A DNA stretch of 64,000 nt, taken from the NCBI RefSeq assembly GCF_021869535.1, contig NW_026262670.1, forward strand, positions 5,332,001-5,396,000, written 5' to 3'. Each line of letters opens with the position of its first letter. The stretch's first letter is position 1. The notes below the pieces were generated by a model. The model saw nothing but the letters and a program-made list of their open reading frames with translations. It did not search any database and was not told the DNA's origin. Position numbers and translations under genes: made by a program. This document shows, in pieces, positions 1 to 64,000 of the stretch. This DNA is from Mytilus californianus. Its lineage: Eukaryota.

Positions 1-481
1 CTTTCTTTGCTGCTGGTTTCTTAGCTTTAGGCTTGGCTGCCTTTTTCTCTCCAGCTGGTTTCTTTGCTGCCTTCTTTTTCTTAGGTGTGCTCTTTGCCTT
101 CTTTGGCTTGGCAGCCTTAGGTTTAGCTGCTTTCTTTGCCTTTGCTGGCTTCTTTTTAGCTTGTTTTGCTTCTCCAATTCTGAAAGATCCGGATGCTCAA
201 GTTCCCTTGGACTGCTTCAAACTGTTGTTCTTAACTCCGGCTCTGAGTGCAAGTTTTAAATGAGCGTTTACTGACTTGGCATCTTTTCCGACGTTGAAGT
301 TGGCCATGATGTACTTCAAAATTGCTTGCCTTGAGGAACCTCCACGTTCTTTCAAAGCAGCGATGGCTTTCCCAATCATCTCGCTGTATTTAGGATGTGC
401 TGAAGGCTTCTTTGGCTTAGCTGCTGCCTTTTTCTTTGGTGATTTAGCTGGTGCTGGTGCTGGTGCTGCTACGTCTGCCAT
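1..481 (-). pseudogene. H1: Histone H1 copy 1 with premature stop (GGA>TGA at 197-199); remainder runs off the window edge
   Basis: Plus strand reads ggatgctcaagttccc, versus ggatgctccagttccc in the other five copies. The ORF track ends at ...KQSKGT (94 aa). H1 sequence continues to base 1. Confidence 0.8.
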
Positions 482-562
482 TTTGAACGATTCAAAATAT
501 TATCCTTTACGAAGTTTATACTACGAATAACGATTTGAAAATAACGCCATTCAAGGCCTCGT

Positions 563-590
563 TTATTTATAACAGACGAACGCGGACCTC
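563..590 (-). promoter_or_regulatory. H1 copy 1 core promoter: TATA box (563-571) and H4-box-like GAGGTCCGCG (581-590)
   Basis: Minus strand reads GAGGTCCGCG...TATAAATAA, 82-109 bp upstream of the ATG. The same motifs occur in copies 2-5. Confidence 0.75.
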
Positions 591-607
591 GACGAAGACA
601 CCCTTAA

Positions 608-1411
608 GATAAGATAAGATAAGATAAGATATTTTATTTCCAATTATGGGCCCCAAAGGGCATAAACATTACAACATCAATATTTTTTTCATAATACAAT
701 ACAAACAATGAGATAAAAAAAAAAAAAAGTTAAACGAGAACTATTTAAGTTCTTAAAGAATACGTAGATAAAGAATCTATAGTATGTTGTTTTTTTTTTA
801 ATACTAATGCATTTTATTGCAAGTGTGGTTGATATAGATAACAAACAAGCAGCCCAAAAAGAAAAAAAGAAAAATAGATATCCACATATGTATAGTACAC
901 AAAAAGTTGGATCAATTAAATATATAATAATTAGCCAAAAAGAAAGTAGAAATTAAACATGTCCATGACTCATCCTGTGTCAGCAGCAAATAGGAAAGCA
1001 TTATGGTTTCCTAAAGGCAGCTGACACCAGGGGGCGATACCTTATGGGCCATAGGCATGTAAAATGTGTGTAAATGTCTCTTTCCTACCTGTATCAAAAG
1101 CAAACAAGGAAGCATCATAGGTAACTTGAATGCAGTTGATACCAGGGGACGATGCCTCAAGGATATAAGAGAACATTTGAATAAATAATATATCTTAAAA
1201 ATTTTTTTTTTTTTAATCGGCTAGTATGTTTGTGATATTCAGATGAATATAATTTTCTATGTCCAATCAAATGTATATACACACATAGATTTCCTTTAAC
1301 TAATCTTCACTAAGGAAGATGTTTGTATATAAAATTACATATTATTTTAAGTAACTCAACATTTTCTACATTAAATAACCAGATAATTTGCTTTGACTGT
1401 TCATATAAAAA
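608..1411 (-). mobile_element. 5'-truncated non-LTR retrotransposon fragment (CR1/L2-like by tail type)
   Basis: Absent from the other units, whose empty site is cccttaaaaataac. CTTAA is duplicated at 603-607 and 1412-1416. On the minus strand it has 33 open codons (FLYEQSKQIIWLFNVENVELLKIICNFIYKHLP*, 1411-1310), a long 3' UTR, AATAAA (633-638) and an (ATCTT)n tail. Confidence 0.8.
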
Positions 1412-1460
1412 CTTAAAAATAACTTGTAAAATCCATTACGCGATCTCGGTAAAATGATTA

Positions 1461-1470
1461 TGTGCTTCTT
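1461..1470 (-). promoter_or_regulatory. H1/AC-box-like AAGAAGCACA of copy 1, displaced 809 bp by the insertion
   Basis: 9/10 match to the H1-box consensus AAGAAACACA. It lies about -115 from the inferred start site in uninterrupted copies. Confidence 0.55.
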
Positions 1471-4362
1471 CGAAGACTTTTATGATAATTTTTAGTATAA
1501 TTCTATCAAAAACATTCACATATAGCATATCAAATTGCTCAACAGTCATTAATCTTGCAGGTTAGATAAACTGTGTATTTTTCAATGATCACAGTAGAAA
1601 GATATTAATAGTTAAAGTAGAACCGACTGATTTGTCTTCGCAGGTATGTTGACAGAAAATTTACGAGTTTTTCTCAATAGAAAAATATTCTACCGTCGTA
1701 AAATTGTGCAGCGGAAGAAATATCATTTCTCTACAGGTTTCTTTCCGTTTTTATTCACTGGACGTATGTTACTCGTCGTAATAAGTTTGTTTTCAGCTGG
1801 AGGGAAACACACAAAAAGTTCACGCGCCATTGTTTGGTTGCAGATTTTTACGAAAACTTCAAAAAACATTTTTATTCAACCTGAGCGAAATTTCACAGAC
1901 ATCCTAGATTCGAATGAATAAAACCAATATCTAGAATATGTATTTGGGATGTCGTTTAATTTAATCTAGCTTTGGGAACTTTTCAGAGAGCGACTTTATG
2001 TACAGTGGATATGAGGCACTAGAAAACTGTGCTTTATGATGCGTCTCTGCTTTTATTTCCATTTTCATGTAAAATTTGAGCACTTCGTGCTCTAAAACTC
2101 GAATATGTCTTGTTGAATATATCATATTTTTCAAAAAATATATGTACTTAATTTTATTATCAATTAAACGATGGTCCGTGCTCGAACTGGCCACCTGAAA
2201 GTTTCAATACAAAATATACCAACCAAACCCAAGATTCTTGTATTTTTATAATTCGAAAGTTGTACACATCATTTGCCTCTAAATTAACAATTACAAAGGT
2301 TCATCTGTTTTTAAAAAAAGGGGGGGGGGGGGGGGGGGTTCACGATGAAGACTCTGGCCATAAATATGCATTTTTCCTATATAGGCTAGGCAAGTATAAG
2401 ACCAGAATCGGTACCGGGTGAAGCAGCATACACACGGACGATTTAAAAGAGACATAAAGACAAAAATCACACCAATGTTAACCATTAGACTTGGGGCAAA
2501 AATAGTCTCCACTGTATTTAACTGAACCCCTTCCCCCACAAAAAAAAATCCCGAGGAAAAGGGGGGTGTATATATTTTCAATGAATGATAGTTGGACTGA
2601 AATATTTGTTACCTATTGCAACATTAACAAGCAGATTTAATGTAAAAAGAATCCCAAAGCAAGATTGAAACGAAGAAAAAGATATTCTCCGTTAAAAAAA
2701 TAAATAAATAGGTTTCTCTATTGTCTGTTGATTTCTGTGAAGGCCAATTAGCATATAGCGTTTAATGGATGTTAGTTCAAGTCTCAACATGCTGTGGGTT
2801 TTTCTTTCTTTCTTAATTTGTAAACCTTTTTTTCTGTTTCTTTTTCATTTTTGTGGAGGATTATTTTTTTTTTTTGGGGGGGGGGAGTAATTGTTTGACA
2901 TGAAATTTAGTTGTTTATGAATAGAACACACACTTTAATAGTAAATCCAAAGTACTATTTAGGTCGTTTTTTATTCCCAGCATGATGGAACTATTTTCTA
3001 CATGTTAGGACAACCTCATGATGTTGACAACCAGTAGAAATTTAAAACTTTTTCTTTCTAGTTCTCTCTTAGTCGTATCAAATCCAGAAAAAAAAGAAAT
3101 AAGAATCAATGTCTATCAAACGTGAATCCTATCCCTCTTTTCAGCTATGGTTAAAAACGTAAACAACAGGACAAGTTTGGCATGTTCTTTGGGACAGAAA
3201 CCCAACAACACCAGATCGATAGATTTTTTATTTCCAATAGAGGACTTAATCTATAATCAAATATTTCATTCTTGGGCTTTTTATTACTTTCTATCTCCTT
3301 TTTTATTTTCTTCTTTAAATGTTTTTATGAATTATCATATTTGAAGCTATTCTTTTCATATTGACATTGAACGCCTTTTCTCTGTCTCAATATACAGTAT
3401 TTATCACAAATGAAGGAAAATGTCTTGGCGAAAAGAGGTGTGTTTGCTGTCCGGGGGTTAGGGTAGTCTTAATTGAAAACGGCAGCAACAAACGTTTCTC
3501 AATGTATACACAAATAAGCGCATTTAATACTGTCAGTCACACATTGTCTGTATATACTAGAAGACTTTGTTTTTCTGTGTCGTTAAGTTGCTGTCATTTC
3601 AATATGAAAATAACCTCTTCTGTTATATTAGAATCCTACAATTTCGTAAACAATCCTTTAAAATGCATGATACATGTTATCAAAGAAATAAACCCTTTTC
3701 TTACCTTTTGTACAAATGTCCGTCCATCCTTGTTTTAGTTCATAACAGTAGACATGCTACGTATGTGACGTCACTGTATTGTTTCTGGTTTATTCATCTC
3801 GCGTGCTTTGAACAGATTAAAATGACATAACAAAGACACAGACAAGTCGTCAAAACACTAAAAAACAGAGAGAAAAAAGAAGAGAAAAACAAACAGGACA
3901 ACCCATTTTAAAGAAACATAAAAGCAAGTAGGTGCATTTATTTCATACACGAGTAAAACAAAGGAAAATTCGAGAGGTGAAGAAAAGTATCAATATGGTT
4001 ACATAATCAGCTATCGTCAATAACAGGAACGCTCCTTTTACTATCCCCCAACCCCAAACACACATCTCCAACGATAGAACCACGATGAAAAGCGAGTCCA
4101 AACATAAAAGACTGATGATATATGAATGTAAGTACACTCGCACTATATATATCTGCATGTAATAAAATGAAAAATAATTGCAGAACTGTTAAATGTTTAA
4201 CAAAAACCTCCATACTTTAGAGTTTCCTGCTAACTTTTAATACACAATTGTAGTAATTTTGACAAAAAAAAAAACAAAAACAAAAAATAACAAACGTCAC
4301 TGCATTCATTTTCTATTTGTTTACTTGTATGTTGACAATACATCTATACATCTTTTGTATTG

Positions 4363-4548
4363 TAAAATTGAGAATGCAAATGGGGAATCATGATGTCAAA
4401 GAGACAACAACCCGACCAAAGAGCAGACAACAGCCGAAGGCCACCAATGGGTCTTCAACGCAGCGAGAAAATCCCGCACCCGGAGGTGGTCCTCAGCTGG
4501 CCCCTAAATAAAATTGTGTACTAGTTCAGTGAAAATGGACGTCACATA
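4363..4548 (+). mobile_element. Fragment of an abundant Mytilus interspersed repeat (Mg1/DINE-like), spacer 1
   Basis: taaaattgagaatg...gtcaaagagacaacaacccgacc...cagctggcccctaaa...gacgtca is recognised from memory as the start of a very common mussel repeat. The family name is not verified. It also occurs at ~8853-10405 (interrupted), 14704-14889, 19203-19388 and 23705-23890. Confidence 0.55.
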
Positions 4549-5169
4549 ATCAGCACATTTTTACAGTATATTAGTACCGAAAAAAGTACTGAGTTTAATT
4601 TAGAGTTACCTCCCCATTGACTAGTTGATATGAAATAGACGTCCAACCTTTGACATTGCATACGTGTAGAAAAAGTCCTCTAAAAAATTTCAGTCAAGAT
4701 GAAAATGAATAAGAAGGGAGAAAAAAATCACATAATGAGAAAAATGAATTAGTTAGTTGAAGTGTTTAAATGTGTGATTTGCCCCCCAACCCCCCCCCCC
4801 CCCCAAAAAAAAAAAGAGAATGAATAAAAAAAAATATCACTTCCTTTATTCTTAGATTGTATTTTAATCGAATATTATTTTGAAAGAATTTTAATCAGTT
4901 CAAAAAATATGTGCGTGAAAGTAAAATGATATATCTTTAATATTTCTTTACTAAAAATAATTTTCCCAAAAGGCAACTGCATAAATGTTAGAAATAGTAT
5001 ACTCTTAAGGAGTGAAATGAAGCAAAAAATGGAAATAATTTGACTGAAAAAAATATTTCAAAGAACAGTGCAAAGTGAAGAAAAAAGAAAAGGGCAGGGT
5101 AGGGCTCAGCTATATTTAGTTTGATAACTAATGTACAACAATTGTAGATTCTTTTTGAACAAATTGGGT

Positions 5170-5185
5170 AGCCCTTAAAAGGGCT
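5170..5185 (-). terminator. Histone mRNA 3' stem-loop, copy 2
   Basis: Minus strand reads CAAA-AGCCCT-TTTA-AGGGCT-ACCCA (6-bp stem, 4-nt loop). A purine-rich HDE-like CAAAAAGAATCT follows at 5146-5157. Confidence 0.93.
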
Positions 5186-5228
5186 TTTGGTGGCTGAATA
5201 GCCTCTGCAGACTGTAGTCTGGAACAGT

Positions 5229-5789
5229 TTACTTCTTCTTTGGTGTCTTCTTGGCTTTTGGTTTGGCTGCCTTCTTTTTAGCTGGTGACTTGGCTGCCTT
5301 CTTTGGCTTGGCTGCTTTCTTTGCTGCTGGTTTCTTAGCTTTAGGCTTGGCTGCCTTTTTCTCTCCAGCTGGTTTCTTTGCTGCCTTCTTTTTCTTAGGT
5401 GTGCTCTTTGCCTTCTTTGGCTTGGCAGCCTTAGGTTTAGCTGCTTTCTTTGCCTTTGCTGGCTTCTTTTTAGCTTGTTTTGCTTCTCCAATTCTGAAAG
5501 ATCCGGATGCTCCAGTTCCCTTGGACTGCTTCAAACTGTTGTTCTTAACTCCGGCTCTGAGTGCAAGTTTTAAATGAGCGTTTACTGACTTGGCATCTTT
5601 TCCGACGTTGAAGTTGGCCATGATGTACTTCAAAATTGCTTGCCTTGAGGAACCTCCACGTTCTTTCAAAGCAGCGATGGCTTTCCCAATCATCTCGCTG
5701 TATTTAGGATGTGCTGAAGGCTTCTTTGGCTTAGCTGCTGCCTTTTTCTTTGGTGATTTAGCTGGTGCTGGTGCTGCTACGTCTGCCAT
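5229..5789 (-). CDS. H1: Histone H1 copy 2 (186 aa; one PA dipeptide shorter in the N-terminal tail)
   Basis: Has the linker-histone winged-helix domain (HPKYSEMI...GGSSRQAI...GTGASGSFRI) and a K/A/P-rich C-terminal tail. Intronless, followed by the stem-loop. Confidence 0.98.
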   Translation of the reverse strand: MADVAAPAPAKSPKKKAAAKPKKPSAHPKYSEMIGKAIAALKERGGSSRQAILKYIMANFNVGKDAKSVNAHLKLALRAGVKNNSLKQSKGTGASGSFRIGEAKQAKKKPAKAKKAAKPKAAKPKKAKSTPKKKKAAKKPAGEKKAAKPKAKKPAAKKAAKPKKAAKSPAKKKAAKPKAKKTPKKK

Positions 5790-5870
5790 TTTGAACGATT
5801 CAAAATATTATCCTTTACGAAGTTTATACTACGAATAACGATTTGAAAATAACGCCTTTCAAGGCCTCGT

Positions 5871-6310
5871 TTATTTATAACAGACGAACGCGGACCTCGA
5901 CGAAGACACCCTTAAAAATAACTTGTAAAATCCATTACGCGATCTCGGTAAAATGATTATGTGCTTCTTCGAAGACTTTTATGATAATTTTTAGTATAAT
6001 TCTATCAAAAACATTCACATATAGCATATCAAATTGCTCAACAGTCATTAATCTTGCAGGTTAGATAAACTGTGTATTTTTCAATGATCACAGTAGAAAG
6101 ATATTAATAGTTAAAGTAGAACCGACTGATTTGTCTTCGCAGGTATGTTGACAGAAAATTTACGAGTTTTTCTCAATAGAAAAATATTCTACCGTCGTAA
6201 AATTGTGCAGCGGAAGAAATATCATTTCTCTACAGGTTTCTTTCCGTTTTTATTCACTGGACGTATGTTACTCGTCGTAATAAGTTTGTTTTCAGCTGGA
6301 GGGAAACACA
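5871..6310 (-). promoter_or_regulatory. H1 copy 2 promoter: TATA 5871-5879, H4 box 5889-5898, H1/AC box 5960-5969, TG box 6304-6310
   Basis: Motifs read directly from the minus strand. Spacing matches known H1 promoter elements if the start site is near 5850. Confidence 0.65.
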
Positions 6311-8977
6311 CAAAAAGTTCACGCGCCATTGTTTGGTTGCAGATTTTTACGAAAACTTCAAAAAACATTTTTATTCAACCTGAGCGAAATTTCACAGACA
6401 TCCTAGATTCGAATGAATAAAACCAATATCTAGAATATGTATTTGGAATGTCGTTTAATTTAATCTAGCTTTGGGAACTTTTCAGAGAGCGACTTTATGT
6501 TCAGTGGATATGAGGCACTAGAAACTTGACTGTGCTGTATGATGCGTCTCTGCTTTTATTTCCATTTTCATGTAAAATTTGAGCACTTCGTGCTCTAAAA
6601 CTCGAATATGTCTTGTTGAATATATCATATTTTTCAAAAAATATATGTACTTAATTTTATTATCAATTAAACGATGGTCCGTGCTCGAACTGGCCACCTG
6701 AAAGTTTCAATACAAAATATACCAACCAAACCCAAGATTCTTGTATTTTTATAATTCGAAAGTTGTACACATCATTTGCCTCTAAATTAACAATTACAAA
6801 GGTTCATCTGTTTTTAAAAAAAGAGGGGGGGTTCACGGTGAAGACTCTGGCCATAAATATGCATTTTTCCTATATAGGCTAGGCAAGTATAAGACCAGAA
6901 TCGGTACCGGGTGAAGCAGCATGCACACGGACGATTCAAAAGAGACATAAAGACAAAAATCACACCAATGTTAACCATTAGACTTGGGGCAAAAATAGTC
7001 TCCACTGTATTTAACTGAACCCCTTCCCCCACAAAAAAAAATCCCGAGGAAAAGGGGGGTGTATATATTTTAAATGAATGATAGTTGGACTGAAATATTT
7101 GTTACCTATTGCAACATTAACAAGCAGATTTAATGTAAAAAGAATCCCAAAGCAAGATTGAAACGAAGAAAAAGATATTCTCCGTTAAAAAAATAAATAA
7201 ATAGGTTTCTCTATTGTCTGTTGATTTCTGTGAAGGCCAATTAGCATAGCGTTTAATGGATGTTAGTTCAAGTCTCAACATGCTGTGGGTTTTTCTTTCT
7301 TTCTTAATTTGTAAACCTTTTTTTCTGTTTCTTTTTCATTTTTGTGGAGGATTATTTTTTTTTGGGGGGGGGGGGAGTAATTGTTTGACATGAAATTTAG
7401 TTGTTTATGAATAGAACACACACTTTAATAGTAAATCCAAAGTACTATTTAGGTCGTTTTTTATTCCCAGCATGATGGAACTATTTTCTACATGTTAGGA
7501 CAACCTCATGATGTTGACAACCAGTAGAAATTTAAAACTTTTTCTTTCTAGTTCTCTCTTAGTCGTATCAAATCCAGAAAAAAAAGAAATAAGAATCAAT
7601 TTCTATCAAACGTGAATCCTATCCCTCTTTTCAGCTATGGTTAGAAACGTAAACAACAGGACAAGTTTGGCATGTTCTTTGGGACAGAAACCCAACAACA
7701 CCAGATCGATAGATTTTTTATTTCCAATAGAGGACTTAATCTATAATCAAATATTTCATTCTTGGGCTTTTTATTACTTTCTATCTCCTTTTTTATTTTC
7801 TTCTTTAAATGTTTTTATGAATTATCATATTTGAAGCTATTCTTTTCATATTGACATTGAACGCCTTTTCTCTGTCTCAATATACAGTATTTATCACAAA
7901 TGAAGGAAAATGTCTTGGCGAAAAGAGGTGTGTTTGCTGTCCGGGGGTTAGGGTAGTCTTAATTGAAAACGGCAGCAACAAACGTTTCTCAATGTATACA
8001 CAAATAAGCGCATTTAATACTGTCAGTCACACATTGTCTGTATATACTAGTAGACTTTGTTTTTCTGTGTCGTTAAGTTGCTGTCATTTCAATATGAAAA
8101 TAACCTCTTCTGTTATATTAGAATCCTACAATTTCGTAAACAATCCTTTAAAATGCATGATACATGTTATCAAAGAAATAAACCCTTTTCTTACCTTTTG
8201 TACAAATGTCCGTCCATCCTTGTTTTAGTTCATAACAGTAGACATGCTACGTATGTGACGTCACTGTATTGTTTCTGGTTTATTCATCTCGCGTGCTTTG
8301 AACAGATTAAAATGACATAACAAAGACACAGACAAGTCGTCAAAACACTAAAAAACAGAGAGAAAAAAGAAGAGAAAAACAAACAGGACAACCCATTTTA
8401 AAGAAACATAAAAGCAAGTAGGTGCATTTATTTCATACACGAGTAAAACAAAGGAAAATTCGAGAGGTGAAGAAAAGTATCAATATGGTTACATAATCAG
8501 CTATCGTCAATAACAGGAACGCTCCTTTTACTATCCCCCAACCCCAAACACACATCTCCAACGATAGAACCACGATGAAAAGCGAGTCCAAACATAAAAG
8601 ACTGATGATATATGAATGTAAGTACACTCGCACTATATATATCTGCATGTAATAAAATGAAAAATAATTGCAGAACTGTTAAATGTTTAACAAAAACCTC
8701 CATACTTTAGAGTTTCCTGCTAACTTTTAATACACAATTGTAGTAAATTTGACAAAAAAAAAAACAAAAACAAAAAATAACAAACGTCACTGCATTCATT
8801 TTCTATTTGTTTACTTGTATGTTGACAATACATCTATACATCTTTTGTATTGTAAAATTGAGAATGCAAATGGGGAATCATGATGTCAAAGAGACAACAA
8901 CCCGACCAAAGAGCAGACAACAGCCGAAGGCCACCAATGGGTCTTCAACGCAGCGAGAAAATCCCGCACCCGGAGGT

Positions 8978-10346
8978 CATATGCAACTATACCAGTCATA
9001 ATTACGTTCGATAACTCTGCATGTTACTGGTTTAATTAGGATTATGAAAAATTTACTGGTAATCAGTGTGATCTGAGACTACTATAACATAGTAGTCTCA
9101 GGTGTGATGAATGATTTAGAAAATTGAAAAATATTGATATTTCACCTCGGGGTTTCGAAGTTTTTTTTATTAATATAAAATAATACCATAAAATAATTTC
9201 TATAAGAATCGGACCATACTAATCTACATACGTCTTGTCAAAACTTACATGATCTTACATCGTGATTAGGTGCCGAGTTGGTTTTCTTTGATCACGTTGA
9301 TGACTAATTAATATCTCCTTAATCAAGTTATGTCCTTGGGTATTATTAGAGTGACAATAACGTGTCATATTTAATTGCAATATAAACAGAGAAATTAAAT
9401 TGTGTTATTTGCATGGGCAAAATTAGTGTCGAACATCGTCTACGTTTGAAAATTGTTTGGTCGCCATTTTTTTACGTAACTTCGAAATTTTATCAAAACA
9501 AAAAGCATGTATCCACTTTATCAAAAAGACAAAATATTTGATTCTATGCTGCTTTAAGGTAAGACAAAAACTGAAAACGCATGCATCCAACAGTTTTTTT
9601 ATTTTCATCGTAAAAATATTACAATATATATTTTCACAAGTCGACCTACGCTGTCAACATGGTCAATGTAAACAATGCATGGTTGATGCATATAAATCTT
9701 TGTTTTGAGTGGGAGAGACTGTTTCTAATAAATATAAAAATTAAATGAAAGGTGAAATAAGACACACTTTAATAAATATTTCACAAATTACTTTTTAATT
9801 AATTGCTAAATAAATATATGTCGTGTCATTGTTTACTTCCGACATCGGCCGCCATTTTCAAAATATTGTTAACGAATGCCAAAATGTAAACTTTTCAATC
9901 AAATTTTGAAGCAAAAAGTTTGTTACCTAAACTGATTTGGGTTTCGATTTCATTTAAATGAATGTGTTGGTTATCTTTTTAGGGGTTGGAAGGATATTAT
10001 TAACAAATAATATGTTGAGAAAATTGATCATATAAGAAGGTCCCATTGCAATTTTATTGAGTTTTAACGAAGAAGTCAACGGAGGCCGTGTGGTTATGTC
10101 ACCTCCATTTTCAAACTTAATTTGAAGCAAGAAATCATATTTCTGAACTGAAACTGAAAACATTTTTAATTGTAAAAATGAAAATACTATAAAACGCGGG
10201 GTTGGAAGGTAAAATACACAATGTAACAAAAAAGTTATGATCGTTTAATCTATGTAGCCCGTTCATTTTCATTGATAATCAATCGGCCATTAATGATATA
10301 CAACTGAATTGTAAAAGTCACGTGATGACCGCGATAGTTGGATATG
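8978..10346. mobile_element. 1,369-bp non-autonomous TIR element, unique to spacer 2
   Basis: Interrupts cggaggt|ggtcc. The left end CATATGCAACTATACCAGTCAT matches the reverse complement of the right end, CATATCCAACTATCGCGGTCAT, at 18/22. Only one T is duplicated. No transposase ORF. Confidence 0.85.
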
Positions 10347-11016
10347 TGGTCCTCAGCTGGCCCCTAAATAAAATTGTGTACTAGTTCAGTGAAAATGGAC
10401 GTCACATAATCAGCACATTTTTACAGTATATTAGTACCGAAAAAAGTACTGAGTTTAATTTAGAGTTACCTCCCCATTGACTAGTTGATATGAAATAGAC
10501 GTCCAACCTTTGACATTGCATACGTGTAGAAAAAGTCCTCTAAAAAATTTCAGTCAAGATGAAAATGAATAAGAAGGGAGAAAAAAATCACATAATGAGA
10601 AAAATGAATTAGTTGGTTGAAGTGTTTAAATGTGTGATTTGCCCCCCACCCCCCCAAAAAAAGAAAATGAATAAAAAAAACTATCACTTCCTTTATTCTT
10701 AGATTGTATTTTAATCGAATATTATTTTGAAAGAATTTTAATCAGTTCAAAAAATATGTGCGTGAAAGTAAAATGATATATCTTTAATATTTCCTTACTA
10801 AAAATAATTTTCCCAAAAGGCAACTGCATAAATGTTAGAAATAGTATACTCTTAAGGAGTGAAATGAAGCAAAAAATGGAAATAATTTGACTGAAAAAAA
10901 TATTTCAAAGAACAGTGCAAAGTGAAGAAAAAAGAAAAGGGCAGGGTAGGGCTCAGCTATATTTAGTTTGATAACTAATGTACAACAATTGTAGATTCTT
11001 TTTGAACAAATTGGGT

Positions 11017-11032
11017 AGCCCTTAAAAGGGCT
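11017..11032 (-). terminator. Histone mRNA 3' stem-loop, copy 3
   Basis: AGCCCTTTTAAGGGCT followed by ACCCA on the minus strand. Confidence 0.93.
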
Positions 11033-11075
11033 TTTGGTGGCTGAATAGCCTCTGCAGACTGTAGTCTGGAACAGT

Positions 11076-11642
11076 TTACTTCTTCTTTGGTGTCTTCTTG
11101 GCTTTTGGTTTGGCTGCCTTCTTTTTAGCTGGTGACTTGGCTGCCTTCTTTGGCTTGGCTGCTTTCTTTGCTGCTGGTTTCTTAGCTTTAGGCTTGGCTG
11201 CCTTTTTCTCTCCAGCTGGTTTCTTTGCTGCCTTCTTTTTCTTAGGTGTGCTCTTTGCCTTCTTTGGCTTGGCAGCCTTAGGTTTAGCTGCTTTCTTTGC
11301 CTTTGCTGGCTTCTTTTTAGCTTGTTTTGCTTCTCCAATTCTGAAAGATCCGGATGCTCCAGTTCCCTTGGACTGCTTCAAACTGTTGTTCTTAACTCCG
11401 GCTCTGAGTGCAAGTTTTAAATGAGCGTTTACTGACTTGGCATCTTTTCCGACGTTGAAGTTGGCCATGATGTACTTCAAAATTGCTTGCCTTGAGGAAC
11501 CTCCACGTTCTTTCAAAGCAGCGATGGCTTTCCCAATCATCTCGCTGTATTTAGGATGTGCTGAAGGCTTCTTTGGCTTAGCTGCTGCCTTTTTCTTTGG
11601 TGATTTAGCTGGTGCTGGTGCTGGTGCTGCTACGTCTGCCAT
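11076..11642 (-). CDS. H1: Histone H1 copy 3 (188 aa)
   Basis: Full-length H1 ORF with intact promoter and stem-loop. Confidence 0.98.
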   Translation of the reverse strand: MADVAAPAPAPAKSPKKKAAAKPKKPSAHPKYSEMIGKAIAALKERGGSSRQAILKYIMANFNVGKDAKSVNAHLKLALRAGVKNNSLKQSKGTGASGSFRIGEAKQAKKKPAKAKKAAKPKAAKPKKAKSTPKKKKAAKKPAGEKKAAKPKAKKPAAKKAAKPKKAAKSPAKKKAAKPKAKKTPKKK

Positions 11643-11723
11643 TTTGAACGATTCAAAATATTATCCTTTACGAAGTTTATACTACGAATAACGATTTGAA
11701 AATAACGCCATTCAAGGCCTCGT

Positions 11724-12163
11724 TTATTTATAACAGACGAACGCGGACCTCGACGAAGACACCCTTAAAAATAACTTGTAAAATCCATTACGCGATCTCG
11801 GTAAAATGATTATGTGCTTCTTCGAAGACTTTTATGATAATTTTTAGTATAATTCTATCAAAAACATTCACATATAGCATATCAAATTGCTCAACAGTCA
11901 TTAATCTTGCAGGTTAGATAAACTGTGTATTTTTCAATGATCACAGTAGAAAGATATTAATAGTTAAAGTAGAACCGACTGATTTGTCTTCGCAGGTATG
12001 TTGACAGAAAATTTACGAGTTTTTCTCAATAGAAAAATATTCTACCGTCGTAAAATTGTGCAGCGGAAGAAATATCATTTCTCTACAGGTTTCTTTCCGT
12101 TTTTATTCACTGGACGTATGTTACTCGTCGTAATAAGTTTGTTTTCAGCTGGAGGGAAACACA
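11724..12163 (-). promoter_or_regulatory. H1 copy 3 promoter (TATA, H4 box, H1 box, TG box)
   Basis: Same motifs and spacing as copy 2 (offset 5853). Confidence 0.65.
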
Positions 12164-15100
12164 CAAAAAGTTCACGCGCCATTGTTTGGTTGCAGATTTT
12201 TACGAAAACTTCAAAAAACATTTTTATTCAACCTGAGCGAAATTTCACAGACATCCTAGATTCGAATGAATAAAACCAATATCTAGAATATGTATTTGGA
12301 ATGTCGTTTAATTTAATCTAGCTTTGGGAACTTTTCAGAGAGCGACTTTATGTTCAGTGGATATGAGGCACTAGAAAACTGTGCTGTATGATGCGTCTCT
12401 GCTTTTATTTCCATTTTCATGTAAAATTTGAGCACTTCGTGCTCTAAAACTCGAATATGTCTTGTTGAATATATCATATTTTTCAAAAAATATATGTACT
12501 TAATTTTATTATCAATTAAACGATGGTCCGTGCTCGAACTGGCCACCTGAAAGTTTCAATACAAAATATACCAACCAAACCCAAGATTCTTGTATTTTTA
12601 TAATTCGAAAGTTGTACACATCATTTGCCTCTAAATTAACAATTACAAAGGTTCATCTGTTTTTAAAAAAAGGGGGGGGGGGGTTCACGGTGAAGACTCT
12701 GGCCATAAATATGCATTTTTCCTATATAGGCTAGGCAAGTATAAGACCAGAATCGGTACCGGGTGAAGCAGCATACACACGGACGATTCAAAAGAGACAT
12801 AAAGACAAAAATCACACCAATGTTAACCATTAGACTTGGGGCAAAAATAGTCTCCACTGTATTTAACTGAACCCCTTCCCCCACAAAAAAAAATCCCGAG
12901 GAAAAGGGGGGTGTATATATTTTCAATGAATGATAGTTGGACTGAAATATTTGTTACCTATTGCAACATTAACAAGCAGATTTAATGTAAAAAGAATCCC
13001 AAAGCAAGATTGAAACGAAGAAAAAGATATTCTCCGTTAAAAAAATAAATAAATAGGTTTCTCTATTGTCTGTTGATTTCTGTGAAGGCCAATTAGCATA
13101 GCGTTTAATGGATGTTAGTTCAAGTCTCAACATGCTATGGGTTTTTCTTTCTTTCTTAATTTGTAAACCTTTTTTTCTGTTTCTTTTTCATTTTTGTGGA
13201 GGATTATTTTTTTTTTTGGGGGGGGGGAGTAATTGTTTGACATGAAATTTAGTTGTTTATGAATAGAACACACACTTTAATAGTAAATCCAAAGTACTAT
13301 TTAGGTCGTTTTTTATTCCCATCATGATGGAACTATTTTCTACATGTTAGGACAACCTCATGATGTTGACAACCAGTAGAAATTTAAAACTTTTTCTTTC
13401 TAGTTCTCTCTTAGTCGTATCAAATCCAGAAAAAAAGAAATAAGAATCAATTTCTATCAAACGTGAATCCTATCCCTCTTTTCAGCTATGGTTAGAAACG
13501 TAAACAACAGGACAAGTTTGGCATGTTCTTTGGGACAGAAACCCAACAACACCAGATCGATAGATTTTTTATTTCCAATAGAGGACTTAATCTATAATCA
13601 AATATTTCATTCTTGGGCTTTTTATTACTTTCTATCTCCTTTTTTATTTTCTTCTTTAAATGTTTTTATGAATTATCATATTTGAAGCTATTCTTTTCAT
13701 ATTGACATTGAACGCCTTTTCTCTGTCTCAATATACAGTATTTATCGCAAATGAAGGAAAATGTCTTGGCGAAAAGAGGTGTGTTTGCTGTCCGGGGGTT
13801 AGGGTAGTCTTAATTGAAAACGGCAGCAACAAACGTTTCTCAATGTATACACAAATAAGCGCATTTAATACTGTCAGTCACACATTGTCTGTATATACTA
13901 GAAGACTTTGTTTTTCTGTGTCGTTAAGTTGCTGTCATTTCAATATGAAAATAACCTCTTCTGTTATATTAGAATCCTACAATTTCGTAAACAATCCTTT
14001 AAAATGCATGATACATGTTATCAAAGAAATAAACCCTTTTCTTACCTTTTGTACAAATGTCCGTCCATCCTTGTTTTAGTTCATAACAGTAGACATGCTA
14101 CGTATGTGACGTCACTGTATTGCTTCTGGTTTATTCATCTCGCGTGCTTTGAACAGATTAAAATGACATAACAAAGACACAGACAAGTCGTCAAAACACT
14201 AAAAAACAGAGAGAAAAAAGAAGAGAAAAACAAACAGGACAACCCATTTTAAAGAAACATAAAAGCAAGTAGGTGCATTTATTTCATACACGAGTAAAAC
14301 AAAGGAAAATTCGAGAGGTGAAGAAAAGTATCAATATGGTTACATAATCAGCTATCGTCAATAACAGGAACGCTCCTTTTACTATCCCCCAACCCCAAAC
14401 ACACATCTCCAACGATAGAACCACGATGAAAAGCGAGTCCAAACATAAAAGACTGATGATATATGAATGTAAGTACACTCGCACTATATATATCTGCATG
14501 TAATAAAATGAAAAATAATTGCAGAACTGTTAAATGTTTAACAAAAACTTCCATACTTTAGAGTTTCCTGCTAACTTTTAATACACAATTGTAGTAATTT
14601 TGACAAAAAAAAAAACAAAAACAAAAAATAACAAACGTCACTGCATTCATTTTCTATTTGTTTACTTGTATGTTGACAATACATCTATACATCTTTTGTA
14701 TTGTAAAATTGAGAATGCAAATGGGGAATCATGATGTCAAAGAGACAACAACCCGACCAAAGAGCAGACAACAGCCGAAGGCCACCAATGGGTCTTCAAC
14801 GCAGCGAGAAAATCCCGCACCCGGAGGTGGTCCTCAGCTGGCCCCTAAATAAAATTGTGTACTAGTTCAGTGAAAATGGACGTCACATAATCAGCACATT
14901 TTTACAGTATATTAGTACCGAAAAAAGTACTGAGTTTAATTTAGAGTTACCTCCCCATTGACTAGTTGATATGAAATAGACGTCCAACCTTTGACATTGC
15001 ATACGTGTAGAAAAAGTCCTCTAAAAAATTTCAGTCAAGATGAAAATGAATAAGAAGGGAGAAAAAAATCACATAATGAGAAAAATGAATTAGTTGGTTG

Positions 15101-15508
15101 AAGTGTTTAAATGTGTGATTTGCCCCCCAACCCCCCCCCCCCCCCAAAAAAAAAGAGAATGAATAAAAAAAAATATCACTTCCTTTATTCTTAGATTGTA
15201 TTTTAATCGAATATTATTTTGAAAGAATTTTAATCAGTTCAAAAAATATGTGCGTGAAAGTAAAATGATATATCTTTAATATTTCCTTACTAAAAATAAT
15301 TTTCCCAAAAGGCAACTGCATAAATGTTAGAAATAGTATACTCTTAAGGAGTGAAATGAAGCAAAAAATGGAAATAATTTGACTGAAAAAAATATTTCAA
15401 AGAACAGTGCAAAGTGAAGAAAAAAGAAAAGGGCAGGGTAGGGCTCAGCTATATTTAGTTTGATAACTAATGTACAACAATTGTAGATTCTTTTTGAACA
15501 AATTGGGT

Positions 15509-15524
15509 AGCCCTTAAAAGGGCT
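15509..15524 (-). terminator. Histone mRNA 3' stem-loop, copy 4
   Basis: AGCCCTTTTAAGGGCT followed by ACCCA on the minus strand. Confidence 0.93.
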
Positions 15525-15567
15525 TTTGGTGGCTGAATAGCCTCTGCAGACTGTAGTCTGGAACAGT

Positions 15568-16134
15568 TTACTTCTTCTTTGGTGTCTTCTTGGCTTTTGG
15601 TTTGGCTGCCTTCTTTTTAGCTGGTGACTTGGCTGCCTTCTTTGGCTTGGCTGCTTTCTTTGCTGCTGGTTTCTTAGCTTTAGGCTTGGCTGCCTTTTTC
15701 TCTCCAGCTGGTTTCTTTGCTGCCTTCTTTTTCTTAGGTGTGCTCTTTGCCTTCTTTGGCTTGGCAGCCTTAGGTTTAGCTGCTTTCTTTGCCTTTGCTG
15801 GCTTCTTTTTAGCTTGTTTTGCTTCTCCAATTCTGAAAGATCCGGATGCTCCAGTTCCCTTGGACTGCTTCAAACTGTTGTTCTTAACTCCGGCTCTGAG
15901 TGCAAGTTTTAAATGAGCGTTTACTGACTTGGCATCTTTTCCGACGTTGAAGTTGGCCATGATGTACTTCAAAATTGCTTGCCTTGAGGAACCTCCACGT
16001 TCTTTCAAAGCAGCGATGGCTTTTCCAATCATCTCGCTGTATTTAGGATGTGCTGAAGGCTTCTTTGGCTTAGCTGCTGCCTTTTTCTTTGGTGATTTAG
16101 CTGGTGCTGGTGCTGGTGCTGCTACGTCTGCCAT
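15568..16134 (-). CDS. H1: Histone H1 copy 4 (188 aa)
   Basis: Full-length H1 ORF. Carries a synonymous Gly GGG>GGA change shared with copy 5. Confidence 0.98.
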   Translation of the reverse strand: MADVAAPAPAPAKSPKKKAAAKPKKPSAHPKYSEMIGKAIAALKERGGSSRQAILKYIMANFNVGKDAKSVNAHLKLALRAGVKNNSLKQSKGTGASGSFRIGEAKQAKKKPAKAKKAAKPKAAKPKKAKSTPKKKKAAKKPAGEKKAAKPKAKKPAAKKAAKPKKAAKSPAKKKAAKPKAKKTPKKK

Positions 16135-16215
16135 TTTGAACGATTCAAAATATTATCCTTTACGAAGTTTATACTACGAATAACGATTTGAAAATAACGC
16201 CATTCAAGGCCTCGT

Positions 16216-16655
16216 TTATTTATAACAGACGAACGCGGACCTCGACGAAGACACCCTTAAAAATAACTTGTAAAATCCATTACGCGATCTCGGTAAAATG
16301 ATTATGTGCTTCTTCAAAGACTTTTATGATAATTTTTAGTATAATTCTATCAAAAACATTCACATATAGCATATCAAATTGCTCAACAGTCATTAATCTT
16401 GCAGGTTAGATAAACTGTGTATTTTTCAATGATCACAGTAGAAAGATATTAATAGTTAAAGTAGAACCGACTGATTTGTCTTCGCAGGTATGTTGACAGA
16501 AAATTTACGAGTTTTTCTCAATAGAAAAATATTCTACCGTCGTAAAATTGTGCAGCGGAAGAAATATCATTTCTCTACAGGTTTCTTTCCGTTTTTATTC
16601 ACTGGACGTATGTTACTCGTCGTAATAAGTTTGTTTTCAGCTGGAGGGAAACACA
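16216..16655 (-). promoter_or_regulatory. H1 copy 4 promoter (TATA, H4 box, H1 box, TG box)
   Basis: Same motifs and spacing as copy 2 (offset 10345). Confidence 0.65.
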
Positions 16656-19600
16656 CAAAAAGTTCACGCGCCATTGTTTGGTTGCAGATTTTTACGAAAA
16701 CTTCAAAAAACATTTTTATTCAACCTGAGCGAAATTTCACAGACATCCTAGATTCGAATGAATAAAACCAATATCTAGAATATGTATTTGGAATGTCGTT
16801 TAATTTAATCTAGCTTTGGGAACTTTTCAGAGAGCGACTTTATGTTCAGTGGATATGAGGCACTAGAAACTTGACTGTGCTGTATGATGCGTCTCTGCTT
16901 TTATTTCCATTTTCATGTAAAATTTGAGCACTTCGTGCTCTAAAACTCGAATATGTCTTGTTGAATATATCATATTTTTCAAAAAATATATGTACTTAAT
17001 TTTATTATCAATTAAACGATGGTCCGTGCTCGAACTGGCCACCTGAAAGTTTCAATACAAAATATACCAACCAAACCCAAGATTCTTGTATTTTTATAAT
17101 TCGAAAGTTGTACACATCATTTGCCTCTAAATTAACAATTACAAAGGTTCATCTGTTTTTAAAAAAGGGGGGGGGGTTCACGGTGAAGACTCTGGCCATA
17201 AATATGCATTTTTCCTATATAGGCTAGGCAAGTATAAGACCAGAATCGGTACCGGGTGAAGCAGCATACACACGGACGATTCAAAAGAGACATAAAGACA
17301 AAAATCACACCAATGTTAACCATTAGACTTGGGGCAAAAATAGTCTCCACTGTATTTAACTGAACCCCTTCCCCCACAAAAAAAAAAATCCCGAGGAAAA
17401 GGGGGGTGTATATATTTTCAATGAATGATAGTTGGACTGAAATATTTGTTACCTATTGCAACATTAACAAGCAGATTTAATGTAAAAAGAATCCCAAAGC
17501 AAGATTGAAACGAAGAAAAAGATATTCTCCGTTAAAAAAATAAATAAATAGGTTTCTCTATTGTCTGTTGATTTCTGTGAAGGCCAATTAGCATATAGCG
17601 TTTAATGGATGTTAGTTCAAGTCTCAACATGCTGTTGGGTTTTCTTTCTTTCTTAATTTGTAAACCTTTTTTTCTGTTTCTTTTTCATTTTTGTGGAGGA
17701 TTATTTTTTTTTGGGGGGGGGGGGGGGTAATTGTTTGACATGAAATTTAGTTGTTTATGAATAGAACACACACTTTAATAGTAAATCCAAAGTACTATTT
17801 AGGTCGTTTTTTATTCCCAGCATGATGGAACTATTTTCTACATGTTAGGACAACCTCATGATGTTGACAACCAGTAGAAATTTAAAACTTTTTCTTTCTA
17901 GTTCTCTCTTAGTCGTATCAAATCCAGAAAAAAAAGAAATAAGAATCAATTTCTATCAAACGTGAATCCTATCCCTCTTTTCAGCTATGGTTAGAAACGT
18001 AAACAACAGGACAAGTTTGGCATGTTCTTTGGGACAGAAACCCAACAACACCAGATCGATAGATTTTTTATTTCCAATAGAGGACTTAATCTATAATCAA
18101 ATATTTCATTCTTGGGCTTTTTATTACTTTCTATCTCCTTTTTTATTTTCTTCTTTAAATGTTTTTATGAATTATCATATTTGAAGCTATTCTTTTCATA
18201 TTGACATTGAACGCCTTTTCTCTGTCTCAATATACAGTATTTATCACAAATGAAGGAAAATGTCTTGGCGAAAAGAGGTGTGTTTGCTGTCCGGGGGTTA
18301 GGGTAGTCTTAATTGAAAACGGCAGCAACAAACGTTTCTCAATGTATACACAAATAAGCGCATTTAATACTGTCAGTCACACATTGTCTGTATATACTAG
18401 TAGACTTTGTTTTTCTGTGTCGTTAAGTTGCTGTCATTTCAATATGAAAATAACCTCTTCTGTTATATTAGAATCCTACAATTTCGTAAACAATCCTTTA
18501 AAATGCATGATACATGTTATCAAAGAAATAAACCCTTTTCTTACCTTTTGTACAAATGTCCGTCCATCCTTGTTTTAGTTCATAACAGTAGACATGCTAC
18601 GTATGTGACGTCACTGTATTGTTTCTGGTTTATTCATCTCGCGTGCTTTGAACAGATTAAAATGACATAACAAAGACACAGACAAGTCGTCAAAACACTA
18701 AAAAACAGAGAGAAAAAAGAAGAGAAAAACAAACAGGACAACCCATTTTAAAGAAACATAAAAGCAAGTAGGTGCATTTATTTCATACACGAGTAAAACA
18801 AAGGAAAATTCGAGAGGTGAAGAAAAGTATCAATATGGTTACATAATCAGCTATCGTCAATAACAGGAACGCTCCTTTTACTATCCCCCAACCCCAAACA
18901 CACATCTCCAACGATAGAACCACGATGAAAAGCGAGTCCAAACATAAAAGACTGATGATATATGAATGTAAGTACACTCGCACTATATATATCTGCATGT
19001 AATAAAATGAAAAATAATTGCAGAACTGTTAAATGTTTAACAAAAACCTCCATACTTTAGAGTTTCCTGCTAACTTTTAATACACAATTGTAGTAATTTT
19101 GACAAAAAAAAAAACAAAAACAAAAAATAACAAACGTCACTGCATTCATTTTCTATTTGTTAACTTGTATGTTGACAATACATCTATACATCTTTTGTAT
19201 TGTAAAATTGAGAATGCAAATGGGGAATCATGATGTCAAAGAGACAACAACCCGACCAAAGAGCAGACAACAGCCGAAGGCCACCAATGGGTCTTCAACG
19301 CAGCGAGAAAATCCCGCACCCGGAGGTGGTCCTCAGCTGGCCCCTAAATAAAATTGTGTACTAGTTCAGTGAAAATGGACGTCACATAATCAGCACATTT
19401 TTACAGTATATTAGTACCGAAAAAAGTACTGAGTTTAATTTAGAGTTACCTCCCCATTGACTAGTTGATATGAAATAGACGTCCAACCTTTGACATTGCA
19501 TACGTGTAGAAAAAGTCCTCTAAAAAATTTCAGTCAAGATGAAAATGAATAAGAAGGGAGAAAAAAATCACATAATGAGAAAAATGAATTAGTTGGTTGA

Positions 19601-20011
19601 AGTGTTTTAATGTGTGATTTGCCCCCCAACCCCCCCAACCCCCCCCCCCAAAAAAAAGAGAATGAATAAAAAAAAATATCACTTCCTTTATTCTTAGATT
19701 GTATTTTAATCGAATATTATTTTGAAAGAATTTTAATCAGTTCAAAAAATATGTGCGTGAAAGTAAAATGATATATCTTTAATATTTCCTTACTAAAAAT
19801 AATTTTCCCAAAAGGCAACTGCATAAATGTTAGAAATAGTATACTCTTAAGGAGTGAAATGAAGCAAAAAATGGAAATAATTTGACTGAAAAAAATATTT
19901 CAAAGAACAGTGCAAAGTGAAGAAAAAAGAAAAGGGCAGGGTAGGGCTCAGCTATATTTAGTTTGATAACTAATGTACAACAATTGTAGATTCTTTTTGA
20001 ACAAATTGGGT

Positions 20012-20027
20012 AGCCCTTAAAAGGGCT
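20012..20027 (-). terminator. Histone mRNA 3' stem-loop, copy 5
   Basis: AGCCCTTTTAAGGGCT followed by ACCCA on the minus strand. Confidence 0.93.
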
Positions 20028-20070
20028 TTTGGTGGCTGAATAGCCTCTGCAGACTGTAGTCTGGAACAGT

Positions 20071-20637
20071 TTACTTCTTCTTTGGTGTCTTCTTGGCTTT
20101 TGGTTTGGCTGCCTTCTTTTTAGCTGGTGACTTGGCTGCCTTCTTTGGCTTGGCTGCTTTCTTTGCTGCTGGTTTCTTAGCTTTAGGCTTGGCTGCCTTT
20201 TTCTCTCCAGCTGGTTTCTTTGCTGCCTTCTTTTTCTTAGGTGTGCTCTTTGCCTTCTTTGGCTTGGCAGCCTTAGGTTTAGCTGCTTTCTTTGCCTTTG
20301 CTGGCTTCTTTTTAGCTTGTTTTGCTTCTCCAATTCTGAAAGATCCGGATGCTCCAGTTCCCTTGGACTGCTTCAAACTGTTGTTCTTAACTCCGGCTCT
20401 GAGTGCAAGTTTTAAATGAGCGTTTACTGACTTGGCATCTTTTCCGACGTTGAAGTTGGCCATGATGTACTTCAAAATTGCTTGCCTTGAGGAACCTCCA
20501 CGTTCTTTCAAAGCAGCGATGGCTTTTCCAATCATCTCGCTGTATTTAGGATGTGCTGAAGGCTTCTTTGGCTTAGCTGCTGCCTTTTTCTTTGGTGATT
20601 TAGCTGGTGCTGGTGCTGGTGCTGCTACGTCTGCCAT
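20071..20637 (-). CDS. H1: Histone H1 copy 5 (188 aa)
   Basis: Full-length H1 ORF with intact promoter and stem-loop. Confidence 0.98.
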   Translation of the reverse strand: MADVAAPAPAPAKSPKKKAAAKPKKPSAHPKYSEMIGKAIAALKERGGSSRQAILKYIMANFNVGKDAKSVNAHLKLALRAGVKNNSLKQSKGTGASGSFRIGEAKQAKKKPAKAKKAAKPKAAKPKKAKSTPKKKKAAKKPAGEKKAAKPKAKKPAAKKAAKPKKAAKSPAKKKAAKPKAKKTPKKK

Positions 20638-20718
20638 TTTGAACGATTCAAAATATTATCCTTTACGAAGTTTATACTACGAATAACGATTTGAAAATAA
20701 CGCCATTCAAGGCCTCGT

Positions 20719-21158
20719 TTATTTATAACAGACGAACGCGGACCTCGACGAAGACACCCTTAAAAATAATTTGTAAAATCCATTACGCGATCTCGGTAAA
20801 ATGATTATGTGCTTCTTCGAAGACTTTTATGATAATTTTTAGTATAATTCTATCAAAAACATTCACATATAGCATATCAAATTGCTCAACAGTCATTAAT
20901 CTTGCAGGTTAGATAAACTGTGTATTTTTCAATGATCACAGTAGAAAGATATTAATAGTTAAAGTAGAACCGACTGATTTGTCTTCGCAGGTATGTTGAC
21001 AGAAAATTTACGAGTTTTTCTCAATAGAAAAATATTCTACCGTCGTAAAATTGTGCAGCGGAAGAAATATCATTTCTCTACAGGTTTCTTTCCGTTTTTA
21101 TTCACTGGACGTATGTTACTCGTCGTAATAAGTTTGTTTTCAGCTGGAGGGAAACACA
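20719..21158 (-). promoter_or_regulatory. H1 copy 5 promoter (TATA, H4 box, H1 box, TG box)
   Basis: Same motifs and spacing as copy 2 (offset 14848). Confidence 0.65.
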
Positions 21159-24100
21159 CAAAAAGTTCACGCGCCATTGTTTGGTTGCAGATTTTTACGA
21201 AAACTTCAAAAAACATTTTTATTCAACCTGAGCGAAATTTCACAGACATCCTAGATTCGAATGAATAAAACCAATATCTAGAATATGTATTTGGAATGTC
21301 GTTTAATTTAATCTAGCTTTGGGAACTTTTCAGAGAGCGACTTTATGTTCAGTGGATATGATCGAGGCACTAGAAAACTGTGCTGTATGATGCGTCTCTG
21401 CTTTTATTTCCATTTTCATGTAAAATTTGAGCACTTCGTGCTCTAAAACTCGAATATGTCTTGTTGAATATATCATATTTTTCAAAAAATATATGTACTT
21501 AATTTTATTATCAATTAAACGATGGTCCGTGCTCGAACTGGCCACCTGAAAGTTTCAATACAAAATATACCAACCAAACCCAAGATTCTTGTATTTTTAT
21601 AATTCGAAAGTTGTACACATCATTTGCCTCTAAATTAACAATTACAAAGGTTCATCTGTTTTTAAAAAAGGGGGGGGGGGGGGGTTCACGGTGAAGACTC
21701 TGGCCATAAATATGCATTTTTCCTATATAGGCTAGGCAAGTATAAGACCAGAATCGGTACCGGGTGAAGCAGCATACACACGGACGATTCAAAAGAGACA
21801 TAAAGACAAAAATCACACCAATGTTAACCATTAGACTTGGGGCAAAAATAGTCTCCACTGTATTTAACTGAACCCCTTCCCCCACAAAAAAAAAATCCCG
21901 AGGAAAAGGGGGGTGTATATATTTTCAATGAATGATAGTTGGACTGAAATATTTGTTACCTATTGCAACATTAACAAGCAGATTTAATGTAAAAAGAATC
22001 CCAAAGCAAGATTGAAACGAAGAAAAAGATATTCTCCGTTAAAAAAATAAATAAATAGGTTTCTCTATTGTCTGTTGATTTCTGTGAAGGCCAATTAGCA
22101 TAGCGTTTAATGGATGTTAGTTCAAGTCTCAACATGCTGTGTGTTTTTCTTTCTTTCTTAATTTGTAAACCTTTTTTTCTGTTTCTTTTTCATTTTTGTG
22201 GAGGATTATTTTTTTTTGGGGGGGGGGGAGTAATTGTTTGACATGAAATTTAGTTGTTTATGAATAGAACACACACTTTAATAGTAAATCCAAAGTACTA
22301 TTTAGGTCGTTTTTTATTCCCAGCATGATGGAACTATTTTCTACATGTTAGGACAACCTCATGATGTTGACAACCAGTAGAAATTTAAAACTTTTTCTTT
22401 CTAGTTCTCTCTTAGTCGTATCAAATCCAGAAAAAAAAGAAATAAGAATCAATTTCTATCAAACGTGAATCCTATCCCTCTTTTCAGCTATGGTTAGAAA
22501 CGTAAACAACAGGACAAGTTTGGCATGTTCTTTGGGACAGAAACCCAACAACACCAGATCGATAGATTTTTTATTTCCAATAGAGGACTTAATCTATAAT
22601 CAAATATTTCATTCTTGGGCTTTTTATTACTTTCTATCTCCTTTTTTATTTTCTTCTTTAAATGTTTTTATGAATTATCATATTTGAAGCTATTCTTTTC
22701 ATATTGACATTGAACGCCTTTTCTCTGTCTCAATATACAGTATTTATCACAAATGAAGGAAAATGTCTTGGCGAAAAGAGGTGTGTTTGCTGTCCGGGGG
22801 TTAGGGTAGTCTTAATTGAAAACGGCAGCAACAAACGTTTCTCAATGTATACACAAATAAGCGCATTTAATACTGTCAGTCACACATTGTCTGTATATAC
22901 TAGTAGACTTTGTTTTTCTGTGTCGTTAAGTTGCTGTCATTTCAATATGAAAATAACCTCTTCTGTTATATTAGAATCCTACAATTTCGTAAACAATCCT
23001 TTAAAATGCATGATACATGTTATCAAAGAAATAAACCCTTTTCTTACCTTTTGTACAAATGTCCGTCCATCCTTGTTTTAGTTCATAACAGTAGACATGC
23101 TACGTATGTGACGTCACTGTATTGTTTCTGGTTTATTCATCTCGCGTGCTTTGAACAGATTAAAATGACATAACAAAGACACAGACAAGTCGTCAAAACA
23201 CTAAAAAACAGAGAGAAAAAAGAAGAGAAAAACAAACAGGACAACCCATTTTAAAGAAACATAAAAGCAAGTAGGTGCATTTATTTCATACACGAGTAAA
23301 ACAAAGGAAAATTCGAGAGGTGAAGAAAAGTATCAATATGGTTACATAATCAGCTATCGTCAATAACAGGAACGCTCCTTTTACTATCCCCCAACCCCAA
23401 ACACACATCTCCAACGATAGAACCACGATGAAAAGCGAGTCCAAACATAAAAGACTGATGATATATGAATGTAAGTACACTCGCACTATATATATCTGCA
23501 TGTAATAAAATGAAAAATAATTGCAGAACTGTTAAATGTTTAACAAAAACCTCCATACTTTAGAGTTTCCTGCTAACTTTTAATACACAATTGTAGTAAT
23601 TTTGACAAAAAAAAAACAAAAACAAAAAATAACAAACGTCACTGCATTCATTTTCTATTTGTTTACTTGTATGTTGACAATACATCTATACATCTTTTGT
23701 ATTGTAAAATTGAGAATGCAAATGGGGAATCATGATGTCAAAGAGACAACAACCCGACCAAAGAGCAGACAACAGCCGAAGGCCACCAATGGGTCTTCAA
23801 CGCAGCGAGAAAATCCCGCACCCGGAGGTGGTCCTCAGCTGGCCCCTAAATAAAATTGTGTACTAGTTCAGTGAAAATGGACGTCACATAATCAGCACAT
23901 TTTTACAGTATATTAGTACCGAAAAAAGTACTGAGTTTAATTTAGAGTTACCTCCCCATTGACTAGTTGATATGAAATAGACGTCCAACCTTTGACATTG
24001 CATACGTGTAGAAAAAGTCCTCTAAAAAATTTCAGTCAAGATGAAAATGAATAAGAAGGGAGAAAAAAATCACATAATGAGAAAAATGAATTAGTTGGTT

Positions 24101-24504
24101 GAAGTGTTTAAATGTGTGATTTGCCCCCCAACCCCCCCCCCCCAAAAAAAGAGAATGAATAAAAAAAAATATCACTTCCTTTATTCTTAGATTGTATTTT
24201 AATCGAATATTATTTTGAAAGAATTTTAATCAGTTCAAAAAATATGTGCGTGAAAGTAAAATGATATATCTTTAATATTTCCTTACTAAAAATAATTTTC
24301 CCAAAAGGCAACTGCATAAATGTTAGAAATAGTATACTCTTAAGGAGTGAAATGAAGCAAAAAATGGAAATAATTTGACTGAAAAAAATATTTCAAAGAA
24401 CAGTGCAAAGTGAAGAAAAAAGAAAAGGGCAGGGTAGGGCTCAGCTATATTTAGTTTGATAACTAATGTACAACAATTGTAGATTCTTTTTGAACAAATT
24501 GGGT

Positions 24505-24520
24505 AGCCCTTAAAAGGGCT
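24505..24520 (-). terminator. Histone mRNA 3' stem-loop, copy 6
   Basis: AGCCCTTTTAAGGGCT followed by ACCCA on the minus strand. Confidence 0.93.
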
Positions 24521-24563
24521 TTTGGTGGCTGAATAGCCTCTGCAGACTGTAGTCTGGAACAGT

Positions 24564-25130
24564 TTACTTCTTCTTTGGTGTCTTCTTGGCTTTTGGTTTG
24601 GCTGCCTTCTTTTTAGCTGGTGACTTGGCTGCCTTCTTTGGCTTGGCTGCTTTCTTTGCTGCTGGTTTCTTAGCTTTAGGCTTGGCTGCCTTTTTCTCTC
24701 CAGCTGGTTTCTTTGCTGCCTTCTTTTTCTTAGGTGTGCTCTTTGCCTTCTTTGGCTTGGCAGCCTTAGGTTTAGCTGCTTTCTTTGCCTTTGCTGGCTT
24801 CTTTTTAGCTTGTTTTGCTTCTCCAATTCTGAAAGATCCGGATGCTCCAGTTCCCTTGGACTGCTTCAAACTGTTGTTCTTAACTCCGGCTCTGAGTGCA
24901 AGTTTTAAATGAGCGTTTACTGACTTGGCATCTTTTCCGACGTTGAAGTTGGCCATGATGTACTTCAAAATTGCTTGCCTTGAGGAACCTCCACGTTCTT
25001 TCAAAGCAGCGATGGCTTTCCCAATCATCTCGCTGTATTTAGGATGTGCTGAAGGCTTCTTTGGCTTAGCTGCTGCCTTTTTCTTTGGTGATTTAGCTGG
25101 TGCTGGTGCTGGTGCTGCTACGTCTGCCAT
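24564..25130 (-). CDS. H1: Histone H1 copy 6 (188 aa; intact ORF but native promoter missing)
   Basis: Full-length ORF. Identity to the other copies stops 43 bp upstream of the ATG (25173), before the TATA box. Confidence 0.93.
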   Translation of the reverse strand: MADVAAPAPAPAKSPKKKAAAKPKKPSAHPKYSEMIGKAIAALKERGGSSRQAILKYIMANFNVGKDAKSVNAHLKLALRAGVKNNSLKQSKGTGASGSFRIGEAKQAKKKPAKAKKAAKPKAAKPKKAKSTPKKKKAAKKPAGEKKAAKPKAKKPAAKKAAKPKKAAKSPAKKKAAKPKAKKTPKKK

Positions 25131-25173
25131 TTTGAACGATTCAAAATATTATCCTTTACGAAGTTTATACTAC

Positions 25174-25624
25174 AGGGGTAAATTCAGTAAAAAATCTCCC
25201 ATTGACTGTAATGCTAATCTATGTCTTGAATTAAATTTATACCTGATTTACCTTTAGAAATTAGAAAATTTCATATATCATTCATGAAAGTATAAATGTA
25301 GCCCTATCATTTGCAACAATAAAAACATAGGGTCATGCGGCATTTTTGGGCCTTCACATGGCCTTGTTTACAAACACTGTAGATTCGCACTTAATTCCTT
25401 CACTGACCCCCATTACTTTTCAACCCTGTAGTAAAAAAATTTAGTACATTCAGCATTTATTTTTTATTTTTTTTCAACTCTAGTTTTTATCCATCTATCA
25501 AAAAATATTTATTACAAACATTATCTACCAATCAGAAGAGCACATGACTTCAGTTTTATACAGAAAGCTCTCCCCCAAATGGGCGGTCCCTGATGACGTA
25601 TATTTATTTACTGAATTTACCCCT
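25174..25624. mobile_element. MITE-like element A, copy 1 (left end of the array, abuts the H1 5' UTR)
   Basis: TIRs AGGGGTAAATTCAGTAAA / TTTACTGAATTTACCCCT (18 bp, perfect); 451 bp; non-coding. Confidence 0.85.
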
Positions 25625-25627
25625 ATA

Positions 25628-26862
25628 AGGGACTATTTAGTAGCTTTTCCCTCTTTTTTTGTAATAATCATGTAATGTATTCAATTTTCAAGTTCCAGTT
25701 TCAATACAACATTCATAAATGCTGAACTTGTAAAGATAGAGGAAAATTTATACTACAGCCCATACTGCGGCCAATGTATATTTGGTATATAAAGTTGCAT
25801 ATTGACTGTTTGTAAAAGAATGGTGTAAAATACTATGCTTAATAAATATGAATTGTTTTCTGTGTTTGCTTTGACCAGTATTGCAAGTACATCTAGAAAC
25901 TAAAGTCTTAATGTACTCTTAGTTAAATTTTGCCTTATATGGAAGTGTTTGATTAAATACCCTGAAAAGACCACAAAAACACTTTTCAAAGGTTTTTTTA
26001 AGCAGTTTCATACAAAAAAAACCAACAATTATGTTTCATTTTACTAAATTTGTGTTTTAATTACTTGTAAAGTTCACAAAATGTCATTGACAATCACTCT
26101 GCAGAAATTCCTGTTACCCCAACATCAGGATGGTTTCTTCGCCAAAACTAGACAGACAAAACTGAAGTAGAAAAAAATGCCAAATATGAAAAAATAAGAC
26201 TGGGTATGACCAAACTTTGCATTTGGAAGATTAAAGTAACAATTTAGAATATTTAAAAGCAATTATTTAACATAGTAATCCAATTACAAACATTTCAACA
26301 CTAGTTTCATAGATGAAGGGCATGTAATCATAAAAAGTTATCTACAATTTTTTTTAAATAAAGAATCGCAATGCGTTATGTAAAAATAAATGAATATCTT
26401 CATGCGGTCAGATTATTCAAGTGTTAAAATATTTGAAAAGTGCTTATTTACAACTTGTTCTACAACTTAACATGGTGAAACACAGCTAAAAAAAATACAC
26501 TGTCAAAGGGAGGTAATTCTGATTTTCCATATGATTTTACACATAATGAGGAGAAATATGTGCAAAATGTGTTGTAAAATGGGGGGAATATTTATGCCTT
26601 TCATTGATATCATAACTCTCAAGTGTAATTTCTATTGTTTCGTTCAATCTGGACACAAAAACTGATTTTTACCATATACCCCATGCTTCCTCTCACAGTA
26701 CACTCAGTGCATCTTGGATAGCCGAGTTAAACATAGAAATTTGTGTAAAAAACAACTTCAAATGGTTCCAAAATGCTTCCATTGCATTAATATTCACAGG
26801 AAATAAGTTTTGTGATTATTGTGTGGCCTTGGACAAGTACAGTGACAGAATGCATATTTTCC
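25628..26862. repeat. First B monomer (1,235 bp plus the 4-bp junction TATA), a long-monomer satellite unit
   Basis: agggactatttagtag...gaatgcatattttcc is repeated 26 times. No TIRs or ORF found. Confidence 0.95.
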
Positions 26863-26865
26863 TAT

Positions 26866-27316
26866 AGGGGTAAATTCAGTAAAAAATCTCCCATTGACTG
26901 TAATGCTAATCTATGTCTTGAATTAAATTTATACCTGATTTACCTTTAGAAATTAGAAAATTTCATATATCATTCATGAAAGTATAAATGTAGCCCTATC
27001 ATTTGCAACAATAAAAACATAGGGTCATGCGGCATTTTTGGGCCTTCACATGGCCTTGTTTACAAACACTGTAGATTCGCACTTAATTCCTTCACTGACC
27101 CCCATTACTTTTCAACCCTGTAGTAAAAAAATTTAGTACATTCAGCATTTATTTTTTATTTTTTTTCAACTCTAGTTTTTATCCATCTATCAAAAAATAT
27201 TTATTACAAACATTATCTACCAATCAGAAGAGCACATGACTTCAGTTTTATACAGAAAGCTCTCCCCCAAATGGGCGGTCCCTGATGACGTATATTTATT
27301 TACTGAATTTACCCCT
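26866..27316. mobile_element. MITE-like element A, copy 2
   Basis: Same TIRs. The filled site is ccTATAGGGG...CCCCTATAaggg and the empty site is ccTATAaggg. Confidence 0.85.
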
Positions 27317-29796
27317 ATAAGGGACTATTTAGTAGCTTTTCCCTCTTTTTTTGTAATAATCATGTAATGTATTCAATTTTCAAGTTCCAGTTTCAATACA
27401 ACATTCATAAATGCTGAACTTGTAAAGATAGAGGAAAATTTATACTACAGCCCATACTGCGGCCAATGTATATTTGGTATATAAAGTTGCATATTGACTG
27501 TTTGTAAAAGAATGGTGTAAAATACTATGCTTAATAAATATGAATTGTTTTCTGTGTTTGCTTTGACCAGTATTGCAAGTACATCTAGAAACTAAAGTCT
27601 TAATGTACTCTTAGTTAAATTTTGCCTTATATGGAAGTGTTTGATTAAATACCCTGAAAAGACCACAAAAACACTTTTCAAAGGTTTTTTTAAGCAGTTT
27701 CATACAAAAAAAACCAACAATTATGTTTCATTTTACTAAATTTGTGTTTTAATTACTTGTAAAGTTCACAAAATGTCATTGACAATCACTCTGCAGAAAT
27801 TCCTGTTACCCCAACATCAGGATGGTTTCTTCGCCAAAACTAGACAGACAAAACTGAAGTAGAAAAAAATGCCAAATATGAAAAAATAAGACTGGGTATG
27901 ACCAAACTTTGCATTTGGAAGATTAAAGTAACAATTTAGAATATTTAAAAGCAATTATTTAACATAGTAATCCAATTACAAACATTTCAACACTAGTTTC
28001 ATAGATGAAGGGCATGTAATCATAAAAAGTTATCTACAATTTTTTTTAAATAAAGAATCGCAATGCGTTATGTAAAAATAAATGAATATCTTCATGCGGT
28101 CAGATTATTCAAGTGTTAAAATATTTGAAAAGTGCTTATTTACAACTTGTTCTACAACTTAACATGGTGAAACACAGCTAAAAAAAATACACTGTCAAAG
28201 GGAGGTAATTCTGATTTTCCATATGATTTTACACATAATGAGGAGAAATATGTGCAAAATGTGTTGTAAAATGGGGGGAATATTTATGCCTTTCATTGAT
28301 ATCATAACTCTCAAGTGTAATTTCTATTGTTTCGTTCAATCTGGACACAAAAACTGATTTTTACCATATACCCCATGCTTCCTCTCACAGTACACTCAGT
28401 GCATCTTGGATAGCCGAGTTAAACATAGAAATTTGTGTAAAAAACAACTTCAAATGGTTCCAAAATGCTTCCATTGCATTAATATTCACAGGAAATAAGT
28501 TTTGTGATTATTGTGTGGCCTTGGACAAGTACAGTGACAGAATGCATATTTTCCTATAAGGGACTATTTAGTAGCTTTTCCCTCTTTTTTTGTAATAATC
28601 ATGTAATGTATTCAATTTTCAAGTTCCAGTTTCAATACAACATTCATAAATGCTGAACTTGTAAAGATAGAGGAAAATTTATACTACAGCCCATACTGCG
28701 GCCAATGTATATTTGGTATATAAAGTTGCATATTGACTGTTTGTAAAAGAATGGTGTAAAATACTATGCTTAATAAATATGAATTGTTTTCTGTGTTTGC
28801 TTTGACCAGTATTGCAAGTACATCTAGAAACTAAAGTCTTAATGTACTCTTAGTTAAATTTTGCCTTATATGGAAGTGTTTGATTAAATACCCTGAAAAG
28901 ACCACAAAAACACTTTTCAAAGGTTTTTTTAAGCAGTTTCATACAAAAAAAACCAACAATTATGTTTCATTTTACTAAATTTGTGTTTTAATTACTTGTA
29001 AAGTTCACAAAATGTCATTGACAATCACTCTGCAGAAATTCCTGTTACCCCAACATCAGGATGGTTTCTTCGCCAAAACTAGACAGACAAAACTGAAGTA
29101 GAAAAAAATGCCAAATATGAAAAAATAAGACTGGGTATGACCAAACTTTGCATTTGGAAGATTAAAGTAACAATTTAGAATATTTAAAAGCAATTATTTA
29201 ACATAGTAATCCAATTACAAACATTTCAACACTAGTTTCATAGATGAAGGGCATGTAATCATAAAAAGTTATCTACAATTTTTTTTAAATAAAGAATCGC
29301 AATGCGTTATGTAAAAATAAATGAATATCTTCATGCGGTCAGATTATTCAAGTGTTAAAATATTTGAAAAGTGCTTATTTACAACTTGTTCTACAACTTA
29401 ACATGGTGAAACACAGCTAAAAAAAATACACTGTCAAAGGGAGGTAATTCTGATTTTCCATATGATTTTACACATAATGAGGAGAAATATGTGCAAAATG
29501 TGTTGTAAAATGGGGGGAATATTTATGCCTTTCATTGATATCATAACTCTCAAGTGTAATTTCTATTGTTTCGTTCAATCTGGACACAAAAACTGATTTT
29601 TACCATATACCCCATGCTTCCTCTCACAGTACACTCAGTGCATCTTGGATAGCCGAGTTAAACATAGAAATTTGTGTAAAAAACAACTTCAAATGGTTCC
29701 AAAATGCTTCCATTGCATTAATATTCACAGGAAATAAGTTTTGTGATTATTGTGTGGCCTTGGACAAGTACAGTGACAGAATGCATATTTTCCTAT

Positions 29797-30247
29797 AGGG
29801 GTAAATTCAGTAAAAAATCTCCCATTGACTGTAATGCTAATCTATGTCTTGAATTAAATTTATACCTGATTTACCTTTAGAAATTAGAAAATTTCATATA
29901 TCATTCATGAAAGTATAAATGTAGCCCTATCATTTGCAACAATAAAAACATAGGGTCATGCGGCATTTTTGGGCCTTCACATGGCCTTGTTTACAAACAC
30001 TGTAGATTCGCACTTAATTCCTTCACTGACCCCCATTACTTTTCAACCCTGTAGTAAAAAAATTTAGTACATTCAGCATTTATTTTTTATTTTTTTTCAA
30101 CTCTAGTTTTTATCCATCTATCAAAAAATATTTATTACAAACATTATCTACCAATCAGAAGAGCACATGACTTCAGTTTTATACAGAAAGCTCTCCCCCA
30201 AATGGGCGGTCCCTGATGACGTATATTTATTTACTGAATTTACCCCT
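29797..30247. mobile_element. MITE-like element A, copy 3
   Basis: Same TIRs and flanks as copy 2. Confidence 0.85.
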
Positions 30248-31488
30248 ATAAGGGACTATTTAGTAGCTTTTCCCTCTTTTTTTGTAATAATCATGTAATG
30301 TATTCAATTTTCAAGTTCCAGTTTCAATACAACATTCATAAATGCTGAACTTGTAAAGATAGAGGAAAATTTATACTACAGCCCATACTGCGGCCAATGT
30401 ATATTTGGTATATAAAGTTGCATATTGACTGTTTGTAAAAGAATGGTGTAAAATACTATGCTTAATAAATATGAATTGTTTTCTGTGTTTGCTTTGACCA
30501 GTATTGCAAGTACATCTAGAAACTAAAGTCTTAATGTACTCTTAGTTAAATTTTGCCTTATATGGAAGTGTTTGATTAAATACCCTGAAAAGACCACAAA
30601 AACACTTTTCAAAGGTTTTTTTAAGCAGTTTCATACAAAAAAAACCAACAATTATGTTTCATTTTACTAAATTTGTGTTTTAATTACTTGTAAAGTTCAC
30701 AAAATGTCATTGACAATCACTCTGCAGAAATTCCTGTTACCCCAACATCAGGATGGTTTCTTCGCCAAAACTAGACAGACAAAACTGAAGTAGAAAAAAA
30801 TGCCAAATATGAAAAAATAAGACTGGGTATGACCAAACTTTGCATTTGGAAGATTAAAGTAACAATTTAGAATATTTAAAAGCAATTATTTAACATAGTA
30901 ATCCAATTACAAACATTTCAACACTAGTTTCATAGATGAAGGGCATGTAATCATAAAAAGTTATCTACAATTTTTTTTAAATAAAGAATCGCAATGCGTT
31001 ATGTAAAAATAAATGAATATCTTCATGCGGTCAGATTATTCAAGTGTTAAAATATTTGAAAAGTGCTTATTTACAACTTGTTCTACAACTTAACATGGTG
31101 AAACACAGCTAAAAAAAATACACTGTCAAAGGGAGGTAATTCTGATTTTCCATATGATTTTACACATAATGAGGAGAAATATGTGCAAAATGTGTTGTAA
31201 AATGGGGGGAATATTTATGCCTTTCATTGATATCATAACTCTCAAGTGTAATTTCTATTGTTTCGTTCAATCTGGACACAAAAACTGATTTTTACCATAT
31301 ACCCCATGCTTCCTCTCACAGTACACTCAGTGCATCTTGGATAGCCGAGTTAAACATAGAAATTTGTGTAAAAAACAACTTCAAATGGTTCCAAAATGCT
31401 TCCATTGCATTAATATTCACAGGAAATAAGTTTTGTGATTATTGTGTGGCCTTGGACAAGTACAGTGACAGAATGCATATTTTCCTAT

Positions 31489-31939
31489 AGGGGTAAATTC
31501 AGTAAAAAATCTCCCATTGACTGTAATGCTAATCTATGTCTTGAATTAAATTTATACCTGATTTACCTTTAGAAATTAGAAAATTTCATATATCATTCAT
31601 GAAAGTATAAATGTAGCCCTATCATTTGCAACAATAAAAACATAGGGTCATGCGGCATTTTTGGGCCTTCACATGGCCTTGTTTACAAACACTGTAGATT
31701 CGCACTTAATTCCTTCACTGACCCCCATTACTTTTCAACCCTGTAGTAAAAAAATTTAGTACATTCAGCATTTATTTTTTATTTTTTTTCAACTCTAGTT
31801 TTTATCCATCTATCAAAAAATATTTATTACAAACATTATCTACCAATCAGAAGAGCACATGACTTCAGTTTTATACAGAAAGCTCTCCCCCAAATGGGCG
31901 GTCCCTGATGACGTATATTTATTTACTGAATTTACCCCT
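31489..31939. mobile_element. MITE-like element A, copy 4
   Basis: Same TIRs and flanks as copy 2. Confidence 0.85.
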
Positions 31940-34419
31940 ATAAGGGACTATTTAGTAGCTTTTCCCTCTTTTTTTGTAATAATCATGTAATGTATTCAAT
32001 TTTCAAGTTCCAGTTTCAATACAACATTCATAAATGCTGAACTTGTAAAGATAGAGGAAAATTTATACTACAGCCCATACTGCGGCCAATGTATATTTGG
32101 TATATAAAGTTGCATATTGACTGTTTGTAAAAGAATGGTGTAAAATACTATGCTTAATAAATATGAATTGTTTTCTGTGTTTGCTTTGACCAGTATTGCA
32201 AGTACATCTAGAAACTAAAGTCTTAATGTACTCTTAGTTAAATTTTGCCTTATATGGAAGTGTTTGATTAAATACCCTGAAAAGACCACAAAAACACTTT
32301 TCAAAGGTTTTTTTAAGCAGTTTCATACAAAAAAAACCAACAATTATGTTTCATTTTACTAAATTTGTGTTTTAATTACTTGTAAAGTTCACAAAATGTC
32401 ATTGACAATCACTCTGCAGAAATTCCTGTTACCCCAACATCAGGATGGTTTCTTCGCCAAAACTAGACAGACAAAACTGAAGTAGAAAAAAATGCCAAAT
32501 ATGAAAAAATAAGACTGGGTATGACCAAACTTTGCATTTGGAAGATTAAAGTAACAATTTAGAATATTTAAAAGCAATTATTTAACATAGTAATCCAATT
32601 ACAAACATTTCAACACTAGTTTCATAGATGAAGGGCATGTAATCATAAAAAGTTATCTACAATTTTTTTTAAATAAAGAATCGCAATGCGTTATGTAAAA
32701 ATAAATGAATATCTTCATGCGGTCAGATTATTCAAGTGTTAAAATATTTGAAAAGTGCTTATTTACAACTTGTTCTACAACTTAACATGGTGAAACACAG
32801 CTAAAAAAAATACACTGTCAAAGGGAGGTAATTCTGATTTTCCATATGATTTTACACATAATGAGGAGAAATATGTGCAAAATGTGTTGTAAAATGGGGG
32901 GAATATTTATGCCTTTCATTGATATCATAACTCTCAAGTGTAATTTCTATTGTTTCGTTCAATCTGGACACAAAAACTGATTTTTACCATATACCCCATG
33001 CTTCCTCTCACAGTACACTCAGTGCATCTTGGATAGCCGAGTTAAACATAGAAATTTGTGTAAAAAACAACTTCAAATGGTTCCAAAATGCTTCCATTGC
33101 ATTAATATTCACAGGAAATAAGTTTTGTGATTATTGTGTGGCCTTGGACAAGTACAGTGACAGAATGCATATTTTCCTATAAGGGACTATTTAGTAGCTT
33201 TTCCCTCTTTTTTTGTAATAATCATGTAATGTATTCAATTTTCAAGTTCCAGTTTCAATACAACATTCATAAATGCTGAACTTGTAAAGATAGAGGAAAA
33301 TTTATACTACAGCCCATACTGCGGCCAATGTATATTTGGTATATAAAGTTGCATATTGACTGTTTGTAAAAGAATGGTGTAAAATACTATGCTTAATAAA
33401 TATGAATTGTTTTCTGTGTTTGCTTTGACCAGTATTGCAAGTACATCTAGAAACTAAAGTCTTAATGTACTCTTAGTTAAATTTTGCCTTATATGGAAGT
33501 GTTTGATTAAATACCCTGAAAAGACCACAAAAACACTTTTCAAAGGTTTTTTTAAGCAGTTTCATACAAAAAAAACCAACAATTATGTTTCATTTTACTA
33601 AATTTGTGTTTTAATTACTTGTAAAGTTCACAAAATGTCATTGACAATCACTCTGCAGAAATTCCTGTTACCCCAACATCAGGATGGTTTCTTCGCCAAA
33701 ACTAGACAGACAAAACTGAAGTAGAAAAAAATGCCAAATATGAAAAAATAAGACTGGGTATGACCAAACTTTGCATTTGGAAGATTAAAGTAACAATTTA
33801 GAATATTTAAAAGCAATTATTTAACATAGTAATCCAATTACAAACATTTCAACACTAGTTTCATAGATGAAGGGCATGTAATCATAAAAAGTTATCTACA
33901 ATTTTTTTTAAATAAAGAATCGCAATGCGTTATGTAAAAATAAATGAATATCTTCATGCGGTCAGATTATTCAAGTGTTAAAATATTTGAAAAGTGCTTA
34001 TTTACAACTTGTTCTACAACTTAACATGGTGAAACACAGCTAAAAAAAATACACTGTCAAAGGGAGGTAATTCTGATTTTCCATATGATTTTACACATAA
34101 TGAGGAGAAATATGTGCAAAATGTGTTGTAAAATGGGGGGAATATTTATGCCTTTCATTGATATCATAACTCTCAAGTGTAATTTCTATTGTTTCGTTCA
34201 ATCTGGACACAAAAACTGATTTTTACCATATACCCCATGCTTCCTCTCACAGTACACTCAGTGCATCTTGGATAGCCGAGTTAAACATAGAAATTTGTGT
34301 AAAAAACAACTTCAAATGGTTCCAAAATGCTTCCATTGCATTAATATTCACAGGAAATAAGTTTTGTGATTATTGTGTGGCCTTGGACAAGTACAGTGAC
34401 AGAATGCATATTTTCCTAT

Positions 34420-34870
34420 AGGGGTAAATTCAGTAAAAAATCTCCCATTGACTGTAATGCTAATCTATGTCTTGAATTAAATTTATACCTGATTTACCTT
34501 TAGAAATTAGAAAATTTCATATATCATTCATGAAAGTATAAATGTAGCCCTATCATTTGCAACAATAAAAACATAGGGTCATGCGGCATTTTTGGGCCTT
34601 CACATGGCCTTGTTTACAAACACTGTAGATTCGCACTTAATTCCTTCACTGACCCCCATTACTTTTCAACCCTGTAGTAAAAAAATTTAGTACATTCAGC
34701 ATTTATTTTTTATTTTTTTTCAACTCTAGTTTTTATCCATCTATCAAAAAATATTTATTACAAACATTATCTACCAATCAGAAGAGCACATGACTTCAGT
34801 TTTATACAGAAAGCTCTCCCCCAAATGGGCGGTCCCTGATGACGTATATTTATTTACTGAATTTACCCCT
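34420..34870. mobile_element. MITE-like element A, copy 5
   Basis: Same TIRs and flanks as copy 2. Confidence 0.85.
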
Positions 34871-36111
34871 ATAAGGGACTATTTAGTAGCTTTTCCCTCT
34901 TTTTTTGTAATAATCATGTAATGTATTCAATTTTCAAGTTCCAGTTTCAATACAACATTCATAAATGCTGAACTTGTAAAGATAGAGGAAAATTTATACT
35001 ACAGCCCATACTGCGGCCAATGTATATTTGGTATATAAAGTTGCATATTGACTGTTTGTAAAAGAATGGTGTAAAATACTATGCTTAATAAATATGAATT
35101 GTTTTCTGTGTTTGCTTTGACCAGTATTGCAAGTACATCTAGAAACTAAAGTCTTAATGTACTCTTAGTTAAATTTTGCCTTATATGGAAGTGTTTGATT
35201 AAATACCCTGAAAAGACCACAAAAACACTTTTCAAAGGTTTTTTTAAGCAGTTTCATACAAAAAAAACCAACAATTATGTTTCATTTTACTAAATTTGTG
35301 TTTTAATTACTTGTAAAGTTCACAAAATGTCATTGACAATCACTCTGCAGAAATTCCTGTTACCCCAACATCAGGATGGTTTCTTCGCCAAAACTAGACA
35401 GACAAAACTGAAGTAGAAAAAAATGCCAAATATGAAAAAATAAGACTGGGTATGACCAAACTTTGCATTTGGAAGATTAAAGTAACAATTTAGAATATTT
35501 AAAAGCAATTATTTAACATAGTAATCCAATTACAAACATTTCAACACTAGTTTCATAGATGAAGGGCATGTAATCATAAAAAGTTATCTACAATTTTTTT
35601 TAAATAAAGAATCGCAATGCGTTATGTAAAAATAAATGAATATCTTCATGCGGTCAGATTATTCAAGTGTTAAAATATTTGAAAAGTGCTTATTTACAAC
35701 TTGTTCTACAACTTAACATGGTGAAACACAGCTAAAAAAAATACACTGTCAAAGGGAGGTAATTCTGATTTTCCATATGATTTTACACATAATGAGGAGA
35801 AATATGTGCAAAATGTGTTGTAAAATGGGGGGAATATTTATGCCTTTCATTGATATCATAACTCTCAAGTGTAATTTCTATTGTTTCGTTCAATCTGGAC
35901 ACAAAAACTGATTTTTACCATATACCCCATGCTTCCTCTCACAGTACACTCAGTGCATCTTGGATAGCCGAGTTAAACATAGAAATTTGTGTAAAAAACA
36001 ACTTCAAATGGTTCCAAAATGCTTCCATTGCATTAATATTCACAGGAAATAAGTTTTGTGATTATTGTGTGGCCTTGGACAAGTACAGTGACAGAATGCA
36101 TATTTTCCTAT

Positions 36112-36562
36112 AGGGGTAAATTCAGTAAAAAATCTCCCATTGACTGTAATGCTAATCTATGTCTTGAATTAAATTTATACCTGATTTACCTTTAGAAATT
36201 AGAAAATTTCATATATCATTCATGAAAGTATAAATGTAGCCCTATCATTTGCAACAATAAAAACATAGGGTCATGCGGCATTTTTGGGCCTTCACATGGC
36301 CTTGTTTACAAACACTGTAGATTCGCACTTAATTCCTTCACTGACCCCCATTACTTTTCAACCCTGTAGTAAAAAAATTTAGTACATTCAGCATTTATTT
36401 TTTATTTTTTTTCAACTCTAGTTTTTATCCATCTATCAAAAAATATTTATTACAAACATTATCTACCAATCAGAAGAGCACATGACTTCAGTTTTATACA
36501 GAAAGCTCTCCCCCAAATGGGCGGTCCCTGATGACGTATATTTATTTACTGAATTTACCCCT
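36112..36562. mobile_element. MITE-like element A, copy 6
   Basis: Same TIRs and flanks as copy 2. Confidence 0.85.
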
Positions 36563-39500
36563 ATAAGGGACTATTTAGTAGCTTTTCCCTCTTTTTTTGT
36601 AATAATCATGTAATGTATTCAATTTTCAAGTTCCAGTTTCAATACAACATTCATAAATGCTGAACTTGTAAAGATAGAGGAAAATTTATACTACAGCCCA
36701 TACTGCGGCCAATGTATATTTGGTATATAAAGTTGCATATTGACTGTTTGTAAAAGAATGGTGTAAAATACTATGCTTAATAAATATGAATTGTTTTCTG
36801 TGTTTGCTTTGACCAGTATTGCAAGTACATCTAGAAACTAAAGTCTTAATGTACTCTTAGTTAAATTTTGCCTTATATGGAAGTGTTTGATTAAATACCC
36901 TGAAAAGACCACAAAAACACTTTTCAAAGGTTTTTTTAAGCAGTTTCATACAAAAAAAACCAACAATTATGTTTCATTTTACTAAATTTGTGTTTTAATT
37001 ACTTGTAAAGTTCACAAAATGTCATTGACAATCACTCTGCAGAAATTCCTGTTACCCCAACATCAGGATGGTTTCTTCGCCAAAACTAGACAGACAAAAC
37101 TGAAGTAGAAAAAAATGCCAAATATGAAAAAATAAGACTGGGTATGACCAAACTTTGCATTTGGAAGATTAAAGTAACAATTTAGAATATTTAAAAGCAA
37201 TTATTTAACATAGTAATCCAATTACAAACATTTCAACACTAGTTTCATAGATGAAGGGCATGTAATCATAAAAAGTTATCTACAATTTTTTTTAAATAAA
37301 GAATCGCAATGCGTTATGTAAAAATAAATGAATATCTTCATGCGGTCAGATTATTCAAGTGTTAAAATATTTGAAAAGTGCTTATTTACAACTTGTTCTA
37401 CAACTTAACATGGTGAAACACAGCTAAAAAAAATACACTGTCAAAGGGAGGTAATTCTGATTTTCCATATGATTTTACACATAATGAGGAGAAATATGTG
37501 CAAAATGTGTTGTAAAATGGGGGGAATATTTATGCCTTTCATTGATATCATAACTCTCAAGTGTAATTTCTATTGTTTCGTTCAATCTGGACACAAAAAC
37601 TGATTTTTACCATATACCCCATGCTTCCTCTCACAGTACACTCAGTGCATCTTGGATAGCCGAGTTAAACATAGAAATTTGTGTAAAAAACAACTTCAAA
37701 TGGTTCCAAAATGCTTCCATTGCATTAATATTCACAGGAAATAAGTTTTGTGATTATTGTGTGGCCTTGGACAAGTACAGTGACAGAATGCATATTTTCC
37801 TATAAGGGACTATTTAGTAGCTTTTCCCTCTTTTTTTGTAATAATCATGTAATGTATTCAATTTTCAAGTTCCAGTTTCAATACAACATTCATAAATGCT
37901 GAACTTGTAAAGATAGAGGAAAATTTATACTACAGCCCATACTGCGGCCAATGTATATTTGGTATATAAAGTTGCATATTGACTGTTTGTAAAAGAATGG
38001 TGTAAAATACTATGCTTAATAAATATGAATTGTTTTCTGTGTTTGCTTTGACCAGTATTGCAAGTACATCTAGAAACTAAAGTCTTAATGTACTCTTAGT
38101 TAAATTTTGCCTTATATGGAAGTGTTTGATTAAATACCCTGAAAAGACCACAAAAACACTTTTCAAAGGTTTTTTTAAGCAGTTTCATACAAAAAAAACC
38201 AACAATTATGTTTCATTTTACTAAATTTGTGTTTTAATTACTTGTAAAGTTCACAAAATGTCATTGACAATCACTCTGCAGAAATTCCTGTTACCCCAAC
38301 ATCAGGATGGTTTCTTCGCCAAAACTAGACAGACAAAACTGAAGTAGAAAAAAATGCCAAATATGAAAAAATAAGACTGGGTATGACCAAACTTTGCATT
38401 TGGAAGATTAAAGTAACAATTTAGAATATTTAAAAGCAATTATTTAACATAGTAATCCAATTACAAACATTTCAACACTAGTTTCATAGATGAAGGGCAT
38501 GTAATCATAAAAAGTTATCTACAATTTTTTTTAAATAAAGAATCGCAATGCGTTATGTAAAAATAAATGAATATCTTCATGCGGTCAGATTATTCAAGTG
38601 TTAAAATATTTGAAAAGTGCTTATTTACAACTTGTTCTACAACTTAACATGGTGAAACACAGCTAAAAAAAATACACTGTCAAAGGGAGGTAATTCTGAT
38701 TTTCCATATGATTTTACACATAATGAGGAGAAATATGTGCAAAATGTGTTGTAAAATGGGGGGAATATTTATGCCTTTCATTGATATCATAACTCTCAAG
38801 TGTAATTTCTATTGTTTCGTTCAATCTGGACACAAAAACTGATTTTTACCATATACCCCATGCTTCCTCTCACAGTACACTCAGTGCATCTTGGATAGCC
38901 GAGTTAAACATAGAAATTTGTGTAAAAAACAACTTCAAATGGTTCCAAAATGCTTCCATTGCATTAATATTCACAGGAAATAAGTTTTGTGATTATTGTG
39001 TGGCCTTGGACAAGTACAGTGACAGAATGCATATTTTCCTATAAGGGACTATTTAGTAGCTTTTCCCTCTTTTTTTGTAATAATCATGTAATGTATTCAA
39101 TTTTCAAGTTCCAGTTTCAATACAACATTCATAAATGCTGAACTTGTAAAGATAGAGGAAAATTTATACTACAGCCCATACTGCGGCCAATGTATATTTG
39201 GTATATAAAGTTGCATATTGACTGTTTGTAAAAGAATGGTGTAAAATACTATGCTTAATAAATATGAATTGTTTTCTGTGTTTGCTTTGACCAGTATTGC
39301 AAGTACATCTAGAAACTAAAGTCTTAATGTACTCTTAGTTAAATTTTGCCTTATATGGAAGTGTTTGATTAAATACCCTGAAAAGACCACAAAAACACTT
39401 TTCAAAGGTTTTTTTAAGCAGTTTCATACAAAAAAAACCAACAATTATGTTTCATTTTACTAAATTTGTGTTTTAATTACTTGTAAAGTTCACAAAATGT

Positions 39501-42500
39501 CATTGACAATCACTCTGCAGAAATTCCTGTTACCCCAACATCAGGATGGTTTCTTCGCCAAAACTAGACAGACAAAACTGAAGTAGAAAAAAATGCCAAA
39601 TATGAAAAAATAAGACTGGGTATGACCAAACTTTGCATTTGGAAGATTAAAGTAACAATTTAGAATATTTAAAAGCAATTATTTAACATAGTAATCCAAT
39701 TACAAACATTTCAACACTAGTTTCATAGATGAAGGGCATGTAATCATAAAAAGTTATCTACAATTTTTTTTAAATAAAGAATCGCAATGCGTTATGTAAA
39801 AATAAATGAATATCTTCATGCGGTCAGATTATTCAAGTGTTAAAATATTTGAAAAGTGCTTATTTACAACTTGTTCTACAACTTAACATGGTGAAACACA
39901 GCTAAAAAAAATACACTGTCAAAGGGAGGTAATTCTGATTTTCCATATGATTTTACACATAATGAGGAGAAATATGTGCAAAATGTGTTGTAAAATGGGG
40001 GGAATATTTATGCCTTTCATTGATATCATAACTCTCAAGTGTAATTTCTATTGTTTCGTTCAATCTGGACACAAAAACTGATTTTTACCATATACCCCAT
40101 GCTTCCTCTCACAGTACACTCAGTGCATCTTGGATAGCCGAGTTAAACATAGAAATTTGTGTAAAAAACAACTTCAAATGGTTCCAAAATGCTTCCATTG
40201 CATTAATATTCACAGGAAATAAGTTTTGTGATTATTGTGTGGCCTTGGACAAGTACAGTGACAGAATGCATATTTTCCTATAAGGGACTATTTAGTAGCT
40301 TTTCCCTCTTTTTTTGTAATAATCATGTAATGTATTCAATTTTCAAGTTCCAGTTTCAATACAACATTCATAAATGCTGAACTTGTAAAGATAGAGGAAA
40401 ATTTATACTACAGCCCATACTGCGGCCAATGTATATTTGGTATATAAAGTTGCATATTGACTGTTTGTAAAAGAATGGTGTAAAATACTATGCTTAATAA
40501 ATATGAATTGTTTTCTGTGTTTGCTTTGACCAGTATTGCAAGTACATCTAGAAACTAAAGTCTTAATGTACTCTTAGTTAAATTTTGCCTTATATGGAAG
40601 TGTTTGATTAAATACCCTGAAAAGACCACAAAAACACTTTTCAAAGGTTTTTTTAAGCAGTTTCATACAAAAAAAACCAACAATTATGTTTCATTTTACT
40701 AAATTTGTGTTTTAATTACTTGTAAAGTTCACAAAATGTCATTGACAATCACTCTGCAGAAATTCCTGTTACCCCAACATCAGGATGGTTTCTTCGCCAA
40801 AACTAGACAGACAAAACTGAAGTAGAAAAAAATGCCAAATATGAAAAAATAAGACTGGGTATGACCAAACTTTGCATTTGGAAGATTAAAGTAACAATTT
40901 AGAATATTTAAAAGCAATTATTTAACATAGTAATCCAATTACAAACATTTCAACACTAGTTTCATAGATGAAGGGCATGTAATCATAAAAAGTTATCTAC
41001 AATTTTTTTTAAATAAAGAATCGCAATGCGTTATGTAAAAATAAATGAATATCTTCATGCGGTCAGATTATTCAAGTGTTAAAATATTTGAAAAGTGCTT
41101 ATTTACAACTTGTTCTACAACTTAACATGGTGAAACACAGCTAAAAAAAATACACTGTCAAAGGGAGGTAATTCTGATTTTCCATATGATTTTACACATA
41201 ATGAGGAGAAATATGTGCAAAATGTGTTGTAAAATGGGGGGAATATTTATGCCTTTCATTGATATCATAACTCTCAAGTGTAATTTCTATTGTTTCGTTC
41301 AATCTGGACACAAAAACTGATTTTTACCATATACCCCATGCTTCCTCTCACAGTACACTCAGTGCATCTTGGATAGCCGAGTTAAACATAGAAATTTGTG
41401 TAAAAAACAACTTCAAATGGTTCCAAAATGCTTCCATTGCATTAATATTCACAGGAAATAAGTTTTGTGATTATTGTGTGGCCTTGGACAAGTACAGTGA
41501 CAGAATGCATATTTTCCTATAAGGGACTATTTAGTAGCTTTTCCCTCTTTTTTTGTAATAATCATGTAATGTATTCAATTTTCAAGTTCCAGTTTCAATA
41601 CAACATTCATAAATGCTGAACTTGTAAAGATAGAGGAAAATTTATACTACAGCCCATACTGCGGCCAATGTATATTTGGTATATAAAGTTGCATATTGAC
41701 TGTTTGTAAAAGAATGGTGTAAAATACTATGCTTAATAAATATGAATTGTTTTCTGTGTTTGCTTTGACCAGTATTGCAAGTACATCTAGAAACTAAAGT
41801 CTTAATGTACTCTTAGTTAAATTTTGCCTTATATGGAAGTGTTTGATTAAATACCCTGAAAAGACCACAAAAACACTTTTCAAAGGTTTTTTTAAGCAGT
41901 TTCATACAAAAAAAACCAACAATTATGTTTCATTTTACTAAATTTGTGTTTTAATTACTTGTAAAGTTCACAAAATGTCATTGACAATCACTCTGCAGAA
42001 ATTCCTGTTACCCCAACATCAGGATGGTTTCTTCGCCAAAACTAGACAGACAAAACTGAAGTAGAAAAAAATGCCAAATATGAAAAAATAAGACTGGGTA
42101 TGACCAAACTTTGCATTTGGAAGATTAAAGTAACAATTTAGAATATTTAAAAGCAATTATTTAACATAGTAATCCAATTACAAACATTTCAACACTAGTT
42201 TCATAGATGAAGGGCATGTAATCATAAAAAGTTATCTACAATTTTTTTTAAATAAAGAATCGCAATGCGTTATGTAAAAATAAATGAATATCTTCATGCG
42301 GTCAGATTATTCAAGTGTTAAAATATTTGAAAAGTGCTTATTTACAACTTGTTCTACAACTTAACATGGTGAAACACAGCTAAAAAAAATACACTGTCAA
42401 AGGGAGGTAATTCTGATTTTCCATATGATTTTACACATAATGAGGAGAAATATGTGCAAAATGTGTTGTAAAATGGGGGGAATATTTATGCCTTTCATTG

Positions 42501-42759
42501 ATATCATAACTCTCAAGTGTAATTTCTATTGTTTCGTTCAATCTGGACACAAAAACTGATTTTTACCATATACCCCATGCTTCCTCTCACAGTACACTCA
42601 GTGCATCTTGGATAGCCGAGTTAAACATAGAAATTTGTGTAAAAAACAACTTCAAATGGTTCCAAAATGCTTCCATTGCATTAATATTCACAGGAAATAA
42701 GTTTTGTGATTATTGTGTGGCCTTGGACAAGTACAGTGACAGAATGCATATTTTCCTAT

Positions 42760-43210
42760 AGGGGTAAATTCAGTAAAAAATCTCCCATTGACTGTAATGC
42801 TAATCTATGTCTTGAATTAAATTTATACCTGATTTACCTTTAGAAATTAGAAAATTTCATATATCATTCATGAAAGTATAAATGTAGCCCTATCATTTGC
42901 AACAATAAAAACATAGGGTCATGCGGCATTTTTGGGCCTTCACATGGCCTTGTTTACAAACACTGTAGATTCGCACTTAATTCCTTCACTGACCCCCATT
43001 ACTTTTCAACCCTGTAGTAAAAAAATTTAGTACATTCAGCATTTATTTTTTATTTTTTTTCAACTCTAGTTTTTATCCATCTATCAAAAAATATTTATTA
43101 CAAACATTATCTACCAATCAGAAGAGCACATGACTTCAGTTTTATACAGAAAGCTCTCCCCCAAATGGGCGGTCCCTGATGACGTATATTTATTTACTGA
43201 ATTTACCCCT
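42760..43210. mobile_element. MITE-like element A, copy 7
   Basis: Same TIRs and flanks as copy 2. Confidence 0.85.
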
Positions 43211-45690
43211 ATAAGGGACTATTTAGTAGCTTTTCCCTCTTTTTTTGTAATAATCATGTAATGTATTCAATTTTCAAGTTCCAGTTTCAATACAACATTC
43301 ATAAATGCTGAACTTGTAAAGATAGAGGAAAATTTATACTACAGCCCATACTGCGGCCAATGTATATTTGGTATATAAAGTTGCATATTGACTGTTTGTA
43401 AAAGAATGGTGTAAAATACTATGCTTAATAAATATGAATTGTTTTCTGTGTTTGCTTTGACCAGTATTGCAAGTACATCTAGAAACTAAAGTCTTAATGT
43501 ACTCTTAGTTAAATTTTGCCTTATATGGAAGTGTTTGATTAAATACCCTGAAAAGACCACAAAAACACTTTTCAAAGGTTTTTTTAAGCAGTTTCATACA
43601 AAAAAAACCAACAATTATGTTTCATTTTACTAAATTTGTGTTTTAATTACTTGTAAAGTTCACAAAATGTCATTGACAATCACTCTGCAGAAATTCCTGT
43701 TACCCCAACATCAGGATGGTTTCTTCGCCAAAACTAGACAGACAAAACTGAAGTAGAAAAAAATGCCAAATATGAAAAAATAAGACTGGGTATGACCAAA
43801 CTTTGCATTTGGAAGATTAAAGTAACAATTTAGAATATTTAAAAGCAATTATTTAACATAGTAATCCAATTACAAACATTTCAACACTAGTTTCATAGAT
43901 GAAGGGCATGTAATCATAAAAAGTTATCTACAATTTTTTTTAAATAAAGAATCGCAATGCGTTATGTAAAAATAAATGAATATCTTCATGCGGTCAGATT
44001 ATTCAAGTGTTAAAATATTTGAAAAGTGCTTATTTACAACTTGTTCTACAACTTAACATGGTGAAACACAGCTAAAAAAAATACACTGTCAAAGGGAGGT
44101 AATTCTGATTTTCCATATGATTTTACACATAATGAGGAGAAATATGTGCAAAATGTGTTGTAAAATGGGGGGAATATTTATGCCTTTCATTGATATCATA
44201 ACTCTCAAGTGTAATTTCTATTGTTTCGTTCAATCTGGACACAAAAACTGATTTTTACCATATACCCCATGCTTCCTCTCACAGTACACTCAGTGCATCT
44301 TGGATAGCCGAGTTAAACATAGAAATTTGTGTAAAAAACAACTTCAAATGGTTCCAAAATGCTTCCATTGCATTAATATTCACAGGAAATAAGTTTTGTG
44401 ATTATTGTGTGGCCTTGGACAAGTACAGTGACAGAATGCATATTTTCCTATAAGGGACTATTTAGTAGCTTTTCCCTCTTTTTTTGTAATAATCATGTAA
44501 TGTATTCAATTTTCAAGTTCCAGTTTCAATACAACATTCATAAATGCTGAACTTGTAAAGATAGAGGAAAATTTATACTACAGCCCATACTGCGGCCAAT
44601 GTATATTTGGTATATAAAGTTGCATATTGACTGTTTGTAAAAGAATGGTGTAAAATACTATGCTTAATAAATATGAATTGTTTTCTGTGTTTGCTTTGAC
44701 CAGTATTGCAAGTACATCTAGAAACTAAAGTCTTAATGTACTCTTAGTTAAATTTTGCCTTATATGGAAGTGTTTGATTAAATACCCTGAAAAGACCACA
44801 AAAACACTTTTCAAAGGTTTTTTTAAGCAGTTTCATACAAAAAAAACCAACAATTATGTTTCATTTTACTAAATTTGTGTTTTAATTACTTGTAAAGTTC
44901 ACAAAATGTCATTGACAATCACTCTGCAGAAATTCCTGTTACCCCAACATCAGGATGGTTTCTTCGCCAAAACTAGACAGACAAAACTGAAGTAGAAAAA
45001 AATGCCAAATATGAAAAAATAAGACTGGGTATGACCAAACTTTGCATTTGGAAGATTAAAGTAACAATTTAGAATATTTAAAAGCAATTATTTAACATAG
45101 TAATCCAATTACAAACATTTCAACACTAGTTTCATAGATGAAGGGCATGTAATCATAAAAAGTTATCTACAATTTTTTTTAAATAAAGAATCGCAATGCG
45201 TTATGTAAAAATAAATGAATATCTTCATGCGGTCAGATTATTCAAGTGTTAAAATATTTGAAAAGTGCTTATTTACAACTTGTTCTACAACTTAACATGG
45301 TGAAACACAGCTAAAAAAAATACACTGTCAAAGGGAGGTAATTCTGATTTTCCATATGATTTTACACATAATGAGGAGAAATATGTGCAAAATGTGTTGT
45401 AAAATGGGGGGAATATTTATGCCTTTCATTGATATCATAACTCTCAAGTGTAATTTCTATTGTTTCGTTCAATCTGGACACAAAAACTGATTTTTACCAT
45501 ATACCCCATGCTTCCTCTCACAGTACACTCAGTGCATCTTGGATAGCCGAGTTAAACATAGAAATTTGTGTAAAAAACAACTTCAAATGGTTCCAAAATG
45601 CTTCCATTGCATTAATATTCACAGGAAATAAGTTTTGTGATTATTGTGTGGCCTTGGACAAGTACAGTGACAGAATGCATATTTTCCTAT

Positions 45691-46141
45691 AGGGGTAAAT
45701 TCAGTAAAAAATCTCCCATTGACTGTAATGCTAATCTATGTCTTGAATTAAATTTATACCTGATTTACCTTTAGAAATTAGAAAATTTCATATATCATTC
45801 ATGAAAGTATAAATGTAGCCCTATCATTTGCAACAATAAAAACATAGGGTCATGCGGCATTTTTGGGCCTTCACATGGCCTTGTTTACAAACACTGTAGA
45901 TTCGCACTTAATTCCTTCACTGACCCCCATTACTTTTCAACCCTGTAGTAAAAAAATTTAGTACATTCAGCATTTATTTTTTATTTTTTTTCAACTCTAG
46001 TTTTTATCCATCTATCAAAAAATATTTATTACAAACATTATCTACCAATCAGAAGAGCACATGACTTCAGTTTTATACAGAAAGCTCTCCCCCAAATGGG
46101 CGGTCCCTGATGACGTATATTTATTTACTGAATTTACCCCT
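45691..46141. mobile_element. MITE-like element A, copy 8
   Basis: Same TIRs and flanks as copy 2. Confidence 0.85.
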
Positions 46142-47382
46142 ATAAGGGACTATTTAGTAGCTTTTCCCTCTTTTTTTGTAATAATCATGTAATGTATTCA
46201 ATTTTCAAGTTCCAGTTTCAATACAACATTCATAAATGCTGAACTTGTAAAGATAGAGGAAAATTTATACTACAGCCCATACTGCGGCCAATGTATATTT
46301 GGTATATAAAGTTGCATATTGACTGTTTGTAAAAGAATGGTGTAAAATACTATGCTTAATAAATATGAATTGTTTTCTGTGTTTGCTTTGACCAGTATTG
46401 CAAGTACATCTAGAAACTAAAGTCTTAATGTACTCTTAGTTAAATTTTGCCTTATATGGAAGTGTTTGATTAAATACCCTGAAAAGACCACAAAAACACT
46501 TTTCAAAGGTTTTTTTAAGCAGTTTCATACAAAAAAAACCAACAATTATGTTTCATTTTACTAAATTTGTGTTTTAATTACTTGTAAAGTTCACAAAATG
46601 TCATTGACAATCACTCTGCAGAAATTCCTGTTACCCCAACATCAGGATGGTTTCTTCGCCAAAACTAGACAGACAAAACTGAAGTAGAAAAAAATGCCAA
46701 ATATGAAAAAATAAGACTGGGTATGACCAAACTTTGCATTTGGAAGATTAAAGTAACAATTTAGAATATTTAAAAGCAATTATTTAACATAGTAATCCAA
46801 TTACAAACATTTCAACACTAGTTTCATAGATGAAGGGCATGTAATCATAAAAAGTTATCTACAATTTTTTTTAAATAAAGAATCGCAATGCGTTATGTAA
46901 AAATAAATGAATATCTTCATGCGGTCAGATTATTCAAGTGTTAAAATATTTGAAAAGTGCTTATTTACAACTTGTTCTACAACTTAACATGGTGAAACAC
47001 AGCTAAAAAAAATACACTGTCAAAGGGAGGTAATTCTGATTTTCCATATGATTTTACACATAATGAGGAGAAATATGTGCAAAATGTGTTGTAAAATGGG
47101 GGGAATATTTATGCCTTTCATTGATATCATAACTCTCAAGTGTAATTTCTATTGTTTCGTTCAATCTGGACACAAAAACTGATTTTTACCATATACCCCA
47201 TGCTTCCTCTCACAGTACACTCAGTGCATCTTGGATAGCCGAGTTAAACATAGAAATTTGTGTAAAAAACAACTTCAAATGGTTCCAAAATGCTTCCATT
47301 GCATTAATATTCACAGGAAATAAGTTTTGTGATTATTGTGTGGCCTTGGACAAGTACAGTGACAGAATGCATATTTTCCTAT

Positions 47383-47833
47383 AGGGGTAAATTCAGTAAA
47401 AAATCTCCCATTGACTGTAATGCTAATCTATGTCTTGAATTAAATTTATACCTGATTTACCTTTAGAAATTAGAAAATTTCATATATCATTCATGAAAGT
47501 ATAAATGTAGCCCTATCATTTGCAACAATAAAAACATAGGGTCATGCGGCATTTTTGGGCCTTCACATGGCCTTGTTTACAAACACTGTAGATTCGCACT
47601 TAATTCCTTCACTGACCCCCATTACTTTTCAACCCTGTAGTAAAAAAATTTAGTACATTCAGCATTTATTTTTTATTTTTTTTCAACTCTAGTTTTTATC
47701 CATCTATCAAAAAATATTTATTACAAACATTATCTACCAATCAGAAGAGCACATGACTTCAGTTTTATACAGAAAGCTCTCCCCCAAATGGGCGGTCCCT
47801 GATGACGTATATTTATTTACTGAATTTACCCCT
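47383..47833. mobile_element. MITE-like element A, copy 9
   Basis: Same TIRs and flanks as copy 2. Confidence 0.85.
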
Positions 47834-49074
47834 ATAAGGGACTATTTAGTAGCTTTTCCCTCTTTTTTTGTAATAATCATGTAATGTATTCAATTTTCAA
47901 GTTCCAGTTTCAATACAACATTCATAAATGCTGAACTTGTAAAGATAGAGGAAAATTTATACTACAGCCCATACTGCGGCCAATGTATATTTGGTATATA
48001 AAGTTGCATATTGACTGTTTGTAAAAGAATGGTGTAAAATACTATGCTTAATAAATATGAATTGTTTTCTGTGTTTGCTTTGACCAGTATTGCAAGTACA
48101 TCTAGAAACTAAAGTCTTAATGTACTCTTAGTTAAATTTTGCCTTATATGGAAGTGTTTGATTAAATACCCTGAAAAGACCACAAAAACACTTTTCAAAG
48201 GTTTTTTTAAGCAGTTTCATACAAAAAAAACCAACAATTATGTTTCATTTTACTAAATTTGTGTTTTAATTACTTGTAAAGTTCACAAAATGTCATTGAC
48301 AATCACTCTGCAGAAATTCCTGTTACCCCAACATCAGGATGGTTTCTTCGCCAAAACTAGACAGACAAAACTGAAGTAGAAAAAAATGCCAAATATGAAA
48401 AAATAAGACTGGGTATGACCAAACTTTGCATTTGGAAGATTAAAGTAACAATTTAGAATATTTAAAAGCAATTATTTAACATAGTAATCCAATTACAAAC
48501 ATTTCAACACTAGTTTCATAGATGAAGGGCATGTAATCATAAAAAGTTATCTACAATTTTTTTTAAATAAAGAATCGCAATGCGTTATGTAAAAATAAAT
48601 GAATATCTTCATGCGGTCAGATTATTCAAGTGTTAAAATATTTGAAAAGTGCTTATTTACAACTTGTTCTACAACTTAACATGGTGAAACACAGCTAAAA
48701 AAAATACACTGTCAAAGGGAGGTAATTCTGATTTTCCATATGATTTTACACATAATGAGGAGAAATATGTGCAAAATGTGTTGTAAAATGGGGGGAATAT
48801 TTATGCCTTTCATTGATATCATAACTCTCAAGTGTAATTTCTATTGTTTCGTTCAATCTGGACACAAAAACTGATTTTTACCATATACCCCATGCTTCCT
48901 CTCACAGTACACTCAGTGCATCTTGGATAGCCGAGTTAAACATAGAAATTTGTGTAAAAAACAACTTCAAATGGTTCCAAAATGCTTCCATTGCATTAAT
49001 ATTCACAGGAAATAAGTTTTGTGATTATTGTGTGGCCTTGGACAAGTACAGTGACAGAATGCATATTTTCCTAT

Positions 49075-49525
49075 AGGGGTAAATTCAGTAAAAAATCTCC
49101 CATTGACTGTAATGCTAATCTATGTCTTGAATTAAATTTATACCTGATTTACCTTTAGAAATTAGAAAATTTCATATATCATTCATGAAAGTATAAATGT
49201 AGCCCTATCATTTGCAACAATAAAAACATAGGGTCATGCGGCATTTTTGGGCCTTCACATGGCCTTGTTTACAAACACTGTAGATTCGCACTTAATTCCT
49301 TCACTGACCCCCATTACTTTTCAACCCTGTAGTAAAAAAATTTAGTACATTCAGCATTTATTTTTTATTTTTTTTCAACTCTAGTTTTTATCCATCTATC
49401 AAAAAATATTTATTACAAACATTATCTACCAATCAGAAGAGCACATGACTTCAGTTTTATACAGAAAGCTCTCCCCCAAATGGGCGGTCCCTGATGACGT
49501 ATATTTATTTACTGAATTTACCCCT
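49075..49525. mobile_element. MITE-like element A, copy 10
   Basis: Same TIRs and flanks as copy 2. Confidence 0.85.
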
Positions 49526-50766
49526 ATAAGGGACTATTTAGTAGCTTTTCCCTCTTTTTTTGTAATAATCATGTAATGTATTCAATTTTCAAGTTCCAGT
49601 TTCAATACAACATTCATAAATGCTGAACTTGTAAAGATAGAGGAAAATTTATACTACAGCCCATACTGCGGCCAATGTATATTTGGTATATAAAGTTGCA
49701 TATTGACTGTTTGTAAAAGAATGGTGTAAAATACTATGCTTAATAAATATGAATTGTTTTCTGTGTTTGCTTTGACCAGTATTGCAAGTACATCTAGAAA
49801 CTAAAGTCTTAATGTACTCTTAGTTAAATTTTGCCTTATATGGAAGTGTTTGATTAAATACCCTGAAAAGACCACAAAAACACTTTTCAAAGGTTTTTTT
49901 AAGCAGTTTCATACAAAAAAAACCAACAATTATGTTTCATTTTACTAAATTTGTGTTTTAATTACTTGTAAAGTTCACAAAATGTCATTGACAATCACTC
50001 TGCAGAAATTCCTGTTACCCCAACATCAGGATGGTTTCTTCGCCAAAACTAGACAGACAAAACTGAAGTAGAAAAAAATGCCAAATATGAAAAAATAAGA
50101 CTGGGTATGACCAAACTTTGCATTTGGAAGATTAAAGTAACAATTTAGAATATTTAAAAGCAATTATTTAACATAGTAATCCAATTACAAACATTTCAAC
50201 ACTAGTTTCATAGATGAAGGGCATGTAATCATAAAAAGTTATCTACAATTTTTTTTAAATAAAGAATCGCAATGCGTTATGTAAAAATAAATGAATATCT
50301 TCATGCGGTCAGATTATTCAAGTGTTAAAATATTTGAAAAGTGCTTATTTACAACTTGTTCTACAACTTAACATGGTGAAACACAGCTAAAAAAAATACA
50401 CTGTCAAAGGGAGGTAATTCTGATTTTCCATATGATTTTACACATAATGAGGAGAAATATGTGCAAAATGTGTTGTAAAATGGGGGGAATATTTATGCCT
50501 TTCATTGATATCATAACTCTCAAGTGTAATTTCTATTGTTTCGTTCAATCTGGACACAAAAACTGATTTTTACCATATACCCCATGCTTCCTCTCACAGT
50601 ACACTCAGTGCATCTTGGATAGCCGAGTTAAACATAGAAATTTGTGTAAAAAACAACTTCAAATGGTTCCAAAATGCTTCCATTGCATTAATATTCACAG
50701 GAAATAAGTTTTGTGATTATTGTGTGGCCTTGGACAAGTACAGTGACAGAATGCATATTTTCCTAT

Positions 50767-51217
50767 AGGGGTAAATTCAGTAAAAAATCTCCCATTGACT
50801 GTAATGCTAATCTATGTCTTGAATTAAATTTATACCTGATTTACCTTTAGAAATTAGAAAATTTCATATATCATTCATGAAAGTATAAATGTAGCCCTAT
50901 CATTTGCAACAATAAAAACATAGGGTCATGCGGCATTTTTGGGCCTTCACATGGCCTTGTTTACAAACACTGTAGATTCGCACTTAATTCCTTCACTGAC
51001 CCCCATTACTTTTCAACCCTGTAGTAAAAAAATTTAGTACATTCAGCATTTATTTTTTATTTTTTTTCAACTCTAGTTTTTATCCATCTATCAAAAAATA
51101 TTTATTACAAACATTATCTACCAATCAGAAGAGCACATGACTTCAGTTTTATACAGAAAGCTCTCCCCCAAATGGGCGGTCCCTGATGACGTATATTTAT
51201 TTACTGAATTTACCCCT
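50767..51217. mobile_element. MITE-like element A, copy 11
   Basis: Same TIRs and flanks as copy 2. Confidence 0.85.
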
Positions 51218-52458
51218 ATAAGGGACTATTTAGTAGCTTTTCCCTCTTTTTTTGTAATAATCATGTAATGTATTCAATTTTCAAGTTCCAGTTTCAATAC
51301 AACATTCATAAATGCTGAACTTGTAAAGATAGAGGAAAATTTATACTACAGCCCATACTGCGGCCAATGTATATTTGGTATATAAAGTTGCATATTGACT
51401 GTTTGTAAAAGAATGGTGTAAAATACTATGCTTAATAAATATGAATTGTTTTCTGTGTTTGCTTTGACCAGTATTGCAAGTACATCTAGAAACTAAAGTC
51501 TTAATGTACTCTTAGTTAAATTTTGCCTTATATGGAAGTGTTTGATTAAATACCCTGAAAAGACCACAAAAACACTTTTCAAAGGTTTTTTTAAGCAGTT
51601 TCATACAAAAAAAACCAACAATTATGTTTCATTTTACTAAATTTGTGTTTTAATTACTTGTAAAGTTCACAAAATGTCATTGACAATCACTCTGCAGAAA
51701 TTCCTGTTACCCCAACATCAGGATGGTTTCTTCGCCAAAACTAGACAGACAAAACTGAAGTAGAAAAAAATGCCAAATATGAAAAAATAAGACTGGGTAT
51801 GACCAAACTTTGCATTTGGAAGATTAAAGTAACAATTTAGAATATTTAAAAGCAATTATTTAACATAGTAATCCAATTACAAACATTTCAACACTAGTTT
51901 CATAGATGAAGGGCATGTAATCATAAAAAGTTATCTACAATTTTTTTTAAATAAAGAATCGCAATGCGTTATGTAAAAATAAATGAATATCTTCATGCGG
52001 TCAGATTATTCAAGTGTTAAAATATTTGAAAAGTGCTTATTTACAACTTGTTCTACAACTTAACATGGTGAAACACAGCTAAAAAAAATACACTGTCAAA
52101 GGGAGGTAATTCTGATTTTCCATATGATTTTACACATAATGAGGAGAAATATGTGCAAAATGTGTTGTAAAATGGGGGGAATATTTATGCCTTTCATTGA
52201 TATCATAACTCTCAAGTGTAATTTCTATTGTTTCGTTCAATCTGGACACAAAAACTGATTTTTACCATATACCCCATGCTTCCTCTCACAGTACACTCAG
52301 TGCATCTTGGATAGCCGAGTTAAACATAGAAATTTGTGTAAAAAACAACTTCAAATGGTTCCAAAATGCTTCCATTGCATTAATATTCACAGGAAATAAG
52401 TTTTGTGATTATTGTGTGGCCTTGGACAAGTACAGTGACAGAATGCATATTTTCCTAT

Positions 52459-52909
52459 AGGGGTAAATTCAGTAAAAAATCTCCCATTGACTGTAATGCT
52501 AATCTATGTCTTGAATTAAATTTATACCTGATTTACCTTTAGAAATTAGAAAATTTCATATATCATTCATGAAAGTATAAATGTAGCCCTATCATTTGCA
52601 ACAATAAAAACATAGGGTCATGCGGCATTTTTGGGCCTTCACATGGCCTTGTTTACAAACACTGTAGATTCGCACTTAATTCCTTCACTGACCCCCATTA
52701 CTTTTCAACCCTGTAGTAAAAAAATTTAGTACATTCAGCATTTATTTTTTATTTTTTTTCAACTCTAGTTTTTATCCATCTATCAAAAAATATTTATTAC
52801 AAACATTATCTACCAATCAGAAGAGCACATGACTTCAGTTTTATACAGAAAGCTCTCCCCCAAATGGGCGGTCCCTGATGACGTATATTTATTTACTGAA
52901 TTTACCCCT
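52459..52909. mobile_element. MITE-like element A, copy 12
   Basis: Same TIRs and flanks as copy 2. Confidence 0.85.
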
Positions 52910-54150
52910 ATAAGGGACTATTTAGTAGCTTTTCCCTCTTTTTTTGTAATAATCATGTAATGTATTCAATTTTCAAGTTCCAGTTTCAATACAACATTCA
53001 TAAATGCTGAACTTGTAAAGATAGAGGAAAATTTATACTACAGCCCATACTGCGGCCAATGTATATTTGGTATATAAAGTTGCATATTGACTGTTTGTAA
53101 AAGAATGGTGTAAAATACTATGCTTAATAAATATGAATTGTTTTCTGTGTTTGCTTTGACCAGTATTGCAAGTACATCTAGAAACTAAAGTCTTAATGTA
53201 CTCTTAGTTAAATTTTGCCTTATATGGAAGTGTTTGATTAAATACCCTGAAAAGACCACAAAAACACTTTTCAAAGGTTTTTTTAAGCAGTTTCATACAA
53301 AAAAAACCAACAATTATGTTTCATTTTACTAAATTTGTGTTTTAATTACTTGTAAAGTTCACAAAATGTCATTGACAATCACTCTGCAGAAATTCCTGTT
53401 ACCCCAACATCAGGATGGTTTCTTCGCCAAAACTAGACAGACAAAACTGAAGTAGAAAAAAATGCCAAATATGAAAAAATAAGACTGGGTATGACCAAAC
53501 TTTGCATTTGGAAGATTAAAGTAACAATTTAGAATATTTAAAAGCAATTATTTAACATAGTAATCCAATTACAAACATTTCAACACTAGTTTCATAGATG
53601 AAGGGCATGTAATCATAAAAAGTTATCTACAATTTTTTTTAAATAAAGAATCGCAATGCGTTATGTAAAAATAAATGAATATCTTCATGCGGTCAGATTA
53701 TTCAAGTGTTAAAATATTTGAAAAGTGCTTATTTACAACTTGTTCTACAACTTAACATGGTGAAACACAGCTAAAAAAAATACACTGTCAAAGGGAGGTA
53801 ATTCTGATTTTCCATATGATTTTACACATAATGAGGAGAAATATGTGCAAAATGTGTTGTAAAATGGGGGGAATATTTATGCCTTTCATTGATATCATAA
53901 CTCTCAAGTGTAATTTCTATTGTTTCGTTCAATCTGGACACAAAAACTGATTTTTACCATATACCCCATGCTTCCTCTCACAGTACACTCAGTGCATCTT
54001 GGATAGCCGAGTTAAACATAGAAATTTGTGTAAAAAACAACTTCAAATGGTTCCAAAATGCTTCCATTGCATTAATATTCACAGGAAATAAGTTTTGTGA
54101 TTATTGTGTGGCCTTGGACAAGTACAGTGACAGAATGCATATTTTCCTAT

Positions 54151-54601
54151 AGGGGTAAATTCAGTAAAAAATCTCCCATTGACTGTAATGCTAATCTATG
54201 TCTTGAATTAAATTTATACCTGATTTACCTTTAGAAATTAGAAAATTTCATATATCATTCATGAAAGTATAAATGTAGCCCTATCATTTGCAACAATAAA
54301 AACATAGGGTCATGCGGCATTTTTGGGCCTTCACATGGCCTTGTTTACAAACACTGTAGATTCGCACTTAATTCCTTCACTGACCCCCATTACTTTTCAA
54401 CCCTGTAGTAAAAAAATTTAGTACATTCAGCATTTATTTTTTATTTTTTTTCAACTCTAGTTTTTATCCATCTATCAAAAAATATTTATTACAAACATTA
54501 TCTACCAATCAGAAGAGCACATGACTTCAGTTTTATACAGAAAGCTCTCCCCCAAATGGGCGGTCCCTGATGACGTATATTTATTTACTGAATTTACCCC
54601 T
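54151..54601. mobile_element. MITE-like element A, copy 13
   Basis: Same TIRs and flanks as copy 2. Confidence 0.85.
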
Positions 54602-57600
54602 ATAAGGGACTATTTAGTAGCTTTTCCCTCTTTTTTTGTAATAATCATGTAATGTATTCAATTTTCAAGTTCCAGTTTCAATACAACATTCATAAATGCT
54701 GAACTTGTAAAGATAGAGGAAAATTTATACTACAGCCCATACTGCGGCCAATGTATATTTGGTATATAAAGTTGCATATTGACTGTTTGTAAAAGAATGG
54801 TGTAAAATACTATGCTTAATAAATATGAATTGTTTTCTGTGTTTGCTTTGACCAGTATTGCAAGTACATCTAGAAACTAAAGTCTTAATGTACTCTTAGT
54901 TAAATTTTGCCTTATATGGAAGTGTTTGATTAAATACCCTGAAAAGACCACAAAAACACTTTTCAAAGGTTTTTTTAAGCAGTTTCATACAAAAAAAACC
55001 AACAATTATGTTTCATTTTACTAAATTTGTGTTTTAATTACTTGTAAAGTTCACAAAATGTCATTGACAATCACTCTGCAGAAATTCCTGTTACCCCAAC
55101 ATCAGGATGGTTTCTTCGCCAAAACTAGACAGACAAAACTGAAGTAGAAAAAAATGCCAAATATGAAAAAATAAGACTGGGTATGACCAAACTTTGCATT
55201 TGGAAGATTAAAGTAACAATTTAGAATATTTAAAAGCAATTATTTAACATAGTAATCCAATTACAAACATTTCAACACTAGTTTCATAGATGAAGGGCAT
55301 GTAATCATAAAAAGTTATCTACAATTTTTTTTAAATAAAGAATCGCAATGCGTTATGTAAAAATAAATGAATATCTTCATGCGGTCAGATTATTCAAGTG
55401 TTAAAATATTTGAAAAGTGCTTATTTACAACTTGTTCTACAACTTAACATGGTGAAACACAGCTAAAAAAAATACACTGTCAAAGGGAGGTAATTCTGAT
55501 TTTCCATATGATTTTACACATAATGAGGAGAAATATGTGCAAAATGTGTTGTAAAATGGGGGGAATATTTATGCCTTTCATTGATATCATAACTCTCAAG
55601 TGTAATTTCTATTGTTTCGTTCAATCTGGACACAAAAACTGATTTTTACCATATACCCCATGCTTCCTCTCACAGTACACTCAGTGCATCTTGGATAGCC
55701 GAGTTAAACATAGAAATTTGTGTAAAAAACAACTTCAAATGGTTCCAAAATGCTTCCATTGCATTAATATTCACAGGAAATAAGTTTTGTGATTATTGTG
55801 TGGCCTTGGACAAGTACAGTGACAGAATGCATATTTTCCTATAAGGGACTATTTAGTAGCTTTTCCCTCTTTTTTTGTAATAATCATGTAATGTATTCAA
55901 TTTTCAAGTTCCAGTTTCAATACAACATTCATAAATGCTGAACTTGTAAAGATAGAGGAAAATTTATACTACAGCCCATACTGCGGCCAATGTATATTTG
56001 GTATATAAAGTTGCATATTGACTGTTTGTAAAAGAATGGTGTAAAATACTATGCTTAATAAATATGAATTGTTTTCTGTGTTTGCTTTGACCAGTATTGC
56101 AAGTACATCTAGAAACTAAAGTCTTAATGTACTCTTAGTTAAATTTTGCCTTATATGGAAGTGTTTGATTAAATACCCTGAAAAGACCACAAAAACACTT
56201 TTCAAAGGTTTTTTTAAGCAGTTTCATACAAAAAAAACCAACAATTATGTTTCATTTTACTAAATTTGTGTTTTAATTACTTGTAAAGTTCACAAAATGT
56301 CATTGACAATCACTCTGCAGAAATTCCTGTTACCCCAACATCAGGATGGTTTCTTCGCCAAAACTAGACAGACAAAACTGAAGTAGAAAAAAATGCCAAA
56401 TATGAAAAAATAAGACTGGGTATGACCAAACTTTGCATTTGGAAGATTAAAGTAACAATTTAGAATATTTAAAAGCAATTATTTAACATAGTAATCCAAT
56501 TACAAACATTTCAACACTAGTTTCATAGATGAAGGGCATGTAATCATAAAAAGTTATCTACAATTTTTTTTAAATAAAGAATCGCAATGCGTTATGTAAA
56601 AATAAATGAATATCTTCATGCGGTCAGATTATTCAAGTGTTAAAATATTTGAAAAGTGCTTATTTACAACTTGTTCTACAACTTAACATGGTGAAACACA
56701 GCTAAAAAAAATACACTGTCAAAGGGAGGTAATTCTGATTTTCCATATGATTTTACACATAATGAGGAGAAATATGTGCAAAATGTGTTGTAAAATGGGG
56801 GGAATATTTATGCCTTTCATTGATATCATAACTCTCAAGTGTAATTTCTATTGTTTCGTTCAATCTGGACACAAAAACTGATTTTTACCATATACCCCAT
56901 GCTTCCTCTCACAGTACACTCAGTGCATCTTGGATAGCCGAGTTAAACATAGAAATTTGTGTAAAAAACAACTTCAAATGGTTCCAAAATGCTTCCATTG
57001 CATTAATATTCACAGGAAATAAGTTTTGTGATTATTGTGTGGCCTTGGACAAGTACAGTGACAGAATGCATATTTTCCTATAAGGGACTATTTAGTAGCT
57101 TTTCCCTCTTTTTTTGTAATAATCATGTAATGTATTCAATTTTCAAGTTCCAGTTTCAATACAACATTCATAAATGCTGAACTTGTAAAGATAGAGGAAA
57201 ATTTATACTACAGCCCATACTGCGGCCAATGTATATTTGGTATATAAAGTTGCATATTGACTGTTTGTAAAAGAATGGTGTAAAATACTATGCTTAATAA
57301 ATATGAATTGTTTTCTGTGTTTGCTTTGACCAGTATTGCAAGTACATCTAGAAACTAAAGTCTTAATGTACTCTTAGTTAAATTTTGCCTTATATGGAAG
57401 TGTTTGATTAAATACCCTGAAAAGACCACAAAAACACTTTTCAAAGGTTTTTTTAAGCAGTTTCATACAAAAAAAACCAACAATTATGTTTCATTTTACT
57501 AAATTTGTGTTTTAATTACTTGTAAAGTTCACAAAATGTCATTGACAATCACTCTGCAGAAATTCCTGTTACCCCAACATCAGGATGGTTTCTTCGCCAA

Positions 57601-60600
57601 AACTAGACAGACAAAACTGAAGTAGAAAAAAATGCCAAATATGAAAAAATAAGACTGGGTATGACCAAACTTTGCATTTGGAAGATTAAAGTAACAATTT
57701 AGAATATTTAAAAGCAATTATTTAACATAGTAATCCAATTACAAACATTTCAACACTAGTTTCATAGATGAAGGGCATGTAATCATAAAAAGTTATCTAC
57801 AATTTTTTTTAAATAAAGAATCGCAATGCGTTATGTAAAAATAAATGAATATCTTCATGCGGTCAGATTATTCAAGTGTTAAAATATTTGAAAAGTGCTT
57901 ATTTACAACTTGTTCTACAACTTAACATGGTGAAACACAGCTAAAAAAAATACACTGTCAAAGGGAGGTAATTCTGATTTTCCATATGATTTTACACATA
58001 ATGAGGAGAAATATGTGCAAAATGTGTTGTAAAATGGGGGGAATATTTATGCCTTTCATTGATATCATAACTCTCAAGTGTAATTTCTATTGTTTCGTTC
58101 AATCTGGACACAAAAACTGATTTTTACCATATACCCCATGCTTCCTCTCACAGTACACTCAGTGCATCTTGGATAGCCGAGTTAAACATAGAAATTTGTG
58201 TAAAAAACAACTTCAAATGGTTCCAAAATGCTTCCATTGCATTAATATTCACAGGAAATAAGTTTTGTGATTATTGTGTGGCCTTGGACAAGTACAGTGA
58301 CAGAATGCATATTTTCCTATAAGGGACTATTTAGTAGCTTTTCCCTCTTTTTTTGTAATAATCATGTAATGTATTCAATTTTCAAGTTCCAGTTTCAATA
58401 CAACATTCATAAATGCTGAACTTGTAAAGATAGAGGAAAATTTATACTACAGCCCATACTGCGGCCAATGTATATTTGGTATATAAAGTTGCATATTGAC
58501 TGTTTGTAAAAGAATGGTGTAAAATACTATGCTTAATAAATATGAATTGTTTTCTGTGTTTGCTTTGACCAGTATTGCAAGTACATCTAGAAACTAAAGT
58601 CTTAATGTACTCTTAGTTAAATTTTGCCTTATATGGAAGTGTTTGATTAAATACCCTGAAAAGACCACAAAAACACTTTTCAAAGGTTTTTTTAAGCAGT
58701 TTCATACAAAAAAAACCAACAATTATGTTTCATTTTACTAAATTTGTGTTTTAATTACTTGTAAAGTTCACAAAATGTCATTGACAATCACTCTGCAGAA
58801 ATTCCTGTTACCCCAACATCAGGATGGTTTCTTCGCCAAAACTAGACAGACAAAACTGAAGTAGAAAAAAATGCCAAATATGAAAAAATAAGACTGGGTA
58901 TGACCAAACTTTGCATTTGGAAGATTAAAGTAACAATTTAGAATATTTAAAAGCAATTATTTAACATAGTAATCCAATTACAAACATTTCAACACTAGTT
59001 TCATAGATGAAGGGCATGTAATCATAAAAAGTTATCTACAATTTTTTTTAAATAAAGAATCGCAATGCGTTATGTAAAAATAAATGAATATCTTCATGCG
59101 GTCAGATTATTCAAGTGTTAAAATATTTGAAAAGTGCTTATTTACAACTTGTTCTACAACTTAACATGGTGAAACACAGCTAAAAAAAATACACTGTCAA
59201 AGGGAGGTAATTCTGATTTTCCATATGATTTTACACATAATGAGGAGAAATATGTGCAAAATGTGTTGTAAAATGGGGGGAATATTTATGCCTTTCATTG
59301 ATATCATAACTCTCAAGTGTAATTTCTATTGTTTCGTTCAATCTGGACACAAAAACTGATTTTTACCATATACCCCATGCTTCCTCTCACAGTACACTCA
59401 GTGCATCTTGGATAGCCGAGTTAAACATAGAAATTTGTGTAAAAAACAACTTCAAATGGTTCCAAAATGCTTCCATTGCATTAATATTCACAGGAAATAA
59501 GTTTTGTGATTATTGTGTGGCCTTGGACAAGTACAGTGACAGAATGCATATTTTCCTATAAGGGACTATTTAGTAGCTTTTCCCTCTTTTTTTGTAATAA
59601 TCATGTAATGTATTCAATTTTCAAGTTCCAGTTTCAATACAACATTCATAAATGCTGAACTTGTAAAGATAGAGGAAAATTTATACTACAGCCCATACTG
59701 CGGCCAATGTATATTTGGTATATAAAGTTGCATATTGACTGTTTGTAAAAGAATGGTGTAAAATACTATGCTTAATAAATATGAATTGTTTTCTGTGTTT
59801 GCTTTGACCAGTATTGCAAGTACATCTAGAAACTAAAGTCTTAATGTACTCTTAGTTAAATTTTGCCTTATATGGAAGTGTTTGATTAAATACCCTGAAA
59901 AGACCACAAAAACACTTTTCAAAGGTTTTTTTAAGCAGTTTCATACAAAAAAAACCAACAATTATGTTTCATTTTACTAAATTTGTGTTTTAATTACTTG
60001 TAAAGTTCACAAAATGTCATTGACAATCACTCTGCAGAAATTCCTGTTACCCCAACATCAGGATGGTTTCTTCGCCAAAACTAGACAGACAAAACTGAAG
60101 TAGAAAAAAATGCCAAATATGAAAAAATAAGACTGGGTATGACCAAACTTTGCATTTGGAAGATTAAAGTAACAATTTAGAATATTTAAAAGCAATTATT
60201 TAACATAGTAATCCAATTACAAACATTTCAACACTAGTTTCATAGATGAAGGGCATGTAATCATAAAAAGTTATCTACAATTTTTTTTAAATAAAGAATC
60301 GCAATGCGTTATGTAAAAATAAATGAATATCTTCATGCGGTCAGATTATTCAAGTGTTAAAATATTTGAAAAGTGCTTATTTACAACTTGTTCTACAACT
60401 TAACATGGTGAAACACAGCTAAAAAAAATACACTGTCAAAGGGAGGTAATTCTGATTTTCCATATGATTTTACACATAATGAGGAGAAATATGTGCAAAA
60501 TGTGTTGTAAAATGGGGGGAATATTTATGCCTTTCATTGATATCATAACTCTCAAGTGTAATTTCTATTGTTTCGTTCAATCTGGACACAAAAACTGATT

Positions 60601-60798
60601 TTTACCATATACCCCATGCTTCCTCTCACAGTACACTCAGTGCATCTTGGATAGCCGAGTTAAACATAGAAATTTGTGTAAAAAACAACTTCAAATGGTT
60701 CCAAAATGCTTCCATTGCATTAATATTCACAGGAAATAAGTTTTGTGATTATTGTGTGGCCTTGGACAAGTACAGTGACAGAATGCATATTTTCCTAT

Positions 60799-61249
60799 AG
60801 GGGTAAATTCAGTAAAAAATCTCCCATTGACTGTAATGCTAATCTATGTCTTGAATTAAATTTATACCTGATTTACCTTTAGAAATTAGAAAATTTCATA
60901 TATCATTCATGAAAGTATAAATGTAGCCCTATCATTTGCAACAATAAAAACATAGGGTCATGCGGCATTTTTGGGCCTTCACATGGCCTTGTTTACAAAC
61001 ACTGTAGATTCGCACTTAATTCCTTCACTGACCCCCATTACTTTTCAACCCTGTAGTAAAAAAATTTAGTACATTCAGCATTTATTTTTTATTTTTTTTC
61101 AACTCTAGTTTTTATCCATCTATCAAAAAATATTTATTACAAACATTATCTACCAATCAGAAGAGCACATGACTTCAGTTTTATACAGAAAGCTCTCCCC
61201 CAAATGGGCGGTCCCTGATGACGTATATTTATTTACTGAATTTACCCCT
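60799..61249. mobile_element. MITE-like element A, copy 14
   Basis: Same TIRs and flanks as copy 2. Confidence 0.85.
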
Positions 61250-63729
61250 ATAAGGGACTATTTAGTAGCTTTTCCCTCTTTTTTTGTAATAATCATGTAA
61301 TGTATTCAATTTTCAAGTTCCAGTTTCAATACAACATTCATAAATGCTGAACTTGTAAAGATAGAGGAAAATTTATACTACAGCCCATACTGCGGCCAAT
61401 GTATATTTGGTATATAAAGTTGCATATTGACTGTTTGTAAAAGAATGGTGTAAAATACTATGCTTAATAAATATGAATTGTTTTCTGTGTTTGCTTTGAC
61501 CAGTATTGCAAGTACATCTAGAAACTAAAGTCTTAATGTACTCTTAGTTAAATTTTGCCTTATATGGAAGTGTTTGATTAAATACCCTGAAAAGACCACA
61601 AAAACACTTTTCAAAGGTTTTTTTAAGCAGTTTCATACAAAAAAAACCAACAATTATGTTTCATTTTACTAAATTTGTGTTTTAATTACTTGTAAAGTTC
61701 ACAAAATGTCATTGACAATCACTCTGCAGAAATTCCTGTTACCCCAACATCAGGATGGTTTCTTCGCCAAAACTAGACAGACAAAACTGAAGTAGAAAAA
61801 AATGCCAAATATGAAAAAATAAGACTGGGTATGACCAAACTTTGCATTTGGAAGATTAAAGTAACAATTTAGAATATTTAAAAGCAATTATTTAACATAG
61901 TAATCCAATTACAAACATTTCAACACTAGTTTCATAGATGAAGGGCATGTAATCATAAAAAGTTATCTACAATTTTTTTTAAATAAAGAATCGCAATGCG
62001 TTATGTAAAAATAAATGAATATCTTCATGCGGTCAGATTATTCAAGTGTTAAAATATTTGAAAAGTGCTTATTTACAACTTGTTCTACAACTTAACATGG
62101 TGAAACACAGCTAAAAAAAATACACTGTCAAAGGGAGGTAATTCTGATTTTCCATATGATTTTACACATAATGAGGAGAAATATGTGCAAAATGTGTTGT
62201 AAAATGGGGGGAATATTTATGCCTTTCATTGATATCATAACTCTCAAGTGTAATTTCTATTGTTTCGTTCAATCTGGACACAAAAACTGATTTTTACCAT
62301 ATACCCCATGCTTCCTCTCACAGTACACTCAGTGCATCTTGGATAGCCGAGTTAAACATAGAAATTTGTGTAAAAAACAACTTCAAATGGTTCCAAAATG
62401 CTTCCATTGCATTAATATTCACAGGAAATAAGTTTTGTGATTATTGTGTGGCCTTGGACAAGTACAGTGACAGAATGCATATTTTCCTATAAGGGACTAT
62501 TTAGTAGCTTTTCCCTCTTTTTTTGTAATAATCATGTAATGTATTCAATTTTCAAGTTCCAGTTTCAATACAACATTCATAAATGCTGAACTTGTAAAGA
62601 TAGAGGAAAATTTATACTACAGCCCATACTGCGGCCAATGTATATTTGGTATATAAAGTTGCATATTGACTGTTTGTAAAAGAATGGTGTAAAATACTAT
62701 GCTTAATAAATATGAATTGTTTTCTGTGTTTGCTTTGACCAGTATTGCAAGTACATCTAGAAACTAAAGTCTTAATGTACTCTTAGTTAAATTTTGCCTT
62801 ATATGGAAGTGTTTGATTAAATACCCTGAAAAGACCACAAAAACACTTTTCAAAGGTTTTTTTAAGCAGTTTCATACAAAAAAAACCAACAATTATGTTT
62901 CATTTTACTAAATTTGTGTTTTAATTACTTGTAAAGTTCACAAAATGTCATTGACAATCACTCTGCAGAAATTCCTGTTACCCCAACATCAGGATGGTTT
63001 CTTCGCCAAAACTAGACAGACAAAACTGAAGTAGAAAAAAATGCCAAATATGAAAAAATAAGACTGGGTATGACCAAACTTTGCATTTGGAAGATTAAAG
63101 TAACAATTTAGAATATTTAAAAGCAATTATTTAACATAGTAATCCAATTACAAACATTTCAACACTAGTTTCATAGATGAAGGGCATGTAATCATAAAAA
63201 GTTATCTACAATTTTTTTTAAATAAAGAATCGCAATGCGTTATGTAAAAATAAATGAATATCTTCATGCGGTCAGATTATTCAAGTGTTAAAATATTTGA
63301 AAAGTGCTTATTTACAACTTGTTCTACAACTTAACATGGTGAAACACAGCTAAAAAAAATACACTGTCAAAGGGAGGTAATTCTGATTTTCCATATGATT
63401 TTACACATAATGAGGAGAAATATGTGCAAAATGTGTTGTAAAATGGGGGGAATATTTATGCCTTTCATTGATATCATAACTCTCAAGTGTAATTTCTATT
63501 GTTTCGTTCAATCTGGACACAAAAACTGATTTTTACCATATACCCCATGCTTCCTCTCACAGTACACTCAGTGCATCTTGGATAGCCGAGTTAAACATAG
63601 AAATTTGTGTAAAAAACAACTTCAAATGGTTCCAAAATGCTTCCATTGCATTAATATTCACAGGAAATAAGTTTTGTGATTATTGTGTGGCCTTGGACAA
63701 GTACAGTGACAGAATGCATATTTTCCTAT

Positions 63730-64000
63730 AGGGGTAAATTCAGTAAAAAATCTCCCATTGACTGTAATGCTAATCTATGTCTTGAATTAAATTTATACCT
63801 GATTTACCTTTAGAAATTAGAAAATTTCATATATCATTCATGAAAGTATAAATGTAGCCCTATCATTTGCAACAATAAAAACATAGGGTCATGCGGCATT
63901 TTTGGGCCTTCACATGGCCTTGTTTACAAACACTGTAGATTCGCACTTAATTCCTTCACTGACCCCCATTACTTTTCAACCCTGTAGTAAAAAAATTTAG
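63730..64000. mobile_element. MITE-like element A, copy 15 (cut by the window edge)
   Basis: Left TIR and the first 271 bp are present. Confidence 0.8.

Follow-up and report, generated by a model that had tools for sequence, protein, structure and literature searches.

A satellite block in a histone H1 leader of Mytilus californianus, with the outer ends of one TIR element at both sides and a duplicated target

Macrotransposons, in which a pair of directly oriented copies of a TIR element functions as one large unit, have been described in maize for Ac/Ds pairs and for a pair of Tam3L elements at the White Cap locus (10.1101/082677; PMC9910405, PMC4270019). At White Cap the transposed segment was later amplified in tandem by unequal crossing-over (10.1101/082677). 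Bacterial composite transposons, such as ISApl1-mcr-1-ISApl1 (PMC5821093), also carry a copy of the element at each end, use the outer ends and are flanked by a short duplication. A different association of transposons with repeats is represented by the tandem-repeat MITEs and TIR elements, among them DTC84 in Donax (PMC3879986) and Tetris in Drosophila virilis (PMC4079207), where the satellite-like repeats are enclosed by the two arms of one element, travel with the transposon ends and can seed arrays. How satellites arrive at new chromosomal sites is an old open question for which clean junctions are rare, and in bivalves links between transposons and satellites are common, if mostly indirect.

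In the 64,000-nt stretch of Mytilus californianus DNA analyzed here (the window), a block of satellite DNA sits in the leader of one histone H1 gene, with the outer ends of the same TIR element at its two sides and a duplicated target. Both junctions, the empty site and the duplication can be read to the base. The block is composed of the TIR element, A, and the satellite monomer, B, and the features within the window are collected in Table 1. Its far end was read in the same assembly (locus L006, corresponding to window position 76024), giving a whole block of 50,851 bp with 22 copies of A and 33 of B.

Table 1. Positions in the window of the satellite block, its components and the neighboring H1 features.
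Feature	Position	Strand	Basis or remark
Paralogous empty target site, adjacent intact H1 unit	20679..20682	.	Unit comparison
Last H1 gene before the block, 188 aa	24564..25130	-	ORF listing
H1 leader remnant, 43 nt	25131..25173	-	Six-unit comparison
Block part within the window: 26 B and 15 A, last A cut by the window end	25174..64000	+	Array parsing
First (outer left) A, 451 bp, non-coding	25174..25624	+	Array parsing; copies compared
First B monomer, shown with both flanking AT copies	25625..26865	+	Array parsing
B-B junction without A, empty site ...cctat|aaggg... (example)	28556..28559	+	Array parsing
Perfect 4,623-bp period (3 B and 2 A), about three copies at the left array end	25174..39043	+	Self-comparison
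Perfect tandem duplication, period 18,039 bp (12 B and 7 A)	33176..64000	+	Identical over 9,850 and 2,936 bp

The site reads ...tatactac|gaataacg... in the five intact H1 units of the window and ...tatactac|AGGGGTAAATTCAG... in the sixth, which places the end of the H1 homology exactly at 25173|25174, where the 18-nt TIR of A begins. An earlier note on this DNA had drawn attention to this direct joining of host H1 to the left TIR, to the continuation of the same A into B and not H1 at its right end (25624), and to a boundary falling on the TIR when the repeat could have broken at any phase; all three observations hold. It had also predicted that reading past 64000 would reveal a right TIR of A, AC, the rest of the leader, TATA and further H1 units, and the far end agrees with this nearly letter for letter. 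The last A (L006:14462-14912) is 100% identical to the first and in the same orientation, the block terminates on its right TIR, and beyond the junction CCCCT|AC|aaataacg... the TATA box comes next, and then an H1 unit of full length (4,502 bp) with 99.3-99.4% identity to the others. The one variant base is the first of the leader remainder, which is A, not G; the next intact unit carries the same variant, and the empty site is therefore known.

At each end of the block the outermost TIR base is joined directly to host sequence, and these outer ends form a proper left-right pair. A random break in the array would fall on the first base of A with a probability of about 1/1692 per end, and both ends do so. 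The target duplication AC, whose left copy provides the final two bases of the leader remnant (25172-25173), flanks the whole block on both sides; it is 2 bp long, readable as up to 4 bp (TAYA), and a matching 2-bp duplication would arise by chance in 1 of 16 cases, making it weak evidence on its own. No H1 sequence was lost at the insertion and the H1 periodicity is kept. The succession of right TIR, AC, leader remainder, TATA box and full H1 unit thus identifies the block as a simple insertion.

The block lies 43 nt upstream of the H1 ATG and separates the gene before it from its own TATA box. The ORF of that gene is intact, its protein is identical to that of the other H1 units, and its histone 3′ stem-loop is found at 24480-24525; the same H1 protein is encoded at more than 25 tandem places in JAKFGE010000021.1. 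That an H1 gene of a tandem histone cluster has been parted from its promoter shows genes to be among the places where such blocks can land. The equivalent empty site is also found after 524, 5832, 11685 and 16177, and is present in more than 30 paralogous H1 units, where AC is single. Divergence between H1 units is about 0.6%. The empty site also occurs in Logan contigs of two other runs (joint 25174>20682). Contigs of four Logan runs (X2, X3, X6 and X9) were compared with 20640-26639; such contigs lose rare variants. The insertions in two longer H1 units and a high-copy spacer repeat were checked for inverted repeats, with nothing clear emerging.

Element A has the structure of a MITE, being short and non-coding, with perfect 18-nt TIRs (25174-25191 and 25607-25624; terminus AGGGGTAAATTCAGTAAA), a target duplication, and a site in B that is seen both empty and filled. 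The window's 14 complete copies do not differ from one another. No ORF of at least 50 aa and no Rfam match was found in A, nor any ORF or Rfam match in B, so that neither component gives a ribozyme or coding clue. Three contexts are seen for A, these being B, H1 and a short contig (L011) in which its right end adjoins non-B DNA. The depth of A is greater than that of B in runs X2 and X9 and equal to it in X3 and X6, and on comparison with an 84%-identical relative the ends of A are better conserved than its interior (93/100 against 277/342, p=0.003). In these respects A behaves like a mobile TIR element.

Among described elements, ISL2EU/PHIS generate a 2-bp duplication, typically AT, in AT-rich targets and have termini starting with AG or GG (PMC4482050, PMC4122938), with ISL2EU using the target A|AT|T and encoding a THAP-DDE transposase and a YqaJ exonuclease (PMC4482050). 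The dinucleotides beside A are similar, with AT in B, AC in H1 and AT at its right end in L011. In contrast to the ISL2EU target, however, that of A is T|AY|A, and a duplication of 3 or 4 bp (TAYA) is possible. Assignment of the terminus (YAGGGG) to hAT was rejected, there being no 8-bp duplication at either site (B or H1), as was a Tc1/mariner reading with a TA duplication, which would require the empty B site to be 2 bp shorter than it is. No coding or autonomous partner with the A terminus was found in the metagenome scan, where one match, L012, proved to be a bacterial contig with a chance 24-mer and was discarded.

B has a true period of 1,239 bp and is about 30% G+C, with 26 phase markers in the window. 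Alone or together with A it has the properties of a satellite, forming a head-to-tail array (33 monomers here), in high copy and beyond one locus. The array is not a uniform A-B repeat: A occupies one fixed site of B, in 15 monomers of the window, where it represents a gain of 453 bp (451 bp of A and a 2-bp AT duplication) preceded by T and followed by A, like the insertion in H1, and 11 B-B junctions in the window are without A. Diverged A/B copies in metagenome contigs have the same junctions, making the association of A with B an old one, and an A-B-A arrangement is found in one contig (L010). Since A and B have long been joined at the same site, B is, to judge from these junctions, not a passive cargo picked up by chance.

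Two building blocks, of 453 bp and 1,239 bp, suffice to reconstruct all of 25174-64000 with zero mismatches. In the window 25 B and 14 A show no differences, and the far 6 kb add a single nucleotide difference; at about 10 positions every unit of the block shares a letter other than the majority one of each of the four runs. The array is young enough for the steps of its growth to remain readable. The lack of any substitution in 38.8 kb, together with the nested tandem duplications of Table 1, points to local amplification after the arrival of a smaller founder, and most of the length of the block probably arose in this way, not in a single 50-kb jump. The earlier note had proposed that a transposase acting on the outer ends of two A copies moved an A-(B/A)n composite of at least 38.8 kb. 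The two bounding A copies and the target duplication bear out the composite structure, while the same homogeneity and nested duplications speak against the single-step size and for growth after arrival.

We favor, with a probability of about 55%, a macrotransposon-type insertion of an A-bounded A/B piece into the H1 leader, followed by expansion in situ; from the structure we infer both a transposase and this order of events. The founder would have been a piece of A/B satellite bounded by two complete copies of A in direct orientation, integrating into one H1 leader through the left TIR of its first A and the right TIR of its last A and thereby duplicating 2 bp, possibly up to 4 bp, of the target. 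What arrived was probably a small A-B-A or A-B-B-A type of piece (2-3.5 kb), which would then have expanded on the spot to 50.9 kb by unequal exchange. The B-B junctions without A require either a founder that already contained one or a precise loss of A.

Set beside the known systems, the block resembles the maize macrotransposons in having two direct copies of one TIR element as the ends of a single large unit, recognized by the outer termini and by a matching duplication that is absent from each copy alone, and its proposed history would repeat the two steps of White Cap, transposition and then amplification (10.1101/082677). It differs from them in being flanked by non-autonomous elements of 451 bp, in having a duplication of 2-4 bp and not 8 bp, and in carrying a non-coding satellite with the same element as a regular component. 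The resemblance to bacterial composite transposons extends to the element copy at each end, the use of outer ends and the short flanking duplication, but the present block is found in a eukaryotic host, has end elements with no coding content and contains further copies of the end element in its interior array. Like DTC84 and Tetris, A and B combine satellite-like repeats with transposon ends; unlike them, the block does not have its repeats between the arms of one element, but has a full A at both ends and inside the array, and its 1,239-bp repeat unit is larger than the element.

An identical structure would result if a solo A had first entered the H1 leader, making the duplication, and B had been added later by break repair or double exchange with an A/B array, the two ends pairing with different A copies. 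A/B templates are abundant and A offers 451 bp of homology. However, this route takes a minimum of two events, neither extending beyond A; the A copies at the two ends equal the internal ones, private variants included, with no mosaic boundary, and no solo A was found at the site among more than 30 H1 units examined. We consider this route unlikely. It also seems to us quite improbable that the same end-pair mechanism moved all or most of the roughly 50-kb array in one step from a homogeneous donor. The termini and duplication would be as observed, local homogenization could make a donor array uniform, and very large TIR elements appear in the literature (Teratorn; PMC10175614), but zero divergence with perfect nested duplications is most simply read as very recent local growth, and no donor with the private variants of the block was present in the contigs of the four runs, which lose rare variants.

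An assembly artefact, in which H1 holds a solo A or nothing and the assembler threaded in an A/B array from elsewhere, deserves mention since there is 100% identity among the monomers and HiFi reads (mean 13.4 kb, N50 14 kb; PMC9710001) are on average shorter than the 18-kb perfect duplication. Among the Logan contigs listed for the four runs, which lose rare variants, none bridges either block junction and none spans 25173|25174 by at least 31 nt, leaving the HiFi assembly as the one source for this junction. Against this, reads of 13-14 kb would cross a 451-bp solo A many times, both junctions lie at one site with a duplication and a preserved unit length, and the aperiodic pattern of A presence and absence anchors the assembler, making an artefact very improbable. 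Adjacent deletion or alternative (one-ended) transposition from a neighboring array, the other option raised in the earlier note and one that the left junction taken alone would allow, is effectively ruled out by the resumption of H1 at the very same site, with the duplication and no loss of H1.

If the end-pair insertion with later expansion is correct, it offers a testable way in which bivalve transposons could give rise to satellite arrays. With A forming part of the monomer, every array would contain ready-made macrotransposons in the form of any pair of its A copies. The A/B repeat might then be a self-dispersing “mobile satellite”, pieces of which, possibly tens of kb long, would be cut and pasted into new sites, genes included, and regrow there. 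The A-bounded block is known from this one locus, the only one read, and we regard such a general spread within and between Mytilus genomes as doubtful. The satellite itself is found in runs of four species labels and in a marine metagenome; its depth is 9-11x that of an H1 unit in X3 and X6, with still higher values in X2 and X9, and one X6 contig of 1,721 nt closes on itself with a period of 1,692 nt.

In the five intact histone H1 units of the window, the leader reads ...tatactac|gaataacg... at a site that precedes the H1 ATG by 43 nt, and in the sixth ...tatactac| is followed by the first base of the left terminal inverted repeat (TIR) of element A. This comparison shows the first-base junction between host DNA and A, as read in the earlier note, to be exact. 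Identity of the H1 protein placed the window on contig JAKFGE010000021.1 of GCA_021869535.1, the HiFi/hifiasm primary assembly of Mytilus californianus (PMC9710001). The same assembly contains the far end of the block, at locus L006, where the right TIR of the last A gives way to AC, aaataacgatttgaaaataacgcc and the TATA box, after which comes H1 spacer. A full H1 unit of 4,502 bp separates this junction from the next H1 site, with 99.3-99.4% identity to the units of the window, and the H1 unit beyond the block has an intact site, ...ctacAaataacg..., with an A-for-G variant that matches the right flank. Directly after the insertion site, more than 30 other H1 units of the reference have G, and contigs of X9 and X3, two of the four sequencing runs studied as assembled contigs, mainly show A at this position of the H1 leader (joint 25174>20682). 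Since the right flank and the next unit share the A variant, the empty site was ...tatacTACAaataacg..., and the block is a simple insertion with a duplicated AC on both flanks. This duplication may reach 3 or 4 bp, since each of its two copies has a T before it and an A after it; the same T-A-Y-A ambiguity of length is found at the site of A in B. The far end, with its A right TIR, AC and resumed H1 sequence, contradicts the deletion or one-ended transposition that the earlier note had offered as its other option. Misassembly of the block is unlikely, as the pair of junctions is coherent and the length of the H1 unit is preserved across it.

From its first base to the window end, the block consists of a different, A+T-rich repeat, the satellite monomer B, with a period of 1,239 bp, for which the window has 26 phase markers. 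A 453-bp insertion occupies one identical site in 15 of these monomers and is made up of A (451 bp) and a duplicated AT, the empty site ...cctat|aaggg... becoming ...cctat|A|at|aaggg.... Element A is non-coding, with perfect 18-nt TIRs. Its 2-bp AT/AC duplication and AG/GG-type termini recall the ISL2EU/PHIS group, for which a 2-bp AT duplication, AG/GG-type termini and an A|AT|T target are reported (PMC4482050, PMC4122938), whereas the bases flanking the duplication of A depart from that target; no transposase was linked to A, and we treat the resemblance as a lead rather than a classification. The duplications at the B and H1 sites rule out reading A as a hAT or a Tc1/mariner element. The best-conserved part of A is its right subterminal region, which contains CCAAT and TGACGT motifs together with an outward-pointing TATA-like run and could be a candidate transposase-binding region or outward promoter. 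A variant of A, with 186 nt swapped for 38 other letters, occurs in contigs of both runs in which the depth of A exceeds that of B (X2 and X9).

Sequencing runs labelled as four species, together with a marine metagenome, contain about three quarters of the sampled H1, A and B words. Judged from summed contig depths, which are rough, A and B are 9-11 times as deep as an H1 unit in X3 and X6, more than 15 times in X9 and hundreds of times in X2; a 1,721-nt contig of X6 is self-closing, with a period of 1,692 nt, that of A plus B. A metagenome scan with the terminus of A as query gave three relevant contigs. The first reads A-B-A (B 91% and A 94-96% identical), with both junctions as in the block; the second has A at 84% and B-like sequence at 71-73% identity, with the same B|A junction; the third passes from the right end of A through AT into non-B DNA. 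Together, the depths, the distribution over runs and the metagenome contigs indicate that the A/B satellite is abundant and common to related mussels, and the shared junctions that A has long been part of the B monomer. Conservation of A in the 84% relative is higher at the ends (93/100) than in the interior (277/342; Fisher p=0.003), and A has the look of an element that retains its termini.

Spanning 50,851 bp, the block satisfies 453a + 1239b - 2 with 22 A and 33 B, an internal copy number to be taken as assembled because an 18-kb perfect duplication exceeds the mean HiFi read, the boundaries being independent of it; the 5.9-kb stretch between the segments read must be three A+B units. All complete copies in the window are identical (25/25 for B, 14/14 for A), and the full 38,827 bp can be rebuilt without mismatch by combining two building blocks according to a string of A presence and absence; a single substitution is added by the far 6 kb, whereas H1 units differ from one another by ~0.6%. 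Tandem duplications, perfect and nested, occur within this string at periods of 4,623 bp and 18,039 bp. The block also has about ten positions at which all its units share a letter other than the majority letter of each of the four runs. These private letters indicate that a single minority variant unit gave rise to the block and that the expansion was very recent.

A break at random phase in the 1,692-nt period would meet the first base of A about once in 1,692 times; here both ends lie at outer termini of A, and a duplicated dinucleotide flanks them. In maize, macrotransposition was proved by two transposons with a matching duplication at their outer ends that neither copy has alone (10.1101/082677), and the block bears the same signature. 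We therefore read it as a macrotransposon-type insertion, in which a piece of satellite bounded by A would have entered the H1 leader through its outer A ends. A small founder may then have grown locally to the present array, much as at the maize White Cap locus tandem amplification by unequal crossing-over followed macrotransposition (10.1101/082677). Of the giant composite transposon proposed in the earlier note, the A-bounded insertion is supported by both outer termini and the duplication, but the zero divergence and nested duplications make a small founder with local growth likelier than transport of 50 kb in one jump. The chief rival, in which a solo A inserted and B was later copied in from an A/B array by break repair or double exchange, would leave an identical end product; all that disfavors it is parsimony, the lack of any mosaic in the terminal A copies and the lack of a solo A among more than 30 H1 units.

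As a kind, such an insertion is already known from eukaryotic macrotransposons, bacterial composite transposons and satellite-carrying TIR elements. A small non-autonomous element that is both a fixed part of a large satellite monomer and the end pair of a transposed block appears to be undescribed in the literature searched, and its setting here is the histone gene cluster of a mollusc.

Features of the H1 array and the A/B block
Feature	Coordinates	Sequence
Six tandem H1 units, minus strand	1-25173	Window
(TAAGA)n run	605-631	Window
Insert of longer H1 unit, 0.8 kb	608-1411	Window
Insert of longer H1 unit, ~1.37 kb	8978-10345	Window
G/A polymorphism after insertion site	20681 and equivalents	Window
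A form of this site, unit beside block	near 10610, minus strand	L006
H1-spacer segment, ~150 bp	23640-24039 (edges near 23735 and 23888)	Window
C-run, then A-run	24120-24150	Window
H1 gene beside block	24564-25130	Window
A/B block	25174 to equivalent of 76024	Window and L006
A variant, replaced segment	25386-25573	Window
Right subterminal A	25540-25624	Window

In intact units the TATA box lies ~42-49 nt past the insertion point, which places the H1 gene beside the block 50.9 kb from its promoter; judged from this arrangement the gene is probably silent, and dozens of identical copies are present. The next unit past the block has an H1 promoter region that departs from all other units after ...gtaaaatccat (L006 minus strand, ~146 nt upstream of the ATG).

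Each H1 unit of the window contains an ORF of 188 aa together with a histone 3' stem-loop; the units differ mutually by ~0.6% and are ~4.5 kb long, with two longer exceptions of 5,853 and 5,308 bp. The inserts of these two showed no clear TIRs in an inverted-repeat check, and the smaller starts at the (TAAGA)n run. A spacer segment of ~150 bp is enormously deep in each of the four runs (summed up to 1.6 million in X2, against ~450 for the remaining unit), with many loose ends at both edges; no inverted repeat was found in it, and it is probably one of the genome's most abundant short interspersed repeats, present in every H1 unit. In the spacer immediately downstream from the last H1 gene, X2 reads are seemingly cut where a long C-run is followed by an A-run. 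In Mytilus coruscus (CACVKT020003176.1), with no A or B within 10 kb on either side, tandem units encode an identical 188-aa H1 protein.
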